Shown here: one piece after another, positions 1 to 39,948 of the stretch | Position numbering within the stretch: position 1 is the stretch's first letter | Layout: each line of letters begins with the position of its first letter | Sequence record: OM908436.1 | From: Escherichia phage TM1 | Direction: 5' to 3' (one strand) | Length of the DNA stretch: 39,948 bases | Notes under the pieces: generated by a model | What the model was told of the DNA's origin: nothing | Databases searched by the model: none | Seen by the model: only the letters and a program-made list of their open reading frames with translations | Translations under genes and position numbers: made by a program

Positions 1-127
1 GCGTCAGCCGGGATGGTCCCGAAGCTATCGTGAATCACTGCGAATGACATCACGCCATATTTGCGGTGCGTGTGGACTACAGTCTTGCGGAGGTGGCTAC
101 CATCTTGTGAGTGGACGAAGTTCGGGC
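1..127. repeat. Exact duplicate of window bases 39822-39948 (127 bp); probable assembly overlap of a circularised contig
   Basis: Base-for-base identity of the two window ends; 127 is a common maximum k-mer length; the duplicate lies inside the RNA polymerase coding frame. Confidence 0.8.
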
Positions 128-2492
128 TAATGCCTGACTCCTGCTTGTGCTTGTCCAGCTCTTTCTTCGTGCCTTTGTTGACTGTAGGCTGAAGGTTGAA
201 TGACCCTAAGAACATCAGGTTCAGACGAGTGGTATCCTTCTTGCGGTATTCCTGCCAGACCGGGAAACCATCAGGTGTTACCCAGTGTACCGGAAGGCAT
301 GGCTTCAGGATTTCACCAGTCTTCTTGTCCTTCACTTCAGCAGCCAGCAGCTTGGCAGCACCTTGAAGCCACTTCATCGCGTCAACCGCAGCAACTACGG
401 TCACACTCACAGCTTCCCAAATCATCTTAGCCATGAATCGAGACGCTTGGCTTGGCTCGGTGAACATAGCGCCAGACCCTGAGTCAATCGCTGGCATCAC
501 GATATCCTCGTAAACTTGGTCTGCGAATCCGTACTCTTTCGACCCGTATGCCAGAGTCATGACTGAACGCTTAGTGACCTTGCGTGACATACCATATGTC
601 AGCCACTGACGGGCCAGCTCTCGTGTCCCCAGCTTGATACGTTCGGTAATCTCACCAGTTTTCTTGTCCTCGTGAGTGACCATCTCGTTGTCAGTACCGT
701 TAATCAGCAGGACTTTAAGCTCCTCCTCAATGCGGTCAGACACGATTCGGTAGATGTCTTGGACCTTACCGGATGGCGTCAGGTTTACTGCATGTCCACC
801 GATGTGGTCACGAAGCATCGCGCTGAAGTGCTGAATCCCAGAGCAGGACCCATCGAACGCTACCGGTAGCGAGCAGGAGTACGACAGGCCGTGGTGCATT
901 ACGCCAGCATACTCGAAGCAGAACGCAAGGAAGCAGAACGGAGAGTCTAACTTGCCCCACCACTCAATGCTATCCATTGGTGCTTTAGCCGCAGTCATGA
1001 TGTTGTCGTGGTTGTCTTCAACCCACTTGATGCGCTCCTCGAAGGTGACTTTATCGACACCCGCACAGTTTGCACCGTGGACCTTCAGCCACTTGAAACC
1101 ATCAGCGCCAATAGGCTTGCCGACTGCCAGAGTAAGGAGACCTTTCTGCATGTCGTTGCCTTGAGGGTTGAACATCGGCACAGCGTAGACTCGACCGCGC
1201 CAGTCCATGTTGTACGGAAACCAGATGGCCTTGAACTGAGAGAACTTGTTCGCTTGGTTAACGATAAAGCTCAGTGACAATCTACGTGACTGCCGGGCCT
1301 TCTCTCGGCGGTAGATACCAGCAGCAGCCTTCTTCCATGCCTTGAGTTCTTCTTCAGTCTCACCCGCATAGTCCTCAGGCTTCAGTGGCTCCATCTGAGG
1401 GATATCATCAATAGGCGTGTTGTTCAACTTCTCGACCATGTTTACCACGTCCAGCACCTTCTTGTTCACTTTCCACGGTGTATTCTGGATGATATTCACA
1501 GCGTCATAGACTTCAGGCATGTACACGTCTTCGTAACGTGCTACCGCAGACTTAGACCCTAAGCGAATCAGTGGCAATGGTCTTCGACCTTTGGCCCAAT
1601 ACCCACCGCCTACGACACCAGTCCACGGCTTTGGTGGAACGACGCAAGGCTGATAGACTGGCGCAATACCCGCGAGGCTGAATCCGCGTTGTGCCATCTT
1701 CTTGACCCAGAAGTCTGACAGGTGGACCATCTCAACGTCAGCCGCCGCATTGCCAGCACCGTAACGCTTAAGCTCGACCAGTTGTGTAGACTGGATGACA
1801 ATCTCAAGCATCTTGATGCCAACGTGTACCGCTTCGGTCGGACTCCAAGTACCCCACGCATCTTCCAGCTGACCTTGCTCAAGCATGGAGGTCTCAACCG
1901 CTTGCATGTAGGCTTTCTTGTAGGATACCCCTGCTCGCTTGTTCAGGTTCTCAGCTATCGCCTTCTTGAAATGCTCCTTCTCCTGATCACGGATGCGACC
2001 GAAGCGGATTTCATCCTCAAGTGTGCGACCTATCGCTGAGGCCATCGGTGTAATCGGGATCCCTTCAGGCTTGACCAGCTTGGAGAGGATGACCTTCAGT
2101 ATGATAACCGCAGCAGACTCACATGAGATGCGCAGAGAGCGGTCCTTGACGGCCTTCTCTTCAGTGCTCAACATGGTGAACGCCACGCTAGGACGAGAGG
2201 TTGACAGCTTCCCGTCTGGCCCTTCATGCCACTCCTTGACGGCTTGCGCAATCTTAGGGACCAGAGTCTGCATCAAAGGCTTGGCGACCTGATTGTCTGC
2301 CAGTTCCCCGCGCTCAGTCTGGCGCTCAAGGTTCTTGATGAAACGTCGCTCGCCTTCAGTGTATGCCTCGTGCTCAAGCTGAAGCTGTTTGACTGCAAGG
2401 TCTTGCCCGTAGTGGTCAGCCAGCAGGTTAAACGGCTCAATGGCGTTCGACACATCAGAGAAGTCGTGTTTTTCAATAGAGATGACGCTCAT
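1..2492 (-). CDS. gp1: T7-type single-subunit DNA-directed RNA polymerase, N-terminal and central part (start codon 2490-2492; continues across the window edge into 39632-39948)
   Basis: Reverse translation from 2492 gives MSVISIEKHDFSDV..., matching the T7 RNAP N-terminus MNTINIAKNDFSDIELAAIPFNTLADHYG; frame is continuous with the C-terminal piece through the 127-bp overlap (about 893 aa in total). Confidence 0.9.
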   Translation of the reverse strand, partial: MSVISIEKHDFSDVSNAIEPFNLLADHYGQDLAVKQLQLEHEAYTEGERRFIKNLERQTERGELADNQVAKPLMQTLVPKIAQAVKEWHEGPDGKLSTSRPSVAFTMLSTEEKAVKDRSLRISCESAAVIILKVILSKLVKPEGIPITPMASAIGRTLEDEIRFGRIRDQEKEHFKKAIAENLNKRAGVSYKKAYMQAVETSMLEQGQLEDAWGTWSPTEAVHVGIKMLEIVIQSTQLVELKRYGAGNAAADVEMVHLSDFWVKKMAQRGFSLAGIAPVYQPCVVPPKPWTGVVGGGYWAKGRRPLPLIRLGSKSAVARYEDVYMPEVYDAVNIIQNTPWKVNKKVLDVVNMVEKLNNTPIDDIPQMEPLKPEDYAGETEEELKAWKKAAAGIYRREKARQSRRLSLSFIVNQANKFSQFKAIWFPYNMDWRGRVYAVPMFNPQGNDMQKGLLTLAVGKPIGADGFKWLKVHGANCAGVDKVTFEERIKWVEDNHDNIMTAAKAPMDSIEWWGKLDSPFCFLAFCFEYAGVMHHGLSYSCSLPVAFDGSCSGIQHFSAMLRDHIGGHAVNLTPSGKVQDIYRIVSDRIEEELKVLLINGTDNEMVTHEDKKTGEITERIKLGTRELARQWLTYGMSRKVTKRSVMTLAYGSKEYGFADQVYEDIVMPAIDSGSGAMFTEPSQASRFMAKMIWEAVSVTVVAAVDAMKWLQGAAKLLAAEVKDKKTGEILKPCLPVHWVTPDGFPVWQEYRKKDTTRLNLMFLGSFNLQPTVNKGTKKELDKHKQESGISPNFVHSQDGSHLRKTVVHTHRKYGVMSFAVIHDSFGTIPAD

Positions 2493-2561
2493 ACTTAAAG
2501 TCCTTGTTATTAGTCTTTCACTTAAAGTCTCTTTGGTCTTTCACTTGGAGTCTTAGACCTT

Positions 2562-2584
2562 GAGTCCTATAGTGATAGTTAAGT
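2562..2584 (-). promoter_or_regulatory. Phage-RNAP promoter-like sequence immediately upstream of the RNAP gene (ACTTAACTATCACTATA/GGACTC)
   Basis: Matches the phage promoter consensus at -13 to +2; initially transcribed region deviates (GGACTC instead of GGGAGA). Confidence 0.5.
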
Positions 2585-2589
2585 CATAA

Positions 2590-2982
2590 TTACTTGCATA
2601 TCAGAGGGGTAGCGTGAAGATGACTGAAGTCACCGTGAGTCGTGTGCTTGATGGTTGACCGTTGGTCTATCGCCTTCCAGCCTGAGACCAGAAGTTTACC
2701 ATCGTCAGTGATTGGTCGTCCCCCATACGCCAGACACATCAGTTCGGACTTATGGCCCTCGGCCTGGAGTCGTGCCTGAAGTACACGGTCTCGCTCCTGC
2801 TGTTGACGCTTAGTGTGTGATGAGTGGCGGTGTACATAAGCGCTCTTTCTCCCGGTCTTCTCCCAATAGTTGCGACCACGCGAATCCTTTCCAACATACT
2901 TCCACTCTACTCCGTTCTTATCAGTGAATTTGCGAAACGCTAGGGTTGAGTCCATTGCGTGTACCAGATTTGACATATTCAT
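2590..2982 (-). CDS. Early hypothetical protein (130 aa)
   Basis: ORF directly upstream of the RNAP gene in the early region; start overlaps the stop of the upstream ORF (ATGA); no recognisable motif. Confidence 0.5.
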   Translation of the reverse strand: MNMSNLVHAMDSTLAFRKFTDKNGVEWKYVGKDSRGRNYWEKTGRKSAYVHRHSSHTKRQQQERDRVLQARLQAEGHKSELMCLAYGGRPITDDGKLLVSGWKAIDQRSTIKHTTHGDFSHLHATPLICK

Positions 2983-3179
2983 TACAGTTTGCTCCCAAGA
3001 GTTGCTATATCCCAGACGTTCGCTAAATTACGCGCGAATCGCCCGTTAGGTTGGCGTACAGTCCAGCGGCCCAGACGTGCATAGTTGAATTTATAGACTT
3101 TACGTGCCTTGTTGATGTCTCTCATCAGCATGTAGGCGATAAGTCCATAGCCTATGGCTATCAATAGTTCGATACTCAT
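2982..3179 (-). CDS. Early small hydrophobic protein (65 aa), probable single transmembrane helix
   Basis: Hydrophobic N-terminus LLIAIGYGLIAYML; coupled to the downstream ORF. Confidence 0.4.
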   Translation of the reverse strand: MSIELLIAIGYGLIAYMLMRDINKARKVYKFNYARLGRWTVRQPNGRFARNLANVWDIATLGSKL

Positions 3180-3284
3180 AGTGATTTCCGTTTAATACAA
3201 TCGTATATCCCATAACCTATCATCCAGATAACTGGCGCTAGGCATACCAAATATCCCACACTCATAGTTAACTCCTATTAATGC

Positions 3285-3340
3285 AAGTGGTAATCTTTGA
3301 GGCCACCTATCAGTCGATGACCTCTCGTTTATCACTTAGC
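3285..3340 (-). promoter_or_regulatory. Conserved early intergenic RNA hairpin element, copy D (candidate RNase III processing site)
   Basis: Shares the AGGCCACC...GATGACCT core and flanks with copy C; the stem closes with G-U pairs only in the minus-strand transcript. Confidence 0.45.
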
Positions 3341-3354
3341 TAGGCCACGCATGG

Positions 3355-3702
3355 TTACACTTCCACCGATACAGTGGTCATCTTGCTTACAGTCAGCCCA
3401 CCAGCAAGCTCAACCGCATAGCGTATCGCCTCCTCTTTGGATTTGAAGTCCTTTCCTGCAAGGTGGTAAATATCGCCTGTTATTACCTTAGAAGGCCTGC
3501 GACTCACCGCAATAGCGTTTTCCATGGCAAGCTCACCACGGCTATACTGAGTAAGCCAGCGCTTCACCGAACTCGTTCCCACCCCGAACTTTTGGGCGGT
3601 TGCAGTCACCCTATCCATAACTCCCTCAGGCAGAGAGGTGTAGTAGTTAACAACGTTGAGTTTAAATGCTACCGAGAATACATTGCGAGTTTTAGCAGTC
3701 AT
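3355..3702 (-). CDS. Early hypothetical protein (115 aa) with a possible helix-turn-helix segment
   Basis: ORF in the early region; the segment ATAQKFGVGTSSVKRWL resembles an HTH; no T7 counterpart recalled. Confidence 0.5.
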   Translation of the reverse strand: MTAKTRNVFSVAFKLNVVNYYTSLPEGVMDRVTATAQKFGVGTSSVKRWLTQYSRGELAMENAIAVSRRPSKVITGDIYHLAGKDFKSKEEAIRYAVELAGGLTVSKMTTVSVEV

Positions 3703-3725
3703 TATTCTTTCCTTCTGTAGGTGTT

Positions 3726-3776
3726 AAGTGGTAATCACTCAGGCCACCATGTAGATGACCTGTAGTTTAACACTCA
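3726..3776 (-). promoter_or_regulatory. Conserved early intergenic RNA hairpin element, copy C (candidate RNase III site)
   Basis: Transcript AGGUCAUC-loop-GGUGGCCU gives an 8-bp stem with two G-U pairs; flanked by the conserved CTGTAGTTTAACACT block. Confidence 0.45.
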
Positions 3777-4059
3777 GTATCCACCTGTCAGCGTTATGGT
3801 CAAGCTATGGTGATTAGCCACGTAGCAAGCCCCGCGCTTCATCATCTCGTAGCAACCATCGTAGAACGCCTGTTCACTGCTATAAGTTATCTGGTACATG
3901 TTTACTTGTCCTCAGCGTGTAAGCTGTCATACATGCGCTTACGACCCTCATAGACCGCTTTCAGGTGGCGCATAGCCTCATAGTGGTTTAACCGCCCGGT
4001 CTTGACCATAATCCGGGCGTTGGTGACATGGTGCTGGCAGAGACCATAAGTTACCATCA

Positions 4060-4404
4060 CTAGCAGTCCTCCTCTTCGTCTGCCTCTTCAGCCTCAAACC
4101 ATACCACATCACGGCTATTAGACACGTCGTTATAAAGTGCCTCATAGATACGAGCTTGCAGTATACGCGTCACATCCTTGGTCTCAGGCATCAGCCCAGA
4201 GTCTTCGAACTCATGGTCAATACCATCAGCAGCCATCACCGTAAAAATCTCGTGGTAATAGTGCGGTACCTGACCATCTACTACCTCATGCAGCGCATCA
4301 TGATAATCATCGCCTTCAGCTATTTCGTCGCACTGAATACGCTCATTGAACAGCTCAACGGTTGCAGCCAGCAGCTCATAGTATGCGTTAGCGTTACGTT
4401 CCAT
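4060..4404 (-). CDS. ocr: Ocr-like anti-restriction DNA-mimic protein (T7 gp0.3 homolog)
   Basis: 114 aa, acidic; [50 protein letters not shown] aligns with T7 Ocr [50 protein letters not shown]; acidic C-terminal tail. Confidence 0.88.
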
Positions 4405-4433
4405 AGTTATATCCTCTCAAAGTTAAGTATGTG

Positions 4434-4485
4434 TTAGTGACTATCATTCAGGCCGCTAGAAGCTAACGACCTGTAGTTAATCACT
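4434..4485 (-). promoter_or_regulatory. Conserved early intergenic RNA hairpin element, copy A (candidate RNase III site)
   Basis: TTAGTGACTATCATTCAGGCC...GACCTGTAGTTAATCACT, same architecture as copy B. Confidence 0.45.
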
Positions 4486-4762
4486 AGTAGGCTACATCTT
4501 TAAGTGCATTCTTAAGCATGGTCTCTATGTGTGAATCCTTCACGTTAGCCATATATCCGCCTATCACTTGCACTTCTGCATTATTGCTGGCAATTATTTC
4601 CTGCGACTTTTTATGGCCCACTCCATGATAACAATCCCACATGAAGCGCTTGAACGTTAGACCATTCTCTTTGTAGCGCTCGGCTTCTTCCGCCACTCCA
4701 CGTAATAATCTTGATTCTAACTCCTTGCGGAAGGCGTCTGCTGTAGCTTTGTTCAGTCTCAT
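4484..4762 (-). CDS. First early gene, hypothetical protein (92 aa)
   Basis: ORF with Shine-Dalgarno TAAGGA 6 nt upstream of the ATG; first ORF downstream of the sigma70-like promoter and leader; no recognisable motif. Confidence 0.5.
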   Translation of the reverse strand: MRLNKATADAFRKELESRLLRGVAEEAERYKENGLTFKRFMWDCYHGVGHKKSQEIIASNNAEVQVIGGYMANVKDSHIETMLKNALKDVAY

Positions 4763-4779
4763 AATGAATCCTTAGGTTG

Positions 4780-4862
4780 TTAGTGACTATCAGTCAGGGC
4801 CTTCAGTCGCTCAAGTCAAGCCCGTCTCGCGGTAGACTCAAAGACCCTGTAGTTAATCACTG
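4780..4862 (-). promoter_or_regulatory. Conserved early leader RNA hairpin element, copy B (candidate RNase III site)
   Basis: Contains the TTAGTGACTATCA and CCTGTAGTTAATCACT flank blocks shared with copy A. Confidence 0.4.
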
Positions 4863-4884
4863 TCGGCGCACATTAAGAGTTTAT

Positions 4885-4962
4885 CCAGATTGTTAAAGAG
4901 CGTTCGCGTTGGCTGTCGTCGCCGTGCTATCCCGTTTCAGTGTTGGGACTCACCGTTGTTTC
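4885..4962 (-). promoter_or_regulatory. Leader segment resembling the T7 R0.3 RNase III site region
   Basis: Transcript GAAACAACGGTGAGTCCCAACACTGAAACGGGA...CGCTCTTTAACAATCTGG closely resembles, from memory, T7 GAAACGACAGTGAGTCACCACACTGAAAGGTGA...CGCTCTTTAACAATCTGG. Confidence 0.5.
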
Positions 4963-4977
4963 GTGTTGATGTGGTGC

Positions 4978-5007
4978 ATACTACTTTAAGTCTGTACATC
5001 TTGTCAA
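4978..5007 (-). promoter_or_regulatory. Host sigma70-type early promoter (T7 A3-like): -35 TTGACA, -10 TAGTAT
   Basis: Transcript-strand ACAAAACGCTTGACAAGATGTACAGACTTAAAGTAGTAT parallels T7 A3 ACAAAACGGTTGACAACATGAAGTAAACACGGTACGAT (from memory). Confidence 0.55.
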
Positions 5008-5284
5008 GCGTTTTGTTTAGCCTGTTAACCTAAACCGTGAGCTATAGCCCCTCAGTGGGCGACCCGTTGCCTCCTCTAGCTCTCCACCTCAGTGGTAGAC
5101 TTGGCGAGCTGGTCAGGCTCTCGTTAGGTTGTAGGACCTTTCCGACCTGCTGAAGTGGGAGCCTCCAGCGACCCTACTGCTTTCTGTCATCTGCCTGTTG
5201 TTCGTATGACTTATCAGGCTGTCTACTTAACCGGGATGACCCGGCGTCTTCACTATCCGGTGTTTGCCGTGTCGTGTTGACGGA

Positions 5285-5320
5285 AGCTATTAGGCCATAG
5301 TCTAGACCTATAGTCAATAT
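5285..5320 (-). promoter_or_regulatory. Possible second host-type early promoter (A1-like; -35 TTGACT, weak -10 CCTAAT)
   Basis: TTGACT followed by a 17-nt spacer and CCTAAT on the transcript strand; weak -10, so tentative. Confidence 0.3.
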
Positions 5321-5429
5321 GTAATTTGAAATAATATTGATTAAGCTATCGTCGGCCCCATAGTGACTAAGAGGATATAGTCTTTGACTAACATGTCTTA
5401 GACCTTAAGTCTATAGCCATTGTGTCTAT

Positions 5430-5780
5430 TAACTGTAGGTTTAGACTGTAGGTAGCGGCAGTACCGATGGTCGATGACTGTAGGTAGTTAGACTGTAGGT
5501 AGTGACTCAAGGTCTGATACAGATGGAGACTCAGAGGCAGACCCATAGTCCCTACCTATCGTCTCCACCTCCAGCCATAGCCGATACCTATCGTTGACCT
5601 GAAGTCTTGACCATCGGTCCAGCCTTATGATAGACTGGGGTAGGGCCTTTGGTCTGGACTTAAAGAGGGCCTATGGGGAGACTTGAGGTTCTTGAACTGT
5701 GAGATGTGGTCTCAAACTTTTGGTCCAAAACTCATCGAAGACTGTAGGTGGCAGCTACTGTAGGTCAAGGACCGTAGGTC
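5430..5780. repeat. Candidate genome termini / concatemer junction: two arrays of ACTGTAGGT-type short repeats flanking a roughly 240-bp segment that may be the collapsed direct terminal repeat
   Basis: ACTGTAGGT at about 5432, 5445, 5477, 5492 and again at 5741, 5757, 5771 (one ACCGTAGGT variant); no ORFs; sits between gene 19 and the early promoters, like the CCTAAAG repeat arrays beside the T7 terminal repeat. Confidence 0.45.
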
Positions 5781-5939
5781 AGGCGACACTAGGATAGACC
5801 AATAAGTAGGATGACCCTAAGTGAGCTTCTATTAAGGTGTTACCTAAAGTCCTTGACTACAGTAGCTAAGGTCAGTAGAGTAGCGTAAGCTATGAACTGA
5901 CCTTAGGTCTTCCGCTCATGAATCGTTACCATGATTGCG

Positions 5940-6098
5940 TTAATTACACTGAGACACCAGAGAACATACGAGAGTCTCGACCCACCCGACCCACTGACTT
6001 CCAGCAGTAACGCCAGCAGTAAGTAGAACAGCAGCAAGAAACCTGTATGTAGCTCGATTGGTCGCCAGAGCTTTAAGTACAGCTTTGGTCTTTGCCAT
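5940..6098 (-). CDS. Small hydrophobic protein (52 aa) at the gene 19.5 position
   Basis: ATG preceded by AGGAGG at about 8 nt; MAKTKAVLKALATNRATYRFLAAVLLTAGV...; below the ORF-track size cutoff, hand-translated. Confidence 0.4.
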   Translation of the reverse strand: MAKTKAVLKALATNRATYRFLAAVLLTAGVTAGSQWVGWVETLVCSLVSQCN

Positions 6099-6278
6099 AT
6101 GCTACATACCTCCTGTATCTATGGTCGGTGACTATCTGTATTGGAGGGATTATGATTAATATCACCCTCCTTCCATCGGTGCAAGCCTTAGGTAAGAACT
6201 CGGAGTCTGCCTCCTAAGGTCTTGCATAAAGTCTGCATATGTATATTCACTACAGTAATACTATAAGTAACCGGGGGT

Positions 6279-6301
6279 CTTCCCTATAGTGATAGTTAAG
6301 T
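6279..6301 (-). promoter_or_regulatory. Phage-RNAP promoter downstream of terminase (phiOR-like)
   Basis: ACTTAACTATCACTATA/GGGAAG. Confidence 0.65.
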
Positions 6302-6395
6302 CCAAACTCCTTGTAAAACAGTAGGTTAGACTGGTAGTAACTATAGGTTACTAACTGCTTATTAATTCAGTTTTCGCCTATAGTTATTCATTCAG

Positions 6396-8159
6396 TTAGT
6401 GGAACGTAACGTATGACCCTAGTCCTAGCTCGTCGTCCGTATCGTGAGTTACCCTGACCCCATTGTCCCAGAACTCGGTGTGGATGGACTCGAAGCCTTT
6501 CCGTGGGTTCTCCATCTGTTCCTCCAGCCACTCCTCAGTGACTTCACGTTCGCCTTTGTTGGCATCCTTAGCCATCGACTCAACGAAGAACTGTACACCG
6601 ATAGCCAGCGCATCAAGTCGGTCATCGTGTGCCAATGCTCCACGTTCACGAGAGATACGGGTCATCTGGTAGAAGAGAGAGTAGATAGGGTTACGAACAC
6701 CATCCTTATCAGAGGCTGACTGGTAGTCTTGGACGATAGCAGAAGCGTTAACGATAAGTCGGTGAGACCCCATGATAGGCTCCAGAACGTCACAGATGCG
6801 GAGTTCTTTCTGACCCTTACTCTTCACTTCAGTTACAGCAGCAGGATGGATACGGGCAGCTACAGGCTTGAATAGCTCAAGGTACATACCATCGCCGAAG
6901 TTACCCTCAATGACGTATTCGTTGACCTTCCACTTACGACCAATCTTAGCCAAGGCTTCCAGCGTAGAGTCTTCATAGCCACCGCGCATACCACCAACTT
7001 CCATAGCGAAGATGTAGCCGTTGAGCTGGTACAGTACCGCATAACCAGTTTCATCCTTACCACGACCACTAGGGTCAATGACCAGAATCTTCTGGGTGTA
7101 CGAACTGAAGGCAGAACCTACAGTCTGATACGTGTGGTACGAGTCACCCATGAGTCCAACGTTAGGAACGTCCTCACGCTTGTTCTTAGGGTTCGGCAAC
7201 CATTGGTAGACCATTGGGCTAGACTCTGGGTCCAAGTCTGCTACGATAAGGTCACGGAGCTTCAGAGGGTACTTCTCTGCATCACTCAGGTTCGGGTTAA
7301 GCATGAACTGTAGAGCGAAGCCAGCTTTACCATAGGACAGTTCACGTTCCTTCAGGTCCGTATCATCGAATCGTACTTCATCGGTAGGACGCCAGTAGAA
7401 GGACTCAGGGTCCTCTTCCAGCTCTGCCTGAAGCATAGGAGCCAGACGGTCGCCGTAAGACTGCCAGTCCTTCTTATCACGTGGATAACGAGCAGGCCAG
7501 ATAGTAGTGGTGTATCCACGGCCTTCAAGCTCACGATACAAGGTCATCTCGTTCTGAGGAGTACCCAGATAGATGATTGTACCTCCCGGCTTCAGGATAG
7601 CGTCGAACTCTTTCACAAGCTCTGACAGACGGTCTCGTGCAGCTTGAGTCGCTGAGTTGTTCGGAACCTCCACGTCATCTGCAATCAGGATGTCAGCACG
7701 ACTACCAGTCAACTGACCAGTGATACCAACGGACTTAACCGAAGGTGAGTGGTCTGGCTTGGCTGGTCCAACGTCGAAGCTGATAACCGCATCTCGCTGC
7801 CCCTGCTTAGGTTTGAGTTCCTGAAGCTGAGGCATGAGGTCGATGATTCTCTTGATGAATATGGAGTTAGCATCGGCTCGTTCCTTTGAGGCCGACACAA
7901 TCATGAACTTCAAGTCTGGGTTGTTCCATAGTTTCCAGACCACGAATGCACACGTAATGAAGGACTTCCCGATACCACGGAACGCCTGTAGGATGAAACG
8001 CCTGTTGTCCCCAGCCGATAGTTTCTTCGCCATGTCAATCTGACAGCGAGTCGGGACCGGGAGTGATAGAGCTTTCCACAGGACGAACAGGAAGAACACG
8101 AAGTCTGCCTTCATACGGGCAGTCATTAGCGCCTGACGCGCCACTAAGTCTTTACTCAA
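6396..8159 (-). CDS. gp19: Terminase large subunit (T7 gp19-like)
   Basis: 587 aa, same size and position as T7 gp19; last structural-module gene before the terminal region; start overlaps the spanin stop. Confidence 0.9.
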
Positions 8160-8605
8160 TGCGTCACCTCCTTATCTTGCTGCAAGGCTCTCACGGTGTC
8201 CTGAAGGGCCTTAATCCACTTGTCGCCTTTCACTCCGATGGCGATAAGACGTTTAGCATCTCGTTCGTCAAGTTCGGCGTAACCATCAACGATGCATCGA
8301 CCGTCACTTTGCGTGGCTCCACTCGTAGGTTTGACTCGGATGCGCAGCCGCTTATTGTCAGACTGAAGGTCAGCAATAATCCTATCAGTGCTGCCTTCCA
8401 GCGAGGACATTTCGTCCTGAAACCGTTTGGACACTTTGCTGACTTCAGCTTGGACAGCAAGTCTTTTATCTTCCGATGCCTTAAGATTCGAGGTGTATTC
8501 TGCATTTATCTTAGCCTCCCACTTATTGTTAGCGGTGTGGTAGCCACCAGCAAACATCACTGCTGCAAGTAACCACGGAGCCGCTCTCTTTAAAAATTCG
8601 AGCAT
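8156..8605 (-). CDS. gp18.5: Rz-like inner-membrane spanin (T7 gp18.5-like)
   Basis: 149 aa, N-terminal TM segment [12 protein letters not shown] followed by a coiled-coil-like region; position after small terminase. Confidence 0.8.
8230..8505 (-). CDS. gp18.7: Rz1-like outer-membrane lipoprotein spanin embedded in the +1 frame of gp18.5 (T7 gp18.7-like); true start probably internal
   Basis: Lipobox-like LTISGC followed by a proline-rich segment; fully embedded in the Rz-like gene as in T7 and lambda. Confidence 0.55.
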   Translation of the reverse strand: MQNTPRILRHRKIKDLLSKLKSAKCPNGFRTKCPRWKAALIGLLLTFSLTISGCASESNLRVEPRKVTVDASLMVTPNLTNEMLNVLSPSE

Positions 8606-8667
8606 AGTTGCCCTCCCGGTTTATCAGATTTCACGTAGAGTCGCCTCCACTAGTTAGTGTTAACCAT

Positions 8668-8702
8668 AAAGGCCACTACATATAGTAATGACCTTGAGTC
8701 TA
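8668..8702 (-). promoter_or_regulatory. Conserved RNA hairpin between small terminase and spanin genes (candidate RNase III site, R18.5-like)
   Basis: CATAAAGGCCACT-N10-ATGACCTTGAGTCTA; transcript forms an 11-bp stem with two G-U pairs; two near-identical copies at about 31972 and 38797. Confidence 0.55.
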
Positions 8703-8706
8703 ACAC

Positions 8707-8970
8707 TTATTGAACGCCATACCCTGTGTCATTATCCTCAGTCGCTGAAAGCACCTTATCGTACTCTGCGTTCAGGGCCTCCATATCAGCCAGCGTCTTC
8801 TCGTCCACAGACACCTTGCTTAACACAAAGTTGTGGCGAGCAAGCAGCTTCTCAATGGCGTTGTAGAGCTGAGGTGAACGCTTAGAGTCATCCCGCAGGT
8901 CTTGCAGCATGAGTCGAGCACGTTCAGTATCTAGCATTAAGAGGAACTTCTCTAAGTCCATCTGCGTCAT
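8707..8970 (-). CDS. gp18: Terminase small subunit (T7 gp18-like)
   Basis: 87 aa, position between holin and Rz-like genes; size matches T7 gp18. Confidence 0.75.
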   Translation of the reverse strand: MTQMDLEKFLLMLDTERARLMLQDLRDDSKRSPQLYNAIEKLLARHNFVLSKVSVDEKTLADMEALNAEYDKVLSATEDNDTGYGVQ

Positions 8971-9161
8971 GTTTTACCGCCTCCTTTAATCGTTTTGTAG
9001 ACTAGCACACCAATCTGGACAACGGTGTACGCGATAGCTGCAACGTAGAACCATTCGTTCAGTGTGAGTCCAAAGAAGAACCGACTGGCACCATCAGCCG
9101 CAGCGGTCCCGACGATAGGAGAGGCTTTAAGGACCTCATTCTTGAAGTCTAACTCAATCAT
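8967..9161 (-). CDS. gp17.5: Class II holin (T7 gp17.5-like)
   Basis: 64 aa; FFFGLTLNEWFYVAAIAYTVVQIG matches T7 gp17.5 LFFGLSLNEWFYVAAIAYTVVQIG. Confidence 0.85.
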   Translation of the reverse strand: MIELDFKNEVLKASPIVGTAAADGASRFFFGLTLNEWFYVAAIAYTVVQIGVLVYKTIKGGGKT

Positions 9162-9203
9162 AAAACCTCCAGTTTAAAGCGGGTCATCCTTGACCCAAAG
9201 TTG

Positions 9204-11204
9204 TTACCAGTAGTACCAATCACCTTTCCTACTTCTAATTAGAACAGAGCAATCGGCAACAGGTACTGTAGATACCCCACCAATCCTTATCTCATATAAT
9301 TTACTGGGTAGTCTTTTCTTAGTTAGAGATGCTTTAAAATCTGTACCGGTTACAGTGATATATTCTGTCCCCTCCTCACTAGCTATCTGTAGGTCCAGGC
9401 CACTGGGACTTGCTGGCAACTTAACATAAAGCTGCTGTTCTGCTGTACTACCGGCGAAATGACCAATAACGGTAGTTGTCCACTCACTCAAAGTCAGCCC
9501 TGAACGCACAAAATCTACATTAAGGGGTTCCTTAATAAGTGCAGCAGGTGCGTTGTAATTATGCCCGTTAAGTACATAGTAGTTGCTGCTGCCAACCTCT
9601 ACTGTGTCTGCTGTGCAATATGAGTGGAATGTTCTTGAATTATCAAAACGATAAAGACTTCTGATTAGCACACGCTCTTGATTACTTCTGGTTAAGATGC
9701 CACAACCAGCAGATAGGTGAAGTGTAGAGATGGTAAGTGTATGACTCTCGCTGTTAGCCTTAGACGACAATAATGATACCTTCGGCTCACCCACCTGAGT
9801 GAAGTCTTTACTGTTGCCCTCGCAGTACATAACCCCAATGTCCCACGCAGCAGGGTCCATTGTTACCACACCAGCACCAGATGTATTCTCAGAGCAAATC
9901 ACACCAACACTAGTAGATAAACCACGACCTAAGATAATACCAGCACCTATCGTATATTTACTCGCATCATCTGTGATTGGGTCATAACCTAGTCCAGTAG
10001 ACTTATCTGTACCCCATGCACTAATGTGAGGGAAGTGTGTAGCATTTACATAGGTATCCCCTTGCTCACCTTCCGTTGAATAACCTAATGCCATGCCCCT
10101 TGCACAGTTGTTTGCATGGAGAGTACCCATTTGAAAATACCAGCAAGCAAACATTACAATGCCATATCTATTAGCATTATATGCATAGATACTACCCATC
10201 TCGGATTCTGCACACATTAGTCGTGCGTAAAAACCGTACGATGCAATGTCTGCACAGTCTATGTTAAGACTACCAATCAAACGTAGCCCTCGTACTTGGT
10301 TCTCAGTATTAGCTACATCAACGGTTTTGGTTCCAATAGGAAATTTACTAACACGAACAACAGATTTTAATGCAGGCCATGTTGGACCAATTGCTTTAAT
10401 TGTTGCCCCATTTAGATTCCCACGTAGGTAAGAGGGGATAACAACCTCATCTGTTACGTGGTAGGTAGCCTTGCCATCAAGGTTTAATGTGCCTGTAGCT
10501 ATGGCCAATTTTATAGCAGGTAGACAGTCAAAGCTGGGGTCGTTCGGGATTGCCCCAAAGTTCTCAGGTGAGTGCTCATCAAGCCCATCCAGCTTACCTA
10601 CGTTAGTCCAATTGGAATCAGGGGTTGAACCTGCAGGCACTGTTTTTGGGAGAGCACCATCCCAGCGGTAATAATAACCATCCTCTTCCCTTAGCAGGAC
10701 CTCGTTCCATAGTGTAACGGTGAAGCCTTTCTCGAAGGAGCTACGGGTAATATAGCCAATTAGACCAGCCTCCCTGATACTCGAAACTATTCGTCGTGCT
10801 TCGTCCTCGCTATCCTTAGCGCTGCCAGCAGAGTTACCAGCAGCATCGGCATATTCCTTCGCTAAGTCAACAGTTTGGTCTCGCCCTTCTTCTGCAATAT
10901 GGATAGCCTGAAGCTCCGAATTGGTCAGGTCACTAGCTGTCAACACTGAGCCATTCCTGAAGTCTACCACTAAGTCAGTTCCAGTCTGACGGTGAATACG
11001 CACGACGTCGAAACCTGATTGGTCAGCCAACATCTCAATCATCGTTGGATTAAGGAATCGGTAATCTCGACCAACTTCCAGTACACGGTTCAGGGCAGGG
11101 TTAGAGCTATTCACCAGCGTAACAACAACAAACGTTCTGGCTAGGTAGTCGAACTCAATCCTGTACCGAGTGTTTCCTGAAGGGAATTGTGTAATCGTGG
11201 ACAT
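9204..11204 (-). CDS. gp17: Tail fiber / tailspike: T7 gp17-like N-terminal domain fused to a non-T7 C-terminal receptor-binding domain (probable beta-helix polysaccharide depolymerase)
   Basis: N-terminal [13 protein letters not shown] and [14 protein letters not shown]...[11 protein letters not shown] match T7 gp17 FEYLARKFVVVTL and VDFTDGSILRAYDL...QTMHVAEEARD; residues from about 150 onward have no T7 counterpart and are rich in short G-x-hydrophobic repeats. Confidence 0.85.
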
Positions 11205-11250
11205 TATGCCTCCTTTGTGATTTAAATGGAGACCTATGGTAGCGCCTCCA

Positions 11251-11273
11251 GTTTCCTATAGTGATAGTTTAGT
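11251..11273 (-). promoter_or_regulatory. Phage-RNAP promoter upstream of the tail fiber gene (phi17-like)
   Basis: ACTAAACTATCACTATA/GGAAAC; overlaps the gp16 stop codon. Confidence 0.7.
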
Positions 11274-14200
11274 CCTTGATGTGGATGCCTTGCTCCTCAA
11301 ACGTTCCAAGCAACAGCTTCTGGGTAATTGGGTCGTTCGGAACCAGTTCACGGAACGTATTATACATCCCGGTCATGTAGTCACGCTCGTTGACGCGAGT
11401 ATCAGCCTTGAGGTAGCCAGCCAAGTTGTAAGCCGAAGCGCCAACGTTAGCAGCATATCCGAAAGCTGGAACCTGCTCCAAGAAGTTACCAACAACATTC
11501 ATAACAGGGTCACTTGTAGACGCACCATACGCGATGGCGCGTTCAGGCTTCTCTGTAGGCGAACGAGGTAGGATAGACGAACGTAGCATCTTAGTGTCCT
11601 CATACCCAGCGATGCCACCCAGAATGTTAGCTACCCCAAGTGGGCCACCCAGATGTGAACTACGGGACAGAGCCGCATAACCAATCATCGTCGGGTCAAG
11701 AGCTTGCTTGAGGTATTCACGGTCTCTGCCATCCTGCATAGCGTAAGCCTTGACGTGAGCCTGAGCCATGTAGTAGATACCAGCCAGACCCATAGACATC
11801 ACAGTGGACAGAGCAGCATCCATCGCTCGGTTGTTCTTCGTGGCGTTATAGAAGGTTCGCATGGTACGTCCATTGATGGACTTGATGACGAAGTTCTTAA
11901 ACTGAAGGACAGTCTTAGCGAGAGGGCCATAAGCCTTGGCGTCCATGTTTGACAGCTTGTGGGGCCGGAGTAACGTTTCGTCAGCGATGGTGTCACCCAT
12001 ACGCCACAGGTCCATAGCCCTTGGGTCCTGACTGAACGCCTTCTTATCCTTGATGGTGTACTTCCCGTCTGGACCACGAGTCACTGACTCACGGATTAAT
12101 GACTTAATGCCCTTCCACTGCTCGTCAGATATACCAGCGGTCTTCAGCCATCTGTCATCGAACTTACGCTTACTGCCAGTCAGACTATGCTCCACGATGT
12201 CAGACAGGAAGCCTTGACGTCCAGCATCTAACAGGTAGTTGGTCGTACCGTTGAGGACTTTAGTGAACGGAGAGCGTACTGCAAGTTCGCCAGTGTAATA
12301 CTTGGCAGAGCCTAAAGCCGTAGCCGCAGGTTTACTCAAGGCGCTGTAAGACCGAAGACGGTCAATGACATCCTGTTTAGACGGACGGATTGAGTCATCA
12401 AGCTCCTTACCGAAGATAACATTGTGCAGGTCCTTAATCTCTGAGGCTCCTACCTTCTTGTTACGGAAGGCTAGGTCACGGAATATCGGGACTCCATGAA
12501 GCATTGCACGAACGTTACCACGAGCCAGCATACCACCAATCTCCGTTAAGTTCTGAACACCCATGTAGGCATTCTTAGCGAAGAACGATAGGTCAGTCAT
12601 TGTTCGCATCACGGTAGCGAAGGCTGCATCGTCAGCACCATCACGTCGAGCACGACCAGTTAGAATCTTCAGGGTGTCACGCAAGGTAGATACTTCACCT
12701 TTCAACTTTCCGTCATCACCAGCCTTGTTCATCATGGTCTCAACCAAGTCCTTCATTTCTTTCGTTGTCTTGCCTGTACCAGCCATAATAGCAATGTCAC
12801 CATTAACTCGACGGTTGTATGCCGGGACAATCTTGTCCATGTCCCACTCACGCAGGTTGTTGACACTGAAGGTTTGACCATTAGGAAGAATTATTGACAT
12901 ATCGCTGTCGAACAGGTTACGAGCCTCAAGGAAGCTGTTGTTCTCCAGACCCACCAGACCGTTGATGTTCTCTTCCATTACGGATGAACGCTCGAACTGC
13001 TCGGTGTGAGAGATACCATAAGCCTTATCGTTGGCGTACTTATCGACCGCAGCCGCAAGTCCTTCTGGAGTCAACGTAGGGTCAGCCTCTAGGAGTGCCT
13101 CGTCCACACGTTTCTTGACCTCAGGTCGAGACGCATAGCTGGTCAACCATGACTTCTTGATGGCCTCCTGTAGTGCCTCTGGACTTCCAAGCTCCTTGAT
13201 GTACAGCTCCTTCATCTGGTTGCTATACACATGTGGGACGTAGGTTCCCTTGAATCGGCTACCCGGAAAGATAGACTGAGCGTCTGGACGACCAAACATC
13301 GCCGGGTTCTCCATCATCTCACGCTTGGCGTCAAACTGGTTCTTCAGCAGGTCATAGACTTTCAGTTCTCCCGGAGTCAGTTCAGCCTTCAGGTTCCCAC
13401 TTCCGTCTTCAATAGCCATAGACACACGCTGGTAGATGTCCTGACGGAATGCGCCAGAGTCTCGCCAGAATGCTGTCTGGAAGTATGGGTCCTTGAGAGC
13501 CTCAGTAACCGCGTCGTCAATGTCGTTGTAGAACCGATGGTCAACAGCACGAAGTCTCTCGAATACGTCTGACGCAGTGGTCCCGATTTTACCTGAGGCC
13601 CCTGACTGCATACCTGTTGGTGAACGCACTAAGTCAGCAGCGACTCCGCGAATCTCAGGGTTCTCAGACCGAAGCAGCTTCAGGCCAATCTCAGTTAGCC
13701 CACCAAGGTTCACACCAGCAGCGGCACGTTCAGGCTCAATCACTTCGTCAAAGACCTTACGTGTCTTAGGGTTCAGAGGGTTTTCACCAATCAGTATTGA
13801 ACCGTCTTCTAATCGTACACTACCCGGCTCATTCGGAACGTCAGCGAACTTAACACCTTGATGACTAAAGGTCTGCTCACCTTCCTGAATAGGGAGACGA
13901 GACAGGTCCTGACCATCAACGTTACGGGCTGTCTCACGAGCTTCCAGACGTGTAGCTGGGCCAGCGAACTCGTTAGTGTTGCGACCTAAGGCTCTGCCTA
14001 GGCCATCAGCGATAGCAGTCATGCCACCACCGAAGAGAGCACCGCCAAGGATAGCTTCAGCCACATGAGCATCACCACCAGCCACTGAGGTACGGGCCAT
14101 CTCGGACACACCAGACAGTGCTCCAGATTGAGCAGCCACGGTGAACATCTTGTTGACCAGCTTACCGCCTTTACCAACCTGTCCAGCTATAGGAACGTAG

Positions 14201-15165
14201 GTCAGCGGGTCTACACCCGAACCAATCACACCAGCAGCTAACTGAGCACCAGTCCCAGCCTTGGCCTTCTCTTGGTCCAACTTCTGGTTCTCAAGAGCCA
14301 AGTTAATAAGCTCGGTCAGGTTCTGAGGGGAGCCACCAGTGATGACCCCGTAATACTGAGGAAGAACTCCAGCGTTACGAATCTGGTCCAGCTCCTCACG
14401 AGACCACTTATGGTTGTTCCAGCGGGTCGGGTTAAACACATCGCCAATGACATCAAGTGAGTCCTCGGTCTGACCAGCGCGGATAGCCACGCCGACCATA
14501 GAGTTCTTCACTTCAGCTTCTGTAGCCTGGCCGAAACCGAACCACGTAGAGCGATCCTCTCGTTCCTGCATGGTCTCGCCAGCAGACTTATAGAACATCT
14601 CACCGAACGATTCGTTGGGAGCTTCAGGTGCTTGACCCTCAATGTTTAGACCAGCAGCGGTCGGAAGGTTCTCGCCCAGAGCTACTTTAGGTTTAGCCTT
14701 GAGTCCTTCCGTGAGTGCGTCAAATACGTTAGCGCTTACTGGTGGAGTCTTTGGGGTGATGCCCCCAGCACCACTTAAGGCGCGAGAGACTCCTAGCTTG
14801 TAGACCTCAGGGTCATACCGGGAACCAGTCTCATGGTAGCCGATAGCCTCAGACAGAGAGGCGAGGACATCAGGGTTCGTCAGGTCGATACTTTGTGTTG
14901 CTGGAATACCAGTCGCAGCCACAACAGAGTTGATGTAGGACTGAGTGTCGTTCTCATTAGGTGGTGCCCAGCGGTTGATAATCTTCTCGATAGAATCATA
15001 GCCCTGTCGACCATATGACATCAGGTTCTTAGCCAGAGCGCGTACACCGGAGTCGGGGGTGTCAAAAGTCACGAACGCCCCGTCATCACCCGTAGCCCCT
15101 TCCCACTGGTCCTTGGACACACGGATGTTCCCGATGTTGTTGTTTCTTATTCCACGTGCTGCCAT
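11269..15165 (-). CDS. gp16: Internal virion protein D with N-terminal lytic transglycosylase-like region (T7 gp16-like)
   Basis: 1298 aa versus 1318 in T7; position between gp15 and the tail fiber. Confidence 0.85.
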   Translation of the reverse strand: MAARGIRNNNIGNIRVSKDQWEGATGDDGAFVTFDTPDSGVRALAKNLMSYGRQGYDSIEKIINRWAPPNENDTQSYINSVVAATGIPATQSIDLTNPDVLASLSEAIGYHETGSRYDPEVYKLGVSRALSGAGGITPKTPPVSANVFDALTEGLKAKPKVALGENLPTAAGLNIEGQAPEAPNESFGEMFYKSAGETMQEREDRSTWFGFGQATEAEVKNSMVGVAIRAGQTEDSLDVIGDVFNPTRWNNHKWSREELDQIRNAGVLPQYYGVITGGSPQNLTELINLALENQKLDQEKAKAGTGAQLAAGVIGSGVDPLTYVPIAGQVGKGGKLVNKMFTVAAQSGALSGVSEMARTSVAGGDAHVAEAILGGALFGGGMTAIADGLGRALGRNTNEFAGPATRLEARETARNVDGQDLSRLPIQEGEQTFSHQGVKFADVPNEPGSVRLEDGSILIGENPLNPKTRKVFDEVIEPERAAAGVNLGGLTEIGLKLLRSENPEIRGVAADLVRSPTGMQSGASGKIGTTASDVFERLRAVDHRFYNDIDDAVTEALKDPYFQTAFWRDSGAFRQDIYQRVSMAIEDGSGNLKAELTPGELKVYDLLKNQFDAKREMMENPAMFGRPDAQSIFPGSRFKGTYVPHVYSNQMKELYIKELGSPEALQEAIKKSWLTSYASRPEVKKRVDEALLEADPTLTPEGLAAAVDKYANDKAYGISHTEQFERSSVMEENINGLVGLENNSFLEARNLFDSDMSIILPNGQTFSVNNLREWDMDKIVPAYNRRVNGDIAIMAGTGKTTKEMKDLVETMMNKAGDDGKLKGEVSTLRDTLKILTGRARRDGADDAAFATVMRTMTDLSFFAKNAYMGVQNLTEIGGMLARGNVRAMLHGVPIFRDLAFRNKKVGASEIKDLHNVIFGKELDDSIRPSKQDVIDRLRSYSALSKPAATALGSAKYYTGELAVRSPFTKVLNGTTNYLLDAGRQGFLSDIVEHSLTGSKRKFDDRWLKTAGISDEQWKGIKSLIRESVTRGPDGKYTIKDKKAFSQDPRAMDLWRMGDTIADETLLRPHKLSNMDAKAYGPLAKTVLQFKNFVIKSINGRTMRTFYNATKNNRAMDAALSTVMSMGLAGIYYMAQAHVKAYAMQDGRDREYLKQALDPTMIGYAALSRSSHLGGPLGVANILGGIAGYEDTKMLRSSILPRSPTEKPERAIAYGASTSDPVMNVVGNFLEQVPAFGYAANVGASAYNLAGYLKADTRVNERDYMTGMYNTFRELVPNDPITQKLLLGTFEEQGIHIKD

Positions 15166-15596
15166 GTTAATCTCCTCTTGATTCGACTAATAGTTACTGG
15201 TGAGATTCCTAAAATCCGTGCCAGTTCCACACCACTCTTCTCACTTGAACGGATAAACCTGACGTCATCTTCAGTAAGTACGCAGGTACTAATCTGAGAG
15301 CCTTTAGCTTGACGACCTCTCTTGGTCATATCCTCCATGTTGTCACGATGTGTCCCTAATACTAAATGTTTAGGGTTCACGCAATACCTGTTGTCGCATG
15401 TGTGACGAAGTACACTACCTTTCGGTATTGGACCATTCGCTAACTCATAGGCAACACGATGCGCTCCTACGGTCTTTCCGTCGACCCATATGTTTCCATA
15501 CCCACTGCTGTTCAATCCTCCAGTGAAGCGGATACAGCCAGTTTCTTCCGAAATAGAAAGACGTGCCAGTCTCTCACTGGCTGTCCCGTTCTTCAT
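15147..15596 (-). CDS. HNH homing endonuclease inserted between gp15 and gp16
   Basis: 149 aa; GYGNIWVDGKTVGAHRVAYELANGPIPKGSVLRHTCDNRYCVNPKHLVLGTHRDN is a typical HNH motif with conserved H/C/N positions; T7 has no gene here. Confidence 0.75.
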   Translation of the reverse strand: MKNGTASERLARLSISEETGCIRFTGGLNSSGYGNIWVDGKTVGAHRVAYELANGPIPKGSVLRHTCDNRYCVNPKHLVLGTHRDNMEDMTKRGRQAKGSQISTCVLTEDDVRFIRSSEKSGVELARILGISPVTISRIKRRLTWQHVE

Positions 15597-15598
15597 GT

Positions 15599-17881
15599 TT
15601 ACTCCTTACCAATTAGTACGTTTGCGATACCCTCCAGTGAGACGTCATTATACATCCCACCGCGCTTCTCGATGTTGGCCTCTCGGTCAGCTCGACGTTT
15701 GTCACCAGCAGCTTTAGTCCCGACGATACGCGCTCGCTTGTTAGCGTCACGTTCTGCCTGAGCGTATGCGGCATCTTGTGCCTTCTGCTGTTGTTCGCGG
15801 TAGAGTTTACCTACAAGTTCTTTATCGTAGCGAATACGAATAGTCCCTGTAGCGTCTTGGAGGAAGATAGAGCCGTTCTGTTCAACAACGGACAACTGAG
15901 AGTTAACTACCCAAGGGTTGGCCTTAATGAGCTGCTTACGAGCGGTGTCGATAATGTCTCGACCTACCTGCCATGACTCTGGGTTATCCCCAACCATAAG
16001 TTGGTGCTTGGACACCATGCCGATGGACTTACCGTCAGAACCTTCAGACTGGAACGTTACGGTGTTCTCATTAAGCCAGCGTTGAGTCTGCTGAGTTGCA
16101 GCATCAGCGTTACCTGTACGATAGTACCATGAGTCCCAGACCTTACGAGCACTTGAGTCCAGAGACGTAGGAAGACGCGAAAGGTCCTTATTCCGAGAGT
16201 CGTTCTTCAACTCCTGCCACGCCTTGTCTGACTCCATGCGCATCTCACGGCTTTGACTTGCAGCTTGCTTATCAGCTTCAATCATCGTCTGAGGGTCCAG
16301 ACCCATCTTGTCCATCTGGTCGAACGTAGAGAACAACTGAGCTTGGTCAGGATACAGAGCAGCGAAACTTGAAGGGTCCTGAGTGTAGGCACGACGAAGA
16401 TACTCGAAGCGTTTCATCTTGTCTGGGTCGTACTGTCCACGGATGACCGCAGCTTGCCACTCACCAGCAGCGTCCTGAGTAAGCGTCTGGAAGGCATTAC
16501 GGAATGGACCGTTGTTAGTGTCAGCCCTTAACAATGCCACCTTCTGGGCGTCCTTAGCAGCCTCAGGGATGTCCATCTGGTCAATCTGCTGTAGCTTGGC
16601 AGCCGCATAGTTGTTCATGTCCGAACGCTTGAACTCGCCTGTTGCTTCAGAGACCGGAAGGTCCTCATAGTTGGTGGACACGTTGTCCCCAGCCAGACGC
16701 CGCTGATACACTTGGTCTATGACCAGTTGCTTGTTCTGGGTCTGGATTAACTTAGTGTTCTCCTTAGCCTGTTCAGCGGACTTACGCTTGACCGCTTCCA
16801 GTAAGCTGGCTTCGGCATTAATAAGCATCTGACGCTGAGGCGTTAGTTCTTCACCGGGTTGAAGCAGGTTGTTCTGCTCCTTGAGTTTCTGAATCTGGGC
16901 AAGACCAATGGTTGGGTCGTCCTGAAGAATCGCAGACTGAACGCCTAACGCCAAGTCTTCCTGATACTTAGCCACCAGTTTATACTCAGTACCTTGGGCC
17001 TCAACAATAGCAGCATTGAAGACGTCAGGTCCTACAATCTCTTCGACGGTAGCGTCAACACCGTTAAGGGTGATACGCTCGCCACGGACTTGCTGTAGGA
17101 AGTTTGATCCTCCTGACTTCTGGATTGCGTCACGGACCGTCTGGGTGATGACCTCTCGTGCTCTCTGGTCCGAAGGTATAGCAGCAGTCGTCAGTCCATC
17201 CCGAAGGTAGGCCATGAAGGTCTTTCCAGACTCAGGCGAACGCATCAGGTCCCCATCGTTAAGGAACGAGTTCAACTCAATACGAGTGTTCAACATTGCT
17301 GTCTCTTCAGACTGCTTGCTGAAATACTTATTGAATGACCCGTAGATAGCGATGTTTCGGTCCGTGATGTTATCGTTGAATCCACGCTGGAAGAACTCGT
17401 CTGTAGGGTTAATGCCTGCCTCTTCAGCATAGGACTTAGCAGCATCCTGAAGTCGCTGGTGGCGATATTCTTCCATTTCCTGACGTGTGCGGAACTCACC
17501 GTTCTGAATCTTAACGTTAATCTCGTCGTCTACAGCAAAGGCAGCATTACGACCAGTCTTGACTCGAAGTGCTTCCATAGCGTAAGGGTCGTCCTGATAC
17601 AGCAATGTGCCGTTCTGGATAGCCTCACGTCTTTGCTGAGGTGTCAGCTTACGGATAATCTCGTTAGACCGCTCGTCAGCTCTGGTCTTCTCCTCGTCCT
17701 TGAACTGCTTGTACAATCCTGTCCCAGACTCAACGAAGTTGGTTAACGCACGAGCCAGACCGGAGTCACCAGTCGGAGCCTGAACGCTGGCTGCTTGATA
17801 GTTTACGGCGATAGCTTTACCCGGCGCTCTGCCACGACCCATAGTCCGATTAGCCAGAGCTGATTCAATATTACTAGCCAT
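15599..17881 (-). CDS. gp15: Internal virion protein C (T7 gp15-like)
   Basis: 760 aa versus 747 in T7; position between gp14 and gp16. Confidence 0.8.
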   Translation of the reverse strand: MASNIESALANRTMGRGRAPGKAIAVNYQAASVQAPTGDSGLARALTNFVESGTGLYKQFKDEEKTRADERSNEIIRKLTPQQRREAIQNGTLLYQDDPYAMEALRVKTGRNAAFAVDDEINVKIQNGEFRTRQEMEEYRHQRLQDAAKSYAEEAGINPTDEFFQRGFNDNITDRNIAIYGSFNKYFSKQSEETAMLNTRIELNSFLNDGDLMRSPESGKTFMAYLRDGLTTAAIPSDQRAREVITQTVRDAIQKSGGSNFLQQVRGERITLNGVDATVEEIVGPDVFNAAIVEAQGTEYKLVAKYQEDLALGVQSAILQDDPTIGLAQIQKLKEQNNLLQPGEELTPQRQMLINAEASLLEAVKRKSAEQAKENTKLIQTQNKQLVIDQVYQRRLAGDNVSTNYEDLPVSEATGEFKRSDMNNYAAAKLQQIDQMDIPEAAKDAQKVALLRADTNNGPFRNAFQTLTQDAAGEWQAAVIRGQYDPDKMKRFEYLRRAYTQDPSSFAALYPDQAQLFSTFDQMDKMGLDPQTMIEADKQAASQSREMRMESDKAWQELKNDSRNKDLSRLPTSLDSSARKVWDSWYYRTGNADAATQQTQRWLNENTVTFQSEGSDGKSIGMVSKHQLMVGDNPESWQVGRDIIDTARKQLIKANPWVVNSQLSVVEQNGSIFLQDATGTIRIRYDKELVGKLYREQQQKAQDAAYAQAERDANKRARIVGTKAAGDKRRADREANIEKRGGMYNDVSLEGIANVLIGKE

Positions 17882-17892
17882 TATTCCTCCTC

Positions 17893-18480
17893 TTAGCTAT
17901 GACCTGTAGGTGTGCCTTTAGCAGCACTAATAGGTGCAGCACCGCCAGAGCTGGACGCTCCAGAGATTGACTTACCAGCGGCGTAACCTTGCATCCCGGC
18001 GCTAGCAACATTAAGTGCATGGGCCAGTGGGCTGGTCTTGATGATTTTACCTTGACCACGGATAGCAGACTTTGTGTTCTCAATGTTGGCGATACGGTTC
18101 CCGAAGATAGCCGCATAGTCTCGGTTGTAACTTTCGGTAATCCCTGCTCGCTCCTTGACTATATCTCCTTTGACCTGACGTTCAATCCTGTCCATAGAGT
18201 TACCTTCCAGACCTGACTCAGCCACTGCAGCTCTGACCATGCCCTGATTGCGTATACCATTGAGCGTGGTCTCTGTCAATTCAGCCATCTGCTGCTCCTT
18301 CAGGTCTCGCTCCTGCATTCTCAGGTTGGCGTCAGAGTAGTTCATCTGCTTAACCATTTCCTGAGCCTGTCGGTTCTGAGCGTCAATTGCTGCACCTTCG
18401 GCCTTTGCCTGCTGGGATGCGGACATAGTGGCCCCGGCTACAGCCATGATACCCATGCCGATACTTACGGGTTCACACAT
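17893..18480 (-). CDS. gp14: Internal virion protein B (T7 gp14-like)
   Basis: 195 aa; starts MC, glycine/alanine-rich N-terminus, SMDRIERQVKG matches T7 SMDRIKRVTEG. Confidence 0.8.
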   Translation of the reverse strand: MCEPVSIGMGIMAVAGATMSASQQAKAEGAAIDAQNRQAQEMVKQMNYSDANLRMQERDLKEQQMAELTETTLNGIRNQGMVRAAVAESGLEGNSMDRIERQVKGDIVKERAGITESYNRDYAAIFGNRIANIENTKSAIRGQGKIIKTSPLAHALNVASAGMQGYAAGKSISGASSSGGAAPISAAKGTPTGHS

Positions 18481-18935
18481 ACGTCCTCCTTAGAGATAGT
18501 GAATAACTGAAAACGCTCACCAGTTACCGGGCTGATAGTCCAATCATCATGGAACTTAGCCCCAAGCAACTTCAAGAATTTAATGTGAGACTTATTGCCT
18601 GACCACACGTAGTTCCAGATGGTCCCGTATTGGTCTAACATTAAGTCCCTGTACTCAGAGATACGCTTTATGAACTCTCGCTTCTCTTTAGGTCTCAGCT
18701 TGTGGACCAGACCAGAAGTCAAGAACCATACGTTATCCCCTTGGTTTCCACCATAGGCAAACACTTCGCCTACACCGTTCGTTAAAACCACAGATGACGG
18801 AGATAGGTGCTTAAGCAGTCTTTCAGAGATACCAACGGTTGACCCATAGTTTGCTTTGCACTCATTAACATCATCTGCTGAAAGATGCCACAGAAAGTAG
18901 TGGACATCCGGTTCCGTAGCCTTGCGAATATACAT
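18465..18935 (-). CDS. Protein at the gene 13 position (putative internal virion / assembly protein)
   Basis: 156 aa ORF between the phi13-like promoter and gp14; assignment by position only. Confidence 0.5.
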   Translation of the reverse strand: MYIRKATEPDVHYFLWHLSADDVNECKANYGSTVGISERLLKHLSPSSVVLTNGVGEVFAYGGNQGDNVWFLTSGLVHKLRPKEKREFIKRISEYRDLMLDQYGTIWNYVWSGNKSHIKFLKLLGAKFHDDWTISPVTGERFQLFTISKEDVCVNP

Positions 18936-18964
18936 AAAGTCTCCTTATAACCTTAAGGGCCTAT

Positions 18965-18987
18965 AGTCCCTATAGTGATAGTTAAGG
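18965..18987 (-). promoter_or_regulatory. Phage-RNAP promoter (phi13-like), lying in the loop of a 12-bp perfect inverted repeat
   Basis: CCTTAACTATCACTATA/GGGACT; flanked by AAGGGCCTATAG (18955-18966) and CTATAGGCCCTT (18993-19004). Confidence 0.7.
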
Positions 18988-19011
18988 TAAATCTATAGGC
19001 CCTTCAATAAG

Positions 19012-21369
19012 TTAGACGGAACGAGCTTTCTTAGCGTATGACGCCTCCCATCCACACCCAACGATTGACACTGGGGTAGGATAGTCGGACTCTAAGGTTA
19101 GACTCGTGGTCAATGCGTTACCATTCATAGCGAAGCGATACTGCCCGTCACCAATGTTTGTAGTCCCGATGGTTTGCTGCCCAAGGGTGTACCCGTTGAA
19201 TGTATTCACGAACTCCCTCGCACCATTTCTGACAATGAGTCTCAGAGCGCCAGTGTCCTTGTAGTTTACCCAAGCACGACGAAGCTGTAGACGGCCAGTG
19301 TCTTCAGACTGAGTGCCACTATCATCTTCAATCTTAATCAGGAACCGTGAGAACTTGTAGGACATCAGATAGGACCGTCCGATGAACACTGTGTGTCCTG
19401 ACCAATCTCCGTTGAGGTTAACCACAGTTGAGATTTCGGTCAATTCACCAAGGTCCACATAAGCACCCTGACTGTCAATCAGATAGTACCGACCGGGAGA
19501 CGGAGCGTTGCCGCCATAAGCAGCACCAATGTCAACCGTAGTCTTATATGTGTCAACATTATATGAGCCAATTGGAATTACCATAGACACCTTGGAGTCA
19601 ATGTGGAGTCTATATGGCTCTAACGGAAAGTCAGTTGCCTCCTTGATGAACTTAAGATGCTCAAGGTCCACGCCGCCTTGGTGCTGACGAACAATGAACA
19701 TGGTAGAGCCAATCGACGCAGACGCCAGAATCTTATCAGCTTTAGGGAACTCCCAGTGCGACCAAGAGGCTTGAAGCTGTACGCCGTCCTTAAACAAGAA
19801 CTTGTAGATGTAGATATGGTTGTATGCACCTGTAGAGTTGACGCAGATGTAGTTCTCAGTCCCTGTACCTTGAATATCGAACACCCCGTTAGGGATGTAG
19901 GACAATACGTGACCGGTTGTATCATCAGCATCCTTCACATCAGACACATCAGCTACAGCGAAGTATCGCTTAATGCTGGTGAATGACCCACGAGGAGCTG
20001 AGAAGAAGACTGAGCGTCCTACAGCGAACGGTCTGGCATTGTCGCCTAAGGCAAACTCTGAGCCTACATCAAGCTGGATAGACTTCGAGGTAAGGACCCC
20101 AGAGCTTGTCATCACGAACTGAACCTCATCCGACCAAAGTAGTAGCTGCTCGCTAAACGGAACGGCATACTTAAGGATTGAGATTCGAGGGTGACTTACA
20201 GCTACATCAATAGGGTCATCATCACCCAATGTCGCAACACTCTTAGGGAAGAACGAAAAGTAGCTGGCTGAACGGCTCATGATTACGTTCTCTCCTGACA
20301 AGAACCCCAGCCTATTCCTGTAGAAGAACACATCGTTAATCGTAGCATCCACGAAGCTAGGCATAGGGTTTGTGTCATCATTACCAGCACCACGATTAGA
20401 CCAGTCCAGAGTCTTGAACTCAAAGGAGCCGTCAGATTGTCTCACCAGAGCATGGGGCATTGTGGTGTTATCGAACCCAGTGACCACTCCCGGCTCTACT
20501 GTCTCCTTCCACGTCTTAGTGTTGGAGTCATACATCACGTAATATTCATCGGCGCTACTGTTGGTCTCACCTTGAATCTTAATGATGTACCCATTTGGAG
20601 CCGCAAGAGGCAACTTAGAGATTGTTTGCACCGTGTCGAGTACTGGGCTGATTAGTTGGTTAGCGTAGCCATCCTCCGTCTCCACTGAGTTAATGTCAGT
20701 CCCTTCAGGGGCAGTGATTAACAGGAATCCAGACCCAAGGTCGAACGTGAAGGTAGGGTAAGCAGCAACAAGAAGGTCTCTCAGAGCCGCACCGATAGCC
20801 TGAGCATCAACCTTAGGAGGGTCATTCTCTGCATCATTACCTGCTGGCAACTTATGCTCTACCTTAACGCCTCCATTGATTCCTACCTTAAGGGTGCGAC
20901 CGTACTGCCCACCACGCAGGTTAATTAAAGCTCGTGCTTTACGATTATAACCAGAGTGTGCCTTCTCGCTTCCACTTTTAACGACAACCTTACGGTTCAC
21001 GATGAACGTATAGTCTGCAACGGTAACGACACGGATGTCATCTCGCGGGTTGGACGACTTAACGTAGTCTACCGCACCGGACACTGAGTATTGATTACCA
21101 CTCAAGTCAACTACCTGAATGTTGGACCCGTTGAACACTATGTAATACTGCTCCTGCTCGTCACGGTTAATCAGGTGGAACTTAGGGTTACTCCCAACGT
21201 CGATGTTAAGACGTCTCTTGAAGACTGTAGGTGGTCGCTTCTGGAGGCCATCACTCTCTGATGACCAGCAGTTAATTTGCTCCTCGCCTTGGTCTGAGAA
21301 CCTCAGTATGTCTGGCTGCTGGCTAATGCCACCTTTAAGGTTCTTGATTGATTGAGTAATTAGTGGCAT
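19012..21369 (-). CDS. gp12: Tail tubular protein B (T7 gp12-like)
   Basis: 785 aa versus 794 in T7; position after gp11. Confidence 0.85.
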   Translation of the reverse strand: MPLITQSIKNLKGGISQQPDILRFSDQGEEQINCWSSESDGLQKRPPTVFKRRLNIDVGSNPKFHLINRDEQEQYYIVFNGSNIQVVDLSGNQYSVSGAVDYVKSSNPRDDIRVVTVADYTFIVNRKVVVKSGSEKAHSGYNRKARALINLRGGQYGRTLKVGINGGVKVEHKLPAGNDAENDPPKVDAQAIGAALRDLLVAAYPTFTFDLGSGFLLITAPEGTDINSVETEDGYANQLISPVLDTVQTISKLPLAAPNGYIIKIQGETNSSADEYYVMYDSNTKTWKETVEPGVVTGFDNTTMPHALVRQSDGSFEFKTLDWSNRGAGNDDTNPMPSFVDATINDVFFYRNRLGFLSGENVIMSRSASYFSFFPKSVATLGDDDPIDVAVSHPRISILKYAVPFSEQLLLWSDEVQFVMTSSGVLTSKSIQLDVGSEFALGDNARPFAVGRSVFFSAPRGSFTSIKRYFAVADVSDVKDADDTTGHVLSYIPNGVFDIQGTGTENYICVNSTGAYNHIYIYKFLFKDGVQLQASWSHWEFPKADKILASASIGSTMFIVRQHQGGVDLEHLKFIKEATDFPLEPYRLHIDSKVSMVIPIGSYNVDTYKTTVDIGAAYGGNAPSPGRYYLIDSQGAYVDLGELTEISTVVNLNGDWSGHTVFIGRSYLMSYKFSRFLIKIEDDSGTQSEDTGRLQLRRAWVNYKDTGALRLIVRNGAREFVNTFNGYTLGQQTIGTTNIGDGQYRFAMNGNALTTSLTLESDYPTPVSIVGCGWEASYAKKARSV

Positions 21370-21378
21370 AGGCCCTCC

Positions 21379-21606
21379 TTAAATCATACTCATTAGGACG
21401 TATCCCTCAGCGATGTCACCAACGTCAGCAATGTGGACAACCTTACGCGCTACCTGTTGTCCAGTATACCCGTTGTCCCACTCATTCAGGATAAGCCAAT
21501 CACCAACCTTAAAGTCCCTGTCGTTAAGTCTCAGCTCTGCTGTCTTTAGACCTAGCTGTACCGGACCAAAGTGCTGGCGGTGAATCTTCAGGTTGTGACT
21601 AGCCAT
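21379..21606 (-). CDS. ASCH / DUF3850-like small protein (75 aa) inserted between gp11 and gp12
   Basis: LKIHRQHFGPVQLGLKTAELRLNDRDFKVGDWLILNEWD...YTGQQV fits, from memory, the DUF3850 (ASCH/PUA-like) signature; start overlaps the gp11 stop; T7 has no gene here. Confidence 0.6.
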   Translation of the reverse strand: MASHNLKIHRQHFGPVQLGLKTAELRLNDRDFKVGDWLILNEWDNGYTGQQVARKVVHIADVGDIAEGYVLMSMI

Positions 21607-22172
21607 TAGTCCCTCCCGATGTCAGACATCATGTTGTAGCGACCAGTGTCCATCTCGTACTCCATCACCTGCTGGTAGAGTTCTGCTTCCTGCTCACGAA
21701 GATACAGTTCAGACTCTGGGCTACCGAAGAACTTAGCGTTGAACTCACGGCTTGCCTTGGTCACGATGTAGTCACGGAATACCACAGGCATCTCAGCGAA
21801 CGGCTTCATCTCCACCAGCTCGACTGTAATTGGACCAGTGAAGGTAGTGGACTGAGTGGACAGGTCGTAGAGATAGCCGCCCATGTTGCTGTAGTAACTG
21901 GTAGCACCGGAAGTCATGACTCGAAGGTAAGACGGCAGGAATCGAATCCTATTGTCTTGGACATCAGGTGTCAGGACAGCAGCTTCGTTGATGTTAAAGT
22001 TCCATCCCTTAGCTTGGACCTGACGATTGACACGATGCAGGATGCGTTGAGCATTCGAGACGTCAGCGTTACCATCGTCAAGCTGTAGGACTGCTGGTTC
22101 ACCGATAGCTGCTAACATATCGTTGATGGCGTCTAAGTCATCGTTAGCATTCAGTGGAATGTATTGAGCCAT
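21606..22172 (-). CDS. gp11: Tail tubular protein A (T7 gp11-like)
   Basis: 188 aa versus 196 in T7; first gene after the Tphi-like terminator. Confidence 0.85.
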   Translation of the reverse strand: MAQYIPLNANDDLDAINDMLAAIGEPAVLQLDDGNADVSNAQRILHRVNRQVQAKGWNFNINEAAVLTPDVQDNRIRFLPSYLRVMTSGATSYYSNMGGYLYDLSTQSTTFTGPITVELVEMKPFAEMPVVFRDYIVTKASREFNAKFFGSPESELYLREQEAELYQQVMEYEMDTGRYNMMSDIGRD

Positions 22173-22192
22173 AAGTCTCCTCTCACTTTAAG

Positions 22193-22233
22193 CAAAAAAA
22201 CCCCTCAAGCACCCGAAGGCACCCAAGGGGTTT
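22193..22233 (-). terminator. Tphi-like intrinsic terminator after the capsid gene
   Basis: Transcript ACCCCUUGGGUGCC-UUCG-GGUGCUUGAGGGG followed by UUUUUUU; about 13-bp stem including G-U pairs; resembles T7 Tphi CCCCTTGGGG...CTTGAGGGGTTTTTTG. Confidence 0.85.
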
Positions 22234-22236
22234 CAA

Positions 22237-23411
22237 TTAGTTGTTGGACTCAGCCAGTTTAGCGGCCCTGTTCGCAGCACGAGTACGCGCAGCTTTCTGT
22301 TGAGGAGTTAAAGTCTCCTCTTCAGGTGCAGCCGCTACTGTAGCGACGTTAGGTTGGCTAAAGGTGCTTACGCCGCTGGGCTGAAAACCAGTGCGCCAGC
22401 CGCTTCAGGACGCAGACCACCGTGACCCATAGCGTACTTACCAACAATCAGGTCACCCTGAGCATCGACGTCACGGTCACGTTCCAGCGCCAAGTCACGC
22501 AGCTTAACGGTACCCACAGCAGAACGGTGAGAGAACAGACCAACAACGTTGTCCAGAGCAACTTTAACGTCACCAGTAGCAGTAGCTGGGAAGGCGTGCT
22601 TCTGACCAGTCGCAATAGTGATACCATCATCACCACGAGTTTCACCAGCACCACCCTGAGTCAAGTGCGGAACTTCAACAACCACGAAGCCCATTACGTT
22701 ACGGATGTTACCAGTCTCTGGGTCAATCAGCGCAGCATAGTTAGCAGCGTTCGGCATCAGAGCAGCGAGTATTGCAGAGTAGTTGTCCGGCGTGGTGTAG
22801 AAGTAGCGGTCGCCAGCAGGAACGTAGTTGGAGGTCAGCTTCGCACGAGCAATTGTCAGTTGACCGATGATTGCTTCACCCAGTTTAGCCGGGGTGTCTA
22901 GGTCAGCTTTCTTGCCTACTTCAAGTACGGACGCAGTACCCAGACCAGCAATGTTCTCGTTGGATGCAGCCGGGAGGTTACACAGGATAGCCATTTCAGC
23001 CAGCACCGCACCATCAGCAGCGATAGCCAGAGCTTCGCCCAACTGGTTGGAATACTCGCCAGCCACGTCGTAGTGGTTCATCGCGTCTTCAATGTCGAAA
23101 ATCATCACATCGGCAGTCAGCAGACCATCAATGGTAATCACTTTCTCGGTATGTTTGATACCTTTACGCTTATCGGACAGTCGCTCACCCGGAGCCAGAT
23201 ACACACCGGAGGTGCGACCCATGACCGGGAACTGAGCAGACTTACCGTTCTGAATGGTACGGACAATATGCTTGTCGGCAGTTACAGAGCGGCGAGTGAA
23301 TGCGGTCAGGACTTCACCAGCAAAGACCTTCAGGAACAACGCCAGAGCGTCGGAACCAGATTTGCCTTTACCTTGGTCTGTACCAATTTTCTGACCCGGA
23401 ACGTTTGCCAT
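22237..23411 (-). CDS. gp10B: Minor capsid protein 10B, made by a -1 ribosomal frameshift near the end of 10A
   Basis: Slippery G GUU UUC at about 22384-22390 (rc), identical to the T7 gene 10 slippery site; the -1 frame stays open for about 50 codons to a TAA at 22237-22239, just before the terminator. Confidence 0.6.
22368..23411 (-). CDS. gp10A: Major capsid protein 10A
   Basis: 347 aa; LALFLKVFAGEVLTAF, HTEKVITIDGLLTADV, AILAALMPNAANYAALIDPE, RSAVGTVKLRDLALER and KYAMGHGGLRPEAAGA are near-identical to T7 gp10A; strong SD AGGAGA before the ATG. Confidence 0.95.
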   Translation of the reverse strand: MANVPGQKIGTDQGKGKSGSDALALFLKVFAGEVLTAFTRRSVTADKHIVRTIQNGKSAQFPVMGRTSGVYLAPGERLSDKRKGIKHTEKVITIDGLLTADVMIFDIEDAMNHYDVAGEYSNQLGEALAIAADGAVLAEMAILCNLPAASNENIAGLGTASVLEVGKKADLDTPAKLGEAIIGQLTIARAKLTSNYVPAGDRYFYTTPDNYSAILAALMPNAANYAALIDPETGNIRNVMGFVVVEVPHLTQGGAGETRGDDGITIATGQKHAFPATATGDVKVALDNVVGLFSHRSAVGTVKLRDLALERDRDVDAQGDLIVGKYAMGHGGLRPEAAGALVFSPAA

Positions 23412-23525
23412 ATGATAATTCTCCTATTCAATTGAAAGATAAAGTTTATTACTTACTGTACGCCCAATCCGTATGGACTGAAGTAATAGGGAAACATTGA
23501 GTCTCTTCCTTTCAGAGTCTCTTGG

Positions 23526-23548
23526 TCTCCCTATAGTGATAGTTTAGT
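23526..23548 (-). promoter_or_regulatory. Phage-RNAP promoter upstream of the capsid gene (phi10-like); best consensus match
   Basis: ACTAAACTATCACTATA/GGGAGACC, about 115-nt leader to the gene 10 ATG. Confidence 0.85.
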
Positions 23549-23549
23549 C

Positions 23550-24434
23550 CTACAGGCTTGAGGCAGCTACCTTAGCGCGAACTTCCATCGTGTACTTAGC
23601 GTCACGCAGGTATCGCGGGTCACTCATAGCCTTAATCATGTCAGCCTTGGAGCTGAATGCTTCGGTCTGAGGAGCCTTAGGTGCGACCACAGGTTTAGCT
23701 TGAGCTGTGATGGTACGCTGAGGTTTAACACCCACAGCTTTACCCAGAGTCTTGCCAGCCAGATTAAGCAGAGCCTTGGTAGTCGCAATGTCCTTACGAA
23801 TGATAGCAGCTTCCAGTGCCTCACGAGTTGACGGGTCGTTGGACTCAAGGTGTGACAGGATGCGATTAAACTGTTCAGCACCACCAGCGTAGCGAACCAC
23901 ACCAGCAGCATACTGTTCAGCCAGAGCTTCCTGACCCCGTACAAACGAATCTACGAAACGCTTGGTGTAACCTGCTTCCTGCAACTTAGCGTAGGATGCG
24001 TCAGACAGCTTACCGTCCTTGGCGTATTCAGCCTTGATAGCGGTAATTTCGTCAGCAGTGACCTTGCCAGCTTCTACAGCAGAAGACACCATGTCGTCGA
24101 ATGCAGCTTCGTTTTCATCCAGAGCGGTGACACTTTCGGTCAGCTCTTTAGGTGCATCACCTAGTTCGATGAACTCAGGCTGCTCACCATCGGTCTCGGA
24201 CTCTTCGTCATCGGGCTCGTGGTCTTCTTCACCTTCAGTCTCTTCGACGTTCTCGTCTTCTTCGGTCGCCTCTTCGTTTTCTGCTTCCAGTTGCTTGAAG
24301 GTAATAGCGTCATCGCCATCACGAACAGCTACGTCCTGTTCAAGCATAGACTTCTGGTGTTCGTTCAGGTCCTCAACGGAACCAGTGATTGCATTAGAGC
24401 TAACGCCGAACTCGGCATAAACTGATTGAGACAT
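23550..24434 (-). CDS. gp9: Capsid assembly scaffolding protein (T7 gp9-like); start taken at MSQSVYAEF rather than the longer ORF-track start at 24500
   Basis: Acidic; EQFNRILSHLE and C-terminal FSSKADMIKAMSDPRYLRDAKY match T7 gp9 ERFDALYNHLE and FADRSEMIKAMSDPRYRTDANY. Confidence 0.85.
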   Translation of the reverse strand: MSQSVYAEFGVSSNAITGSVEDLNEHQKSMLEQDVAVRDGDDAITFKQLEAENEEATEEDENVEETEGEEDHEPDDEESETDGEQPEFIELGDAPKELTESVTALDENEAAFDDMVSSAVEAGKVTADEITAIKAEYAKDGKLSDASYAKLQEAGYTKRFVDSFVRGQEALAEQYAAGVVRYAGGAEQFNRILSHLESNDPSTREALEAAIIRKDIATTKALLNLAGKTLGKAVGVKPQRTITAQAKPVVAPKAPQTEAFSSKADMIKAMSDPRYLRDAKYTMEVRAKVAASSL

Positions 24435-24522
24435 TAAGTCATTCTCCTTTAAGTCGTTAATAGGTGACGGGACAGAGTATGGTAGCTCCCAGTGGCACAC
24501 TCGTGGTGAATGTGTGTCCCGT

Positions 24523-24545
24523 TGTTCCTATAGTGATAGTTTAGG
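24523..24545 (-). promoter_or_regulatory. Phage-RNAP promoter (phi9-like) overlapping the portal gene stop
   Basis: CCTAAACTATCACTATA/GGAACA. Confidence 0.7.
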
Positions 24546-26109
24546 CTTGAGCCATGTCCTCACCAGCTCCCTGACCTACAGCAGCACCAATGTTAGCACC
24601 AGCAGCAGACGCACCGTTTACCACAGCTCCTTGAGCGGATTGTTCAGCAATACGTTGCATCTTCTCGTCTTGCGTCAGGAGTAGGCCGGCAGTGTCAATG
24701 CCTAAAGCATTTAGAAGTCGCAGCTTAAGGGTCGGCAAGTTGATGTCCGGGTCCTGAGATAGCGGCTGAAGACCTGTCATCATGTTAACCGCCTGAGTCA
24801 GCTTCTCCAAGTCCTGACCACGGCCAAGAGCTTCCAGACCAGTGGAGACCGTAGGCTCTACCGCTTCTTTCGGAAGTTCAGGAATCATGCCAGCAGACTG
24901 AAGCTGGTTCATCAACACACGGACGATAGGTAACTGAAGCTCTTGTGATTGTACTGAGTACACGCCACCTAAGGTCGCCTCCAGTTCGCCAGCAACATAA
25001 CGAATCTCTTCAGCAGTGACTCGCTCGGCATTACGCTGAACAGCACTATTGAGAAGGAAGGCCCAGCCTAAACGTTGCTCGATAGCGTCAGCCACCGACT
25101 TGGCAATCGTAAAGTCCTGACCTTTCGTCAGTTGCAGGAAGTTGATGTCCTCAACTCGACCAGCCACGAACTCACCTGTAGCCGCCTTGTTCAGACGACG
25201 AGGTTGCGTGATACCGTTCGGGTTAACGAGGCCCACCACCTTGGAGGCTACCTTAGCCATTTTGGTGATAGCTTCTGTAATCGTCTCCAGCGAGTTCAGG
25301 TCTCCTAGATACTCCTCGCAGTAAGAACGACCATAGTCTTCACCATCCAGTCGAACCATTCGTACCGGGATGTATGGACATGCAGTCAGTGGGTAGGAAC
25401 CCTCGGTCCCTGCTACCTCAATGCCTTCCACTTCCTCGTAGCGCAGATACTCGTCGTCCTGACGGTAGATGTGCGTATACACTTCCAGCTCGGTGTCAGG
25501 CTCATAGTCGTCTGCGTTGAGTTGGGACTTAACGTCTTCCGGTAGAGCACTAAACGCTACCTTGTCGAGAGTCACAATCTGCAAGATATTACCGAAAGCA
25601 TCACGTTGGACAACGTAGGACACTAAGCGGTACATTCGCATAGGACTGTAAGTACCCTGTTCAGGCTCTGGAATGTAGAGCAGACAGTTACCGGAGACGA
25701 TAAGCTGCTTCAGAGCTTCGAACAATGGCACGCGGAAACTGTTAGTCTCCATGTAGGCCATCAACACACGCTCGACCATAGCAAGCCCTTCGTCAACACG
25801 AGCAGCAGCCTCTGAGTCCTGACTCAAGGTCTTGGCCTCATATTCGGAGACTGTAAGTCGCATCCACGGTGACTGAGGGAATAACGCCAACATCAGCTTT
25901 GCAGCCAAGTTGTTCAAACATCGAGCACCTACAGCTTGCCACGGCGTCACGTATTCCGTAGAGGAGTTATCTGACTCCTTAGGAAATAGCGAGGGGATAG
26001 TCACGGCGGCACAGTTCTGTGCGCGGGTCTCGTAAGGCTGTCGTCCGTTCTTCAATCTATCATAAACTGACTTCGCGCCTTCAGCGGCAAATCCTTCGCG
26101 TTTAGCCAT
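24541..26109 (-). CDS. gp8: Head-to-tail connector / portal protein (T7 gp8-like)
   Basis: 522 aa versus 536 in T7; position between gp7.3 and scaffold. Confidence 0.88.
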   Translation of the reverse strand: MAKREGFAAEGAKSVYDRLKNGRQPYETRAQNCAAVTIPSLFPKESDNSSTEYVTPWQAVGARCLNNLAAKLMLALFPQSPWMRLTVSEYEAKTLSQDSEAAARVDEGLAMVERVLMAYMETNSFRVPLFEALKQLIVSGNCLLYIPEPEQGTYSPMRMYRLVSYVVQRDAFGNILQIVTLDKVAFSALPEDVKSQLNADDYEPDTELEVYTHIYRQDDEYLRYEEVEGIEVAGTEGSYPLTACPYIPVRMVRLDGEDYGRSYCEEYLGDLNSLETITEAITKMAKVASKVVGLVNPNGITQPRRLNKAATGEFVAGRVEDINFLQLTKGQDFTIAKSVADAIEQRLGWAFLLNSAVQRNAERVTAEEIRYVAGELEATLGGVYSVQSQELQLPIVRVLMNQLQSAGMIPELPKEAVEPTVSTGLEALGRGQDLEKLTQAVNMMTGLQPLSQDPDINLPTLKLRLLNALGIDTAGLLLTQDEKMQRIAEQSAQGAVVNGASAAGANIGAAVGQGAGEDMAQA

Positions 26110-26119
26110 TCGTCACTCC

Positions 26120-26368
26120 TTAAATAGAAATACCGCCACCAGAGGTGCGAGAGACCTGAAGGCTGCGCTTACCGGAACGCTTCACTTTCTTCTCGTCAGA
26201 TGCGGTTGTTTCAGTATCCACATCCTCCACTTTGTCGTTCGGTACTTCAACTGGTGCTGCTGGGGTCTGAGCCTCAACAACCTTAGGTGCATCGTCAGAG
26301 CCAAGACCGACGGTCCCTAGCGTACTTTTCACCACTTTCTTGAAAGCCTTACTGATTGATTTACCCAC
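26120..26368 (-). CDS. gp7.3: T7 gp7.3-like virion protein
   Basis: 82 aa; starts MGK, ends SGKRSLQVSRTSGGGISI, matching T7 gp7.3 GGKKSLSVARSSGGGINI. Confidence 0.7.
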   Translation of the reverse strand: MGKSISKAFKKVVKSTLGTVGLGSDDAPKVVEAQTPAAPVEVPNDKVEDVDTETTASDEKKVKRSGKRSLQVSRTSGGGISI

Positions 26369-26765
26369 GGTTAATCTCCTTAGTTGTTACGATGTCTACC
26401 GACCCAGAAACATGCTTGACACGAGAATACCAGCCAAGACCCCAACGCTTGCACTCTTCGTCTATGATGTGCCTGACAGTCTCAAGAACCTTGCGGGAGG
26501 ACTGCGAGTCACGACGAATAGCGACGATTGAAAGGTCAAGACCGGGAGTCGGTCGGTGCCAAGATGCGGTAGCCAGCATGTAGAGATACGCTACTGGTTG
26601 ACCTGAGACATCGTATATTGTGTATTCTTCACCGTCGAACTCGTCAGCCATACGGTAAGTATGAGCCTTGAAGTCCTCGAATGACTTGAAGTTAGACTGC
26701 CCGTCTTCCCAGAGGCGACAAGCGCACATGTGGCGACCTTCGCGTGAGTTGAGATATGGTAGCAT
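26361..26765 (-). CDS. Protein at the gene 7 position (T7 gp7-like, host-range / virion)
   Basis: 134 aa versus 133 in T7; assignment by position and size. Confidence 0.55.
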   Translation of the reverse strand: MLPYLNSREGRHMCACRLWEDGQSNFKSFEDFKAHTYRMADEFDGEEYTIYDVSGQPVAYLYMLATASWHRPTPGLDLSIVAIRRDSQSSRKVLETVRHIIDEECKRWGLGWYSRVKHVSGSVDIVTTKEINRG

Positions 26766-26769
26766 TGTC

Positions 26770-26994
26770 TTACCCCATGTTGACGCCAGAGGCTCGCATA
26801 GCGCGGCTAACTGACGATTTATCTTTAGGTGCAGACTCCTTCTTGACCTTCAGGTCTTTTATACCTTTGGTCTCGTTGGTGTCCACATCCGATTCAGCCC
26901 CGATGTCAACTGACGCAACTTCCTCACTCAGAGGTGCTGGTTCAGGTGCTTGGACCGAAGGCTTCGGAGTGCTAATCTTTGGACTGAAACACAT
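26770..26994 (-). CDS. gp6.7: T7 gp6.7-like virion protein
   Basis: 74 aa; starts MCFSPKISTPK...EPAPLSEEV, matching T7 MCFSPKIKTPK...EPAPLTQEV. Confidence 0.75.
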   Translation of the reverse strand: MCFSPKISTPKPSVQAPEPAPLSEEVASVDIGAESDVDTNETKGIKDLKVKKESAPKDKSSVSRAMRASGVNMG

Positions 26995-27008
26995 AGTCCC
27001 TCCTACAG

Positions 27009-27281
27009 TTAATCAAACTGAACGGTATCTTTCAGCTCACGACGCATAGCAACCGCAGAGTCGAGAGTGTCAGAGCAATACTGGAGACCCTTGATGAACC
27101 CGGCAATGAACGCATCGCTGTAACCCTGCTGCTTGAGTAGACTGATAGCTCCCGTCTTCTCAGCGTAGCTTGCGTTGAACAATACGTGCAGGAACTGGAT
27201 AGCAGACTGGGAGATGTTCGGGACATCAAGTCTTTCTTCCTGTAACTGCTTAACAACGTTTTCAATAGCATTAATCGCCAT
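27009..27281 (-). CDS. Protein at the gene 6.5 position
   Basis: 90 aa ORF immediately downstream of the phi6.5-like promoter. Confidence 0.5.
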   Translation of the reverse strand: MAINAIENVVKQLQEERLDVPNISQSAIQFLHVLFNASYAEKTGAISLLKQQGYSDAFIAGFIKGLQYCSDTLDSAVAMRRELKDTVQFD

Positions 27282-27342
27282 CTTGAATCTCCTCTTTAAG
27301 TTAAGACTAAAGTCTATCTTATAGTCATATCTTAGGTCCTAA

Positions 27343-27365
27343 AGTCCCTATAGTGATAGTTTAGT
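27343..27365 (-). promoter_or_regulatory. Phage-RNAP promoter (phi6.5-like)
   Basis: ACTAAACTATCACTATA/GGGACT. Confidence 0.75.
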
Positions 27366-27417
27366 GTTTCACATATGGATGACTGTTGGATTGATAGGAT
27401 ATGACTATCGGTTAGAC

Positions 27418-27510
27418 TCAGTGTTTAGGTCGGTTGTTCGACCCGAACCACTTGTACATGCAGTAAAGGGCCAGAAGTCCGGCCCAGTAGATTACATGGA
27501 TGGTGTCCAT
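27418..27510 (-). CDS. Small hydrophobic peptide (30 aa) at the gene 6.3 position, overlapping the gp6 end
   Basis: MDTIHVIYWAGLLALYCMYKWFGSNNRPKH; hand-translated, below the ORF-track cutoff. Confidence 0.3.
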   Translation of the reverse strand: MDTIHVIYWAGLLALYCMYKWFGSNNRPKH

Positions 27511-28361
27511 AGGATGACCTCCTTGGACTTAGGGTCATAGTCGGAGGCTCGACAAATACGAGCGACCTGAGCTTGGACCAGAAGTTCCTCCTCGGTCATG
27601 CCCGCCTTAGCAGCCAGTGTAACCATGCAGTCCCACAGCGTCATGTCTTCACGCTTCGGATACTTCTTCCACTCAGTCTTAATCTGGCCTTTGTTCTTAC
27701 CAGTCTTAAGCTCACGGCTCTCCTGCACGAAGTAGTACGGCTCGTCAAGGAACGCACGAGTGGTGTCCTCACCCATCCCCGGAATGCCACCGTAGCCATC
27801 TGTAATGTCACCCTTGATGGTCTGCTCCATGTGCCAGTAGTCTGCCTCAGCAGTCGTATGACTCAGGATTTCACCAGTTGTTAACCAGAAGAACTCACAG
27901 TTCGGGATGGTCTTGAAGTCCTTATCACAGGACACTAGCACCGCATGGTCGCATCCGACAATCTGAGGTCTGGTCCCGATGATACCCATACAGTCATCAC
28001 CCTCAAGCGTAGGACGCAGGAAGCTGTTGAACCGTGGGTCAGCCATCACTTCGGCTACGAACTTCTTGTAACCTACAGGCTTGCGAGAACCTTTACGGTT
28101 GGCCTTATAGGTAGGCAGAACGTCCTTACGCCAGTTATTATCGTCAGTGAAGCACATCACAATCTTAGCGTCTTTCCACGCCTTACGCTTCTTAACGATT
28201 TCAGCGATGGTGTTCTCAAGAATACGACGAGCCTTCTCGTGGTCGCAGATAAGGGTCCAGATGTCATCGCCCCAGTCTGTCTCGTCCTCGGCAGCAGCCA
28301 TAGAAGAGAAGACCAGATAGTCGCCATCCAGAACCAGAGCTATCTTCTTCTCAGAACCCAT
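27492..28361 (-). CDS. gp6: 5-prime to 3-prime exonuclease (T7 gp6-like)
   Basis: 289 aa; DGDYLVF, CDHEKARRILE, PTLEGDDCMG, CDKDFKTIPNC and WHMEQTIKGDITDGYGGI match T7 gp6. Confidence 0.88.
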   Translation of the reverse strand: MGSEKKIALVLDGDYLVFSSMAAAEDETDWGDDIWTLICDHEKARRILENTIAEIVKKRKAWKDAKIVMCFTDDNNWRKDVLPTYKANRKGSRKPVGYKKFVAEVMADPRFNSFLRPTLEGDDCMGIIGTRPQIVGCDHAVLVSCDKDFKTIPNCEFFWLTTGEILSHTTAEADYWHMEQTIKGDITDGYGGIPGMGEDTTRAFLDEPYYFVQESRELKTGKNKGQIKTEWKKYPKREDMTLWDCMVTLAAKAGMTEEELLVQAQVARICRASDYDPKSKEVILWTPSM

Positions 28362-28800
28362 CGTCCAGACCTCCTGTAGCCATAGCGACCGTAGCTGGCA
28401 TCAAGGAAACTTTAAGCTCCTCAATACGTTCTAGAGTCACCTCAGGCTTCAGCCATTTATTTGCGAACTCATGGGCCATGTCGTTGTCCTCTGAGTTTAG
28501 GTGTGACATCAGGCTCCAGAAGTTGGAAGACATTTCGGTCTCCTTCTCAACCGGGCGATATACGTCCCAGTCAATTACCTCTGAGCCGTAGCTGTCATTC
28601 CACATACCACTGGCTACGATGGTCAGGCCGATGAACGGACGCCACTCATAAGCCTCAGAAGGAGACTCGGCGTAGGACTCAACGTCCTTCTCAGTCAGGA
28701 TGTATGACCAATATGCGCAGAACTCAGCGTACTTGCGGTGCACCTTCTCGCACCTACCCATTTCAAGGACCAGCTCTTTCAGACTTTCAGGTATCTTCAT
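28351..28800 (-). CDS. Acidic hypothetical protein (about 149 aa from MKIPESL) at the locus where T7 has gp5.9
   Basis: Start taken at the internal Met at 28798-28800, which overlaps the gp5.7 stop (ATGA); no similarity to T7 gp5.9 as recalled. Confidence 0.55.
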   Translation of the reverse strand: MKIPESLKELVLEMGRCEKVHRKYAEFCAYWSYILTEKDVESYAESPSEAYEWRPFIGLTIVASGMWNDSYGSEVIDWDVYRPVEKETEMSSNFWSLMSHLNSEDNDMAHEFANKWLKPEVTLERIEELKVSLMPATVAMATGGLDDGF

Positions 28801-29006
28801 AGACAGCCTCCATGTTGGTTCAGGAACTTGGTGCCAGCAGCGGTAATCTCCCACGCACCGTTGTTACGCCCATCAATAGACAGGCAGCTTAGATGTCCAC
28901 GACTCGCAGCCTCAGCCACAAGTGCAGCGTTGTTGCGCACATAGTTGGACTGGAAGGTCTTCGGGCAGGACTTAAGGGCCGCTAGGACCCGTAAGTATTC
29001 ACTCAT
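28797..29006 (-). CDS. gp5.7: T7 gp5.7-like protein
   Basis: 69 aa; MSEYLRVLAALKSCPKTFQSNYVRNNAALVAEAASRGHLSCL is near-identical to T7 gp5.7 MSDYLKVLQAIKSCPKTFQSNYVRNNASLVAEAASRGHISCL. Confidence 0.85.
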   Translation of the reverse strand: MSEYLRVLAALKSCPKTFQSNYVRNNAALVAEAASRGHLSCLSIDGRNNGAWEITAAGTKFLNQHGGCL

Positions 29007-29302
29007 TACTTGAACCTCACAGTAGCTGGTGAGACACTGAAGAACTCCGAGTCTGAATAGTCATGTACAGCCTCTTTAATCATAGACCGTAAGTTAGCAC
29101 GCATGATGAACTCAATAACTGCGTCCATGCCTTCTGTCAGCCACAGGGTAAGCATATGGCGCTGCTTACTATCAGGCTCGATTTCACCTGAGTGAACGCC
29201 TTTAGCCAGCTCTCGTAGACCGTCAATGATGATTTCCTCTTGGTCTGTAGGAAGTACAGCCTTAAGGTTGAAACTTACGATAGCGCGTTTTGTCATAGCC
29301 AT
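29006..29302 (-). CDS. gp5.5: T7 gp5.5-like protein (H-NS-binding protein family)
   Basis: 98 aa; starts MAMTK..VSF and ends SPATVR, like T7 gp5.5. Confidence 0.75.
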   Translation of the reverse strand: MAMTKRAIVSFNLKAVLPTDQEEIIIDGLRELAKGVHSGEIEPDSKQRHMLTLWLTEGMDAVIEFIMRANLRSMIKEAVHDYSDSEFFSVSPATVRFK

Positions 29303-29463
29303 TAGCCTTCTCCTTCTTCTTCGTTATGCTCTTTCAGAATTTCATGAATGTCTCGACTGCATGAACCACTGAGGTTTGGATTATAACCAGACTCCTCGTG
29401 TCCACACCACCAAGCTGACCGCATCAGGTCTTTGACCTCCTGCTCGCTATAAGTTTTAGCCAT
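29302..29463 (-). CDS. Small acidic protein (53 aa) between the HNH gene and gp5.5
   Basis: MAKTYSEQEVKDLMRSAWWCGHEESGYNPNLSGSCSRDIHEILKEHNEEEGEG; start overlaps the HNH stop and stop overlaps the gp5.5 start; hand-translated. Confidence 0.4.
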   Translation of the reverse strand: MAKTYSEQEVKDLMRSAWWCGHEESGYNPNLSGSCSRDIHEILKEHNEEEGEG

Positions 29464-29744
29464 TAGTGACACTCCTTCTTAACAAGTTTGCGCTCACGGT
29501 TCGTCTTAATGACGTGTTCGCGCTTTGGAATACACTGTAGGTGCTCTATGTTGCAGCACCCACGGTTCAAGCACAAATGGTCTATCTCGTAGCCATCTGG
29601 TATAGGTCCGCGCTTCTGCTCCCACACCCATCGGTGGAACATGAAGGCGAACTTGTTGCCCTTCCTGTAGCTTCCCATGGGGTACCTGAAGTACCCATCT
29701 TGGTTCCTCTTGTGGGACACGCAGACGATACATCCGGTAGGCAT
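29463..29744 (-). CDS. HNH endonuclease downstream of DNA polymerase (start uncertain; the longer ORF-track version would overlap the gp5 end)
   Basis: FHRWVWEQKRGPIPDGYEIDHLCLNRGCCNIEHLQCIPKREH is a typical HNH motif; Cys pair near the N-terminus. Confidence 0.65.
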   Translation of the reverse strand: MPTGCIVCVSHKRNQDGYFRYPMGSYRKGNKFAFMFHRWVWEQKRGPIPDGYEIDHLCLNRGCCNIEHLQCIPKREHVIKTNRERKLVKKECH

Positions 29745-29775
29745 GGTGTGGAAGCGTAGGGTCTTGGTTCGAGGG

Positions 29776-31947
29776 TCAGTGACACTCTTTCCACGTTGGC
29801 CCAATCTTACCCTCTGTATCAAGCTCACACTTGAAGTTATAAAAACGTCCGACCTCACGCATTGCTTCTTGTGCAATACGGACGACTTCTTCGGCAATCT
29901 CCTGAGTACGACACGCAATCTGCAATTCATCGTGAATCCAAGCCATTAGAGCAAAGTCACCATCCCAGCCATTACCGTAGCCAGCTTCCTCAAGTTTCTT
30001 CTCCGTCAGCACCATCCAGTGCTTACAGACAACCGCACCATCTCCTTGAAGTAGAGCGTTAAGTGCTGAGTGTGGCGACCGGATGTGAATGCGGCGACCA
30101 TCAAGTCCACGCAGCCAACGGCGTTTCCACTTAACGATGTTCTCTCCGTCCACCCACTTAGAGTCTGAGATTAACGTATTACTCACAGCTTCCCTGAGGT
30201 CCTTGATGGCTGGTGTACCCTCAATGAATTTCTTCATGAGAGCCGAACCTTCCTTCTTACCACCGCCGACTATCAGTCCAATCTTAGCGGCCCCTGCACC
30301 ATACAGGAACGCATAGATGAACGTCTTAGCGTTGTTACGGAAAGCCTCATGATCGTGGTTCGACTTATCGCGTGGGACGTTAGGTGCTAACCCAGCGTTG
30401 ACTGCGTTGGCCCAGTGGATGTCACCTTCGACCACAGTCTTCGCATAATCTCCACCATCAAACGGAGCTGCTCGGTTCCCCAGACAACGAAGCTCAAGAC
30501 CTGAAGCATCCACACCAACTTGAATCCAAGGGTCTGGCTTACCATCAGTCTTGTTCCAAGCTGCACCGAAAGCACCACGGCAAGTCTCACCATACGGAGC
30601 ACCGTTAGCAGGGACCTGAGCCATGTTTGGTGAACTATGAGTCGCACGTCCGGTTACTGCCCCGCATGGGTTGATTGAACCGTGCATACGTCCGTCTGGA
30701 CCTACAAGTTTCAACCATGCGTTCTTACCTTCAGCCGCCTGACCGATGCGCTTCTGGACTACCAGATACTCACGAACTAGCTCTACGCAAGCCTGAGCCT
30801 CTGCGTCTGGTAACTTAACGTGTTCTAACGTCTCGTCATCGACTACAGGTTTCCCGGTGTCAGTGAAGTCTACAGGCTCCCATCCACGCTCCATCAAGAC
30901 TTTCGCTAAGTGGTCTCCGCTTCCCGGATTAAACTCAACGTAAGTGATAGGTGTGAAAGGTGCTCCCTCCATCGTGTCTCGCGTATCGCGCTCACAAGGT
31001 TCAAGACCTAAGCGTTGAGCTTTGTTCTTCGGCTTCTTAAAGATGCCACCTATTTTAGGATACACGACTCGCGGATACTTCGGAAGGTCCTTGCCTGTCC
31101 GGGGGTGCTTGAAGAACTCCTTGCCTCCCTTTGGTGCGTACCAGCTACCGAAAGTCGAACGCAGCTTGTCCAGCAGCTCTGCACGTTTGACGGTGAGTTC
31201 ACGATATAAGCCTTCGACCATCTCTGTGTTCATCGGATAGCCGTTACGTTCCATCTTCGCACAGGTCCACGCAGCATCATGTTCCAGACGCAACGCATAA
31301 ATCTGGTCGAAAGCGAACTGTTCAGACTGGAAGTAATACTTGTCAGTCAGGAACTTCTTGAACAATGCCAGTGTGACCACAACGTCTTGAACGTTATAGT
31401 CCAGCATCTCCTGAGACGGGAACAACCATTCGTCCCCAGCCTTATATTCGATACCTTCAGCCTTGCACTTGGCAACGTAATCGTGTTTGTATTCACCTTT
31501 CATCTCACCAAGACGATAGCCCCAAGCCTCAAGAGACTGACGTCCCATCATCTTAGGTGGCAGACGGCCAGATTTCACCGCTCCCATGTCTGAGAACTTA
31601 ATGTTTGGATACATCAAGCGACCCAGCACCAAGGTATCAATCATCTTGTGTTTCGGGAAGTTAAAGCGCTTCCCAAAGTACAGACGTTTCAGCTTGTCAA
31701 TAGCCGGGACGTCGTAGTTGATACCGTTGTGGAATACCAGCATACCATAAGGTGATGCGGCAATCTCTTCCACTTTATGAACATACTCTTTGAAGCCACC
31801 GACGATACCGACCATCGGAGCTACCCCATACTTAAGGGTCTCATTCGACTCGGCGTTAATCAGGACCCCACAGTGAAACTGGGAGACTGTATCAAGGAGA
31901 CCGTTGGTCTCGATGTCAGAACCCCAGATACTCTTAAGGTCAAACAT
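29776..31947 (-). CDS. gp5: DNA polymerase (T7 gp5-like, family A, with 3-prime to 5-prime exonuclease domain); start at MFDLKSIW with SD GGAGGA
   Basis: DIETNGLL (exo motif), EAWGYRLGEMKGEYK, DYNVQDVVVT, GVDASGLELRCL, NAKTFIYAFLYGAG, WIHDELQ and the C-terminal H all align with T7 gp5; the ORF-track start at 31983 has no RBS. Confidence 0.92.
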   Translation of the reverse strand: MFDLKSIWGSDIETNGLLDTVSQFHCGVLINAESNETLKYGVAPMVGIVGGFKEYVHKVEEIAASPYGMLVFHNGINYDVPAIDKLKRLYFGKRFNFPKHKMIDTLVLGRLMYPNIKFSDMGAVKSGRLPPKMMGRQSLEAWGYRLGEMKGEYKHDYVAKCKAEGIEYKAGDEWLFPSQEMLDYNVQDVVVTLALFKKFLTDKYYFQSEQFAFDQIYALRLEHDAAWTCAKMERNGYPMNTEMVEGLYRELTVKRAELLDKLRSTFGSWYAPKGGKEFFKHPRTGKDLPKYPRVVYPKIGGIFKKPKNKAQRLGLEPCERDTRDTMEGAPFTPITYVEFNPGSGDHLAKVLMERGWEPVDFTDTGKPVVDDETLEHVKLPDAEAQACVELVREYLVVQKRIGQAAEGKNAWLKLVGPDGRMHGSINPCGAVTGRATHSSPNMAQVPANGAPYGETCRGAFGAAWNKTDGKPDPWIQVGVDASGLELRCLGNRAAPFDGGDYAKTVVEGDIHWANAVNAGLAPNVPRDKSNHDHEAFRNNAKTFIYAFLYGAGAAKIGLIVGGGKKEGSALMKKFIEGTPAIKDLREAVSNTLISDSKWVDGENIVKWKRRWLRGLDGRRIHIRSPHSALNALLQGDGAVVCKHWMVLTEKKLEEAGYGNGWDGDFALMAWIHDELQIACRTQEIAEEVVRIAQEAMREVGRFYNFKCELDTEGKIGPTWKECH

Positions 31948-31971
31948 GGTTAATCCTCCGTTTAGTCTAAT

Positions 31972-32008
31972 CATAAAGGCCACTCGCTGTGAATGACCTT
32001 GAGTCTAG
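31972..32008 (-). promoter_or_regulatory. Conserved RNA hairpin upstream of the DNA polymerase gene (candidate RNase III site, R4.7-like)
   Basis: CATAAAGGCCACT-N8-ATGACCTTGAGTCTA; compensatory changes relative to the copies at 8668 and 38797 preserve the stem. Confidence 0.55.
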
Positions 32009-32010
32009 AC

Positions 32011-32174
32011 CTAGAAGTCTGTACGCAAGAAGTGATACATGAACTTCCGGTTAGCTTTCTTCCATGCCTCGGAGTTGAACCGCTGGTCTCCCAGAATGTT
32101 CGACAGGCAGGTTGCTTCGTCGCTCCACCATTTGTACATGAACCGATGGTAGCGAGCTTTAAGTTTCTTTAACA

Positions 32175-32175
<1 letters not shown>
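32011..32175 (-). CDS. Possible small protein (about 54 aa, GTG start with SD GGAGGA) between primase-helicase and DNA polymerase
   Basis: GTG preceded by GGAGGA at 6 nt; VLKKLKARYHRFMYKWWSDEATCLSNILGDQRF...; hand-translated, tentative. Confidence 0.3.
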
Positions 32176-33921
<1,746 letters not shown>

Positions 33922-33968
33922 TCACTCCTTAATCACAAATGCGAACAAAGGGACAGGACTCATAGTCC

Positions 33969-33991
33969 CATCCCTAAGGTGATAGTTTAGG
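33969..33991 (-). promoter_or_regulatory. Phage-RNAP promoter-like sequence upstream of gene 4 (diverged at -4/-3)
   Basis: CCTAAACTATCACCTTA/GGGATG. Confidence 0.5.
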
Positions 33992-34202
33992 CTTTGAAGA
34001 ACTGAGCCAACTGGTCAGCTTTGGTATCAGCTTGACGCGCCTTCATACCAGCTTCCAGTGATGCGATGGTCAGCTTGTCAGCCAGCGCAGCAGCATCAGC
34101 CGCACCGTCAGCAGTCTTCTTTTCTACCTTTCGTTCCAGTACCGCAGCACGACGATAACCACGCACCACCAGACGACCAAGAAATTCGATAAGTTTAATC
34201 AT
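33987..34202 (-). CDS. Small conserved T7-like protein (71 aa)
   Basis: MIKLIEFLGRLVVRGY...QLAQFFKA resembles, from uncertain memory, a roughly 70-aa T7 protein MFKLIKKLGQLLVRMY...QLSKFFE. Confidence 0.45.
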   Translation of the reverse strand: MIKLIEFLGRLVVRGYRRAAVLERKVEKKTADGAADAAALADKLTIASLEAGMKARQADTKADQLAQFFKA

Positions 34203-34225
34203 TGAGTTGTTCTCCTTAGAGTTTA

Positions 34226-34684
34226 TTAACCGTGGTCGGAAGTGAACAGTTCATTGGTAGACAGCCAGCGTTGCAAGTCGAAACTTGGACACGCCTTAGG
34301 TGCTACGTCATGGTGTGCTTTGATTTCTGCCTGAGGATACAAGGCTTTCAGGTCAGCTAGCTTGTTGCGCAGGGAGTTCATCTGGGCTGGAGTGAAGTTA
34401 GCTTCAAACTGACCCTTAGCGTTGATTCCGCCTACAAGGCAGACGCCTACGGACCGGGAGTTCCAGTCCTTAACGTGTGACCCTACGACATTTACCGGGC
34501 GACCCTCTTGCACAGTGCCATCTCGCCTGATGATAAAGTGATAGCCTACGTCCAGCCACCCCTGCTGCTTGTGCCACATGCGGATAGTGTCTACCCCGAT
34601 GTCCTGAGACGGTGGGGTAGCCGAACAGTGAACGAAGATAGCGTCAGTCCGGGACCGTGGGTTGAATTGCACCTTACTCACCAT
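34226..34684 (-). CDS. gp3.5: Lysozyme / N-acetylmuramoyl-L-alanine amidase (T7 gp3.5-like)
   Basis: 152 aa; TDAIFVHCSATPPSQ, WLDVGYHFIIRRDGTV, SVGVCLVGG, FEANFTPAQM and HHDVAPKACPSFDL match T7 lysozyme. Confidence 0.93.
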   Translation of the reverse strand: MVSKVQFNPRSRTDAIFVHCSATPPSQDIGVDTIRMWHKQQGWLDVGYHFIIRRDGTVQEGRPVNVVGSHVKDWNSRSVGVCLVGGINAKGQFEANFTPAQMNSLRNKLADLKALYPQAEIKAHHDVAPKACPSFDLQRWLSTNELFTSDHG

Positions 34685-34901
34685 CGTACACCACCAGCTC
34701 TACAGCTACGAGGTTAAGATGACGTTGGAATCGGTTAGCATCCGTGGTGTGCATCTGGAGTAACTTATGGTTGAAGACGTGAGAGTTGCTAATCTTCACG
34801 TACACTTCGTCAGGCTTACCATGGACGATGAACGCATAGCCTACCGGGATTTTATCAATGGTCAGACGCTTACGAACGACCTTAACTTCTTGAGTCATCA
34901 C
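34674..34901 (-). CDS. Hypothetical protein (75 aa) inserted between endonuclease I and lysozyme
   Basis: ORF whose start overlaps the gp3 stop and whose end overlaps the gp3.5 start; no T7 counterpart recalled. Confidence 0.4.
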   Translation of the reverse strand: MMTQEVKVVRKRLTIDKIPVGYAFIVHGKPDEVYVKISNSHVFNHKLLQMHTTDANRFQRHLNLVAVELVVYDGE

Positions 34902-35350
34902 TTAACTCCTTTCTTCTTGGGGATGAGGATGCCTGAAGGCAGACGTACAGTCGCCTCTCGCAGCCACTCAACCGGGATGAACTTATCGGCAAACTTAAAG
35001 CCGTTCTTTTCGCACCATGCTCCATACGTGGTCTGAGACCCCTTGTATAACTTGGAGCGGGAACTTGAGAACACGAACCGAATGTCTAACTCAGGGTGCT
35101 GTTCTCGTACCAGAAGGTGCTTCTTACGGTCATCACTGTCGAAGATACCTTTGGTCTCCACGATGATACCGTTAGGAAGGATAAAGTCTGGTGTGTACTT
35201 GTGGTCGGAAGCCGGAATCACATAGTTGATATAATGGCTTTCGTACTCCGCTTTGACGCCGTTCTGTTCCAGCCACTGCTGGTTCTTGGCTTCAAGTCCA
35301 GAGCGGTAGGCACCCACAGAGTGCCCCCGTTTTGCAGACCATTGGGCCAT
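34898..35350 (-). CDS. gp3: Endonuclease I, Holliday-junction resolvase (T7 gp3-like)
   Basis: 150 aa versus 149 in T7; YTPDFILPNGIIVETKG fits the endonuclease I catalytic region. Confidence 0.85.
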   Translation of the reverse strand: MAQWSAKRGHSVGAYRSGLEAKNQQWLEQNGVKAEYESHYINYVIPASDHKYTPDFILPNGIIVETKGIFDSDDRKKHLLVREQHPELDIRFVFSSSRSKLYKGSQTTYGAWCEKNGFKFADKFIPVEWLREATVRLPSGILIPKKKGVK

Positions 35351-36048
35351 TAGAAGTTGTAATCGCCACCAGAGTTGGAGTCGTCACCACCTTCGGAACC
35401 ATCGTCACCGAAGTCATCGTCACCGAAGTCACCATCGGTTGACGCTTTGTAGCCAGTACCGAGGTCTTCATCATCACCCCAGCCACCATCGCCACCAGCA
35501 CCATCACCTTTCCACTCCTTCAGTTCTACCAGAAGGCAGGACTCAAGCTGGAGCTTAACGCTTGCACCAGTCGCAGCGTTCCACTTGAACGGCAGGACTT
35601 TAAACTTGACCTTCAGCTTTGAGCCAGCTCCAATATTCGGGACGTCACGGATTAACTTAGCATCGGTGTCGTAGAACCGTAATACGATAGGCTCTGACTT
35701 ACCATCCTTCAGGTAAGACGCGAAGCATTTAAACTTCAGGGTAACAGTACCGTCACCATTCTCAATCCACGGCATGTCGCCTTCTCGTGGTTCAATAGGC
35801 TTCTTGCCACGCTGAACCTGAGGTGGGTTCTTCTCGTGGTCTGCGAGTGCTTTCGCATACGCATCGTCGTGAATCTTCTGTAAGACATCAATCATCTTAC
35901 GGACCTTCGGGTTGCTCAGGTCGAATGTCAGGTTGACTTTGTGTTCACCACGCTCGTTGAACTTGGTGTCTGCTTTGTTAAGCCATGCGTAAGGCTCAAC
36001 GATACCAGCTACCGGAGTGGTGAAAGTCTTCAGTTGCTCTTTAGCCAT
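35350..36048 (-). CDS. gp2.5: Single-stranded DNA-binding protein (T7 gp2.5-like)
   Basis: 232 aa, same as T7 gp2.5; strongly acidic C-terminal tail ending in F. Confidence 0.88.
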   Translation of the reverse strand: MAKEQLKTFTTPVAGIVEPYAWLNKADTKFNERGEHKVNLTFDLSNPKVRKMIDVLQKIHDDAYAKALADHEKNPPQVQRGKKPIEPREGDMPWIENGDGTVTLKFKCFASYLKDGKSEPIVLRFYDTDAKLIRDVPNIGAGSKLKVKFKVLPFKWNAATGASVKLQLESCLLVELKEWKGDGAGGDGGWGDDEDLGTGYKASTDGDFGDDDFGDDGSEGGDDSNSGGDYNF

Positions 36049-36088
36049 TGGTGTAAATCTCCTAATTTAAAAGTTACGAACTGGACGT

Positions 36089-36111
36089 CTGTCCTACAGT
36101 GATAGTTTAGG
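36089..36111 (-). promoter_or_regulatory. Phage-RNAP promoter (phi2.5-like), overlapping the gene 2 stop
   Basis: CCTAAACTATCACTGTA/GGACAG. Confidence 0.6.
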
Positions 36112-36265
36112 TCTCAGGACGAATCCGTCCGACCACAAACCCAGCGTCCTCATACTCTTGGGACTTCAGTGTAGCCTCTTCAAGAGACTTTGCGTACACC
36201 GGAATCTCGAAGGACTGAACGCGACCCTCAAGCTCCACGATGTACTTCTTCTCAACCTCAGTCAT
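36107..36265 (-). CDS. gp2: Host RNA polymerase inhibitor (T7 gp2-like), 52 aa
   Basis: [14 protein letters not shown]...[11 protein letters not shown] aligns with T7 gp2 SFEVPIYAETLDEA...PAGFEVTRVRP; hand-translated. Confidence 0.65.
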
Positions 36266-36448
36266 AAACCGCGCTCCTTCCATTGGTTGTATAACGTGAT
36301 GTAGTCCTGGTTGAGAGTCTTCTCATACATCTCCCGGCACCACTCACTTGGTTTTACCATATTCCACCTCTATCGCCCAATACATTAAACGGAATAATGC
36401 GCCTACTCCAGCACAGATTAATCCGAAGTACAGAATATCATTAAGCAT
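36262..36448 (-). CDS. Two tiny tandem ORFs (34 and 32 aa) at the gene 1.8 position
   Basis: 36344-36448 [34 protein letters not shown] (hydrophobic) and 36262-36360 [32 protein letters not shown]; overlapping stop/start arrangement; tentative. Confidence 0.25.
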
Positions 36449-36878
36449 GACATTTACCTTTATGTAGGTCGAACAGCTCCTGATAGAAGGCTGCTTTGTT
36501 TAGGTCCTTCTCCATAGTAGCCAGCTCTGACTTCTTGCCAGCCCGGAGTCGATACTTCAGGACGTTACCCATGCAGAACCCACGGAACTCGCTGACAGTC
36601 ATTGACCGAGCGATAATCTCAATGGATTCCACACCGTCAAAGACCTGATAGTGAGATGGCTTACGGACGCTATCTTCCTGACCTATGGTTGTTGGCTCGG
36701 ACTGCGCCTGCTTGGTAATACTTAAGGAACTAATGGAGTGAGTGAGTGGTTCAGATAAACGGGGCCACTTAACAACAGCCACATGCTCATTCTTAACCAC
36801 TATCACCTTGCCACAGGAGCGTCCAGTGTGGGCTTCAACTGGTCCAACATAGTTAACTGTATCCCCCACCTTAACCAT
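36441..36878 (-). CDS. Protein at the gene 1.7 position (145 aa)
   Basis: Position only; T7 gp1.7 is a nucleotide kinase but I cannot confirm similarity. Confidence 0.45.
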   Translation of the reverse strand: MVKVGDTVNYVGPVEAHTGRSCGKVIVVKNEHVAVVKWPRLSEPLTHSISSLSITKQAQSEPTTIGQEDSVRKPSHYQVFDGVESIEIIARSMTVSEFRGFCMGNVLKYRLRAGKKSELATMEKDLNKAAFYQELFDLHKGKCHA

Positions 36879-37131
36879 TGATCACCTCCTTCACGAACTC
36901 AACGAACAGACGAACGCGAGGCCACTTAGTGTAGACCACTGGTACGTTGGTCTCACGCTTCTGGCGAGCCTCTTCAGCTTTACCACGAGTAATCAGAGCG
37001 AAGACTGTAGGTGACAGCTTAACGGCCTTCCCGAAGTATCCCAGCTTCTCGTTTCGCTTAATGCAAGCGAACGGGTTGTTTGACAGGTGGAAGGTATCAG
37101 TATAACGATTGAACATTAAGTTCTTAGACAT
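36871..37131 (-). CDS. T7 gp1.6-like protein
   Basis: 86 aa; DTFHLSNNPFACIKRNEKLGYFGKAVKLSPTVFAL matches my uncertain recollection of T7 gp1.6. Confidence 0.5.
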   Translation of the reverse strand: MSKNLMFNRYTDTFHLSNNPFACIKRNEKLGYFGKAVKLSPTVFALITRGKAEEARQKRETNVPVVYTKWPRVRLFVEFVKEVING

Positions 37132-37164
37132 AAGGTTTCTCCTCTTAAAGTCTGGGACCGGGTG

Positions 37165-37187
37165 TGGTCCTACAGTGATAGTTTAGT
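37165..37187 (-). promoter_or_regulatory. Phage-RNAP promoter (phi1.5/1.6-like)
   Basis: ACTAAACTATCACTGTA/GGACCA. Confidence 0.6.
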
Positions 37188-37207
37188 CCATCGCGCTGGG
37201 TCCAGAC

Positions 37208-37240
37208 GCAAAGAAACCCAGCAGTCCTAAGACCACTGGG
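37208..37240 (-). terminator. Intrinsic-terminator-like hairpin just after the ligase gene (T7 TE-like position)
   Basis: Transcript CCCAGUGGUC-UUAG-GACUGCUGGG followed by UUUCUUU; 10-bp stem with two G-U pairs; T7 has its early terminator after gene 1.3. Confidence 0.5.
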
Positions 37241-37251
37241 TTGACATTTAG

Positions 37252-38310
37252 TTAACTCTTAACGGTTGGATTGTCTTCCGTCCCGCGCCAGCACTTGAAG
37301 CTAGGGTGACGAAGGGAACCATCAGGGAAGCGCTCCATGAATAGGACCTCACACTGCCATCCTTCATAGGCGTGGTTGTCACCGTTTAGCTCCTGAGTCT
37401 TAACAGCTAGTGTAAACTCGTCCTTCTGTTCTTCAGTCAGACCACAGGCGTTAACCACCATGCCATCCTCAAGTAGCACCTCGAAGCCGATGACCTTACC
37501 TTCGTTCGCCTTACCAGGAGTCCCCCACACGAGGCCGCACACGGTCCCGTCGATGGTCTCCTCAGGCTTCATCTTCCACATGCCTGACTTCTTGCCACGC
37601 TTGTACTTACCCAGCGGGTCCTTGACTACCAGACCCTCGTGTCCTTCCAGACGCTTCTGTTCGTACAGGGAGTTGAGCGACTCAAGGTCATAGACCGTGT
37701 GTGACTCAGACAGAACCCAGTCGATTTCAGGGAAGTATTTCTGGAGGAGAGGGACGATAGCTTCGGCCTTCAGGCGTGTGACGCTATGGATAGGACCTTC
37801 GGCTTTCGGGTCATTGATGATGTTAAGGTCCACGATACCATAGACGACTACCTTGATGTTCCGTGTTGCCAGCCAGAATGGGACTTTAGTTCCTCTGCCG
37901 GGATAGCACTCAGCAAAATCCTCGTTGCTTGGCTTCAGCCACTTCGTTCTTATGAGACCTGAAGACGTATTGAAGTCCACTCCTTTTACCATGACCTCAC
38001 CATCAATCATCAGGCCCGTACCTTCGTAGCCAGCCTGTTTAAGGAACCATCGCCAGTCACTAGCCCTTTGCTGATCTTCAACGATGTTGTCGATGTTGGT
38101 CAGGACTGATAGCCACTCAAGTGCTGGAAGAGGTTTAGACTCACGGCTCAACCATTGAGTCTCGCCTGTTGGGAAGACTGGGAGGTTCAACCGGACACCA
38201 TCGTACTTCACTTCAGCTTCCAGCGACCCAGCTGCCTCCAAAGCCTTCTTAACTCCAGACTCAGAGTAGTCTACAGCGCGGTGCGGGTTAGTTTTAATAG
38301 TCGTAGTCAT
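37252..38310 (-). CDS. gp1.3: ATP-dependent DNA ligase (T7 gp1.3-like)
   Basis: 352 aa versus 359 in T7; N-terminal IKTNP and adenylation motif KYDG. Confidence 0.88.
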   Translation of the reverse strand: MTTTIKTNPHRAVDYSESGVKKALEAAGSLEAEVKYDGVRLNLPVFPTGETQWLSRESKPLPALEWLSVLTNIDNIVEDQQRASDWRWFLKQAGYEGTGLMIDGEVMVKGVDFNTSSGLIRTKWLKPSNEDFAECYPGRGTKVPFWLATRNIKVVVYGIVDLNIINDPKAEGPIHSVTRLKAEAIVPLLQKYFPEIDWVLSESHTVYDLESLNSLYEQKRLEGHEGLVVKDPLGKYKRGKKSGMWKMKPEETIDGTVCGLVWGTPGKANEGKVIGFEVLLEDGMVVNACGLTEEQKDEFTLAVKTQELNGDNHAYEGWQCEVLFMERFPDGSLRHPSFKCWRGTEDNPTVKS

Positions 38311-38572
38311 TACATTTTCTCCATGTGTCGAGTTGGTTAGCGAGACCGTTAAGGAAGCCTGTTGCAGTGTTATACAGTACGTCTTCAGAGTAGTGTCCGA
38401 AGGTCTTAAGCGCGAAGATGTTACCCGCTCTGTCCTCGACTTGAAGTCTCATGCACTCCATCCGAAGATGCGCGTCATACCAGTCCTGCTGTATCACGCA
38501 GAAGTCTAACTGATATAGTCTGTTACACGCTGCTTTGAAAGCGTTTAGGTTGCCACTATAAAGTCGGCCCAT
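38294..38572 (-). CDS. gp1.2: T7 gp1.2-like protein (inhibitor of host dGTPase)
   Basis: MGRLYSGNLNAFKAACNRLYQLDFCVIQQDWYDAHLRMECMRLQVEDRAGN is near-identical to T7 gp1.2 MGRLYSGNLAAFKAATNKLFQLDLAVIYDDWYDAYTRKDCIRLRIEDRSGN. Confidence 0.8.
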   Translation of the reverse strand: MGRLYSGNLNAFKAACNRLYQLDFCVIQQDWYDAHLRMECMRLQVEDRAGNIFALKTFGHYSEDVLYNTATGFLNGLANQLDTWRKCNDYDY

Positions 38573-38576
38573 AGCG

Positions 38577-38756
38577 TTATGCTCCTACGAAGTACTTCTC
38601 TTGGTTTACCAGCGAGTCTTTGCCTTCAGCGTTGCGGAAAGCGCCCTTAACACCACCGCCACGCCTAGTCTTGTTCAGCTTGCGACCCTTCGGAATGTAA
38701 CCTTCAGTCTTCTGACGTTCACGGATGCGCTCGAAGTTGATAGTGTTCTGATACAT
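38577..38756 (-). CDS. gp1.1: T7 gp1.1-like small basic protein (59 aa)
   Basis: GYIPKGRKLNKTRRGGG resembles T7 gp1.1 EATKGRKLNKTKRDRSH; hand-translated, below the ORF-track cutoff. Confidence 0.5.
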   Translation of the reverse strand: MYQNTINFERIRERQKTEGYIPKGRKLNKTRRGGGVKGAFRNAEGKDSLVNQEKYFVGA

Positions 38757-38796
38757 GTGGTTAAATCTCCAGTAGTTTACGTTATGTTAGGGTTAA

Positions 38797-38837
38797 TCAT
38801 GAAGGCCACGACTTTTAGTCATGACCTTGAGTCTAAT
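38797..38837 (-). promoter_or_regulatory. Conserved RNA hairpin at +5 to +40 of the phi1.1-like transcript (candidate RNase III site, R1.1-like)
   Basis: CATGAAGGCCACG-N10-ATGACCTTGAGTCTA; 11-bp stem with two G-U pairs on the transcript strand. Confidence 0.55.
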
Positions 38838-38856
38838 CCTATAGTGATAGTTTAGA
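38834..38856 (-). promoter_or_regulatory. Phage-RNAP promoter (phi1.1-like)
   Basis: TCTAAACTATCACTATA/GGATTA; overlaps the stop of the 157-aa ORF. Confidence 0.65.
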
Positions 38857-39325
38857 TGACGATGCGAGGCCTTACCTGCATGACTGCCTGAATCGCTCGC
38901 TCACGTTCTGCCTCCTCGCCGTAGACTTGCATCAGCTCGTAGTCATACTGGATGCGACCGTCGATGTCTCCGAGTCGGTACTCGAAGTCCTTAGAAGACC
39001 CGTCTGTGTGATACTGGTGGATGGTAATCGTCCGGTCGTCACGCTTAGTCACCTCGAAGTAGTGAACCACCTTTCCACACTTTACAAGGCCTATCTTGAA
39101 CTCAGTTGGCTGATACTTACCATCGAACAGTGCCTTGAACTTGATGCCGACCATACGCTTGATGGTTACAGCCGCTGGTGGCGCTAGGCGCTTACGCTCT
39201 GACTGGTTAAGCTTATCTCGAAGTCTTTGGTGCTCCCTGTTTGCCATCTCAAGGTTGGTGTCCTGCTTCTTAACTAACTTTTCCAGTTCTGCGATACGTG
39301 CTTTAAGTTTTGACTTACCGAACAT
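38852..39325 (-). CDS. Hypothetical protein (157 aa) with N-terminal coiled-coil-like region, between RNAP and gp1.1
   Basis: Heptad-like, charged N-terminus KLKARIAELEKLVKKQDTNLEMANREHQRLRDKL; T7 has no gene of this size here. Confidence 0.5.
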   Translation of the reverse strand: MFGKSKLKARIAELEKLVKKQDTNLEMANREHQRLRDKLNQSERKRLAPPAAVTIKRMVGIKFKALFDGKYQPTEFKIGLVKCGKVVHYFEVTKRDDRTITIHQYHTDGSSKDFEYRLGDIDGRIQYDYELMQVYGEEAERERAIQAVMQVRPRIVI

Positions 39326-39403
39326 AGGGTTAACCTCTTCTGCGTTGGACTAAAGTGAATACTGCTAGTGCTCCCAGCCACAAGGCCAGTAACTGTAGGT
39401 GTG

Positions 39404-39619
39404 TCATTTGGTCTGCTCCAGCTTGGACACTACGTCTTTCAGGTATTTCTCGTGGCTGGATTCCACAAGATAGACGAGGGTCTTGAATGGGACGTTAAGC
39501 TGCTTTGACATCTCGGTAGGAATGACCGTGGTCTTCACCAGACCCTTGCCGTTGTGTTCTGTTACGGTCACGATTTGAGTCCCACCCTTTACGCCAGCCT
39601 GCTTGTGTGCAAATTTCAT
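39404..39619 (-). CDS. Hypothetical protein (71 aa) immediately downstream of the RNAP gene
   Basis: ORF starting 13 nt after the RNAP stop; no recognised motif. Confidence 0.45.
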   Translation of the reverse strand: MKFAHKQAGVKGGTQIVTVTEHNGKGLVKTTVIPTEMSKQLNVPFKTLVYLVESSHEKYLKDVVSKLEQTK

Positions 39620-39631
39620 AACTCTCTCCTG

Positions 39632-39948
39632 TTAAGCGAATGCAAAGTCTGAAGACAAGATGTCTTCGATATTCAGTTTACCTTTCTTCGGAAGCTCAGG
39701 CAATTTGTCGCGCTGGCTCTCGTGGAGCTGGTATTCAAACTGCTCGTAGAAGTCAAGCAGCACATCGTTATCGCGGTAGGTCTCTACCATCGTCTCACGG
39801 ACGCCACGGAACAGATACTCAGCGTCAGCCGGGATGGTCCCGAAGCTATCGTGAATCACTGCGAATGACATCACGCCATATTTGCGGTGCGTGTGGACTA
39901 CAGTCTTGCGGAGGTGGCTACCATCTTGTGAGTGGACGAAGTTCGGGC
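39632..39948 (-). CDS. gp1: T7-type RNA polymerase, C-terminal part (stop codon 39632-39634); same gene as 1-2492
   Basis: HDSFGTIPADAEYLFRGVRETMVETY...LHESQRDKLPELPKKGKLNIEDILSSDFAFA matches the T7 RNAP C-terminus HDSFGTIPADAANLFKAVRETMVDTY...LRDILESDFAFA. Confidence 0.92.
   Translation of the reverse strand, partial: PNFVHSQDGSHLRKTVVHTHRKYGVMSFAVIHDSFGTIPADAEYLFRGVRETMVETYRDNDVLLDFYEQFEYQLHESQRDKLPELPKKGKLNIEDILSSDFAFA
39822..39948. repeat. Exact duplicate of window bases 1-127 (assembly overlap)
   Basis: See feature at 1-127. Confidence 0.8.

Follow-up and report, generated by a model that had tools for sequence, protein, structure and literature searches.

Gene content and organization

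The stretch of DNA analysed here, referred to as the window, is 39,948 nucleotides long. Its open reading frames are laid out on one strand with the gene content and order of the T7 type, including a single-subunit RNA polymerase (RNAP), and Pfam matches were obtained for the terminase, nozzle, capsid, portal, DNA polymerase, primase/helicase and ligase. Judged by sequence, the phage is a Kayfunavirus (K1F-like), an ordinary T7-like coliphage. The features on which the analysis turns are listed in Table 1.

Table 1. Features of the window bearing on the contig ends and the predicted virion ends
Feature	Position	Strand	Basis
Overlap copy 1, probable assembly artefact	1..127		Identity to 39822-39948; lies within gene 1 (RNAP residues ~789-831)
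Gene 1, T7-type single-subunit RNA polymerase, N-terminal 830 codons	1..2492	-	ORF on circularised sequence; RNA polymerase annotated here in relatives
First early gene, 92 aa, gene 0.3 position	4484..4762	-	ORF list; ATG aligned with the EcoDS1 gp0.3 ATG
Strong early promoter for host RNAP, TTGACA-18-TAGTAT	4964..5007	-	Sigma-70 scan, 10/12; aligns with EcoDS1 host promoter
First early promoter for host RNAP (A1 equivalent)	5281..5317	-	34/37 identical to annotated EcoDS1 host promoter
Short-repeat array, 4 x ACCTACAGT, just downstream of repeat, left-end side	5432..5500	-	Motif census
Conserved ATCTGTATCAGA directly after repeat; annotated as concatemeric junction in relatives	5513..5524	-	ATCTGT after repeat in T7, T3 and relatives
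Predicted terminal repeat, 180 bp, one collapsed copy	5525..5704	-	Homology to repeats of K1F, EcoDS1, EPr2 and SH3
Short-repeat array (ACCTACAGT/ACCTACGGT), just upstream of repeat, right-end side	5741..5779	-	Motif census, sequence
gp19.5 homologue, last gene before right end	5940..6098	-	Annotation transferred from EcoDS1
Phage RNAP promoter phiOR	6279..6301	-	23/23 identical to annotated EcoDS1 phiOR
Large terminase (gp19), T7 type, makes the end-generating cuts	6396..8159	-	Pfam PF22530 Terminase-T7_RNaseH-like, 6e-38
Small terminase (gp18)	8707..8970	-	Pfam PF11123 DNA_Packaging_2, 5e-12
Gene 1, C-terminal part and stop codon (...SSDFAFA*)	39632..39821	-	ORF on circularised sequence
Overlap copy 2, redundant, to be trimmed	39822..39948		Identity to 1-127; only long repeat

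The consensus for phage RNAP promoters matched nine sites, all on the - strand and phiOR among them, where 0.03 would be expected by chance. A generic sigma-70 scan was only weakly informative, with six sites against 2.8 expected; it missed the A1-equivalent promoter, which was revealed only by alignment with EcoDS1. Six of the ten - strand copies of ACCTACAGT flank the predicted terminal repeat. A search for intrinsic terminators between positions 4400 and 6400 found none.

Duplication at the contig ends

The first and last 127 bases of the window are identical at every position (127/127), and no longer prefix of the window recurs as a suffix. The chance expectation for a 127-bp identity at two fixed positions is about 4^-127. 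Over the whole window the duplication is the sole exact repeat of at least 25 bp, and all of the repeated 25-mers (103/103) derive from it. Trimming one copy leaves a unique circle of 39,821 bp.

On the circularised sequence, an open reading frame of 893 amino acids runs along the - strand from 2492 to 1 and then from 39821 to 39632. The overlap codes for residues ~789-831 of this RNAP, including the HDSFGT motif at residues 821-826. Because the window by itself contains 830 stop-free codons of gene 1, the contig ends must interrupt this gene, and an intact RNAP is obtained only once the sequence is circularised.

When 1,200 nt from across the junction were used as a query, they had a one-piece match in Citrobacter phage SH3 (positions 4900-6099); the SH3 record begins at its experimentally determined end. 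Three IMG/VR contigs (L025, L026 and L028) are also continuous over the junction, and in two of them, L026 and L028, the query bases that align to both ends of the window number exactly 127. Removing one copy of the overlap restores a sequence that is continuous in all of these independent genomes.

Overlaps of 127 bp at contig ends have been described as a SPAdes artefact and are removed in published phage pipelines (PMC5923482); the window likewise carries an exact duplication of this length at its ends. The overlap is probably a k-mer remnant of the assembler, the link to SPAdes being drawn from its length and exactness only. The original prediction had reported the identical 127-bp ends, and direct comparison bears this out, with no other long repeat present. 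It had also placed the overlap inside the RNAP coding sequence with the frame kept, in agreement with the open reading frame that reads through the junction. Its remark that 127 is a typical de Bruijn k-mer size is matched by the published artefacts, and its argument that a terminal repeat within gene 1 is not biological is supported by the uninterrupted sequence of SH3 and the three IMG/VR contigs at this point.

Predicted terminal repeat and virion ends

In the interval that separates the early genes from the terminase gene, the - strand carries a single copy of a sequence homologous to the terminal repeats of related phages. It starts with TCTCACAGTTCAAGA at position 5704 and ends with ...CTGAGTCTCC at 5525, where ATCTGTAT follows. 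The exact 178-bp direct terminal repeat (DTR) of K1F aligns to 5704-5526, with 165 of 178 bases identical, while the repeat ends of EcoDS1 and EPr2 both map to 5525 and that of SH3 to 5521. The repeats of EcoDS1 (178 bp), EPr2 (179 bp), UViG 2974574648 (179 bp), CR44b (181 bp), SH3 (184 bp) and Ro45lw (190 bp) all begin TCTCACAGTTCAAGA and finish GAGTCTC(T) before ATCTGTAT, as does the copy in the window. In comparison with these relatives, the inner third is the least conserved portion of the repeat. The sequence ATCTGT comes next after the repeat in T7 (161-166), T3 (232-237), K1F, EcoDS1, SH3 and Ro45lw, and positions 177-184 of EcoDS1 are annotated as a concatemeric junction.

Many database records begin, at their position 1, exactly at the start of our query for the repeat region, and for SH3, SH4 and SH5 the ends were read directly from virion DNA by run-off Sanger sequencing (PMC4925675). 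The record of EPr2 annotates its 179-bp repeat four times (1-179, 501-679, 40583-40761 and 41083-41261); we used the sequence of this repeat and not its layout. Two further candidates for anchoring the ends, EFA-1 (the closest relative in the late region) and UViG 2757321099, were dropped, as neither record has an exact repeat shared by its prefix and suffix. A strain-specific 47-mer from the repeat had no match in IMG/VR, and this search thus turned up no sibling ending at the true termini.

We infer that the left end of the virion DNA lies at 5704 and the last base of its right end at 5525, with an uncertainty of about -4 to +1 nt for the right boundary of the predicted repeat. Because this boundary maps to 5526, 5525 or 5521 depending on the relative, 180 bp is an approximate length for the repeat. 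The virion DNA is predicted to follow the - strand from 5704 to 1 and then from 39821 to 5525, for a total of 39,821 + 180 = 40,001 bp with direct terminal repeats of 180 bp. This molecule of ~40.0 kb would start TCTCACAGTT and end GAGTCTCC. True ends had been expected near 5500-5750, and homology alone now gives 5704 and 5525; the accompanying estimate of a unique genome of ~39,821 bp plus one collapsed copy of the terminal repeat fits the single-copy state of the repeat in the window.

Comparison with K1F (Kayfunavirus K1F, NC_007456) shows the first 43 nt of the repeat to be identical, the repeat to end in GAGTCTC before TATCTGTAT, and the right and left repeat flanks to be arranged as in the window. 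K1F, however, is deposited with a copy of the repeat at each of its true ends, and the window has a single copy that lies internally. The short-repeat arrays that follow the repeat differ too, with an extra ~42 nt in K1F, as does the tail spike. K1F is known for its endosialidase. EcoDS1 (EU734172) shares with the window the terminal repeat (1-178), the concatemeric junction, phiOR, gp19.5, the host promoters, the start of gp0.3 and the order of these elements, but in the end region ~87% of the aligned columns (1659/1909) are identical. Its middle host promoter could not be aligned because the early leader is rearranged.

The more distant T7 and T3 have a left end that reads TCTCACAGT (T7) or TCTCATAGTTCAAGAACC (T3) and, apart from ATCTGT right after the repeat, resemble the window in having short-repeat arrays beside the repeat, phiOL and phiOR bracketing it, and A-type host promoters next. 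Their repeats are 160 bp long in T7 and 231 bp long in T3, compared with ~180 bp in the window, and cannot be aligned in the interior; their short-repeat unit is CCTAAAG rather than ACCTACAGT.

Origin of the contig ends

The window very probably represents a complete K1F-like genome that was closed into a cycle by the assembler and cut within gene 1, and whose ends in the virion are at 5704 and 5525. On this explanation, a de Bruijn-graph assembler, presumably of the SPAdes type, would have emitted the genome as a closed cycle, cut at an arbitrary point of gene 1, and linearising that cycle would leave the k-mer overlap now seen as the 127-bp duplication. The cycle would have closed because the virion DNA has the same ~180-bp repeat at both ends; the two copies would collapse to one node and join the right end to the left. 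Concatemer junctions with a single repeat copy would be expected to produce the same join. The terminase of this phage would cut at the same two positions as those of its relatives.

Were the 127-bp repeat a genuine direct terminal repeat, the virion ends would be at window positions 1 and 39948. Genomes with DTRs do appear in records as exact terminal repeats, and completeness tools score any exact terminal repeat as a DTR. Such ends, however, would cut the essential gene 1 into 830 stop-less codons and a short remainder, and the repeat would contain the catalytic HDSFGT motif. All of the relatives are continuous at the junction, the repeat of the genus with its conserved boundaries is 5.7 kb distant, and a length of 127 bp is documented as an assembler artefact; we give this reading virtually no credence. 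Headful packaging would instead imply a truly circularly permuted genome without fixed ends, for which the circular contig would be the proper form. The contig does close to a circle, and the N-terminal domain of the large terminase has a weak match (24 bits) to PF03237, the generic T4-type terminase ATPase family. On the other hand, the nuclease domain of the same protein belongs to a T7-specific family (PF22530, 6e-38), fixed ends occur in relatives with ~91-95% identity in the regions that match, in some cases as determined by experiment, and the repeat is conserved both in its position and in the motifs at its boundaries, all of which makes headful packaging highly improbable. The genome had been described beforehand as circularly permuted; this is correct of the contig, which is a rotated representation, but not of T7-type virions, whose ends are fixed and unpermuted.

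The remaining alternatives leave most of the preferred explanation in place. The interpretation could be right while the ends are shifted, either because the repeat departs from 180 bp (it measures 184-190 bp in SH3, SH5 and Ro45lw, for instance) or because one boundary moved in this lineage. Repeats in the genus span 178-190 bp, and that of SH3 ends 4 nt past the others; yet the length differences are mostly indels within the repeat, and the conserved boundary strings are both present in the window, so a shift seems unlikely. Less probably, what closed the circle was not collapse of the two virion copies but reads of replicative concatemers in infected cells, which run from the right flank through a single repeat into the left flank. 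Concatemers of DTR phages have exactly one copy of the repeat between unit genomes (PMC5000459), and the window shows one repeat between the right and left flanks. The sequence and the ends would nevertheless be the same as under collapse, which makes closure through concatemers a variant of the best explanation rather than a competitor.

The proper form of the genome would be obtained by trimming 127 bp, reopening the circle at 5704 in reverse complement and adding the second 180-bp repeat, for a length of 40,001 bp. This correction belongs before annotation, comparison or deposition: the uncorrected contig breaks gene 1 in two, counts 127 bp twice, lacks one copy of the repeat and has an overlap that could be mistaken for a biological terminal repeat. 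The physical ends of Studiervirinae can be placed by sequence alone using the boundary strings, TCTCACAGT... at the left end and ATCTGT immediately after the end of the repeat. The ends themselves are nothing new and open no biological question; the value of locating them is practical.

Relatives and mosaicism

The best records for each region of the genome have about 91-95% identity and cover about 87-97% of the query. The phage is probably a new species because no public record is at least 95% identical. We lean towards a Kayfunavirus species that is as yet undescribed and whose genome is a mosaic, the early region being closest to Citrobacter phage SH3, the middle to Hafnia phage yong1 and IMEP24, and the late region to EFA-1. 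The IMG/VR contig 3300045988_000155 was considered as the same phage and rejected, since it is ~92% identical and has no 200-mer in common with the window.

'Enterococcus' phage EFA-1 (MT350292, UNVERIFIED_ORG) matches 25 kb of late genes with 97% coverage and 94.8% identity, and its tail spike is 98.6% identical to that of the window. In the early and middle parts of the genome, however, it is outranked by SH3, yong1 and IMEP24 (~92-93%), and its record is without a clean end repeat. Full-length matches to the tail spike were found in EFA-1 and EFA-2 only. The receptor-binding part of the spike (residues ~170-660) shows ~40% identity with tail spikes from phages of ~150 kb, which suggests that this module has been exchanged between distant phage groups.

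Contig ends and the RNA polymerase gene

The first and last 127 nt of the window are identical at all 127 positions, and this is the longest prefix that equals a suffix; at two fixed positions, the chance expectation of such an exact match is about 4^-127. All 103 repeated 25-mers trace to this overlap, the sole exact repeat of at least 25 bp in the window. Every long ORF lies on the - strand. On the 39,821-bp circle left after trimming one copy, gene 1, encoding the T7-type RNA polymerase, is an 893-aa ORF running from 2492 to 1 and then from 39821 to 39632 (- strand) and ending in ...SSDFAFA*. Within this protein the overlap spans residues ~789-831 and takes in the HDSFGT motif (821-826). 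Both the identical ends and their in-frame position within the polymerase gene, as claimed in the original prediction, are thus confirmed. In the uncircularised window gene 1 has 830 codons without a stop, so an essential gene is split by the contig ends.

We searched with a 1,200-nt junction query comprising 600 nt on either side of the collapsed overlap. Citrobacter phage SH3 (4900-6099) matched it in a single unbroken alignment at 95.4% identity, and many further records also matched across the junction. Three IMG/VR contigs (L026, L028 and L025) cross it; in the alignments of L026 and L028, the stretch that matches both window ends is exactly 127 query bases long. L026 (IMGVR_UViG_3300045988_000155) is a different Kayfunavirus, ~92% identical to the window, with which it has no 200-mer in common; that both are 39,948 bp long is coincidental. 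As relatives are unbroken here, the circular join in gene 1 reflects a genuinely continuous sequence, and the contig ends fall at an arbitrary point.

Origin of the overlap

Phages with direct terminal repeats form concatemers carrying one repeat copy per genome length, the duplication occurring at packaging; in their reads the repeat is covered about twice as deeply, and the assembly comes out artificially circular (PMC5000459). In Studiervirinae, these repeats are often missing from short-read and hybrid assemblies (PMC10438801). Artificial 127-bp end overlaps have been found in phage SPAdes contigs and trimmed as artefacts (PMC5923482), and the overlap seen here is probably this known assembler artefact. 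The assembly graph would have been closed into a cycle by the two repeat copies or by concatemer-derived reads, after which the assembler would have opened the cycle within gene 1, leaving its final k-mer at both ends. Sequence cannot tell repeat collapse from closure by concatemer reads, and the predicted ends are the same either way. We infer both which assembler was used and the positions at which this phage's DNA is cut.

Predicted placement of the true ends

The terminase stop (6396) is separated from the first early ATG (4762) by 1.6 kb of mostly non-coding sequence, in which the short gp19.5 is the only gene. On the - strand of this gap the string TCTCACAGTTCAAGAACCTCAAGTCTCCCCATAGG... 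begins at 5704, and the same string opens the exact 178-bp repeat found as both prefix and suffix of K1F (NC_007456). When the K1F concatemer junction was rebuilt (right end joined to the left end past the repeat) and aligned to the window, the two were collinear, with the K1F repeat over 5704-5526 (165 of 178 positions identical). Searching with 5704-5525 gave 254 records; query position 1 (or 1-3) coincides with record position 1 in many of them. Records opening at the query start include K1F, EcoDS1 (annotated terminal repeat), NS1, ECG4, Ro45lw and IMM-002, as well as SH3 and SH5 (annotated short direct terminal repeat); T3 also does so, over the first ~70 nt.

Seven measured or annotated repeats (K1F and EcoDS1, 178 bp; EPr2 and UViG 2974574648, 179 bp; CR44b, 181 bp; SH3, 184 bp; Ro45lw, 190 bp) share the start TCTCACAGTTCAAGA and the end ...GAGTCTC(T), with ATCTGTAT directly after. 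The window's right boundary reads ...CTGAGTCTCC/ATCTGTATCAGA at 5525/5524; T7 has a like boundary, ...CTGTGTCCCT/ATCTGTTACAGT at 160/161, as does T3, ...ATGTGTCCCT/ATCTGTTAGCCC at 231/232. Projected onto the window, the repeats of EcoDS1 and EPr2 end at 5525, that of K1F at 5526 and that of SH3 at 5521. The ends of SH3, SH4 and SH5 were determined by sequencing virion DNA directly until the signal dropped, giving repeats of 183, 190 and 190 bp, respectively, with K1F cited at 179 bp and T7 at 160 bp (PMC4925675). Since these ends were read off virion DNA, the anchors are experimental and not annotation alone. No 14-mer of the repeat occurs elsewhere in the window, where the repeat is therefore single-copy. 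From the conserved boundaries, the experimentally anchored relatives and the single copy, we predict that the terminal repeat is 180 bp long and occupies 5704-5525, its right boundary placed to within a few bases. Virion DNA is predicted to run on the - strand from 5704 to 1 and then from 39821 to 5525, a total of 40,001 bp. The expectation of ends near 5500-5750 is thereby sharpened by homology, and a unique genome of about 39,821 bp plus one collapsed repeat copy agrees with this prediction.

If the 127-bp overlap were itself a genuine terminal repeat, gene 1 would be split, yet relatives are unbroken at that point and the real repeat of the genus lies 5.7 kb away; this reading is excluded for practical purposes. 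True headful permutation, which would also give a circular assembly without fixed ends, is at odds with the terminase, which is of T7 type, and with close relatives, whose ends are fixed. The right boundary may lie a few bases away, given that repeats in the genus are 178-190 bp long; the placement at 5525 is our preferred one.

The concatemer junction

Features around the repeat were transferred from the curated EcoDS1 annotation and occur in the same order on the window.

Features around the predicted terminal repeat, and matches to the phage-promoter consensus
Feature	Position	Strand	Basis
phiOR	6301-6279	-	23/23 identical to EcoDS1
gp19.5	6098-5940	-	EcoDS1 transfer
Terminal repeat (predicted)	5704-5525	-	EcoDS1 transfer
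Host promoter	5317-5281	-	EcoDS1 transfer
Host promoter	5007-4964	-	TTGACA-18-TAGTAT; sigma-70 scan 10/12
First early ATG	4762	-	EcoDS1 transfer
TAACTATCACTATAGGGA matches	2564-2581, 6281-6298, 11253-11270, 18967-18984, 23528-23545, 24525-24542, 27345-27362, 33971-33988, 38836-38853	-	at most 3 mismatches

Of the ten - strand copies of ACCTACAGT, six lie beside the repeat (two upstream, four downstream), where the T7 sequence instead has CCTAAAG arrays on either side of its repeat. With the transferred features in order and these flanking arrays, the window shows the classic layout of a T7-type concatemer junction, in which a single repeat copy separates the right flank from the left. K1F, EcoDS1 and SH3 have the same end structure, and T7 and T3 are alike more distantly. 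Both the ends and the overlap are ordinary, a known end structure and probably a known artefact. The nine consensus promoter matches, all on the coding strand, compare with 0.03 expected by chance. A candidate diverged phiOL, TTAGTCACTATGGGGCC, was spotted by eye around 5372-5350.

In the region 4453-4762 (- strand), the first early gene (92 aa; gene 0.3 position) is unmatched in SH3, phiHAO1-1 and Mt1B1_P3. Their matches begin ~270-310 nt downstream, and an Ocr protein is annotated in these records near the position of the gene. Matches to Peacock and Vec13 do start at base one. Among relatives, the anti-restriction slot appears variable.

Relationship to other phages

Nucleotide searches with four queries (the terminase-to-early-gene gap and the late, middle and early regions) all matched genomes of Kayfunavirus (K1F-like Studiervirinae), with ~91-95% identity to the best records for each region. 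Pfam identified a T7-type large terminase (PF22530), small terminase, nozzle, capsid, portal, family A DNA polymerase, T7 primase/helicase and ATP-dependent ligase. The window is a complete T7-type genome displayed as its reverse complement. In the phage collection searched, the genome was absent at 95% identity or more, with no record reaching 95% overall; TM1 is therefore probably a new, undescribed species, judged by sequence identity, within the well-known genus Kayfunavirus. The best record was EFA-1 for late genes (97% coverage, 94.8% identity), yong1 and IMEP24 for middle genes (~92%) and SH3 for early genes (93.4%), a change with region that marks a mosaic genome.

The tail spike (9204-11204, - strand; 666 aa) combines a T7 tail-fibre N-terminal adaptor with a Tail_spike_N domain. 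Full-length matches came only from EFA-1 (98.6%) and EFA-2 (81%); in other Kayfunaviruses the match is confined to the first ~200-220 residues. Over residues ~170-660, tail spikes of ~150-kb phages (vB_EcoM_UP17, TSP7_1) show ~40% identity. These region-limited matches suggest an exchanged receptor-binding module.

Several related records have unusual ends or labels. EPr2 (OM256482.1, ~41.26 kb) has a 179-bp repeat annotated four times (1-179, 501-679, 40583-40761 and 41083-41261), and a comparable pattern over several places is seen in 216Ecol046PP (PP328844.1); both records probably have duplicated or mis-assembled ends. Two IMG/VR metagenome contigs terminate in short tandem repeats at or just past the terminal repeat, IMGVR_UViG_3300045988_000061 in CACAACCATAAGT units and IMGVR_UViG_3300045988_000088 in a ~29-nt tandem duplication. 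Here the assembly broke in the repeat-rich end region, an artefact unlike that of the window. MT350292.1, 'Enterococcus phage EFA-1' (UNVERIFIED_ORG), is a coliphage-like Kayfunavirus, as are records listed with it (PV615262.1, OM256482.1) under the names 'Acinetobacter phage vB_Aba_01KA' and 'Providencia phage EPr2'; of these host labels, Enterococcus and Acinetobacter seem doubtful.

Follow-up and report, generated by a model that had tools for sequence, protein, structure and literature searches.

The window analysed here is the whole 39,948-nucleotide stretch of Escherichia phage TM1 DNA (sequence record OM908436.1). It is a complete, circularly permuted genome of a Kayfunavirus (K1F-like, T7 family) with a unique length of 39,821 bp. 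Its ends are identical over 127 nt, positions 39822-39948 being an assembly overlap that repeats 1-127, and its closest DNA matches are other Kayfunavirus (K1F-like) phages at ~93% identity. Because the circularly permuted contig was cut inside gene 1, this gene is split between the two window ends (Table 1), and the same cut accounts for the absence of the long RNA polymerase (RNAP) reading frame from a program-made list of open reading frames. Translation of the minus-strand frame gives a T7-RNAP-like N-terminus beginning MSVISIEKHDFSDVSNAIEPFNLLADHYG, and the product is 62% identical to T7 RNAP and 99% identical to K1F-type RNAPs.

All genes lie on the minus strand. Around the site, terminase (gene 19, 8159-6396) is followed by a phiOR-type promoter and the genome ends, and then by the early genes and gene 1. 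Among the early-gene products are Ocr, a helix-turn-helix protein, a gp0.6-like protein and, last before gene 1, a gp0.38-like protein for which a Pfam search gave no match. The helix-turn-helix protein (115 aa, 3355-3702, minus strand) was recognized by its Pfam BrkDBD domain (E = 2e-5), with weaker matches to HTH_23 and HTH_28.

Table 1. Positions in the window of the genes, predicted promoters and leader elements discussed in the text.
Feature	Coordinates	Strand	Details and basis
Predicted phage-RNAP promoter before gene 1, −17 to +6	2562-2584	−	ACTTAACTATCACTATA followed by GGACTC; predicted +1 = 2567; sequence and leave-one-out position weight matrix (PWM)
Leader (5'UTR) of the predicted phage-RNAP transcript	2493-2567	−	75 nt, 63% A+T, begins GACTCAAGGTC
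Shine-Dalgarno-like AAGGA	2501-2505	−	8 nt before ATG
Predicted R1-like hairpin, complete only in read-through (host-RNAP) RNA	2514-2577	−	folding
Gene 1, T7-type single-subunit RNA polymerase, codons 1-830	1-2492	−	translation; ATG 2492-2490
Gene 1 remainder, last 63 codons and stop	39632-39821	−	893 aa in total
Upstream early gene, gp0.38-like, 130 aa	2590-2982	−	synteny with gp0.38 of EcoDS1 and CR8
gp2-type inhibitor of host RNA polymerase	36107-36283	−	Pfam RNA_pol_inhib, E = 8.6e-20
gp3.5-type amidase/lysozyme	34226-34684	−	Pfam Amidase_2, E = 1.9e-17
phiOR-equivalent promoter, between gene 19 and gene 19.5	6279-6301	−	+1 = 6284
phi10-equivalent promoter	23526-23548	−	+1 = 23531; sole copy with GGGAGA start
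First promoter after gene 1	38834-38856	−	+1 = 38839; followed by canonical T7-type RNase III-like hairpin, a promoter-plus-hairpin module like that predicted before gene 1
Remaining family promoters	+1 at 11256, 18970, 24528, 27348, 33974, 36094, 37170	−	

A sequence-only reading of this DNA had placed a phage-type promoter directly upstream of the polymerase gene, and the element is present as described. The reverse complement of 2562-2584 is ACTTAACTATCACTATAGGACTC; the strand, which that reading had omitted, is minus. The site sits in the 97 nt that separate early gene 0.38 from gene 1, its −17 position beginning 5 nt after the TAA stop codon of the gp0.38-like gene (2592-2590). The earlier estimate of about 70 nt to the RNAP start codon is fair for a leader of 75 nt, and the AAGGA that it had noted before the ATG lies at 2505-2501 on the same strand. 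Its consensus match from −13 to +2 proved to be an understatement, as agreement with the family consensus extends from −17 to +3, with the A/T-variable position −14 as the single exception; the recognition block (−12 to −5) and the TATAGG initiation block (−4 to +2) both fall within this match.

The promoter core AACTATCACTATAGG occurs eight times exactly and 11 times with at most three mismatches, always on the minus strand, where 0.9 occurrences are expected; all 11 promoters are thus oriented as the genes are. The 11 family sites score 31-38 bits, and no other position on either strand exceeds 12. When the gene 1 site was left out of the matrix, which then rested on the remaining ten, it still scored 32.2 bits. 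For the full 23-mer, zero matches are expected by chance, and a chance match was ruled out by shuffles together with the PWM. From −17 to +2 the gene 1 promoter is identical to the phiOR copy. It shares the gene-boundary placement, the coding-strand orientation and the position upstream of a ribosome-binding site that characterize K1F-type promoters. The sequence-only reading had also suggested that the GGACTC start might make the site weak. This concern did not survive comparison with the rest of the family: six of the 11 promoters start with GGA, and GGGAGA is found only before gene 10. By its sequence, the site looks like an ordinary class-II-type promoter. At the left end we also looked for phiOL as a further phage promoter; the weak look-alikes at 5308, 5358, 6346 (plus strand) and 6378 all scored below 12 bits and were rejected.

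The site is kept in all 218 phage records that hold the region (retrieved with a 171-nt or a 51-nt query), which are essentially every record with an RNAP at least 80% identical to this one, and in 24 of the 24 Kayfunavirus and Caroctavirus sequences that we examined. In an alignment of 24 Kayfunavirus sequences, the promoter core is invariant except at −14, at −10/−9 where the Cronobacter GW1 lineage has switched, and at −2, where one subclade has a T>A change. The 8-nt spacer directly upstream of the promoter is freely variable in the same alignment. The subclade (five sequences) carries the −2 change, CACTAAAGG, at its gene 1 promoter only, and its leader is 6 nt longer and remodelled; the substitution may weaken the gene 1 promoter of these phages.

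We then used a motif-free test on 80 IMG/VR loci with relatives of the polymerase, scoring any 18-mer within 300 nt upstream of gene 1 that recurs elsewhere in the locus. LUZ100 served as the positive control for this test. A recurring 18-mer was present in 21 of 21 loci with an RNAP at least 78% identical, which place +1 at −75 to −93, and in 0 of the ~55 T7-, T3-, K11- or KP32-like loci; within ~900 nt of gene 1, these ~55 loci held no cognate promoter. The positive loci represent three promoter types (in brief, AACTATCACT, AACCCTCACT and AGGTACACT), and the gene 1 site always matches the type of its own genome. The corresponding recognition sequences are CTWAACTATCACTATAGG in Kayfunavirus, TTAAACCCTCACTATAGG in the GW1 lineage and AAGGAAGGTACACTATAGG in CR8. 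The polymerases differ in step: in the specificity loop, at T7 positions 748 and 756, the K1F-type enzymes have N/N and the GW1 lineage D/R, and CR8 has K within a remodelled loop. The D/R pair is that of T3, whose promoter core GW1 now shares, and the K is that of K11. Temme et al. found that a T7 RNAP with the K1F specificity loop was active, and orthogonal, on a T7 promoter into which the K1F −12 to −7 block had been placed (PMC3458549). Since the site is rewritten whenever the specificity of the polymerase changes, it is under selection for being read by that polymerase; sequence alone can offer no stronger argument for activity.

The two sequences of the GW1 lineage are classed as Kayfunavirus, and all of their promoters read AAACCCTCACTATAGG, with a T3-like −13 to −3 block. 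The lineage therefore documents a promoter-specificity switch inside one genus and is a natural example of an N748D-type change.

Promoter-flanked modules recombine among T7-like phages, and the site could in principle be a functionless copy that arose by chance or was left behind by such an exchange. Nothing specific speaks for a relic of this kind. A relic would not be expected to persist in every one of the records and across genera or to be updated through two specificity switches, and the full-length match is not one that chance produces; conservation and co-variation effectively refute this explanation, and we give it a negligible probability.

Annotation of the region is uneven. In the K1F record (NC_007456, 2208-2566) the gp0.38-like gene is unannotated and only its 3' part aligns, and promoter and leader are intact and identical to those of the window. 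Many automatically annotated Kayfunavirus records (13 entries) place a 'hypothetical protein' coding sequence under the promoter-region match, as opposed to the manually curated records of EcoDS1 and CR8, the only ones in which the promoter is marked.

Between the predicted start site and the gene, the path is free of obstacles of the kinds that we looked for. The stretch from +1 to the gene 1 ATG contains no terminator-like hairpin, and the 75-nt leader contains no T7 class II pause signal (ATCTGTT). From the left end to gene 1, no terminator-like hairpins were found where 2.8 are expected, so that none precedes gene 1 as one does in LUZ100. No promoter lies closer upstream of the RNAP reading frame than the cognate one, and no terminator comes between the two. 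Farther upstream, sigma-70-like consensus matches are found at the left end at 5007-4978 and 5768-5741 (minus strand), and the EcoDS1 record annotates three host promoters at its left end. At the ribosome-binding site, GGACTTTAAGTATG is invariant in 24 of 24 aligned Kayfunavirus sequences.

In T7, regions that combine a promoter with A+T-rich DNA (phi1.1A/B, phiOL) serve as replication origins. The promoter before gene 1 could likewise fire mainly for another job, either to prime replication or to act as an early entry point for genome uptake and transcription in place of phiOL. The A+T-richness of the leader would suit a role in replication. Moreover, T7-, T3- and K11-like phages have a phiOL-type promoter, and in the 11 Kayfunavirus contigs that start at the left end we found no phiOL-type cognate promoter from there to gene 1. 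In the Kayfunavirus clade, phiOL might be functionally replaced by the promoter before gene 1. Against such a job as the main one, the invariant ribosome-binding site and gene 1 follow directly, so that any transcript started here would be a gene 1 mRNA. We consider a primary role in replication or entry improbable, and it would in any case be compatible with autoregulation.

T7 has an R1-type RNase III processing hairpin upstream of gene 1, and the sequence before gene 1 was also considered as RNA. A read-through RNA covering −12 to +62 is predicted to fold into a two-stem hairpin of −17.4 kcal/mol (z = −2.4; equalled by 4 of 200 shuffles). The T7-type hairpin found at this position is similar in shape (−22.9 kcal/mol, z = −2.05). 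The RNA that begins at +1 reaches −9.6 kcal/mol (z = −0.3), and it cannot form the lower stem because promoter positions −8 to +6 constitute the 5' arm of that stem. Neither an 83-nt RNA starting at +1 nor the 191-nt context folded better than shuffled sequences. RNAalifold on eight diverse leaders gave −6.2 kcal/mol with no compensatory pairs. An Rfam scan of 2300-3100 returned only a sub-threshold snoRNA match (21.8 bits against a gathering score of 54, E = 0.55), which was discarded.

The 11-mer that opens the leader, GACUCAAGGUC, has 16 matches in the genome with at most one mismatch, where ~1 is expected. As GACTCAAGGTC, it forms the 5' arm of three strong coding-strand hairpins, UAGACUCAAGGUCAU...GUGGCCUUUAUGAUUA, near 38833, 32005 and 8700. 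These RNase III-like hairpins (38790-38835, 31960-32010 and 8650-8705, minus strand) have z-scores down to −4.1. The same 11-mer occurs in a T7-like locus at positions that we take to be R0.5, R1.1 and R1.3. Exact copies are found on the plus strand of the window as well, at 5504, 25821 and 37679. When the conserved arm motifs CUCAAGGUC...GUGGCCUUUAUGAUU are taken as the standard, the gene 1 leader has the 5'-arm 11-mer exactly, and its 3' arm reads AGACCAAAGAG as against the canonical GUGGCCUU at the three hairpins. In the −2 T>A subclade, the changed promoter bases are fully complementary to the 3' arm CUUUAGUG (CTTTAGTGAT), and the lower stem is perfect.

These observations bear on the proposal that the sequence is conserved mainly as RNA, namely as the 5' arm of an R1-type RNase III hairpin in host-RNAP transcripts, with the likeness to a promoter secondary or little used. 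The T7-like shape and energy of the −12 to +62 fold, the exact arm motif at the start of the leader and the perfect lower stem of the subclade speak for such a role, and given the overlap of promoter and hairpin, conservation at −8 to +6 could partly serve RNA structure. Positions −17 to −9 lie outside the stem or at its edge; they are conserved too, and in GW1 and CR8 they switch as the other promoters of those genomes do. The hairpin cannot explain this conservation and switching and so does not displace the promoter. The lack of compensatory pairs and the weak consensus energy also count against an RNA role as the principal one, as does CR8, which has a different local fold before gene 1. 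We judge it quite unlikely that RNA structure is the main reason for conservation, and we treat an RNase III hairpin before gene 1 as a hypothesis, suggested by folding, rather than a finding.

The most interesting residue of the analysis is a possible polymerase-dependent difference in the gene 1 5'UTR. If the promoter does lie inside the 5' arm of an R1-type hairpin, then gene 1 mRNA made by host RNAP would carry the full processing hairpin, and mRNA made by the phage enzyme from G2567 would do without the lower stem. Which polymerase had made the RNAP message would then determine its 5'UTR structure and its processing, and perhaps how well it is translated or how stable it is. Linked to this switch is the thought that a self-promoter is the older T7-like state; the T7/T3/K11 layout, with the 0.7 kinase adjoining gene 1 and phiOL far upstream, would in that case be derived. 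We regard this pair of ideas as speculative and rather doubtful.

A neighbour-joining tree of the RNAPs (300 bootstraps) groups the promoter-less T7/T3/K11/Berlin clade at 100%, Kayfunavirus with Caroctavirus at 100%, and Ghunavirus with Troedvirus at 98%. Its deep nodes have 54-76% support, and three gains or three losses of the promoter are equally parsimonious. The kinase gene is distributed in the opposite way to the promoter, a correlation that covers a handful of genomes (eight). No kinase is annotated beside gene 1 in the promoter-bearing lineages (Kayfuna-, Carocta-, Ghuna- and Troedvirus and LUZ100), and the early region of the window (2590-6300) has no reading frame big enough for a gp0.7-type protein kinase. 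The promoter-less Berlinvirus and Aarhusvirus have the kinase directly upstream of gene 1, as T7 does, and VP4 has neither.

The promoter before gene 1 of the window is a member of an 11-site family, lies at the boundary of the polymerase gene, is conserved, has changed together with the polymerase and opens onto a terminator-free path to the start codon. The feature is real and non-random, and it is very probably a functional promoter for the polymerase's own gene. Positive autoregulation is the natural inference from family, conservation, co-change with the specificity loop and the lack of a terminator before the ATG; the firing in vivo, its timing and its brake are likewise inferred. T7 itself manages much of its biology with no promoter of this kind, which we counted against the proposal. 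On balance, we give a probability of roughly three in four to a working class-II-type promoter for the phage's own RNAP that provides transient positive autoregulation. The literature that we searched contained no transcript 5'-end, transcription start site (TSS), in vitro transcription, reporter or genetic data on the gene 1 promoter of K1F-like phages.

Under the autoregulation proposal, host RNAP would start at the left-end promoters early in infection and read through into gene 1, as in T7. The first phage polymerases would then initiate at G2567 and produce a gene 1 mRNA that has a short leader and carries its own ribosome-binding site, so that the enzyme would amplify its own synthesis. 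The gp2-type inhibitor, once made, would stop transcription of gene 1 from host promoters, a role assigned to it from T7 biology, and self-transcription would continue after host RNAP had been blocked. In T7, the gp3.5 lysozyme preferentially silences weaker, class II promoters; by analogy with the inhibition of T7 RNAP by T7 lysozyme, the gp3.5 homologue would later damp the loop.

In the textbook account of T7, the gene for the phage polymerase belongs to the early genes, whose transcription falls to the host enzyme. A clade of more than 200 sequenced coliphages together with Salmonella, Citrobacter and Enterobacter phages instead retains a self-promoter before gene 1. If this promoter is active, the supply of polymerase would be independent of host transcription after shut-off, and a positive-feedback step would be added to the early-to-middle switch. 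This is relevant to kinetic models of T7-like infection and to the engineering of K1F-type phages and K1F RNAP expression systems, in which an overlooked autogene would be leaky or toxic on cloning.

Comparison with known systems begins with T7 itself. The sequence-only reading held that T7 gene 1 is made only from host-RNAP promoters. This stands as far as the immediate surroundings of gene 1 are concerned, where no cognate promoter adjoins the gene. It does not stand for the early region as a whole: nearly all T7-, T3- and K11/KP32-like loci have a phiOL-type cognate promoter, on the same strand as gene 1 and 2.2-3.4 kb upstream of it, before the host promoters. In the T7-like early region a T7-type hairpin precedes gene 1, and one of similar shape is predicted in the window. 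The T7 class II modules (phi1.1A/R1.1 and phi1.3/R1.3) have the same succession as the window of promoter, CUCAAGGUC-type hairpin sequence and ribosome-binding site; they differ from the gene 1 leader, which has the 5'-arm motif only, a divergent 3' arm and a promoter that joins the lower stem. A synthetic T7 autogene, with gene 1 under a T7 promoter, was reportedly described by Dubendorff and Studier in 1991 and is said to give a feedback that needs a brake such as lysozyme. The autogene is an engineered plasmid, whereas the element in the window is natural, belongs to a lytic phage and has a non-consensus initially transcribed sequence.

Among phages outside the clade, our repeat test recovered a promoter ~60-120 nt before the RNAP gene in LUZ100, gh-1, phiPsa17 and phi15, and found no cognate promoter before the RNAP gene in SP6, VP4, Dickeya phage Luksen and a Berlinvirus. 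For gh-1 (phi1), phiPsa17 (Ghunavirus) and phi15 (Troedvirus), a cognate promoter ~100-120 nt before the RNAP gene is annotated or putative; all of these are predictions. The Ghunavirus consensus differs (TAAAAACCCTCACTRTGGC), and gh-1 has no early genes before gene 1. An experimental parallel is the Pseudomonas phage LUZ100, in which phi1 lies directly upstream of the RNAP gene and is supported by a TSS from ONT-cappable-seq (PMC10134795). In the model put forward for LUZ100, the first polymerase stems from read-through by host RNAP and then amplifies its own transcription (PMC10134795). Unlike the promoter in the window, LUZ100 phi1 stands behind a terminator, has a MarR regulator/integrase module beside it and has a proposed role in a lysis-lysogeny switch (PMC10134795); among the early reading frames scanned in the window there was no integrase-sized ORF and no MarR Pfam match. 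The helix-turn-helix protein encoded shortly upstream of the self-promoted RNAP gene of the window recalls the MarR regulator beside LUZ100 phi1; nothing ties it to the promoter.

Nearer relatives carry the element itself. CR8 (Caroctavirus, HG818824) has a 'predicted promoter' at 3356-3378 with the same gene 0.38/gene 1 placement and its own consensus, +1 being ~93 nt before the ATG; it differs in recognition sequence (AAGGAAGGTACACTATAGG), specificity loop and flanking RNA structure. A Kayfunavirus genome paper of 2026 reports eight CTWAACTATCACTATAGG repeats, including one at the 3' end of the gene that precedes the RNAP gene (PMC13298934). K1F has the identical sequence before gene 1 in a RefSeq record without promoter annotation. 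In EcoDS1 (EU734172), 'promoter phi' at 2244-2266 before gp1 is the identical 23-mer, with the same leader and at the same place after gene 0.38. The 11 annotated phage promoters of EcoDS1 match the 11 of the window one-to-one in order and spacing, and nine are identical in sequence. The EcoDS1 'promoter phi' is an annotation rather than an experiment, and at the sequence level it does not differ from the gene 1 site in the window. The gene 1 self-promoter is therefore already known: annotation of the identical element goes back to 2008 (EcoDS1) and that of equivalents to 2003, and the idea of feedback has been published for LUZ100. What is added here is comparative evidence that the site was kept functional through changes in promoter specificity.

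Follow-up and report, generated by a model that had tools for sequence, protein, structure and literature searches.

Gene content of the TM1 early region

The early genes of Escherichia phage TM1 (OM908436.1) were analysed within the whole stretch of 39,948 nucleotides, here called the window. The replication and structural genes of TM1 are about 94-95% identical to those of known Kayfunaviruses. Its early region matches 240 related records and is 92% identical over 84% of its length to that of Citrobacter phage SH3. All early genes lie on the minus strand. The window was assembled as a circle with a 127-nt overlap, so that gene 1, encoding the T7-type RNA polymerase, is split over its two ends: the N-terminal ~830 codons are found at 1-2492 on the minus strand (tblastn with T7 gp1, 62% identity, E 0) and the remainder at 39946-39635. 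A gp2 homologue is encoded at 36253-36116.

The preliminary description of this DNA had placed Ocr (gp0.3) at 4060-4404. This DNA-mimic anti-restriction protein of 114 aa is indeed encoded there on the minus strand, with a PF08684 match of 109.5 bits (E 1.3e-31; cut-off 25 bits), a match to phrog_2568 (E 7e-54), 63% identity to T7 gp0.3 and an acidic tail. Four ORFs of 92, 115, 65 and 130 aa had been listed around it, and these are present on the minus strand at 4484-4762, 3355-3702, 2982-3179 and 2590-2982, respectively. That list was incomplete, as three further genes on the same strand had been overlooked. The first (3902-4060) encodes a 52-aa homologue of T7 gp0.4 (39% identity over 41 aa, BLASTP E 4e-6), as also seen in reciprocal cross-matches between phrog_5058 and phrog_7202. 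It has the same position as T7 gene 0.4, and its start codon (GTG at 4060 or ATG at 4057) overlaps the Ocr stop codon, as in T7. It lies directly downstream of Ocr, and with it the T7 0.4 class is represented in TM1. T7 gp0.4 binds and inhibits host FtsZ. The second is a conserved 41-aa gene (3774-3899; phrog_33188) that is 83-100% identical in 18 loci. The third (3176-3265) encodes a hydrophobic, putative membrane peptide of 29 aa; its ribosome-binding site reads AGGAG, its end overlaps the start of the 65-aa gene in the sequence ATGA, and its length is conserved in ~20 loci.

The four flagged genes had been described as unrecognised. This stands in so far as no characterised homologue was found for them, but all belong to already catalogued families, with near-identical proteins in GenBank or PHROGs. 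The 92-aa protein belongs to phrog_9817 (E 5e-27), which occurs in 61 phage records, including Kayfunavirus, T3-like and Klebsiella phages, and forms only 11 clusters among 1.8 billion representatives. The 65-aa protein is K1F gp0.37 (phrog_2385, E 2.6e-30; 88% identity), present in 27 of 28 loci and in 639 phage records across Kayfunavirus and Przondovirus. The membrane peptide proposed earlier agrees with its hydrophobic N-terminus, SIELLIAIGYGLIAYMLM, by which it is predicted to be membrane-anchored. The 130-aa protein is K1F gp0.38 (phrog_7066, E 8.5e-45) and consists of the gp0.38 core (aa 44-130) and an N-terminal beta-rich extension; length variants of 86, 108 and 130 aa occur. Its start codon overlaps the gp0.37 stop codon (TAATG), and the order gp0.37-gp0.38 upstream of gene 1 is the same in 27 of 28 loci. 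All 137 gp0.38 clusters derive from contigs of ~40 kb or short fragments, and a single 39-kb record, labelled Salmonella, is the only one with a bacterial name. The 92-, 65- and 130-aa proteins gave no match in Pfam, NCBIfam, PADLOC or PDB, and no peptides from these early proteins were found in the supplements of two published accessory-gene screens.

The 29- and 65-aa proteins have no detectable homology to T7 gp0.5 and gp0.6, which fall into different PHROGs (16572 and 8393, versus 2385 for the 65-aa protein), and tblastn with T7 gp0.5 and gp0.6A gave no Kayfunavirus match. The label '0.6' in the K1F and Dev2 records denotes position only.

The 115-aa protein combines a DNA-binding fold with a conserved module

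For the 115-aa protein, 93% identical to SH3 gp4, a possible helix-turn-helix (HTH) had been suggested. We found a Brinker/transposase-type HTH at about aa 6-54 (PF09607 and relatives), which exceeds the gathering score in the profile search and has a fold of three helices. It is followed by a nearly invariant C-terminal module (aa 56-115). Its closest relatives are DNA-binding HTH domains of the Brinker, CENP-B and IS3-OrfA types, but the TM1 protein has no transposase catalytic domain. The HTH is instead joined to a module of 58 aa that is confined to early genes of Studiervirinae. This module occurs in Kayfunavirus, Foetvirus and Przondovirus, often directly upstream of a kinase gene, and three independent deletion chimeras have preserved its reading frame.

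The C-terminal module gave no match in PDB. Of an AP2- or DUF2188-like reading, only DUF2188 was seen, below threshold (E 0.06). The 115-aa sequence also matched leucine-rich-repeat proteins in PDB (E 1e-6), but we rejected these matches as an artefact in which a 16-residue motif is summed over many repeats, no single stretch being significant. Among 185,579 bacterial genomes there was one match, an uninformative 13-residue motif in a Marinifilaceae protein.

Predicted transcription signals and processing sites

A candidate host sigma-70-type early promoter (TTGACA, 18 nt, TAGTAT) was identified by consensus scan at 4978-5007 on the minus strand, upstream of the first early gene, with 10 of 12 consensus positions matching. 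Four hairpins of RNase III type are predicted on the same strand: hairpin A upstream of the 92-aa gene (4782-4861; -32.4 kcal/mol, z -4.1), hairpin B between the 92-aa gene and Ocr (4435-4486; -25.4 kcal/mol, z -5.4), hairpin C upstream of the 115-aa gene (3725-3776; -22.2 kcal/mol, z -3.6) and hairpin D downstream of it (3283-3340; -22.4 kcal/mol, z -3.5). Hairpin A has a lower stem, an internal loop and an upper stem, and none of 200 shuffled sequences folded as well; it shares with hairpin B the arms GTGATTAACTACAGG...CCTGA.TGATAGTCAC. No Rfam family covers the four hairpins. All four are intergenic and have the internal loop of a T7-type RNase III site, which suggests that they would be cleaved. 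Directly upstream of gene 1, at 2565-2582 (minus strand), we found a match to the phage RNA polymerase promoter consensus TTAACTATCACTATAGGA, of which the minus strand carries 10 copies compared to 0.01 expected by chance. It lies 82 nt upstream of gene 1 and is conserved across Kayfunavirus loci.

TM1 lacks a gp0.7 kinase, as do most of its relatives

The preliminary description had noted that a gp0.7 kinase is missing, and this holds for the whole window. Searches with T7 gp0.7 and the Kayfunavirus-type kinase Dev2 gp0.5 (tblastn) reached best E values of 1.1-2.9, and no kinase remnants were detected in the window. The early ORFs did not match the kinase PHROGs 2828, 15752 and 18305, whereas control proteins did. 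T7 gp0.7 itself had no match in the Pfam copy used, which lacks the gp0.7 family PF27024. The kinases T7 gp0.7 (T7K), JSS1_004 and Dev2 gp0.5 are encoded in the same early region of related phages, adjoining the 115-aa gene in GW1 and SFPH2, whereas the TM1 window contains nothing homologous to these kinases or to the shut-off domain. Thus neither an overlooked kinase nor characterised homologues of the T7 0.4-0.6 class for all four flagged proteins came to light.

The lack of a kinase had been taken, by implication, as an oddity of this phage, but it is the common state in Kayfunavirus. K1F, the type species, has no kinase in its gene content as annotated in GenBank and RefSeq, and the gene is absent from 20 of the 28 early regions compared. 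In the map of these loci, 15 have Ocr without kinase, seven a kinase without Ocr, five neither and one both. Dev2-type kinases at a minimum of 80% identity occur in ~47 phage records and gp0.37 at a minimum of 60% in ~214; both figures contain duplicates between GenBank and RefSeq and are uncorrected for phylogeny. The Kayfunavirus kinases are 244 aa long and end before the shut-off domain. The kinase is therefore a variable cassette in Kayfunavirus that TM1, like K1F and most relatives, does not have. The term may overstate how frequently it is exchanged, because the phages with a kinase seem to fall into one or two clades. For the same reason we do not claim as a finding the apparent mutual exclusion of Ocr and kinase, although none of the 15 Ocr-type loci of the Kayfunavirus core set carries a kinase. 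Kinase-bearing phages are reported to deplete Ser/Thr/Tyr residues (PMC13645617). In agreement with this report, the early proteins of TM1 are not depleted, with a Ser/Thr/Tyr content of 16.9% compared to 12.1% in those of T7.

We also considered whether the kinase was lost recently by deletion in the TM1 lineage, for instance during propagation or assembly, so that its absence would be accidental and not typical of the genus. The early region often gives rise to deletion chimeras (Dev2 gp0.2, the IMEP24 Ocr fusion and P0029), and in SFPH2 and GW1 the kinase gene sits exactly between the 115-aa and 29-aa genes. However, the kinase-less junction of 115-aa gene, hairpin D and 29-aa gene is common to TM1, SH3, ASO2B and L016, and K1F shares the kinase-less architecture seen in 20 of the 28 loci. 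Moreover, with a single exception the loci that have a kinase encode a SAM lyase in place of Ocr, pointing to another lineage with its own set of cassettes. Together with the missing remnants, this makes a recent loss improbable.

The flagged genes are unlikely substitutes for the kinase

It is likewise improbable that any of the four flagged genes takes over the function of gp0.7 without being homologous to it, for instance gp0.38 as a stand-alone DNA-binding shut-off domain or the 115-aa HTH protein in a nucleic-acid targeting role. The slot of gp0.38 just upstream of gene 1 is that of T7 gene 0.7, gp0.38 has a basic helix (aa 55-75), and its profile aligned weakly to residues 262-315 of T7 gp0.7. 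In addition, the T7 shut-off domain, before which the 244-aa Kayfunavirus kinases stop short, binds DNA (PMC13645617). The profile match to T7 gp0.7 reached only 2.1 bits, however, and profile-profile comparison of gp0.38 with the shut-off domain (hhalign, based on a shallow domain alignment of nine close sequences) gave a probability of 0.2% and an E value of 0.29. A search of the viral structure library BFVD with the AlphaFold2 model of gp0.38, itself of low confidence (pLDDT 60), returned orthologues only, including one named Gp0.38. Given these two comparisons, we reject the reading of gp0.38 as a detached gp0.7 shut-off domain. The genes gp0.37 and gp0.38 coexist with a kinase in Dev2, GW1, SFPH2 and others, and the kinase gene lies directly downstream of the 115-aa gene in GW1, SFPH2 and SRT7. 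Since relatives carry the 65-, 130- and 115-aa genes together with kinases, and T3-like genomes contain the 92-aa gene too, we conclude that none of the four replaces the kinase.

The early ORFs are under purifying selection

When pooled against homologous loci, every early gene showed a pN/pS of 0.15-0.33: 0.15 for the 115-aa gene, 0.16 for the 92-aa gene, 0.17 for the 41-aa gene, 0.30 for both the gp0.4 homologue and the 29-aa gene, and 0.33 for both gp0.37 and gp0.38. For comparison, the values were 0.16 for Ocr and 0.09 for the N-terminus of the RNA polymerase. The GTG-initiated ORF of 47 aa (3335-3192) that overlaps the 29-aa gene reached 0.80, and its catalogued family, phrog_36394, is probably spurious. 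Purifying selection acts on the 92-, 115-, 65- and 130-aa ORFs, which are genuine genes. It is extremely improbable that some or all of these ORFs stand open by chance in a leader that codes for nothing: they are short, only the HTH gives a domain match and phrog_36394 shows that spurious families do seem to arise here, but selection on all four is comparable to that on Ocr, their length and synteny are kept across dozens of genomes, the C-terminal module of the 115-aa protein has a dN/dS of 0.05-0.14 at a pS of up to 0.48, and neither neutral substitution patterns nor frequent frameshifts were seen.

Discussion

The region at 2590-4762 is very probably the early (class I) region of a phage of the K1F type, genus Kayfunavirus, subfamily Studiervirinae, and ordinary for that genus. 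K1F and SH3 have the same order as TM1, namely Ocr, a gp0.4-like gene, small genes, gp0.37, gp0.38, phage promoter and gene 1, and likewise no kinase. In SH3, the 115-aa gene is present as well, and gp0.38 likewise has the form of 130 aa (95% identity). The 92-aa first gene is present in TM1, Peacock and Vec13 but not in K1F and SH3, and Ocr has the short form of 114 aa in TM1 compared to 169 aa in K1F and SH3. As in T7, the early transcript would be driven by a host promoter, Ocr is followed by an overlapping gp0.4 homologue, small hydrophobic peptides are encoded, RNase III-type hairpins are predicted between cassettes, and gene 1 comes last. In contrast to T7, TM1 has no gp0.7 kinase or shut-off gene and no detectable gp0.5 or gp0.6 homologues, while it carries the additional 92-, 41- and 115-aa genes and gp0.38. 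A phage promoter precedes gene 1 in TM1, where T7 has the RNase III site R1.

By analogy with T7, host RNA polymerase would start at the sigma-70 promoter near 5007-4978 and read leftward, and the four hairpins would allow RNase III to cut the early transcript into four cassettes. The first would hold the 92-aa gene, the second Ocr, the gp0.4 homologue and the 41-aa gene, and the third the 115-aa HTH gene. The fourth would comprise the 29-aa peptide, gp0.37 and gp0.38, predicted from their overlaps to be translationally coupled, followed by the phage promoter and gene 1. Anti-restriction would be provided by Ocr, and shut-off of host transcription could rest on the retained gp2 homologue.

As judged from sequence, the 92-aa protein is most likely a small cytoplasmic binder that acts early in host takeover or counter-defence. 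The 115-aa protein most likely binds DNA sequence-specifically, its constrained C-terminal module having an effector or oligomerisation function. Both genes are likely sporadic, exchangeable accessory cassettes. The genes gp0.37 and gp0.38 likely form a conserved genus-level early module, probably anchored at the inner membrane via gp0.37 and the 29-aa peptide. A weaker idea is that these three proteins constitute a genus-specific membrane-anchored host-takeover module without T7 counterpart. We think it unlikely, though worth stating, that the 115-aa gene represents a new class of mobile early-region effector in which a DNA-targeting HTH is joined to a host-takeover or counter-defence module. 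In that case the activity would reside in the nearly invariant 58-aa module, which is restricted to T7-like phages and moves between Kayfunavirus, Foetvirus and Przondovirus.

A 2026 study (PMC13645617) showed that many bacterial defences are disarmed by the T7 kinase, which raises the fair question of how the numerous related phages without a kinase manage. The TM1 early region reveals no new mechanism. Its local annotation is corrected by the gp0.4 homologue, the real 29-aa gene and the probably spurious 47-aa ORF family, and it provides an annotated list of candidates, consisting of the 92-aa, 41-aa and 115-aa HTH genes and the 29-aa/gp0.37/gp0.38 operon. TM1 represents the usual solution of a kinase-less Kayfunavirus, which combines Ocr with small uncharacterised early genes.

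Genome layout and absence of the kinase

The window begins with 127 nt that are repeated at 39821-39948. This repeat is the assembler overlap of a circularised contig with a genome of ~39.8 kb, and the RNA polymerase gene is therefore split across the window ends. All genes are carried by the minus strand, where a sequence search found the T7-type RNA polymerase gene (gene 1) starting at 2492 and continuing across the ends. Citrobacter phage SH3 aligns to 84% of the early region at 92% identity, and 240 phage records, mostly Kayfunavirus, match this region; the replication and structural genes share 94-95% identity with known Kayfunavirus. Based on these identities the phage is K1F-like, within the Studiervirinae.

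As claimed in the preliminary description, Ocr is present and a gp0.7 kinase is not. Ocr (4404-4060, minus strand) is unambiguous (PF08684, E 1.3e-31; 63% identity to T7 gp0.3). The whole window was searched in six frames with T7 gp0.7 and with Dev2 gp0.5, a kinase of the Kayfunavirus type; no kinase was found (best E about 1-3), and none of the early ORFs matched the kinase PHROGs, to which control kinases matched strongly. Because a homologue of the host RNA polymerase inhibitor gp2 is retained (36253-36116, minus strand; 45% identity to T7 gp2, E 1.5e-9), host shut-off is probably independent of gp0.7 here. Homologues of gp1.2, DNA ligase, gp1.6 and gp1.7 are also found in the window. Ser, Thr and Tyr make up 16.9% of the early proteins, compared to 12.1% in T7 early proteins and 15.3% in the window's long ORFs, so these residues are not depleted. 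This fits the depletion reported for early proteins of phages with a promiscuous kinase (PMC13645617).

The absent kinase had been implied to be odd. The observation was correct, but the unusual status was not borne out. According to its annotation, the type species K1F harbours Ocr, a gp0.4-like gene, small genes and gene 1, and no kinase. When the early regions of 27 related loci and the window were mapped (28 in total), 15 had Ocr and no kinase, seven a 244-aa kinase and no Ocr, five neither and one both. The Ocr slot of the seven kinase-bearing loci (L005, L017, L020, L021, L023, L024 and L025) is occupied by a 150-aa SAM lyase; in this sample every kinase is paired with the SAM lyase and none with Ocr, the divergent locus L029 being the sole exception. 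The kinase-bearing loci seem to fall into one or two clades, and the separation of kinase and Ocr may reflect shared ancestry, not functional exclusion. In the five loci with neither gene, the Ocr slot encodes a 174-aa protein of phrog_11084 (L012:1138-1662, L013:1310-1834, L014:1134-1658, L015:2848-3372 and L019:85-513). By eye, its stretches GKGAFTKCY, ISPRNV and LVDCF resemble the glycine loop and the catalytic/DFG region of kinases; no match to this protein was found in Pfam. The Dev2-type kinase (at least 80% identity) occurs in about 47 phage records and the genus-wide 65-aa gene (at least 60% identity) in about 214, which puts the kinase in roughly one fifth of the genus, by raw record counts that include duplicates and shared phylogeny.

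Coding content of the early region

The four flagged ORFs of 92 aa (4762-4484), 115 aa (3702-3355), 65 aa (3179-2982) and 130 aa (2982-2590), all on the minus strand, were found where they had been placed. Judged by codon-level constraint they are real genes, with pooled pN/pS against homologous loci of 0.16, 0.15, 0.33 and 0.33, respectively (Ocr, 0.16; polymerase N-terminus, 0.09). Three small minus-strand genes were missing from the earlier list. The 52-aa ORF (4060-3902) is a gp0.4 homologue (39% identity to T7 gp0.4, E 4e-6); each protein matches the other's PHROG, and its start and the Ocr stop codon overlap, in exactly the arrangement of T7 gene 0.4. The 41-aa gene (3899-3774) shows 83-100% identity across 18 loci (pN/pS 0.17). 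The third gene (3265-3176) encodes a 29-aa hydrophobic peptide. Its ribosome-binding site is AGGAG, it overlaps the 65-aa gene at ATGA, and its length is the same in about 20 loci. A 47-aa GTG ORF (3192-3335, minus strand; phrog_36394, E 2e-34) overlaps both this frame and the RNase III-type hairpin downstream of the 115-aa gene. Its pN/pS is nearly neutral (0.80), whereas the 29-aa frame has 0.30. The 47-aa ORF was probably annotated in error, with phrog_36394 gathering mis-called ORFs and the 29-aa frame being the real gene. The slot of the 29-aa peptide is filled in some relatives by unrelated hydrophobic peptides (45-55 aa), each predicted to span the membrane twice (L014:2006-2173, L017:3736-3897, L027:2296-2463 and L028:4164-4301). 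The slot therefore seems to be kept for small membrane peptides, and can be likened to T7 gene 0.5.

The 92-aa gene (phrog_9817), the first on the early transcript, is present in only three of the 28 mapped loci and in 61 phage records, including Kayfunavirus, T3-like and Klebsiella phages. Its family comprises only 11 clusters among 1.8 billion representatives, and no relative was found in Pfam or PDB. T3-like phages carry the gp0.7 kinase, and the 92-aa gene is therefore not a kinase substitute. Its product is most likely, at low confidence, an early-acting protein-binding accessory factor.

By sequence, the 65-aa and 130-aa genes correspond to K1F gp0.37 and gp0.38. In agreement with the membrane peptide proposed before, gp0.37 has an N-terminal membrane helix; it occurs in 639 phage records of Kayfunavirus and Przondovirus. 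The forms of gp0.38 have 86, 108 or 130 aa, and in the 130-aa form of the window a beta-rich segment is inserted at about aa 15-44. Its AlphaFold2 model was poor (pLDDT 60), and sequence and structure searches returned only orthologues. All matches were on genome-length contigs of ~40 kb or short fragments, and no bacterial homologue was found in protein clusters or in the viral structure library, where only gp0.38 orthologues matched. Given its slot upstream of gene 1 and the lack of the gp0.7 shut-off domain in Kayfunavirus kinases, gp0.38 was considered as a detached form of that domain, but this was rejected at a profile-profile probability of 0.2%. Both gp0.37 and gp0.38 accompany the kinase in Dev2, GW1, SFPH2 and others, and are therefore not kinase substitutes.

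Candidate promoters and processing sites

A candidate sigma-70-type promoter lies at 5007-4978 (minus strand). Four predicted intergenic hairpins with an internal loop (z -3.5 to -5.4 against shuffled controls), similar to the RNase III processing sites of the T7 early transcript, split the early region into four cassettes: the 92-aa gene; Ocr, the gp0.4 homologue and the 41-aa gene; the 115-aa gene; and the 29-aa, 65-aa and 130-aa genes, which are joined by stop/start codon overlaps. The motif GTGATTAACTACAGG...CCTGA.TGATAGTCAC is common to the hairpins upstream of the 92-aa gene and before Ocr, with diverged forms in the two hairpins flanking the 115-aa gene; Rfam holds no family for the four.

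At 2565-2582 (minus strand) the phage promoter consensus TTAACTATCACTATAGGA is matched perfectly. This copy lies in the gap that separates the 130-aa gene from gene 1, 82 nt upstream of the latter, a place taken by RNase III site R1 in T7. The minus strand carries 10 copies compared to 0.01 expected by chance, the other nine being at 6282-6299, 11254-11271, 18968-18985, 23529-23546, 24526-24543, 27346-27363, 36092-36109, 37168-37185 and 38837-38854. The promoter before gene 1 is conserved also in K1F and in some 25 related loci, with a sequence that changes with the lineage of the polymerase (CCCTCACTATAGG, CACTAAAGG), suggesting that the RNA polymerase gene boosts its own transcription.

The 115-aa HTH protein

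The possible HTH of the 115-aa protein was supported by a match of its N-terminal half to the Pfam Brinker DNA-binding domain (24.9 bits, threshold 23.4) and by a confident model of this half as three helices (pLDDT 80-90). The C-terminal 58 residues show almost no variation across the family. Their dN/dS is 0.05-0.14 at a synonymous divergence of up to 0.48, which indicates constraint at the protein level and not recent DNA identity. Three in-frame deletion chimeras retain only these 58 residues: Dev2 gp0.2 (L005:759-1076), the IMEP24 'Ocr' (L006:1117-1677) and P0029. Their N-termini differ, each coming from one early gene (SAM lyase, Ocr or gp0.4-like). The family (29 clusters among 5.8 billion proteins; 25 phage records) occurs only in early regions of Kayfunavirus, Foetvirus (SRT7) and Przondovirus (VLCpiA3d), with and without the kinase, and lies directly upstream of it in GW1, SFPH2 and SRT7. 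The protein is best read as a sequence-specific DNA-binding early protein, with the C-terminal module as an effector or oligomerisation part.

Overall, this is an ordinary kinase-less Kayfunavirus early region made of already catalogued gene families, with nothing pointing to a new kind of system. The flagged genes are reasonable candidates for host-takeover or anti-defence functions, and the 115-aa HTH cassette is the most interesting lead among them.

Follow-up and report, generated by a model that had tools for sequence, protein, structure and literature searches.

Intergenic hairpins of Escherichia phage TM1 as probable RNase III processing sites of the T7-phage type

The early region of Escherichia phage TM1 (OM908436.1) is read from the minus strand of the 39,948-nt stretch of DNA analyzed here (the window) and carries a set of short, related elements between its genes. 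The question raised by this locus is whether these elements act as RNA and, if so, in what role. The window represents a Kayfunavirus-like (K1F/SH3-type) phage of the Studiervirinae, within the T7 group. It showed approximately 91% identity to Citrobacter phage SH3 and Kayfunavirus genomes, and one relative (L005), being only ~95% identical to the window, is a different phage. In T7 and T3, host RNase III divides the long early transcript into individual messages, and RNase III processing in the T7 group has stood in textbooks since the 1970s–1980s. The copies found in TM1 are new members of the class known from T7/T3. From this homology, we infer that they are very probably cleaved by RNase III in the manner of the T7 processing sites.

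Four related elements (copies D, C, A, and B) had been predicted between the early genes, and all four were present, both as a repeat family and as folds. The repeat search grouped 3305-3336, 3743-3774, 4454-4485, and 4830-4861 into a single family, and further repeat pairs joined 3285-3307 with 3726-3748 and 4432-4452 with 4778-4798. The sequence CCTGTAGTTAATCACT occurred five times at up to three mismatches (0.31 expected), and the pattern AGGCC-N(8-38)-GACCT occurred eight times (2.27 expected). Copies A–D are thus confirmed as real and beyond chance. The AGGCC...GACCT core ascribed to the whole family is not literally present in copy B, which is missing from the pattern matches because its core is of the R0.3 type and reads AGGGCC...GACCCT. 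Likewise, the flank blocks said to be shared are exact in copies A and B, but in copies C and D the second block differs at two to three positions and the first is replaced by a variant particular to these copies, AAGTGGTAATC. The family had also been described as one of early-region elements. The four early copies agree with this description, but three more members lie elsewhere in the window and are named after their T7 equivalents in Table 1.

Table 1. Hairpin copies and associated features of the window, with covariance-model scores and folding statistics.
Feature	Position	Strand	Score or match	Fold (kcal/mol)	z, minus strand	z, plus strand
Copy B	4776..4865	-	50.2 bits, E 1.2e-9 (covariance model); aligns to T7 850-909	-32.4	-2.7	-1.1
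Copy A	4430..4489	-	69.8 bits (covariance model)	-26.0	-4.6	-0.3
Copy C	3721..3778	-	65.3 bits (covariance model)	-22.8	-2.6	+0.25
Copy D	3280..3340	-	59.9 bits (covariance model)	-22.4	-3.2	-1.5
R1.1-equivalent hairpin	38783..38844	-	60.0 bits (covariance model)		-3.8	
R4.7-equivalent hairpin	31957..32016	-	61.4 bits (covariance model)			
R18.5-equivalent hairpin	8650..8711	-	63.0 bits (covariance model)		-3.3	
Sigma-70 promoter TTGACA-18-TAGTAT	4978..5007	-	10/12 consensus matches; aligns with A3 promoters of T7, T3, and K1F			
Fifth segment, conserved 5' leader of A3-like host promoter transcript	4885..4962	-	55/78 bases identical to T7 752-829			
BoxA-like motif GCTCTTTAACA	4891..4901	-	perfect match to consensus GYTCTTTAANA; ~25-35 nt upstream of copy B			

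All seven copies are located between minus-strand ORFs, downstream of a promoter and 20–30 nt before the next start codon. Copy B, the first RNase III-type hairpin past the leader, is followed by a 92-aa gene (4762-4484, phrog_9817). Copy A separates this gene, whose TAG stop (4486-4484) sits within the lower stem of the hairpin, from an ocr-like gene 0.3 (4404-4060; phrog_2568, E 7e-54). Copy C follows a 41-aa ORF and precedes a 115-aa ORF (3702-3355), and downstream of copy D come, in order, a 29-aa ORF, gp0.6-like and gp0.38-like genes, and lastly gene 1. The R1.1-equivalent hairpin directly follows a phage promoter (38837-38853), one of 10 in the window, all on the minus strand, and stands upstream of the gene 1.1/1.2/ligase block. 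The R4.7-equivalent hairpin lies between a primase/helicase-sized ORF (33918-32218) and a DNA-polymerase-sized ORF (31983-29776), the gene identities here being assigned solely by size and position; in T3, R4.7 is similarly placed directly before gene 5. The R18.5-equivalent hairpin is found between an 87-aa ORF and a 149-aa ORF in the positions of genes 18 and 18.5, the same two genes that flank R18.5 in T3.

The RNA folding analysis produced a strong fold only on the transcribed strand. Every copy consists of a lower stem of 9–10 pairs and an upper stem of 9–11 pairs, with 18–19 pairs in the consensus, and the coaxial lower and upper stems reach the approximately two helical turns of T7-group sites. 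An asymmetric internal loop, with two to three unpaired bases on either side of an isolated C-G pair, was present in all seven window copies and in the consensus. The original prediction held that G-U pairs close the core stem on the minus strand alone, and this proved correct, as one pair of the conserved core AGGUC/GGCCU is U·G, which the opposite strand would turn into a C·A mismatch. All matches of the covariance model fell on the gene strand (7/7 in the window and 172/172 in 48 relatives). The plus-strand reading was rejected on its weak folds (z -1.5 to +0.25), model scores of no more than 17 bits, and A·C mismatches replacing G·U.

Stable, GC-containing hairpins in intergenic positions could also be read as intrinsic terminators or as attenuators that separate the early genes. 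None of the copies is followed by a U-run, however, and an internal loop with a conserved core is typical of RNase III sites rather than terminators. A terminator scan of 2400-5800 returned no site (2.2 expected in shuffles). A terminator role has next to no probability on this evidence and was rejected.

Covariation among related phages was strong, as the original prediction had anticipated. A model-free MAFFT alignment was prepared from 33 non-redundant sites of RNA-polymerase-anchored relatives, and RNAalifold recovered the same structure from it independently. Paired cells amounted to 97.3% compared with 24–46% when the partners were slid, and cells changed on both sides numbered 74 compared with 4–10 in the slid controls. 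The covariation score was 0.506 against no more than 0.10, a value that none of 500 shuffles reached, and 11 of the 18 pairs were compensatory. When the window copies were aligned with T7 R0.5, R1, and R0.3, the core AGG...G.CCT was invariant and 12 of 19 pairs were compensatory among the 10 sequences. Compensatory substitution on the transcribed strand, as in T7-group sites, was thus found.

These data also bear on the idea that the elements are DNA-level repeats, serving as recombination joints, early-gene cassette boundaries, or sites for DNA-binding proteins, with the RNA fold being incidental. Among 25 relatives, 31% of BLAST alignment endpoints fell inside the elements, compared with 12.5% expected by length, and one relative (L003) lacks the C cassette and has a D-type element immediately after the 52-aa gene. 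However, endpoints were also concentrated at ordinary gene boundaries, which makes the enrichment nonspecific, and it would be a secondary consequence at most. The compensatory changes keep pairing, not sequence. Furthermore, G·U cells numbered 102 and A·C cells only 10, and the complementary strand retained 81.8% pairing compared with 97.3%, which indicates selection on one RNA strand rather than on duplex or cruciform DNA. A purely DNA-level role is therefore highly improbable.

To determine which RNA class the hairpins belong to, a covariance model was rebuilt from the seven window copies only (model R2) because the first model had T7 sequences among its seeds and would have been circular; it was run on the complete T3 genome and on T7 and phiYeO3-12. 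In T7, the matches were 850-905, 1425-1479, 3098-3153, 5845-5898, 13851-13907, 18499-18574, and 36814-36871 (28–60 bits), which we take to be the positions of R0.3, R0.5, R1, R1.1, R4.7, R6.5, and R18.5. In T3 (AJ318471), the model matched R0.3, R0.5, R1, R1.1, R4.7, R6.5, and R18.5, that is, 7 of the 10 stem-loops annotated "RNase III recognition site", and nothing else in the genome. In phiYeO3-12 (AJ251805), it matched the annotated putative sites R0.3, R0.45, R1, R1.1 and, weakly, R1.3, so that all five early features were recovered. The ends of the matches agreed with the annotation of both phages to a few bases. T3 and phiYeO3-12 belong to another genus, Teetrevirus, and their neighboring early genes differ from those of TM1 in carrying SAM hydrolase instead of ocr and in having the 0.7 kinase. 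The RNA-level function that had been proposed is accordingly supported by covariation, by the strand-specific fold, and by the recovery of annotated RNase III sites with a window-only model.

The hairpins might nevertheless work uncleaved, as 3' stabilizers, as insulators against mis-folding between cistrons, or by binding RNase III without being cut. Structure and covariation demonstrate a selected fold rather than cutting, and some motifs permit RNase III binding yet inhibit cleavage (PMC1540722). Copy B in particular is a long variant with an unusual apex, a branched three-way junction of ~30 nt that T7 R0.3 does not have; the reactivity of this copy is less certain because the branched apex has no counterpart in characterized T7/T3 sites. 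The branched apex is kept in 10 relatives, with compensatory changes at 9 of 28 pairs. Set against a role without cleavage, the copies are homologous to cleaved T7 sites, core included. Copy C and T7 R1 (compared at T7 3095-3155) have the same 9-bp upper stem, CAGGUCAUC/GGUGGCCUG, and the window-only model finds annotated RNase III sites and nothing else. We consider a role without cleavage improbable and regard processing by RNase III as the favored reading.

The likeness to T7 sites extends to the two stems with their asymmetric internal loop, to the intergenic location on the transcribed strand, and to the core (A/C)AGGUC...GGCCU(U/G), including its U·G pair, which the window copies share with T7 RNase III sites. 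Only a few pairs set copies A and D apart from T7 sites, a comparison that, like the upper stem shared by copy C and the cleaved T7 R1, touches indirectly on the inhibitory (antideterminant) base pairs of the proximal and distal boxes. The layout is not identical. Before gene 1, the window phage has four sites and T7 has three; the family has seven detected members in the window, compared with 10 sites in T7, and the covariance model search of the window gave no R1.3-, R3.8-, R6.5-, or R13-type match. The early copies were predicted to mirror T7 R0.3, R0.5, and R1. The sites are indeed homologous, but the parallel with R1 is loose because the position immediately before gene 1 is taken in TM1 by a phage promoter and not by a copy. 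A degenerate R1-type site before gene 1 (2492-2600; starting with GACTCAAGGTC, after the phage promoter) was considered and rejected, as it gave no model match and its fold was not significant (z -1.0).

Rfam 15 returned no match at the gathering score for the whole window, and at E values up to 10 the region 2400-6200 gave a single match, a chance snoRNA. There appears to be no Rfam model for T7-group RNase III sites, and a curated external model was consequently unavailable. Such sites are not annotated in the GenBank records of K1F, PE3-1, and EcoDS1, and full-text literature searches returned no paper on RNase III sites in Kayfunaviruses. The present sites add little new biology, and their value lies mainly in annotation. 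The covariance model recovers sites cleanly and could serve to annotate transcript boundaries across Studiervirinae; it could also help in picking natural insulator or processing elements for phage engineering.

The fifth segment (Table 1) had been likened to the T7 R0.3 site region. The resemblance to T7 is real, but at T7 752-829 the A3 transcript begins, ahead of the R0.3 hairpin, and it is copy B that aligns with that hairpin. The fifth segment alone showed no significant fold (z +0.33) and was rejected as an RNase III hairpin. By alignment, copy B is the true counterpart of T7 R0.3. The promoter just upstream of the segment is, on the same kind of comparison, homologous to promoter A3 of T7/T3, which is carried in the T3 annotation (AJ318471), and it serves as one of the start points of the early transcript bearing copies B, A, C, and D.

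The course of processing can be proposed from these features. Host RNA polymerase would initiate at the A-type promoters of the left genome end (~5300-4980, minus strand), and the early genes would be transcribed as a single long RNA. Each element would fold co-transcriptionally into two stems, a lower one of ~9 bp and an upper one of 9–11 bp, separated by the asymmetric loop with its isolated C-G pair; the two stems would stack to about two helical turns, a quasi-continuous helix that host RNase III could bind. A single-strand cut is expected on the 3' side of the internal loop, which is proposed to be the reason why only one strand is cut. Internal loops are known to limit cleavage to one bond, leaving a protective 3' hairpin (PMC1540722). 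The upstream message would retain the hairpin as a 3' cap against 3'-to-5' exonucleases, and the downstream message would begin 20–30 nt before its start codon. The predicted products are the 92-aa gene; ocr with the 52-aa and 41-aa ORFs; the 115-aa gene; and the 29-aa ORF with gp0.6, gp0.38, gene 1, and what follows. The three further copies may play the same role on the middle and late RNAs that the phage polymerase synthesizes.

Dunn and Studier reportedly placed T7 cleavages at coordinates 1468 and 5887 in 1983, and these two positions share one alignment column. By alignment with T7 R0.5 and R1.1, cuts are predicted between U4792 and G4791 (copy B), U4446 and G4445 (copy A), U3737 and G3736 (copy C), and A3296 and G3295 (copy D), the exact bonds depending on these two T7 coordinates. 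The gene 0.7 kinase of T7 is a stimulator of RNase III. This gene appears to be absent from the window phage, and the efficiency of processing may therefore differ from that in T7.

The BoxA-like motif of the leader is unique in the window. It was present in 46 of 58 loci, almost always single and on the gene strand. The window 12-mer GCTCTTTAACAA matches the E. coli rrn boxA. The consensus GYTCTTTAANA is a published one (PMC5725501). It is conceivable, though rather doubtful, that besides processing, the hairpins serve as portable homology blocks for the swap, gain, and loss of early cassettes in Kayfunaviruses, each accessory gene traveling with its own site, and that the BoxA leader mimics the rrn leader and recruits the host Nus complex. 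The E. coli rrn leader and the window have in common a BoxA shortly upstream of an RNase III-type helix on a transcript of the host polymerase. In E. coli rrn, however, this helix pairs sequences that flank 16S or 23S RNA at a distance of kilobases, and RNase III cuts both of its strands, whereas the hairpins of the window are local and a cut is predicted in one strand only.

A repeat search of the window, in which the gene strand is the minus strand, regrouped the four related early elements of the original prediction as one family (copies B, A, C and D), with repeat group D1 as the main family and groups D6 and D7 as its other arm. The motif counts were above chance: CCTGTAGTTAATCACT with at most three mismatches occurred five times (0.31 expected), and AGGCC-N(8-38)-GACCT occurred eight times (2.27 expected). 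The flank blocks first quoted for all copies proved exact in A and B only; C and D have a common left block (D6) distinct from that of A and B. The AGGCC...GACCT core also does not extend to copy B, which has AGGGCC...GACCCT and is consequently missing from the motif list.

Folded as minus-strand RNA, copies B, A, C and D reached -32.4, -26.0, -22.8 and -22.4 kcal/mol (z = -2.7, -4.6, -2.6 and -3.2), and the plus-strand folds (z = -1.1, -0.3, +0.25 and -1.5) were the same as those of shuffled sequences or nearly so. In every copy, a lower stem of approximately 9 bp and an upper stem of 9-11 bp are separated by an asymmetric internal loop that holds an isolated C-G pair. In the conserved core AGGUC/GGCCU, a U·G pair turns into a C·A mismatch on the opposite strand, in agreement with the original observation on the core stem. 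The genes upstream of copies A and C have their stop codons inside the lower stems (TAG 4484-4486 in copy A and TGA 3774-3776 in copy C, both on the minus strand), where terminating ribosomes would compete with hairpin formation or RNase III access.

Three of the extra AGGCC...GACCT matches also folded well. A covariance model scan of the window found exactly seven copies, all on the minus strand, scoring 50-70 bits (at most 17 bits on the reverse strand). The genes beside the three further copies were named solely from size and order; T3 has R1.1, R4.7 and R18.5 at matching positions. No family member was found in the whole-window scan at the equivalents of R1.3, R3.8, R6.5 and R13 of T7/T3. 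A model of this kind does pick up R6.5 in T7 and T3, so an R6.5-type site is either absent from this phage or has diverged.

Features of the hairpin family, leader and early region
Feature	Position	Strand	Remarks
Copy D	3285-3336	-	
Copy C	3726-3774	-	
Copy A	4432-4485	-	
Copy B	4778-4861	-	
Further copy	38783-38844	-	directly after phage promoter; upstream of gene 1.1/1.2/ligase block
Further copy	31957-32016	-	between primase/helicase-sized ORF and DNA-polymerase-sized ORF
Further copy	8650-8711	-	between ORFs at gene 18 and gene 18.5 positions
A3-like promoter	5007-4978	-	TTGACA-18-TAGTAT
BoxA core	4901-4891	-	GCTCTTTAACA
115-aa early ORF	3355-3702	-	between copies C and D; weak phrog_151 match (E 2.6e-4)
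29-aa ORF	within 2590-3265	-	
65-aa ORF	within 2590-3265	-	gp0.6-like, phrog_2385
130-aa ORF	within 2590-3265	-	gp0.38-like, phrog_7066
Phage promoter	2565-2581	-	TAACTATCACTATAGGA, perfect consensus; directly upstream of gene 1

On direct reading, the T7 regions R0.5 (1425-1484), R1 (3095-3155) and R0.3 (840-908) resemble the window copies, and copy C shares its entire upper stem (CAGGUCAUC/GGUGGCCUG) with T7 R1. In an alignment of the window copies and T7 sites, ten sequences in all, the AGG...G.CCT core is invariant and 12 of 19 pairs show compensatory changes. Because the first covariance model had T7 seeds, a second was built from the seven window copies alone and run unfiltered on complete T7, complete T3 and the first 8 kb of phiYeO3-12 and of K1F. 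Seven of the ten stem-loops that the depositors of T3 (AJ318471) annotate as "RNase III recognition site" were matched, namely R0.3, R0.5, R1, R1.1, R4.7, R6.5 and R18.5, with ends only a few bases from those annotated, and complete T3 gave no match elsewhere; the missed sites (R1.3, R3.8 and R13) are all shorter and atypical. The likeness to RNase III sites put forward originally for T7 is thereby strengthened. The annotated putative R0.3, R0.45, R1 and R1.1 of phiYeO3-12 were also matched, R1.3 weakly, and K1F gave four matches (705, 1028, 1764 and 5564), none annotated. The T7 matches lie at 850-905, 1425-1479, 3098-3153, 5845-5898, 13851-13907, 18499-18574 and 36814-36871, which we take to enclose the cleavage coordinates of R0.3, R0.5, R1, R1.1, R4.7, R6.5 and R18.5, respectively (Dunn and Studier, 1983). 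The T7 records examined do not list R0.3-R18.5 cleavage-site features.

Copy B (4865-4776) is the true counterpart of T7 R0.3 (850-909). It exceeds the versions in K1F, T7 and T3 by approximately 30 nt. This first site has a long form of 89-91 nt, common to ten relatives (loci L013, L015-L019, L021, L023, L025 and L045), and a short form of approximately 57-67 nt in K1F, T7 and T3. The consensus fold of the long form has a three-way-junction apex, and 9 of its 28 pairs show compensatory changes. Copy B is thus a structural variant inside the hairpin family.

The comparison set for covariation was anchored on the N-terminal 400 residues of RNA polymerase, independently of the hairpins, and comprised 49 loci with 48-99% protein identity. 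These contained 172 model matches, all on the gene strand. In the model-fitted alignment, 95.0% of cells were paired, compared to 24-46% when partners were slid by 1-3 columns; changes on both sides numbered 380 cells (31-52 in the slid controls), and the covariation score was 0.545 (at most 0.107). Since such an alignment is biased toward the model, 33 non-redundant sites (<85% identical) were realigned with MAFFT alone. RNAalifold recovered the same structure independently, with 11 of 18 pairs compensatory. In this alignment, 97.3% of cells were paired (24-46% slid), double changes affected 74 cells (4-10), and the score reached 0.506 (at most 0.10). None of 500 shuffles equaled the observed paired cells, double-change cells, further pair types or score. 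There were 102 G·U cells and 10 A·C cells, so on the complement 81.8% of cells would remain paired; action of the hairpins at the DNA level does not fit this strand asymmetry. The conserved secondary structure claimed at the outset is thus borne out by covariation.

In T7, transcription of the early region by the host polymerase produces a precursor of approximately 7,000 nt. RNase III cleaves it co-transcriptionally at five sites, and at R1.1 the cut falls in one phosphodiester (PMC4858673). Because of internal loops, only one bond is cut, and the 3' hairpin that is left shields upstream RNA from 3'-to-5' exonucleases (PMC1540722). By homology, we infer that the hairpins of the window would be cut by RNase III as in T7. 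The 92-aa gene, ocr with two small ORFs, the 115-aa gene, and the block into gene 1 would then each have a message of their own. Transcription termination by the hairpins is excluded, as they lack U-tracts and a terminator scan of 2400-5800 returned no sites. A role as RNA without cleavage is unlikely, given cores identical to those of cleaved T7 sites. The cuts in T7 R0.5 and R1.1 are presumably at 1468 and 5887, both between UAU and GAU in one alignment column; from this shared column, homology predicts cuts at the bonds U4792-G4791, U4446-G4445, U3737-G3736 and A3296-G3295.

RNase III sites of this class are textbook knowledge. The copies in the window, a Kayfunavirus-like genome, and in the inspected Kayfunavirus records are previously unannotated members of this class, and Rfam appears to contain no model for them.

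The early region 2493-4970 was also observed to be mosaic among relatives (loci L003-L025, L045 and L052). BLAST alignment endpoints fell inside the four hairpins in 31% of cases (12.5% expected from length), and L003 has no C cassette, a D-type hairpin coming immediately after the 52-aa gene. As endpoints are also concentrated at ordinary gene boundaries, the hairpins may simply lie at the edges of cassettes and not be the cause of exchanges.

The segment 4885-4962, originally likened to the T7 R0.3 region, instead aligns to T7 752-829 (55 of 78 bases identical; alignment with T7, T3 and K1F), the first ~80 nt of the promoter A3 transcript, and shows no significant fold (z = +0.33). Its invariant GCTCTTTAACAATCTGG includes a core that perfectly matches GYTCTTTAANA, the functional BoxA consensus of gamma-proteobacteria (PMC5725501). 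The motif occurs once in the window and in 46 of 58 loci, including T7, T3, K1F and phiYeO3-12, almost always singly and on the gene strand, with approximately 35 nt between it and the first hairpin; in the window it stands approximately 25-35 nt upstream of copy B. The layout is similar to that of an rrn leader.

Region 2400-6000 matched 409 phage records, with Citrobacter phage SH3 and several Kayfunavirus genomes at the top (approximately 90-92% identity). Gene 1 (RNA polymerase) starts at 2492 and its reading frame leaves the window at its beginning, indicating a circularly permuted assembly; the left genome end lies near 5704. The window has ten phage promoters, all on the minus strand (0.14 by chance). 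The one upstream of gene 1 stands where T7 has R1, and it implies that the phage polymerase is able to transcribe its own gene. Since the EcoDS1 record annotates its counterpart, it is a known Kayfunavirus feature. The interval from promoter to start codon (2492-2565, minus strand) opens with GACTCAAGGTC, which corresponds to the 5' half of an RNase III-type core; short direct repeats (GTCTTTCACTT) are also present. The interval gave no covariance model match and no significant fold (z = -1.0), and might be the remains of an R1-type site, among other possibilities.

The stretch from the last early hairpin to gene 1 (2590-3265, minus strand) has no evident homologue of the gene 0.7 protein kinase. 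The T7 0.7 kinase phosphorylates and stimulates RNase III, so this phage may depend on unstimulated RNase III. The 115-aa ORF is missing in several relatives; its weak match is to the N-terminal region of a transposase family, and the product may be a small DNA-binding protein.

Follow-up and report, generated by a model that had tools for sequence, protein, structure and literature searches.

Heptamer arrays on both sides of a predicted terminal repeat at the probable K1F-like concatemer junction of Escherichia phage TM1

The window analyzed here is the whole stretch of 39,948 nucleotides from Escherichia phage TM1 (sequence record OM908436.1) which, judging by its sequence, is a Kayfunavirus (K1F-like, T7 group) genome assembled as a circle. 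The minus strand carries all the long ORFs and every match to the phage promoter core and is referred to below as the phage strand. Positions 1–127 are identical to positions 39,822–39,948, and this exact 127-bp overlap of the window ends points to a circularized k-mer assembly, in which a direct terminal repeat would have been collapsed to a single internal copy. The unique sequence measures 39,821 bp; with the second repeat copy added, virion DNA would come to about 40.0 kb. The first early gene starts at 4762, to the left of the junction in window coordinates, and the junction region sits where the two genome ends are expected to meet. Over 1.8 kb around the arrays the DNA shows 91–94% identity to many Kayfunavirus records, and it is colinear with K1F and EcoDS1 across the junction.

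The stretch from 4763 to 6395 is the longest one on the phage strand devoid of ATG-started ORFs of 60 aa or more, with the exception of positions 1–1609, which lie at the contig end and were set aside as ORFs running off the end were unscored. It was previously described as the only long non-coding region, which is approximately correct except that it contains the conserved 52-aa gene 19.5 (5940–6098, minus strand). The features assigned in and around this stretch are the following:

4978–5007, minus strand: putative second host-type early promoter, TTGACA-18-TAGTAT, with 10/12 consensus matches
5281–5317, minus strand: putative first early promoter for the host RNA polymerase, TTGACT-17-CCTAAT region, with homology to a host promoter annotated in EcoDS1
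5432–5500, minus strand: left-end-side array, predicted counterpart of T7 SRL, with four exact copies of ACCTACAGT (5500–5492, 5485–5477, 5453–5445 and 5440–5432)
5517–5524, minus strand: ATCTGTAT, putative counterpart of the class II pause signal, directly after the terminal repeat
5525–5704, minus strand: predicted direct terminal repeat of about 180 bp, one collapsed copy, from alignment to the ends of K1F, EcoDS1, SH3 and SH5
5705–5740, minus strand: conserved unique spacer of 36 nt, CTTCGATGAGTTTTGGACCAAAAGTTTGAGACCACA, between the right trio and the repeat start
5741–5779, minus strand: right-end-side trio, predicted counterpart of T7 SRR, with ACCTACGGT (5779–5771) and two copies of ACCTACAGT (5765–5757 and 5749–5741)
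5842–5863, plus strand: two inverted heptamer-like copies, ACCTAAAGT at 5842–5850 (T7-type unit) and CTACAGT at 5857–5863
5866–5906, minus strand: palindrome with an 11-bp stem (CTAAGGTCAGT / ACTGACCTTAG) around a 19-nt loop, centered 182 nt before the repeat
5940–6098, minus strand: gene 19.5 homolog, 52 aa, annotated from EcoDS1 gp19.5
6279–6301, minus strand: phage RNA polymerase promoter phiOR, ACTTAACTATCACTATAGGGAAG, 23 nt identical to EcoDS1 phiOR, reading toward the junction
6396–8159, minus strand: gene 19, terminase large subunit (PF22530 Terminase-T7 RNaseH-like, E = 6e-38)
8707–8970, minus strand: gene 18, terminase small subunit (PF11123 DNA_Packaging_2, E = 5e-12)

On the plus strand the repeat unit ACTGTAGGT is found exactly at 5432–5440, 5445–5453, 5477–5485, 5492–5500, 5741–5749 and 5757–5765, and ACCGTAGGT at 5771–5779 is a seventh copy with one mismatch. 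Since the genes lie on the minus strand, the natural reading strand is minus, and the unit there is ACCTACAGT with the core CCTACAG. The start-to-start spacing in the left array is 15, 32 and 13 nt. With no more than one mismatch allowed, the window contains 40 matches to the unit, compared with 11.4 ± 3.0 in shuffled sequences; the phage strand has ten copies of the 9-mer where a first-order Markov model predicts 0.2, and six of these copies are inside this 350-bp stretch, and the location of 6 of 20 CCTACAG copies within 340 bp has a simulated probability of about 1.5e-5. The clustering of the heptamers is far beyond chance. The four copies at 5432–5500 and three at 5741–5779 listed in the preliminary description were thus all recovered, and the orientation is identical in 7/7 of them. 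The segment between the two clusters (5501–5740) does have the 240 bp attributed to it but is not strictly repeat-free, as it contains weaker repeats such as ACGATAGGTA, present twice.

The inverted heptamer-like copies at 5842–5863, with the orientation opposite to that of the arrays, lie just downstream of the palindrome. There is also an 11-nt perfect inverted repeat at 5753–5763 and 5857–5867 (AGCTACTGTAG / CTACAGTAGCT), present in EcoDS1 as well, which joins the middle copy of the trio to the inverted heptamer beside the palindrome. A 10-nt perfect inverted repeat is formed between 5457–5472 and 5609–5624, with GACCATCGGT falling in the left array's 32-nt gap and its inverted partner ACCGATGGTC within the terminal repeat; the same pair is found in SH3 and SH5.

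Outside 4763–6395, CCTACAG occurs 14 and 9 times on the two strands against about 2 expected, ranking 3 and 11 among approximately 12,500 heptamers. No strand polarity was seen for the copies outside the junction, the heptamer being over-represented on both strands. The genome-wide excess of CCTACAG is also characteristic of K1F, while CCTAAAG in T7 shows no such excess. Most of the TM1 copies outside the junction lie in coding DNA, and some are found in promoter-like or ribosome-binding contexts.

For the comparison of genome ends, virtual junctions were assembled from the record ends of T7, T3, K1F, EcoDS1, SH3 and SH5, and the layout of T7 and T3 was checked on NC_001604 and NC_003298, respectively. 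The predicted terminal repeat runs on the phage strand from TCTCACAGTTCAAGAACC to CTGAGTCTCC, and the alignments place the left genome end at 5704 and the right one at about 5525, with an uncertainty of 5521–5526. The first base of the K1F record is homologous to 5704 (TCTCACAGTTCAAG...) and the last one to 5526, and the ends of this record share an exact 178-bp repeat; the K1F terminal repeat has been published as 179 bp (cited in PMC4925675). The EcoDS1 record, with a ‘terminal repeat’ annotated at 1–178 and a ‘concatemeric junction’ at 177–184, maps to 5704–5525. The ends of SH3 and SH5 come from run-off sequencing on virion DNA (PMC4925675), and SH3, SH5, NS1, Ro45lw, Ro103C3lw, IMM-002 and T3 all have records starting at the base homologous to 5704. 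TCTCACAGTTCAAGAACC, located at 5704→5687, is the same in K1F, EcoDS1, SH3 and SH5 and close to the sequences of T7 and T3, with the left terminus fitting the conserved TCTCA(C/T)AG. Seven IMG/VR contigs ending with the repeat do so 179–223 nt after TCTCACAG.

The 240-bp gap between the clusters would accordingly consist of the 36-nt spacer (5740–5705), the 180-bp repeat and 24 nt starting with ATCTGTAT. It had been proposed that the two clusters bracket the terminal repeat at a concatemer junction in the manner of T7 and that this be checked against the junctions of related phages. Homology supports the proposal: the predicted repeat would fill 180 of the 240 bp between the clusters, and the ends of K1F, EcoDS1, SH3 and SH5 align inside the gap.

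Providencia phage EPr2, which carries ‘DTR’ annotations, was rejected as a repeat reference as its four repeat copies have inconsistent neighbors. The annotation of this genome (OM256482.1, 41,261 bp) shows a 179-bp terminal repeat four times, with two internal copies; the middle of gene 19.5 adjoins one copy, and DNA immediately downstream of phiOR adjoins another. Four matching places are likewise present in PP328844.1 (41,264 bp). Either the junction module is truly duplicated in these two records, or their fourfold repeat is an artefact of assembly or processing.

In T7, three CCTAAAG heptamers lie inside the 160-bp repeat, eight are found at 175–338 just past the repeat and two are located before its right copy, and T3 has a similar layout. 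Dunn and Studier are said to have named the T7 arrays SRL and SRR in their 1983 description of the T7 genome. The K1F group possesses CCTACAG in four to seven copies after the repeat and one or two exact copies before it, with the variant CCTACGG in most members. T7 and T3 resemble TM1 in having heptamers of the same orientation in unique DNA after the left and before the right repeat copy, a direct terminal repeat of 160–231 bp that starts with TCTCA(C/T)AG and is followed by ATCTGT, and phiOR and gene 19.5 upstream of the repeat. The TM1 core CCTACAG differs from CCTAAAG of T7 and T3 by one substitution, and the pitch is 13–16 bp in TM1 as opposed to mostly 12–13 bp in T7 and T3. The TM1 repeat contains no heptamer copies whereas the T7 repeat has three, the arrays comprise 4 + 3 copies in TM1 and 8–9 plus several in T7, and there is no clear phiOL promoter after the left array of TM1, unlike in T7 and T3. 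The unit had been reported to differ from the CCTAAAG type of T7, which is true for one base, although on the phage strand the two are not very different; the larger apparent difference arose because the other strand had been read.

Every lineage has a heptamer of its own, namely CCTAAAG in T7 and T3, ACCTGAG in K11, CCTACAG in the K1F group and CTTAGTG in SP6. The repeat is directly followed by (A)TCTGT in T7, T3, the K1F group, K11 and SP6, and in T7, T3 and K11 the boundary consists of CCCT followed by ATCTGTT. Outside the T7 group of phages, the cosB R sites of lambda and the pacL/pacR regions of SPP1 contain several short repeated sites beside the cleavage site and distinct from it, a multi-site arrangement expected for an oligomeric small terminase. 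Their likeness to the TM1 arrays is a functional analogy with no sequence relationship, and the TM1 arrays, unlike these regions, bracket a repeat that is duplicated during processing.

Twelve Kayfunavirus junctions made up the comparative set. The junctions of K1F, EcoDS1, SH3, SH4/SH5, PE3-1, ZG49 and ST31 are orthologous to that of TM1 and approximately 81–94% identical to it overall. They share with TM1 the repeat termini, the right trio, the 36-nt spacer, ATCTGTAT and the heptamer, and differ from it only in how many copies the left array has and how these are arranged, as well as by point changes within the repeat's right third. In 14 IMG/VR loci, as in the reference phages, the trio CCTACGG-n7-CCTACAG-n9-CCTACAG hardly varies. 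Identity to the window is 0.91–0.99 for the right trio, the 36-nt spacer, the initial 100 nt of the repeat and ATCTGTAT, compared to 0.81 for the last 80 nt of the repeat and 0.49 for the 16 nt past ATCTGTAT. Across the 12 junctions the left array measures 79–259 bp and has 3–15 heptamers (four in TM1); in the relatives it contains CCTACAG mixed with CCATAAG/CCATAGG and often holds runs of identical 15–16-bp units. Out of 73 left-array spacings, 61 are 13–16 bp and most of the others are about double that, meaning that the motif and the pitch are kept while the left array turns over. One metagenomic contig, IMGVR_UViG_3300045988_000155, is, at 39,948 bp, exactly as long as the window and only 82–96% identical to it in mosaic segments, with a different left array; the metagenome it comes from contains at least four Kayfunavirus contigs.

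The spacer at 5705–5740 has a mean identity of 0.95 in 11 relatives, and a 40-mer across the boundary between the spacer and the repeat is found exactly in 14 IMG/VR contigs. On the other side of the repeat, ATCTGTAT matches ATCTGTT of T7 at 6/7 positions, shows 0.99 identity across the relatives and is kept in all 12 Kayfunavirus junctions; EcoDS1 and K11 have this spot annotated as ‘concatemeric junction’. The T7 concatemer junction carries a class II pause/termination signal for the phage RNA polymerase (bioRxiv 10.1101/2021.01.11.426313). The T7 signal occupies the same place, abutting the right repeat boundary, with TM1 having ATCTGTA(T), so that the seventh base differs. Due to this mismatch being at a position reported as change-intolerant for the T7 polymerase (bioRxiv 10.1101/2021.01.11.426313), pausing by the TM1 polymerase is an assumption.

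The palindrome at 5866–5906 has a predicted folding energy of −11.2 kcal/mol as DNA (z = −3.0), and in EcoDS1 its stems are kept while the loop has diverged. T7 and T3 possess palindromes in an equivalent position, with the centers 190 and 184 nt before the repeat, respectively, although their sequences are unrelated to that of TM1. A hairpin near this position was reportedly proposed by Chung, Nardone and Hinkle in 1990 as an intermediate of repeat duplication. No Pfam match was obtained for the gene 19.5 homolog.

The putative promoter at 4978–5007 is homologous by sequence to the EcoDS1 host promoter at 609–647. The sigma-70 scan gave 6 sites against 3.2 expected, with 5007–4978 being the only convincing one, and a sigma-70 ‘promoter’ at 5768–5741 was rejected since it consists of the heptamers themselves. 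A scan for intrinsic terminators found none, and an Rfam scan of 4400–6500 on both strands returned no match with E ≤ 1. At 5355–5366 on the minus strand, where T7 and T3 have phiOL, there is a promoter-core-like sequence, TCACTATGGGGC, which stems from a 2-nt insertion relative to K1F and EcoDS1, neither of which shows the resemblance.

On the basis of sequence homology the region is, with a probability of about 0.88, a K1F-like concatemer junction in which the arrays are the counterparts of SRR and SRL around one collapsed copy of the terminal repeat. The junction module is complete, including phiOR, gene 19.5, the palindrome, the host promoters and the T7-type terminase genes; cleavage at the repeat boundaries is expected of the gene 19 product, and the gene 18 product is a candidate reader of the junction. 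By analogy with T7, the phage RNA polymerase starting from phiOR (6301–6279) would transcribe gene 19.5, the palindrome, the right trio and the repeat, pause at ATCTGTAT (5524–5517) and there meet gp18 and gp19. In T7 the paused RNA polymerase was reported to interact with gp18 and gp19, starting maturation and packaging (PMC3276506). The terminase would then cut at the repeat boundaries and the repeat would be duplicated, leaving a copy at both ends of each packaged genome, as in T7.

As for the arrays, our tentative suggestion, which we favor but hold to be short of probable, sees in them redundant accessory sites, with a recognition or an architectural role, for some part of the packaging complex that the phage itself encodes, the small terminase being the most plausible one. 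On this view the arrays would label and shape the DNA flanking the repeat and would be neither cut sites nor an essential signal. A phage-encoded reader is favored because phages with E. coli as their common host have heptamers specific to their lineage, and also because of the placement on both sides in one orientation and the survival of the motif through array turnover. An insertion screen in T7 has shown the majority of genome-end loci to be non-essential, except for positions 142 and 162 at the boundary of the repeat and the junction (PMC11482910). Given this tolerance, the arrays are at best redundant, if not dispensable. T3 and T7 are reported to package only their own DNA; since they would discriminate in this way despite sharing CCTAAAG, the heptamer cannot be the specificity determinant. 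No explicit description or functional test of the arrays was found in the literature searched.

The turnover of the left array among close relatives (79–259 bp, 3–15 units, with runs of identical 15–16-bp units), together with the tolerance of insertions at most T7 genome-end loci (PMC11482910), suits a different explanation, according to which the arrays, or at least the left one, are functionless slippage-prone satellite DNA persisting beside the repeat because this DNA encodes no protein and undergoes repeated recombination and replication at concatemer junctions. We regard it as rather unlikely, though worth serious attention, because the heptamer core and the 13–16-bp pitch survive all the rearrangements and the right trio is nearly invariant. 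Moreover, same-orientation arrays flank the repeat in T7, T3, K11 and SP6, each lineage having its own heptamer, and such analogous arrays with different heptamers suggest independent maintenance rather than drift. The heptamers might also mimic promoter cores and hold or slow the phage RNA polymerase, aiding transcription-coupled cutting; in that case polymerase parked at the arrays flanking the repeat would link transcription to its cutting and duplication. CTACAG and CTAAAG are each one base off the promoter core CTATAG, two promoter-like sites, CTAAACTATCACTGTAGGAC, at about 37,175 and 36,099 on the minus strand have as their core ACTGTAGG, the unit's reverse complement, and a role of the phage RNA polymerase at the junction is documented (PMC3276506; bioRxiv 10.1101/2021.01.11.426313). 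Mimicry nevertheless appears improbable, mainly because the best-matching orientation is inconsistent between lineages, being reverse in the K1F group and forward in T7 and T3. In addition, the arrays have no upstream recognition element (−17 to −8), the K11 heptamer is unlike the K11 promoter core, and the likeness extends over just 6–8 nt of a near-palindromic core and may be due to chance.

Of still lower probability is the proposal that the left array, located 115–220 nt upstream of the first host-type promoter (5317–5281), is bound by a regulator, from the host or the phage, that acts on the early promoters directly downstream, given that the same motif recurs beyond the repeat, where it lies downstream of the late genes and at a great distance from any early promoter in virion DNA, that the heptamers differ among phages with E. 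coli as a common host, and that the distance between the array and the promoter varies by 180 bp among relatives. Direct repeats with a regular pitch in non-coding DNA are also what replication-origin iterons look like, and secondary origins of T7 are associated with phiOL and phiOR. This interpretation is hardly credible, however, as replication in the T7 group is primed through transcription by the phage RNA polymerase and is not known to involve an iteron-binding initiator, no initiator-like ORF lies beside the arrays, and the arrays track the repeat boundaries in all relatives and not a promoter. There is virtually no chance that the repeats belong to a small protein-coding gene, despite the ATG-started 52-aa ORF at 5388–5546 (minus strand) spanning the left array and the hypothetical proteins annotated here in the GenBank records of relatives. 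This ORF would cover both unique DNA and the terminal repeat, across the physical genome end, and its coding role was rejected as array indels occur in units of 13–16 bp, which are not multiples of three; no reading frame would thus be conserved, and the small ORFs annotated here cannot be conserved genes. The idea of primase sites, suggested by many units ending in GTC, was rejected by inspection as well since the preferred T7 primase contexts are absent, and it is further undercut by the T7 units, which are followed by GTC, GAC or GCC indiscriminately.

Arrays beside the terminal repeat are a classic, already known feature of the T7 group, and near-identical copies of those described here are present in public records, so the finding is biologically nothing new in kind. 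For TM1 itself, the homology-based assignment would fix the genome ends (left at about 5704 and right at about 5525, minus strand), with the 180-bp repeat at each end of the roughly 40.0-kb virion DNA, and the correct orientation for annotation follows from it; the small ORFs that several database records show across this region are probably not genes. Any functional model of the arrays would have to accommodate a right trio that is invariant, a left array that is hypervariable, a heptamer and a 13–16-bp pitch that are kept, and heptamers that are lineage-specific. If the heptamers are lineage-specific docking sites co-evolving with a junction factor encoded by the phage, or promoter-core mimics, the difference between CCTACAG and CCTAAAG would represent a natural specificity switch.

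What the first reader, a model, noticed from the sequence alone, without database searches (positions are those of the whole stretch)
9204..11204. Chimeric tail fiber: T7 gp17 adaptor domain fused to an unrelated beta-helix-like receptor-binding domain
The first ~150 residues align closely with the T7 gp17 N-terminal domain that docks on the tail ([24 protein letters not shown]). The remaining ~515 residues have no similarity to the T7 fiber shaft or tip. They are rich in short G-x-hydrophobic repeats ([28 protein letters not shown]), which I read as a right-handed beta-helix of the kind seen in phage tailspike depolymerases. This is the likeliest host-range determinant and suggests the receptor is a capsule or O-antigen rather than rough LPS.
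Basis: partly seen in the sequence, partly recalled or inferred. Interest (0 to 1): 0.7.

Follow-up and report, generated by a model that had tools for sequence, protein, structure and literature searches.

The report
Modular Kayfunavirus tailspike with swapped beta-helix
This gene is the receptor-binding tailspike of a T7-relative (Kayfunavirus) coliphage: a conserved tail-docking front end joined to a horizontally acquired sugar-cutting-type beta-helix, which is the usual way these phages change host and is not a new kind of system.

Summary

- **The gene:** window 9204..11204 (minus strand) encodes a 666-aa protein identical to the deposited "tail fibers protein" of Escherichia phage TM1. 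It sits in the gene-17 position of a Kayfunavirus genome.
- **Front end:** residues 10-114 are the T7 gp17 N-terminal adaptor (Pfam PF03906; 40% identity to T7).
- **The junction:** it lies at residue ~196/197, not ~150. DNA similarity to a K1-specific Kayfunavirus stops at window 10618 and resumes at 9208. A G7C-like (N4-type) phage contig matches exactly the stretch in between at 86%, so this is a clean cassette swap.
- **Same module elsewhere:** it also follows P22 head-binding, tail-collar and true T7 N-termini.
- **Untested:** enzymatic activity and receptor identity (O-antigen versus capsule) are inferred only.

This is a new member of a known kind, and interest is low to moderate.

The parts
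9204..11204 (-). Tailspike / receptor-binding protein gene (gene-17 position), 666 aa plus stop codon
   Evidence: ORF listing. The protein is identical to USL94541.1 'tail fibers protein [Escherichia phage TM1]'. It lies between internal virion protein D and the holin, by synteny with the MT350292 annotation.
11255..11263 (-). Phage-RNA-polymerase promoter-like core CACTATAGG just upstream of the gene (equivalent of T7 phi17)
   Evidence: Eight exact copies in the window, all on the minus strand, against 0.28 expected. Sequence read. T7 has promoter phi17 at the same relative place. Function is inferred.
11209..11215 (-). Shine-Dalgarno AAGGAGG, 4 nt before the ATG
   Evidence: Read directly from the sequence.
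10863..11177 (-). Residues 10-114: T7 gp17-type N-terminal tail-docking (adaptor) domain
   Evidence: PF03906 E 1.5e-16. 40% identity to T7 gp17 over residues 6-113. Near-identical over residues 1-198 (E 6.1e-114) to the solved tail spike 9vvr_A.
10746..10862 (-). Residues 115-153: Ala/Glu/Asp-rich linker. It contains the motif [16 protein letters not shown], which resembles T7 gp17 QYATSAGNSASAAHQSE.
   Evidence: Local match to T7 residues 185-235. The same motif is the junction in the 768-aa variants that carry a true T7 N-terminus.
10614..10745 (-). Residues 154-197: Tail_spike_N small beta domain (CBA120 TSP1 / G7C gp66 type). Its 3' end is the recombination junction.
   Evidence: PF18668 E 2.7e-13. 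PDB sequence hits to CBA120 TSP1, TSP3 and TSP4 over residues 151-198. Six short strands in the model. A 50-nt, 76% match to the G7C-like contig at window 10670-10621 is consistent with 'motif one' of PMC10408124.
9205..10617 (-). Exchanged receptor-binding cassette (residues ~197-666)
   Evidence: Similarity to Kayfunavirus F ends at 10618 and resumes at 9208. The G7C-like contig L004 matches window 10610->9204 at 85.9%. GC is 0.436 against 0.503 for the rest of the window, in the lowest 0.3% of same-size windows.
9576..10565 (-). Residues ~214-543: N-terminal cap ([21 protein letters not shown]) and right-handed parallel beta-helix, the putative glycan-binding and glycan-cleaving body
9207..9521 (-). 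Residues 562-666: C-terminal eight-stranded beta-sandwich domain, reached through a low-confidence linker (residues 544-561)

Best explanation
The gene encodes the single receptor-binding tailspike of a Kayfunavirus (T7-relative podophage; the identical protein is deposited for Escherichia phage TM1).

**How it is built.**
- Residues 1-~115 dock the protein on the tail, as T7 gp17 does.
- A short linker and a Tail_spike_N domain (residues 154-197) replace the long T7 shaft.
- Residues ~214-543 form a right-handed parallel beta-helix of the pectate-lyase-like tailspike class.
- Residues 562-666 form a C-terminal beta-sandwich.

**How it most likely works.** It assembles as six trimers. The beta-helix most likely binds, and probably cleaves, a surface polysaccharide of the host (O-antigen or capsule). 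This lets the virion reach the outer membrane and sets the strain range.

**How it arose.** Residues ~197-666 are a mobile cassette acquired by recombination at the end of the Tail_spike_N domain and at the stop codon. An 86%-identical copy at DNA level sits in a G7C-like (N4-type) phage.

**Shown versus inferred.** Shown: the domain homologies, the predicted fold and the recombination boundaries. Inferred: trimer state, docking geometry, enzymatic activity and receptor class.
For: **Gene and context.**
- ORF and identity to the TM1 protein.
- Synteny: internal virion protein D, this gene, holin, small terminase, Rz, large terminase.
- The backbone is 93-95% identical to many Kayfunaviruses.

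**Front end.**
- PF03906 and PF18668 both score above their Pfam cutoffs.
- 40% identity to T7 gp17 over residues 6-113.
- The solved tail spike 9vvr (18 chains in one entry, consistent with 6 trimers) is near-identical over residues 1-198, E 6.1e-114.

**Fold of the back end.**
- Confident AF2 model.
- Foldseek probability 1.0 to CBA120 TSP2, TSP3 and TSP4, Klebsiella K2-2 TSP and Depo32.
- Seven of 32 distant homologs hit PF12708, best E 1.3e-16.

**Cassette.**
- Boundaries mapped against Kayfunavirus F and the G7C-like contig.
- The contig is G7C-like, and the homolog is one of its two tailspike genes.

**Same module in receptor-binding positions elsewhere.**
- At the gp9 position of a P22-like E. 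coli prophage.
- Behind PF09008, PF12571, and PF18668 alone.
- Behind a true T7 N-terminus.

**Literature.** PMC10408124 documents this anchor-plus-RBD modularity and conserved junction motifs in Kayfunaviruses and Gamaleyaviruses.
Against: - No experimental data on this RBD subtype were found.
- The protein itself has no Pfam, NCBIfam or PDB sequence match beyond residue 198.
- Only a monomer was modelled.
- The low GC of the cassette is also seen in other RBDs (0.449 for the K1 endosialidase part, 0.403 for the P22-like prophage RBD). It therefore does not prove the direction of transfer.
Confidence: 0.8

Rival explanations
1. It is a binding-only spike. The beta-helix recognises a surface glycan or protein but has no depolymerase activity, so it works as an adhesin.
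Against: Most of the top structural neighbours are enzymes: depolymerases, glycosidases, lyases and epimerases. Several acidic residues (D316, E333, E462) are conserved down to ~20% identity across the family, and E439 is invariant among the closer homologs. Seven distant homologs match the rhamnogalacturonase/epimerase family PF12708.
Confidence: 0.15
2. It is a T7-type fibre. The C-terminal part forms a fibrous shaft with a small tip domain that binds rough LPS or an outer-membrane protein.
For: The N-terminal 110 residues are homologous to T7 gp17, and the deposited annotation says 'tail fibers protein'.
Against: There is no significant similarity to the T7 shaft or tip. The model is a globular beta-helix plus beta-sandwich with high confidence, and all top fold matches are tailspikes or beta-helix enzymes.
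Confidence: 0.02
3. It is an endosialidase-type K1 capsule spike like K1F gp17, diverged beyond recognition.
For: The N-terminal 198 residues are ~93% identical to those of K1-specific Kayfunaviruses.
Against: BLASTP finds nothing beyond residue 203 against the 1064-aa endosialidase of phage vB_EcoP_F. The predicted fold is a beta-helix, and no endosialidase appears among the listed fold matches. No C-terminal chaperone domain or any other Pfam domain is detected.
Confidence: 0.01

Closest known systems
Kayfunavirus gp17-type receptor-binding proteins (K1F / vB_EcoP_F endosialidase; solved tail spike PDB 9vvr)
   Same: Same genome position. The N-terminal anchor, linker and Tail_spike_N (residues 1-198) are near-identical, at about 94% DNA identity in ~150 phage records. 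Same anchor-plus-exchangeable-RBD logic (PMC10408124).
   Different: The C-terminal 470 residues are unrelated to the endosialidase. In the phage collection they occur only in the records named Enterococcus phage EFA-1 and EFA-2.
T7 gp17 tail fibre
   Same: Homologous N-terminal tail-docking domain (40% identity over residues 6-113; PF03906) and a short shared Ala/Ser/Gly-rich motif. Same gene position, with a phage promoter upstream.
   Different: No T7 coiled-coil shaft, pyramid or tip domains. It is a beta-helix spike rather than a fibre.
Beta-helix tailspikes and depolymerases: CBA120 TSP2/TSP3/TSP4, phi29 gp12, Klebsiella K2-2 TSP / Depo32, Acinetobacter APK16 / AS12 / AM24
   Different: Sequence identity is only 9-16% in the structural alignments. 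There is no sequence-level match of the beta-helix to any solved chain, even with a family profile. Substrate and catalytic residues are unknown.
Tailspike of a G7C-like Gamaleyavirus (metagenomic contig L004, protein P0035, 692 aa)
   Same: The RBD is 91% identical at protein level and 85.9% at DNA level over exactly window 10610->9204. A Tail_spike_N domain lies upstream.
   Different: It has a different N-terminal anchor and about 85 extra residues between Tail_spike_N and the RBD. It belongs to a 72-kb N4-type phage with two tailspike genes.
P22-like prophage tailspikes of E. coli (P0067 and similar; PF09008 head-binding domain)
   Same: Homologous RBD (38-40% identity over 99% of the cassette) in the gp9 tailspike position next to the integrase.
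   Different: It has the P22 head-binding anchor. The divergence is too great to transfer glycan specificity.

Membership tests
T7 gp17-type tail fibre N-terminal adaptor (Pfam PF03906) | Sequence match to the family profile above the curated cutoff, at the N-terminus | tested here: met
   60.9 bits against a cutoff of 25.2, residues 10-114. 40% identity to T7 gp17 residues 12-119.
T7 gp17-type tail fibre N-terminal adaptor (Pfam PF03906) | Encoded at the gene-17 position, after internal virion protein D (gp16) and before the holin, in a T7-like genome | tested here: met
   Synteny with annotated Kayfunavirus records and with T7.
T7 gp17-type tail fibre N-terminal adaptor (Pfam PF03906) | Docks as six trimers at the tail adaptor/nozzle interface | not testable with these tools
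   Indirect only. The solved chain 9vvr_A, near-identical over residues 1-198 (E 6.1e-114), occurs as 18 chains in one entry.
T7-type fibre (full-length gp17: shaft plus tip) | Coiled-coil shaft and C-terminal pyramid and tip domains homologous to T7 gp17 residues 150-553 | tested here: not met
   No significant BLASTP alignment beyond residue 113. The model is a beta-helix.
Tail_spike_N (Pfam PF18668, CBA120 TSP1 / G7C gp66 type) | Profile match above the curated cutoff, immediately upstream of the receptor-binding body | tested here: met
   50.2 bits against a cutoff of 25, residues 154-197. PDB sequence hits to CBA120 TSP1, TSP3 and TSP4 over residues 151-198.
Right-handed parallel beta-helix tailspike / polysaccharide depolymerase (pectate-lyase-like superfamily) | Right-handed parallel beta-helix fold | tested here: met
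Right-handed parallel beta-helix tailspike / polysaccharide depolymerase (pectate-lyase-like superfamily) | Sequence membership of a curated beta-helix family (such as PF12708 or PF13229) | tested here: inconclusive
   The protein itself has no Pfam hit at E up to 10. Seven of 32 homologs found by exhaustive HMMER search hit PF12708 and one hits PF13229.
Right-handed parallel beta-helix tailspike / polysaccharide depolymerase (pectate-lyase-like superfamily) | Homotrimer | not testable with these tools
   Only monomer prediction was available.
Right-handed parallel beta-helix tailspike / polysaccharide depolymerase (pectate-lyase-like superfamily) | Catalytic acidic residues in a glycan-binding groove, and demonstrable cleavage of O-antigen or capsule | not testable with these tools
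   Conserved candidates are D316, E333 and E462 and E439. Their spatial arrangement and activity were not assessed.
Endosialidase (K1F gp17 type) | Sequence similarity to a K1-type endosialidase body beyond the shared anchor, and a C-terminal chaperone domain | tested here: not met
   No similarity beyond residue 203 to the vB_EcoP_F endosialidase. No further Pfam domains. The predicted fold is a beta-helix.

The most novel reading that the evidence does not exclude
The cassette (residues ~197-666) is the founding, still uncharacterised member of a small depolymerase family. That family has only 35 clusters at E<=1e-3 among 1.84 billion representatives, no Pfam model and no solved relative. 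It would have a glycan specificity (an E. coli O- or K-type) for which no phage enzyme is yet assigned, and it has recently moved between at least three podophage lineages: Kayfunavirus, T7-anchor variants and G7C-like phages.
Probability: 0.45. Interest if true: 0.35.

Novelty: new member of a known kind. Interest (0 to 1): 0.25.

Why it matters
- **What it determines.** The tailspike cassette is the probable host-range determinant of this phage.
- **Practical use.** The mapped junctions are the end of Tail_spike_N at window ~10610-10618 and the stop codon at ~9204-9208. They give ready-made boundaries for RBD-swap engineering across Kayfunavirus, T7-type and G7C-type scaffolds.
- **If it is an enzyme.** It would add one more serotype-specific polysaccharide depolymerase, useful for typing or anti-virulence work.
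- **Conceptual value.** It only illustrates the already documented modular evolution of receptor-binding proteins (PMC10408124).

Tried and rejected
- **Literature.** Searches for phage TM1, PDB ids 9VVR and 9LNA, and UP17, TSP7_1 and EFA-1 found no characterisation of this RBD.
- **E. coli genomes.** A DNA search of the cassette against 5,426 complete E. coli genomes gave no match, so no serotype could be inferred from prophages at DNA level.
- **GTDB species genomes.** The scan first failed for lack of conserved columns. It then found 45 pattern matches, none confirmed.
- **IMG/VR.** Only 2 loci were found.
- **NCBIfam and PDB sequence searches.** Residues 500-591 gave a weak class A beta-lactamase match (E 3.7e-4, 20 bits against a cutoff of 625). 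I rejected it as spurious.
- **Pfam LEA_4.** The hit at residues 104-132 (16.8 bits against a cutoff of 51.1) was rejected as low-complexity linker.
- **GC content and direction of transfer.** The cassette's GC (0.436) fits the G7C-like genome (0.44), but other RBDs are also low in GC. The direction of transfer is left open.
- **Rivals.** A T7-like fibre and an endosialidase were tested and rejected.

Full report
**Observation**

The window carries an ATG-to-TAA ORF of 666 aa at exactly 9204..11204, on the minus strand. The protein is 100% identical to USL94541.1, 'tail fibers protein [Escherichia phage TM1]', from a 39,948-bp contig, which is the length of this window.

The window is a Kayfunavirus genome (Autographiviridae, Studiervirinae). 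The structural and replication regions are ~93-95% identical to many Kayfunavirus records. The order on the minus strand is internal virion protein D (11269-15165), this gene, holin (8967-9161), small terminase, Rz, large terminase. This follows the annotation of the closest record, MT350292, and of T7 itself.

Upstream of the gene lies a phage-promoter-like CACTATAGG core at 11255-11263. It is one of 8 copies, all on the minus strand, against 0.28 expected. An AAGGAGG ribosome-binding site follows.

**Anatomy of the conserved front end**

- **Residues 10-114** match Pfam PF03906, Phage_T7_tail (E 1.5e-16). They are 40% identical to T7 gp17 residues 12-119.
- **Residues 154-197** match PF18668, Tail_spike_N (E 2.7e-13). 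This is the small domain found just before the body of the CBA120 TSP1, TSP3 and TSP4 spikes.
- **Residues 1-198** as a whole are near-identical to a solved 'tail spike protein', 9vvr_A (E 6.1e-114; 18 chains in one entry). They are ~94% identical at DNA level to about 150 phage records.

So the conserved anchor is about 198 residues long, not ~150. Its resemblance to T7 proper is moderate, at 40% over ~110 residues. Beyond that, T7 gp17 shares only a short Ala/Ser/Gly-rich motif.

**The C-terminal 470 residues**

They have no Pfam hit even at E 10 and only one weak PHROG hit. No solved chain matches by sequence, even with a 35-sequence family profile.

An AlphaFold2 model of residues 150-666, built on 35 aligned homologs, has mean pLDDT 87.9 and pTM 0.72. 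It shows four parts:
1. a six-stranded small domain (Tail_spike_N);
2. a capping helix around the motif [21 protein letters not shown];
3. a long run of short beta strands to residue ~543;
4. after a low-confidence linker (residues 544-561), a separate beta domain.

Fold searches agree that part 3 is a right-handed parallel beta-helix.
- Foldseek against the PDB ranks CBA120 TSP3 first (E 5.6e-9), then Klebsiella K2-2 TSP, CBA120 TSP4 and TSP2, Depo32 and the AM24 tailspike.

Transitive sequence evidence points the same way. Seven of 32 homologs from an exhaustive HMMER search hit PF12708, the rhamnogalacturonase/epimerase pectate-lyase-like family (best E 1.3e-16), and one hits PF13229, Beta_helix.

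**Mosaic boundaries**

BLASTN of window 8600-11800 against the K1-specific Kayfunavirus vB_EcoP_F shows 95% identity from upstream down to window 10618. There is then nothing until 97% identity resumes at 9208.

A 71.7-kb metagenomic contig is 93% identical to phage G7C outside its spike genes. It carries two tailspike genes after the terminase and adaptor genes. It matches exactly the complementary stretch, window 10610 to 9204, at 85.9% DNA identity and 91% protein identity.

The exchanged cassette is therefore residues ~197-666. Its junctions lie within ~8 nt at the end of Tail_spike_N and within ~4 nt of the stop codon.

A 50-nt stretch just upstream of the junction (window 10670-10621) is 76% identical to the end of the Tail_spike_N region in the G7C-like gene. 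This fits the conserved 44-nt 'motif one' that PMC10408124 proposes as a recombination hotspot shared by Kayfunaviruses, Gamaleyaviruses and others.

The cassette has GC 0.436 against 0.503 for the rest of the window, in the lowest 0.3% of equal-sized windows. That equals the GC of the G7C-like contig (0.44). Other RBDs are also low in GC, so I leave the direction of transfer open.

**Distribution**

- **Phage collection:** of 50,697 records, only the two Kayfunavirus records named 'Enterococcus phage' EFA-1 (flagged UNVERIFIED_ORG) and EFA-2 carry the full gene. Six further records carry 28-41% relatives annotated as tailspikes or hypothetical proteins: Escherichia UP17, Dompiswa TSP7_1, Aeromonas KLEA5, two Vibrio phages and an Acinetobacter K32 tailspike.
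- **5.8-billion-protein set:** there are ~30 near-identical 666-aa versions, mostly on ~38-40 kb contigs.
- **768-aa variants:** these have a true T7-type N-terminus, spliced at the shared YA(D/T)(A/S)AG(N/S)SA motif.
- **Other anchors:** 692-aa and 866-aa versions with other Tail_spike_N anchors, 55% relatives in Proteus and Providencia chromosomes, and 38-42% relatives with the P22 head-binding domain. Relatives at about 31-34% identity, found in the exhaustive search, carry a tail-collar N-terminus.
- **P22-type example:** one sits at the gp9 tailspike position of a P22-like E. coli prophage, next to the integrase.
- **Exhaustive HMMER:** among 1.84 billion representatives, only 35 clusters reach E<=1e-3. 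This is a small family.

**Mechanism**

Shown:
- a T7-type docking domain, a Tail_spike_N domain, a predicted beta-helix body and a beta-sandwich;
- a cleanly exchanged cassette;
- relatives occupying the receptor-binding position in at least five different phage architectures.

Inferred from established knowledge of T7 gp17, P22 gp9 and the CBA120 TSPs:
- six trimers dock at the tail;
- the beta-helix binds and probably cleaves an O-antigen or capsular polysaccharide, bringing the tail to the outer membrane and setting the host range.

Conserved acidic residues are candidate catalytic or ligand-binding residues. D226, E253, D316, E333 and E462 are conserved even among ~20%-identical relatives, and E439 is invariant among the closer homologs. 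I could not examine their positions in three dimensions.

**Comparison and verdict**

This is the standard Kayfunavirus receptor-binding-protein design: a conserved anchor plus an exchangeable receptor-binding domain. The design is documented in PMC10408124.

Membership of PF03906 and PF18668 is met. Membership of the beta-helix tailspike class is met at the level of predicted fold, and is untested for trimer state and catalysis. Membership of the T7 fibre proper and of the endosialidases is tested and not met.

The finding is correct but ordinary: a new, uncharacterised member of a well-known kind, already deposited in public databases under a generic name.

Noticed in passing
proteins P0031-P0034 (768 aa, on ~39 kb contigs); junction corresponds to window ~10845 (residue ~120): Variants carry the same RBD and Kayfunavirus linker behind a true T7-type gp17 N-terminus plus part of the T7 shaft (~220 residues). 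The splice is at the motif shared by T7 (QYATSAGNSA) and Kayfunavirus ([10 protein letters not shown]). This looks like a second recombination junction, which would let T7-type phages carry this spike.
   Followed up: partly
window 2566, 6283, 11255, 18969, 23530, 24527, 27347, 38838 (all minus strand): There are eight exact CACTATAGG cores, all on the coding strand, against 0.28 expected by chance. These are probably the phage-RNA-polymerase promoters of this genome.
   Followed up: partly
MT808983.1 (L009 470-2770) versus the window gene: The phage-collection record named Escherichia phage TM1 (39,817 bp, taxid 2762279) has a different 767-aa fibre that shares only residues 1-203 with the window protein. 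Yet the identical 666-aa protein USL94541.1 is also named TM1, with the same taxid, on a 39,948-bp contig. These are either two versions or two phages under one name.
   Followed up: partly
MT350292.1 / MT350293.1 (L001): The only deposited full-length relatives are called 'Enterococcus phage EFA-1' and 'EFA-2', with host given as Enterococcus faecalis. They are classified as Kayfunavirus, and EFA-1 is flagged UNVERIFIED_ORG. The Gram-positive host attribution is almost certainly wrong.
   Followed up: no
window 15147..15596 (minus strand): A 149-aa ORF lies between internal virion proteins C and D. It corresponds to the gene annotated 'HNH endonuclease' in EFA-1, and is probably a homing endonuclease inserted in the structural operon.
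   Followed up: no
window 9181..9196 (minus strand): A short hairpin, GGGTCA-AGGA-TGACCC, followed by GCTTTAAA, lies between the spike stop codon and the holin start. It is inside the conserved Kayfunavirus backbone, not the cassette. It may be a weak terminator or RNA-processing site.
   Followed up: no
L004 2791-5619 and 6001-8079: The G7C-like contig has two tailspike genes (942 aa and 692 aa), both with Tail_spike_N. The G7C match covers only 71% of the 14-kb locus, and I did not map which parts are missing; they may include the spike RBDs. In the 692-aa protein about 85 residues lie between Tail_spike_N and the shared RBD, and these are absent from the window protein.
   Followed up: partly

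Follow-up and report, generated by a model that had tools for sequence, protein, structure and literature searches.

T7-like phages, which are mosaic in general, commonly carry free-standing HNH homing genes. In phage T4, the homing endonuclease genes (HEGs) of the Seg and Mob families are intergenic, lying between conserved essential genes; their products cleave at a distance in the neighboring gene, and flanking markers are co-converted. I-HmuI of phage SPO1, which is intron-encoded, nicks one strand. In phage ICP1, HEGs are reported to sit at recombination boundaries (Barth et al. 2023, PMC10448857). The closest relatives of the gene described in this report are same-site orthologs in GenBank: CPT_Pipis043 of phage Pipis ("HNH nuclease", 97% amino acid identity), the "endonuclease" of GA2A (93%), and gp42 of Ro45lw (90%). 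They share with our gene the insertion site, the length of 149 amino acids, the 19-nt overlap with gp16, and the arrangement of ribosome-binding sites (RBSs), but differ in the backbone and in the length of the co-converted flank. A second allele (type B) is represented by gene 7.7C of Citrobacter phage CR44b, a "predicted homing endonuclease", and also occurs in EFA-1, HC12, EPr2, ZH4, and SD6. The CR44b allele agrees with our gene (type A) in site, length, and domain order, and the two are identical over their first 33 nt and in the N-terminal MKNGTASERLA, whereas the overall identity is only 58% at the amino acid level and ~61% at the nucleotide level. Outside Kayfunavirus, the best homolog is the uncharacterized HNH protein gp7.7 of phage T7, with 54% identity over residues 21–148. 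The T7 homolog is located at 19858–20238 of a 39938-bp record, nearly the whole length of T7, and is presumably gene 7.7 given the T7 map and the CR44b gene name. Its position is different, between T7 genes 7.3 and 8. The literature searched yielded no report on the mobility or target of T7 gp7.7, and no study of the present element or of Kayfunavirus HEGs.

The DNA analyzed here (the window) is a stretch of 39,948 nucleotides from Escherichia phage TM1 (OM908436.1), a Kayfunavirus (K1F-like Autographiviridae, T7 family). From comparison with its relatives, we consider it probable that the window carries an HNH_3 / I-HmuI-like free-standing HEG placed precisely between gp15 and gp16, which would home in mixed infection by repair. 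The 3-kb region around the HNH ORF matches 221 phage records in GenBank at 84–94% identity, nearly all of them Kayfunavirus, from Escherichia, Salmonella, Citrobacter, and Enterobacter. The gene order of the window is that of the T7 late region reversed: gp12, 13, 14, 15, HNH, 16, tail fiber, lysis gene, and terminase. The free-standing HNH endonuclease gene (HNH_3) occupies 15147–15596 on the minus strand and encodes 149 amino acids from an ATG start, as defined by its ORF and by Pfam and PHROG matches. Its upstream neighbor, also on the minus strand at 15599–17881, encodes a gp15-like internal virion protein of 760 amino acids (phrog_1339, described as "internal virion protein" and T7 gp15-like, E = 0), and PF26212 (Phage_T7_Gp15) was found on the upstream gene at homologous loci. 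The downstream neighbor (11269–15165, minus strand) matches phrog_342 ("internal virion protein with endolysin domain", E = 0) and encodes a gp16-like internal virion protein of 1298 amino acids whose N-terminus carries a lytic domain. The HNH ORF begins 2 nt past the gp15 stop codon, and its TAA (15149–15147) lies beyond the gp16 ATG (15165–15163), giving a 19-nt overlap. A preliminary description of this DNA had placed a 149-amino-acid ORF with an HNH motif between two T7-like structural genes, its 3′ end overlapping the gp16 start by 19 nt; all of this was confirmed. A paralog search of the window gave a single match, a distant HNH_3 paralog at 29463–29930.

Comparison with relatives that do not carry the insert, which the preliminary description had proposed, defines the insertion site. 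In these genomes, only 4–5 nt separate the gp15 stop from the gp16 ATG, and the junction alignment reads GGTAAGGAG-TAA-(A)CATA-ATGGCGACTCGTGGTATTCGC. In carriers, the junction reads GGTAAGGAG-TAA-AC-ATGAAG...(HNH)...AAGAGGAGATTAAC-ATGGCAGCACGTGGAATAAGA, a net insertion of ~429 bp. Sequence and junction alignment place an AAGGAG RBS inside the last gp15 codons (15602–15607, minus strand), and its predicted role is to serve gp16 in insert-free genomes and the HNH gene in the window. A putative RBS for gp16, AAGAGGAG, is located within the 3′ end of the HNH gene (15172–15179, minus strand; sequence and alignment). The Pipis record annotates a ribosome_binding_site at the equivalents of both positions. 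As read from the sequence, the element takes over the resident RBS and brings a replacement for gp16, so that expression of the virion gene is preserved. A promoter and terminator scan of 14900–15900 found nothing above the shuffle expectation except a hairpin inside the ORF, and the RNA fold around the HNH start (z-score −0.69) gave no support for a regulatory structure.

The same junction bears on the origin of the ORF. K1F-type phages have been reported to harbor a HEG-containing intron in their DNA polymerase gene (PMC4925675), and the HNH ORF might likewise belong to a group I intron that divides a single gene. We regard this as extremely unlikely: insert-free relatives have gp15 and gp16 as two complete, separate genes (stop, 4–5 nt, start), and in an Rfam scan of the whole window, group I introns included, no family reached its gathering score. 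The absence of an Rfam match and the separate flanking genes effectively refute a group I intron-encoded HEG at this locus.

The HNH protein belongs to a well-defined family. The HMM search suggested in the preliminary description returned Pfam HNH_3 (PF13392) with 55.7 bits against a gathering cut-off of 24.8 (E = 3.8e-15; residues 44–87, profile positions 2–45 of 46). The ORF also matches phrog_59 and phrog_1872 (HNH endonuclease/endonuclease) at E ~1e-35 and, more weakly, phrog_517 (HTH) on residues 106–142. The protein comprises an N-terminal beta region, an HNH core at ~44–90, and a C-terminal helix-turn-helix at ~106–140. A confident AlphaFold2 model of the 149-residue protein (pLDDT 91.8) has N-terminal strands, a beta-beta-alpha unit at 62–92, and three C-terminal helices. 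The beta-beta-alpha-metal fold is present in this model as strands 62–65 and 78–81 followed by helix 83–92. The PDB yielded nothing meaningful by sequence search, whereas fold comparison with Foldseek placed I-HmuI (1U3E) first (141 columns, E = 5e-4, probability 1.0), followed by I-PpoI.

In an alignment of 69 homologs, C21, Y33, H46, R47, H65, C67, C72, H77, and N86 are invariant, and D68 and N69 (both at least 90%), P75, L78, G81, D89, and R95 are nearly so. The residues of the HNH motif, catalytic and structural (C21, H46, R47, H65, C67, C72, H77, and N86), are all conserved. The invariant residues include those expected for catalysis and for metal or zinc binding, namely a putative general-base His, metal-ligand Asn/His, and a Cys/His structural site, their individual roles being assigned by analogy. 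All 13 type A copies (at least 80% amino acid identity to the window copy) are intact 450-nt ORFs with no frameshift. Comparison of the HNH gene with eight other type A copies gave dN/dS values of 0.08–0.23 (about 0.1), with dS up to 0.55, and hence selection maintains the protein. A decaying relic was rejected on the dN/dS of ~0.1 and the invariant catalytic residues.

The gene is sporadic among close relatives. In IMG/VR, the ORF is missing from 21 of 24 related genomes and present in the other 3; it is not, therefore, a fixed feature of this site. In GenBank, ~22 of the 221 related records have an HNH gene at the gp15/gp16 site. Five of these, representing three phages, are type A, and the other 17 carry the divergent type B allele (58% amino acid identity) and its variants. 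In all, ~10% of close relatives carry an HNH gene between gp15 and gp16, and ~90% do not. The GenBank relatives fall into three classes. The first, with full-length 3-kb matches, consists of Pipis, GA2A, and Ro45lw. In the second (CR44b, EFA-1, PH1061, and others), the match is broken over the ORF and an "HNH endonuclease" is annotated there. In the third (LM33_P1, YZ1, and many more), the match is ~430 bp shorter, and gp15 and gp16 adjoin. Ten further type A carrier contigs came from ENA and Logan assemblies, and nine of these were used as loci L029–L037. Every HNH copy found in IMG/VR, GenBank, and the ENA/Logan loci sits between gp15 and gp16.

This distribution bears on a possible non-homing role. 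Packaging cofactors are known among HNH proteins encoded beside terminase genes (PMC8861465), and the C-terminal HTH could suit a regulator. Thus, the ORF might encode a domesticated accessory protein: a packaging HNH protein like HK97 gp74, an HTH regulator, or a nuclease directed against host or competitor DNA. We judge such a role very unlikely, because ~90% of very close relatives do without the gene, and because two divergent alleles alternate at one intergenic site, a pattern that fits selfish elements better than a core function. The gene is also away from the terminase; terminase L is encoded at 6396–8159, ~7 kb from the HNH gene. With this distance and the absence from ~90% of relatives, assignment to the terminase-associated HNH proteins (HK97 gp74-like) was rejected.

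The flanking DNA carries a recombination footprint. An alignment of all loci over the 4.4 kb surrounding the junction contains 372 informative sites that separate two insert-free lineages: lineage 1 (L003, L005–L008, L010–L012, L026, and L028) and lineage 2 (L016, L018, and L020–L024). The gp15 gene of the window is of the lineage 1 type up to the insert, with 97–100% nucleotide identity to the HNH-less L005, L028, and L003 until 15600. Downstream of the insert, sliding identity to lineage 1 is 68–85% from 15165 to ~14780 and then 96–98%. The informative sites in the window accordingly run from lineage 1 to lineage 2 and back to lineage 1, the return occurring between 14756 and 14725. Sliding identity and informative sites together mark a putative co-converted flank of ~410–440 bp at 14740–15165 (minus strand), where the 5′ end of gp16 is lineage 2/Pipis-like. 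Other lineage 1 carriers also have one-sided patches, with right ends at 14837/14827 in GA2A, 14841/14837 in L032, and 14774/14756 in both L029 and L036. The Pipis patch is two-sided, and L034 and Ro45lw are lineage 2 throughout. In each lineage 1 carrier, the patch starts exactly at the HNH gene and runs downstream, and overall there are at least four different right ends. This footprint shows an apparent movement of the gene between phage lineages with about 160–440 bp of gp16 attached. Because the right patch ends differ among carriers, several separate transfers of the gene and its downstream flank into new backbones are suggested.

Patches of this kind might also be ordinary mosaicism, with an HNH ORF that has ceased to act on phage DNA, or never acted on it, being carried as a passenger by ordinary homologous recombination. 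Segments mosaic between lineages 1 and 2 do occur far from the gene, for example at 14100–13180 in GA2A, and also in Pipis. Nevertheless, we consider a passenger unlikely. The strong purifying selection and invariant catalytic residues described above argue against it, as does the start of all lineage 1 carrier patches exactly at the gene with extension downstream.

A further argument comes from the distribution of substitutions linked to the HNH gene. Of the differences that set L034 apart from every lineage 2 insert-free genome, 23 fall in gp16 nt 1–162, whereas the 1100 bp upstream contain 4 and the 1400 bp downstream contain 8. HNH-linked substitutions are thus ~30 times denser in gp16 nt 1–162 than in the flanks, and the diverged block ends in a purely synonymous cluster, which ordinary passenger recombination does not readily explain. 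We screened the 4.4 kb for columns conserved in at least 95% of 20 insert-free genomes and differing in at least three of four type A carriers. Fifteen columns passed, all within 15004–15160, and they are clustered at 15145–15160 and 15004–15016.

The first cluster defines candidate site 1 (15145–15160, minus strand; gp16 nt 6–21; column screen and alignments). It reads ATGGCGACTCGTGGTATTCGC in 20 of 20 HNH-less genomes and is changed at 5–7 positions in every carrier. Some of these changes are imposed by the HNH C-terminus and stop codon, which overlap the site: the final six HNH codons (TWQHVE*) overlap the first gp16 codons, and several changes in gp16 nt 6–18 follow from this overlap. The second cluster corresponds to gp16 codons 50–54 (SYGRQ) and lies in candidate site 2 (15002–15022, minus strand; gp16 codons ~48–55), which the column screen and alignments mark as a predicted recognition and cleavage region together with its putative immunity variant. 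Site 2 reads TCATATGGTCGACAGGG in the window and TCCTACGGTCGCCAAGG in all HNH-less genomes of both lineages, and only synonymous changes separate the two. All 13 type A copies read TC(A/T)TATGGT(CGA/AGG)CAGGG here, using two different Arg codons, CGA and AGG.

The HNH-linked diverged block stops at site 2. We predict cleavage at this site, in sequence that is invariant among HNH-less genomes; the end of the block fits a cut there because the DNA between the cut and the HEG would travel at every event. From these boundaries, we infer a mobile unit of ~15004–15598. Both clusters fit a conserved target altered in carriers, although linkage and the overlapping frame could explain part of the pattern. 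Since the 13 type A copies share ancestry, the fixed differences near the gene may in part be due to linkage and not to selection for immunity. A search of IMG/VR with an exact 26-nt pattern found no insert-free genome with the "immune" site 2 variant; only the two known carriers matched, which makes immunity inseparable from the presence of the HEG in these data.

Type B carriers differ at site 2. They keep TACGGTCGCCAAGG and alter the codons directly 5′ of it (15017–15022; Ser TCC to AGC or AGT). PhiNW-B1 is type B yet has the type A-like CGA CAG. A tentative reading, which we hold to be possible rather than likely, is that the gp15/gp16 junction is contested. Within one ~20-bp stretch of gp16 (codons ~46–55), types A and B may recognize overlapping segments, each being protected by its own silent changes. 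If so, some genomes, such as PhiNW-B1, would carry both sets of silent changes, and the junction would be the scene of an arms race between competing HEGs, in which the lytic domain at the N-terminus of gp16 is reshuffled time after time.

We propose a homing pathway for this element. A carrier and an insert-free relative would infect the same cell, and the enzyme would nick or cut the DNA of the insert-free phage within the 5′ end of its gp16 gene. We predict a cut around CTGTCCTACGGTCGCCAAGG, at a distance of ~150 bp from the insertion point in the downstream direction. Since I-HmuI, the closest solved relative, is a nickase, homing may start from a nick and not from a double-strand break. 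Recombinational repair from the carrier would then copy the HEG, the obligatory gp16 nt 1–162, and a further stretch of variable length, while the carrier would be protected by the synonymous changes at the site. The window itself would be the product of such an event, combining a lineage 1 backbone, the HEG, and ~410–440 bp of lineage 2-like gp16. The reading of the ORF as a mobile homing endonuclease, first put forward in the preliminary description, is supported by comparative evidence: the one-sided patches, the purifying selection, and target-like sequences that appear to be altered only in carriers. The best explanation of these features is a HEG that is active or was recently active.

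Nothing in this pathway is mechanistically new, and same-site orthologs are already annotated in GenBank. The present analysis adds a putative bounded mobile unit, a natural series of apparent recombinants and breakpoints, and a prediction of a 20-bp target. Kayfunaviruses are in use for phage therapy and phage engineering. For studies of homing and co-conversion in this genus, the element would be a convenient model, and it would also be a candidate marker-drive tool. I-HmuI resembles the HNH protein over nearly its whole length, with a DNA-binding N-terminal region, an HNH core, and a C-terminal HTH, but the two proteins share 16% identity, and I-HmuI is intron-encoded whereas the window gene is free-standing. 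Like the HEGs reported for ICP1 (PMC10448857), which differ in protein subfamily and phage lineage, the window element lies at a boundary of genetic exchange, as judged at our locus from comparative evidence. The free-standing Seg and Mob HEGs of T4 have the lifestyle proposed for the window element, while their protein subfamilies and phage lineage are different.

The two alleles of the HNH gene between the gp15-like and gp16-like virion genes, type A (carried by TM1) and type B (58% identical in amino acid sequence, at the same site), are identical over the initial 33 nt of the gene (ATGAAGAACGGGACAGCCAGTGAGAGACTGGCA; 15564-15596, minus strand); beyond this stretch, they are approximately 60% identical. 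The shared stretch contains a 6-bp hairpin at 15581-15565, and approximately 9-10 nt of it are complementary to the invariant 3' end of gp15 at about 15630-15642 (TCTCACTGG). The RNA fold at the start of the HNH gene was not significant (z-score -0.69). The 33-nt identity could have arisen from recombination between the alleles, or it could represent a translational control element.

PhiNW-B1 (PQ476010.1), a type-B carrier, has both the AGC serine codon of the type-B change and a type-A-like CGA CAG at the equivalent of site 2, the predicted target in gp16. This combination of both sets of changes may confer resistance to both the type-A and type-B alleles at the predicted target. "Enterococcus phage EFA-1" (MT350292.1) is also a Kayfunavirus and is approximately 92% identical to the window across 14000-17000. 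Its record bears the flag UNVERIFIED_ORG, and the Gram-positive host given there looks like a mis-assignment.

A second HNH_3 gene (29463-29930, minus strand; Pfam E=2.4e-19) occupies the "gene 5.3" position, directly 3' of the gene for DNA polymerase (29776-31983). The polymerase 3' end shares approximately 155 nt with the longest ORF of this gene, and the polymerase profile match extends as far as the polymerase end. An Rfam scan of the window detected no intron at this location. With 40% identity over 42 aa, the second gene is only a distant relative of the gp15/gp16 HNH gene.

The tail fibre/spike gene (9204-11204, minus strand) encodes Pfam T7 tail-fibre and TSP1/Gp66-type tailspike N-terminal domains, and is an exchangeable host-range module of the typical kind. 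The terminase large subunit gene (6396-8159, minus strand) directly adjoins the Rz-like lysis gene (8156-8605, minus strand). Hafnia phage Ca and CR44b have a homing endonuclease gene at this junction (PMC8861465), which is absent from the junction in the window; the junction is therefore a second polymorphic site for homing endonuclease genes in the genus.

Follow-up and report, generated by a model that had tools for sequence, protein, structure and literature searches.

We found that the 75-aa ORF lying between genes 11 and 12 of Escherichia phage TM1 encodes a stand-alone minimal beta-barrel of the ASCH superfamily, belonging to the DUF3850 subfamily, and that this protein is, on present evidence, a non-structural and optional accessory of the phage. 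The window, i.e., the whole stretch of DNA analysed (39,948 nt), is a T7-like (Kayfunavirus) phage genome with all of its genes on the minus strand, and its part from 19.0 to 23.5 kb shows ~95% identity to Kayfunavirus phages, e.g., Bas105, EcoDS1, and many Escherichia and Salmonella isolates. The ORF and its surroundings comprise the following features, where loci carrying the ORF are called filled and those without it empty:

21606..22172, minus strand: gene 11, tail tubular protein A (gatekeeper/adaptor), 188 aa, Pfam Tube E 5e-46; upstream of the ORF
21612..21617, minus strand: Shine-Dalgarno sequence GGGAGG of the ORF; it coincides with two gp11 codons, Gly-Arg (GGG AGG), just before the final Asp codon of that gene
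21604..21608, minus strand: TAATG overlap of the gp11 stop and the ORF start, read from the sequence; identical in 15/15 filled loci
21379..21606, minus strand: the 75-aa ORF, a minimal ASCH-superfamily/DUF3850 protein; equivalent to CR44b 'gene 11.05' and EcoDS1 AS9_0040
21517..21552, minus strand: ASCH octapeptide GxKxxExR and DUF3850-specific NDR; codons G19-L-K21-T-A-E24-L-R26-L-N28-D29-R30
21370..21378, minus strand: 9-nt spacer with the gp12 Shine-Dalgarno sequence, between the ORF stop and the gp12 ATG; part of a 237-nt indel
19012..21369, minus strand: gene 12, tail tubular protein B (nozzle), 785 aa, Pfam Phage_nozzle E 0, 1095 bits; downstream of the ORF

The ORF, which in the ORF listing starts with ATG and encodes 75 aa (8.5 kDa), was found at exactly the place between gp11 and gp12 that the original prediction had given, with its ATG overlapping the gp11 stop as described there. 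The gp11 stop TAA (21606-21608) and the ORF ATG (21604-21606) have one base in common, in the context ...GGGAGGGAC-TAATG-GCT, and the junction reads ...GGG AGG GAC TAATG GCT.... At the other end, GGAGGGCCT lies between the ORF stop TAA (21379-21381) and the gp12 ATG at 21369. The sequence GGGAG(G/A)GACTAATG, with the SD-like GGGAG(G/A) upstream of the ORF ATG, was kept in all of the 15 filled loci examined. Taken together, the junction clearly predicts a translation of the ORF by coupling to gp11, via the TAATG overlap and the Shine-Dalgarno sequence within the last gp11 codons. A gp11-ORF frameshift fusion, considered by analogy with gene 10A/10B, was rejected as impossible, because a TGA closes the ORF frame 5 codons upstream of the ATG and the junction has no slippery X_XXY_YYZ heptamer. 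The Kayfunavirus orthologs (CR44b YP_009007176, EcoDS1 YP_002003774, EV136_1 QWT56378, Bas105, ST31, and others) have the same gene 11-12 position, the same TAATG coupling, and the same or a near-identical protein and show no substantive difference, except for the fast-diverged CR44b allele; the protein is 100% identical in ST31, EPr2, Pkp-1, yong1, and EcoDS1.

The signals that frame the transcription of genes 11 and 12 together with the ORF (the 11-ORF-12 unit) are as follows:

23530..23544, minus strand: core of the phi10-equivalent promoter, an exact AACTATCACTATAGG; the nearest upstream phage-RNAP promoter
22197..22234, minus strand: Tphi-type intrinsic terminator with a 17-bp stem and a U-run, between gene 10 and gene 11
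18969..18983, minus strand: core of the phi13-equivalent promoter, a short way beyond gene 12, where the 11-ORF-12 read-through unit ends

Exact AACTATCACTATAGG promoter cores occur 11 times in the window (0.04 expected), and the Tphi-type terminator is near-identical to the annotated EcoDS1 terminator, with one extra T in the T-run of the window. The 11-ORF-12 unit is without a promoter of its own and lies downstream of this strong terminator, and it is therefore dependent on read-through; in T7, the transcription of genes 11 and 12 by Tphi read-through is established. As judged from this arrangement, the expression of the ORF is late, and probably moderate rather than high. Late expression at high levels had been expected originally, of which the timing was retained, but the high level became doubtful.

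The proposed DUF3850/ASCH identity of the ORF protein was confirmed by a profile search, in which both Pfam models were matched above their cutoffs. DUF3850 (PF12961) scored 70.1 bits (cutoff 22.9; E 1.9e-19), with residues 4-73 on profile positions 2-76 of 77, i.e., on a near-complete model, and ASCH (PF04266) scored 26.2 bits (cutoff 21.2; E 1.4e-5); PHROG 986 was matched with an E-value of 2.8e-35. An exhaustive profile search of public genomes and metagenomes yielded 16,103 representative clusters with a cutoff of E<=1e-3, of which 5,438 also passed E<=1e-10, and Pfam ASCH was also matched by 116 of 150 relatives. The ORF contains only DUF3850/ASCH domains, and none of the nuclease domains (HNH, GIY-YIG, LAGLIDADG, Endo VII) that would mark a homing endonuclease or mobile cassette. 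The sole sequence match in the PDB was 3IUW (83 aa; E 1.2e-10, and 7.9e-27 by profile), the 'activating signal cointegrator' NP_814290 of Enterococcus faecalis V583, a structural-genomics protein from a bacterial genome and the only solved DUF3850 member. The AF2 model used for the ORF protein, built from a 150-sequence alignment, has the fold of 3IUW and is a PUA-like beta-barrel closest to solved ASCH domains; it replaced a first model from a 12-sequence alignment (pLDDT 76.6, motif region 60). The next-ranked fold matches were ASCH only: PH0355 (8.9), YqfB (9KYF; 8.3), PF0470 (7.9), Lactobacillus ASCH (7.7), and Zymomonas ASCH (6.9).

The family-invariant residues lie in the motif listed above. 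When the window protein was aligned with 149 representatives taken from the top scorers, K21, E24, R26, D29, and R30 were invariant in all 150 sequences, which are mutually <50% identical, and the window allele has all five of these residues intact (K-x-x-E-x-R-x-x-D-R). A PDB profile search with the DUF3850 family reached 3IUW but no solved ASCH enzyme by sequence, and the comparison of the ORF family with YqfB by hhalign gave a weak probability of 19%. Because this sequence-level bridge failed, the link between DUF3850 and the ASCH enzymes rests on the Pfam ASCH model together with the fold and the motif.

The ORF protein was then compared with known proteins of related folds. E. coli YqfB (9KYF), an N4-acetylcytidine amidohydrolase with a 'GKTR'-type ASCH domain, has G19, K21, T24, and R26 in the same register, and its K21, T24, and R26 are essential. 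However, Thr24 of YqfB corresponds to Glu24 in the ORF protein, a family-invariant residue, and the C-terminal helical segment of YqfB (His70, Glu74, Tyr89) is absent from DUF3850. The ORF protein is 28 aa shorter (75 vs 103 aa), and in the sequence comparison it has 'GDIAE' between the last two strands, versus ~30 residues in YqfB. By these two criteria, the 'GKTR' motif and the helical segment, the ORF protein would not belong to the YqfB type of enzyme. The 'GKER' ASCH proteins (TthASCH 2DP9, human EOLA1, and TRIP4) are, according to a preprint, tRNA ac4C deacetylases in which Lys and Glu are essential. The ORF protein has the same octapeptide variant (Lys + Glu + Arg), including the Lys-Glu dyad, and the same fold class; in contrast, the 'GKER' proteins are larger (110-160 aa or more) and have additional elements, and none is DUF3850 or phage-derived. 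A 2026 preprint (doi 10.64898/2026.02.27.708502) found that 19/19 ASCH proteins tested, none of them phage or DUF3850, removed tRNA ac4C in vitro. Free ac4C is not hydrolysed by the GKER-type ZmASCH and TRIP4, both of which bind nucleic acids. The PUA-like modified-base readers of the EVE, YTH, and SRA types are structurally less similar to the ORF protein than ASCH and are without GxKxxExR. The literature yielded no experiment on any DUF3850 protein and no assay of an ASCH protein from a phage.

Fusions provide a further hint as to the kind of chemistry involved. The longer homologs carry extensions that are mostly without a Pfam match, and the fusion partners found in the family, a dATP/dGTP pyrophosphohydrolase and a CTP-binding ParB fold, both point to the chemistry of nucleotides or bases. 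Prophage ParB-CTPase-fold/DUF3850 fusions, whose fused ParB fold binds the cytidine nucleotide CTP, have been described (PNAS 2025, doi 10.1073/pnas.2527592122); they have the DUF3850 domain and the enrichment in phages in common with the ORF protein, which, unlike them, is a bare DUF3850 domain without a ParB fold or a parA neighbour.

Our best guess from these comparisons is that the ORF protein may be a minimal ASCH enzyme or a reader of N4-modified cytidine in RNA. Between these, we tentatively lean towards a selected, non-structural DUF3850 accessory in the gene 11-12 unit that would hydrolyse N4-acyl (ac4C-type) cytidine with a conditional benefit, a reading that we hold with less than even confidence. 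The PUA-like pocket and the invariant Lys21-Glu24(-Arg26) of the 'GKER' octapeptide would bind a base of the cytidine type, in its free form or flipped out of RNA, and the N4-acyl group would most likely be hydrolysed, by an ac4C amidohydrolase or 'eraser' chemistry as in YqfB, TthASCH, EOLA1, and TRIP4. The target may be host tRNA/RNA, or nucleosides released late in infection, and the benefit to the phage would be conditional on the host or environment and not essential. The 'GKER deacetylase' chemistry of the ORF protein is a reasoned extrapolation. A broader version, according to which DUF3850 proteins would be the smallest working ASCH enzymes and would allow many kinds of phages to strip cytidine, whether in host tRNA/RNA or in the pool of nucleotides, of N4-acetyl (or related N4-acyl) groups, seems unlikely to us; if true, this very large phage-enriched family (16,103 clusters) would serve viruses widely as an 'epitranscriptome eraser', and the Kayfunavirus copy would be supplied late, by the tail operon.

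Several observations count against the hydrolysis of ac4C-type cytidine. The proposed chemistry is weakened by the missing C-terminal helical segment of YqfB, by the weak hhalign result, and by the failure of some GKER ASCH proteins on free ac4C. To our knowledge, the single known ac4C site in E. coli is C34 of tRNA-Met, made by TmcA; with one known site and a host that has its own YqfB, a benefit of ac4C removal for a lytic phage is not obvious. Late, post-Tphi expression would leave little time for host RNA remodelling. In addition, the frequent loss of the gene and the fast-evolving CR44b allele without D29/R30 show that the activity is often dispensable.

The main rival to ac4C-type hydrolysis is a non-catalytic reader or binder, whose PUA-like barrel would bind RNA, ssDNA, or a particular (possibly modified) base and, late in infection, modulate the stability of RNA, translation, or the processing of DNA; we regard this as possible but on the doubtful side. 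It would agree with the PUA superfamily at large, most of whose domains (SRA, EVE, YTH) read bases by flipping them out and in which a methyl-base reader role has been suggested for ASCH, with the binding of nucleic acids by ZmASCH and TRIP4, which fail on free ac4C, and with the absence from DUF3850 of the helix that holds the substrate in YqfB. The PHROG 986 label, RNA-binding, points the same way, but it is a transferred prediction. The genes that adjoin family members in other phages are also compatible with this rival, being genes of DNA replication and modification: among 108 immediate neighbours at 67 unrelated viral loci, every functionally named PHROG belonged to replication, recombination, or modification (primase, D5-like, helicase, methyltransferase, NinG/Rap, HNH, exonuclease) and none was structural, and no recurrent partner gene emerged from the scan of these 108 flanking ORFs. 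The family member of DS8 lies between helicase and primase, and that of the T1-like JMPW1 in an early small-gene block. On the other hand, Lys, Glu, and Arg of the octapeptide never vary among the 150 divergent members, which is commoner for catalytic than for binding residues. Moreover, each of the 19 assayed ASCH proteins deacetylates tRNA, and the surface of a single 75-aa domain leaves little room for recognising a specific sequence.

A counter-defence or host-takeover factor, which would sequester or destroy a cytidine-based immune signal or modified nucleotide, or neutralise a modification-dependent nuclease, is improbable. Such a role would explain the patchy presence of the gene in close relatives, e.g., TH20 (filled) versus LNA3 (empty), whose flanks are near-identical (both 98.8% identical to the K1F junction), but this pattern is also explicable by neutral loss via microhomology deletion. 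It would also suit a family that is widespread in phages, with 16,103 representative clusters and, outside Kayfunavirus, members in 560 phage records of very different types (T1-like, Kagunavirus, P2-like, Enterococcus myoviruses, Gordonia phages, and cyanophages), and the ParB-fold paper (doi 10.1073/pnas.2527592122) speculates on an anti-defence role for phage ParB-fold fusions, the DUF3850 ones included. However, the best PADLOC match was not significant (E 0.007, 14 bits), NCBIfam gave nothing, and genes of the 11-12 unit in a T7-type phage come into the cell and into expression late, a schedule ill suited to countering most defences. No defence or anti-defence statement on the ORF was found in the literature, including the HIDEN-SEQ preprint and the BASEL paper.

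The distribution of the gene bears on the question of whether it is needed at all. In T7, genes 11 and 12 are set apart by 23 nt of non-coding sequence, with no gene there, and in K1F, the type species, the gene 12 ATG directly overlaps the gene 11 stop, without an ORF. The K1F-type empty site was contiguous in at least 23 records among the best 60 obtained with an empty-junction probe, and the SH4-type empty site was present in at least 24 records, including SH3/SH4/SH5, Dev2, SFPH2, GW1, and Ro45lw. Both flanks were available in ~220 Kayfunavirus records, 154 of which carry an ORF allele at least 80% identical, and roughly three quarters of the Kayfunavirus records are filled and at least a fifth are empty. 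The filled and empty states differ by an indel of exactly 237 nt (the ORF plus the 9-nt spacer), and the gene is missing from T7, K1F, and SH4/Dev2, in keeping with its original description as 'inserted'. By contrast, the description as 'unusual' did not hold, given that the gene is the majority state in the genus and had already been annotated. A check of synteny in relatives, which had been proposed together with these claims, found the same position and TAATG overlap in the filled Kayfunavirus genomes examined and gave no indication of a conserved virion component, many relatives being without the gene.

The junction itself records how the gene came and went. The filled sites and the K1F empty site have a common gp11 ending, GGG-AGG-GAC-TAATG; since K1F keeps this gp11 'scar', which creates the Shine-Dalgarno sequence, its site looks like a precise secondary deletion. 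In the SH4-type sites, gp11 ends with ...GGT CGA GAC TAA (synonymous codons), followed by an 11-nt T7-like Shine-Dalgarno spacer and then gp12, and EV136_1 has an identical spacer behind its ORF. Going by these sequences, the SH4-type site is compatible with an ancestral junction that was unfilled, or with a resolution that took place independently. In the Hafnia phage yong1, a 146-aa gene of the endonuclease VII/HNH type lies between the ORF and gene 12. In LI10P1, a deletion at a CACAACC microhomology joins ORF codon 5 to the last ~45 codons of the endonuclease, destroying both genes, and the 128-nt insert reads through into the gene 12 start. The CR44b allele is intact but only 45% identical to that of the window (gp11 80%, gp12 77%), with a dN of 0.52 vs 0.16 for equally distant alleles, the exchange E24D, and N28-D29-R30 lost; some metagenomic contigs contain the variants R30L and D31G. 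The ORF has been kept by selection in most lineages, yet Kayfunavirus phages can clearly do without it, and its loss or disruption has occurred repeatedly in the genus. The junction shows T7-type phages gaining and re-wiring small genes, with synonymous changes turning the last gp11 codons into a Shine-Dalgarno sequence, and losing them by precise deletion, homing-endonuclease invasion, and microhomology deletion.

This history might suggest a hitch-hiking passenger without current function, kept through its Shine-Dalgarno sequence and its overlap embedding in an essential operon and now being lost. At least two losses by different routes (K1F scar type and SH4 type), the destruction of the ORF in LI10P1 by homing-endonuclease invasion and deletion, the raised dN and lost invariant residues of CR44b, and the two metagenomic variants would all agree with it. 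The substitution patterns argue against it and make it quite improbable. The pooled pN/pS of the ORF (15 Kayfunavirus alleles) is 0.18, a constraint as strong as that on the essential gene 12 (0.18; gene 11, 0.07), and the comparison with EV136_1, the most divergent allele of the same type, gave a dN of 0.16 and an omega of ~0.10 at a saturated dS of 1.66. Furthermore, the ORF proteins are 96-100% identical in ~140 records despite DNA differences of ~5% or more in the region, and the window allele retains all five family-invariant residues. Together with the Pfam and PHROG matches and the conserved Shine-Dalgarno sequence, these values identify the ORF as a genuine gene under purifying selection.

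The CR44b GenBank record carries mass-spectrometry match notes on 7.3, 8, 9, 10A, 11, 12, 14, 15, 16, 17, and 17.01 and none on 11.05; this is purely negative evidence, a protein of small size can easily escape detection, and the methods have not been published. The SH3/SH4 virion proteome is uninformative on the ORF protein because these phages are without the gene. A role in tail assembly or as a minor component of the virion, which the position between gp11 and gp12 might suggest, is very improbable and was rejected on distribution and on the CR44b notes, since the gene is not conserved in all phages with this tail (T7, K1F, SH3/4/5, Dev2, SFPH2, GW1, and many others build it without the ORF), the homologs in siphoviruses, myoviruses, and prophages sit in replication or early modules, the best fold matches are ASCH enzymes and no virion proteins, and a frameshift fusion to gp11 is impossible. 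The 'non-structural-looking' character that the original prediction had ascribed to the gene was borne out by the same observations, namely its dispensability in the genus, the homologs among replication genes, and the CR44b notes that skip 11.05.

At the level of annotation, the ORF was already known, as 'RNA-binding protein' in RefSeq, as 'DUF3850 domain-containing protein' in GenBank, and as 'gene 11.05' in CR44b (2014); the name 'gene 11.5' was also considered, and its sole match in the literature was an unrelated K1E/SP6-type gene. What is added here is the catalytic-motif argument, the combination of dispensability and purifying selection, and the history of gain and loss at the junction. 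For the window itself this carries little weight, the ORF being a recognised accessory with an identical protein in public records. The wider value lies in the DUF3850 family, with its ~16,000 clusters, many of them in phages, for which the Lys21-Glu24 dyad and N4-acylcytidine hydrolysis make a testable hypothesis. Kayfunavirus is a convenient natural system for this purpose, because near-isogenic isolates with and without the gene exist, including the carrier Bas105 of the BASEL collection.

The gene 11-12 junctions without the DUF3850 gene were found to be of two different types, the K1F-type and the SH4/Dev2-type, and in two other relatives this site carries a homing-endonuclease gene or a derivative of one. 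The following positions were compared:
L003 (K1F), 3750-3790, gene 11-12 junction, empty
L088 (SH4), 3550-3600, gene 11-12 junction, empty
Window, 21604-21620, gene 11-12 junction
L090 (Hafnia phage yong1, MK610268), 2546-2986, minus strand, full-length endonuclease VII/HNH-type homing-endonuclease gene
L005 (Kayfunavirus LI10P1, OZ035801), 380-532, plus strand, DUF3850-endonuclease fusion, a deletion derivative

At the K1F-type empty junction, the end of gp11 retains the synonymous codons GGG-AGG that create a Shine-Dalgarno (SD) sequence, which looks like a scar of the lost ORF. The SH4/Dev2-type junction, in contrast, has GGT-CGA together with a T7-like 11-nt SD spacer, which is identical to the spacer following the ORF in EV136_1. 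In yong1, the inserted endonuclease gene separates the DUF3850 gene from gene 12. The LI10P1 fusion joins DUF3850 codons 1-5 to the C-terminal ~45 codons of the endonuclease, with a CACAACC microhomology as the fusion point, and matches positions 43-81 of the 82-position Pfam Endonuclease_7 profile (E 5.4e-14).

Two mobile genes, and a gene pair without the optional gene between them, were also seen in the window:
15147-15596, minus strand, HNH_3 homing-endonuclease gene (Pfam E 3.8e-15)
29463-29930, minus strand, HNH_3 homing-endonuclease gene (Pfam E 2.4e-19)
18465-18935, minus strand, gp13
17893-18480, minus strand, gp14

Both HNH_3 genes are wedged among core genes, and the window genome, its 11-12 junction excepted, is actively colonised by homing-endonuclease elements. 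One is flanked by the ORFs that occupy the gene 15 and gene 16 positions and resembles CR44b gene 7.7C in this respect; the other is directly upstream of a large ORF at the DNA-polymerase position (the putative names of the flanking genes follow position and size). Moreover, gp13 and gp14 overlap directly in the window and therefore leave no gene 13.5 between them, whereas EcoDS1 has a "gene 13.5 endonuclease VII" at this place. Gene 13.5 is thus a further small non-structural gene in the structural-gene region that is polymorphic for presence or absence.

Diverged and variant alleles of the ORF were found at these loci:
L089 (Citrobacter phage CR44b, NC_023576), 22053-22277, gene 11.05, orthologue of the window ORF
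L016 (metagenomic Kayfunavirus, IMG/VR contig), 3001-3228, variant allele
L014 (metagenomic Kayfunavirus, IMG/VR contig), 589-816, variant allele

The CR44b gene 11.05 product shows only 45% identity to the window protein (gp11, 80%; gp12, 77%) with a dN of 0.52, carries E24D and S-I-P in place of N28-D29-R30, and scores 26.6 bits against Pfam DUF3850, just over the cutoff. These data indicate that constraint on gene 11.05 is relaxed or changed in the CR44b lineage. The substitutions R30L (L016) and D31G (L014), at or beside family-invariant residues, reflect either natural loss of function or errors in sequencing.

In 12 of 150 diverse DUF3850 proteins (alignment A3), the fusion partner is DUF551, which is likewise a phage-associated domain with no assigned function. 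Partners seen in single cases are a dATP/dGTP pyrophosphohydrolase and DNA-binding domains of the LexA or HTH type, and many members of 150-400 aa have extensions without a Pfam match.

No long ORF for a phage RNA polymerase (RNAP) was present among the ORFs listed within the window. The positions concerned are:
1-2566 and 39326-39948, window ends
38852-39325, gene 1.05-like ORF, present
37252-38310, ORF at the ligase position, assigned by position only

The RNAP gene probably spans the window ends, in which case the contig would have been assembled in circularly permuted form from a linear genome that has terminal repeats.

Two Kayfunavirus-like records bear the names of phages of Gram-positive hosts. 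"Enterococcus phage EFA-1" (MT350292, match H3) is ~95% identical in DNA across the window's 4.5-kb region, and "Staphylococcus phage MBBL139" (OR786095, match H47) has its DUF3850 gene at the 11-12 junction (protein 84% identical; junction DNA ~89%). The host labels of both records look unreliable.
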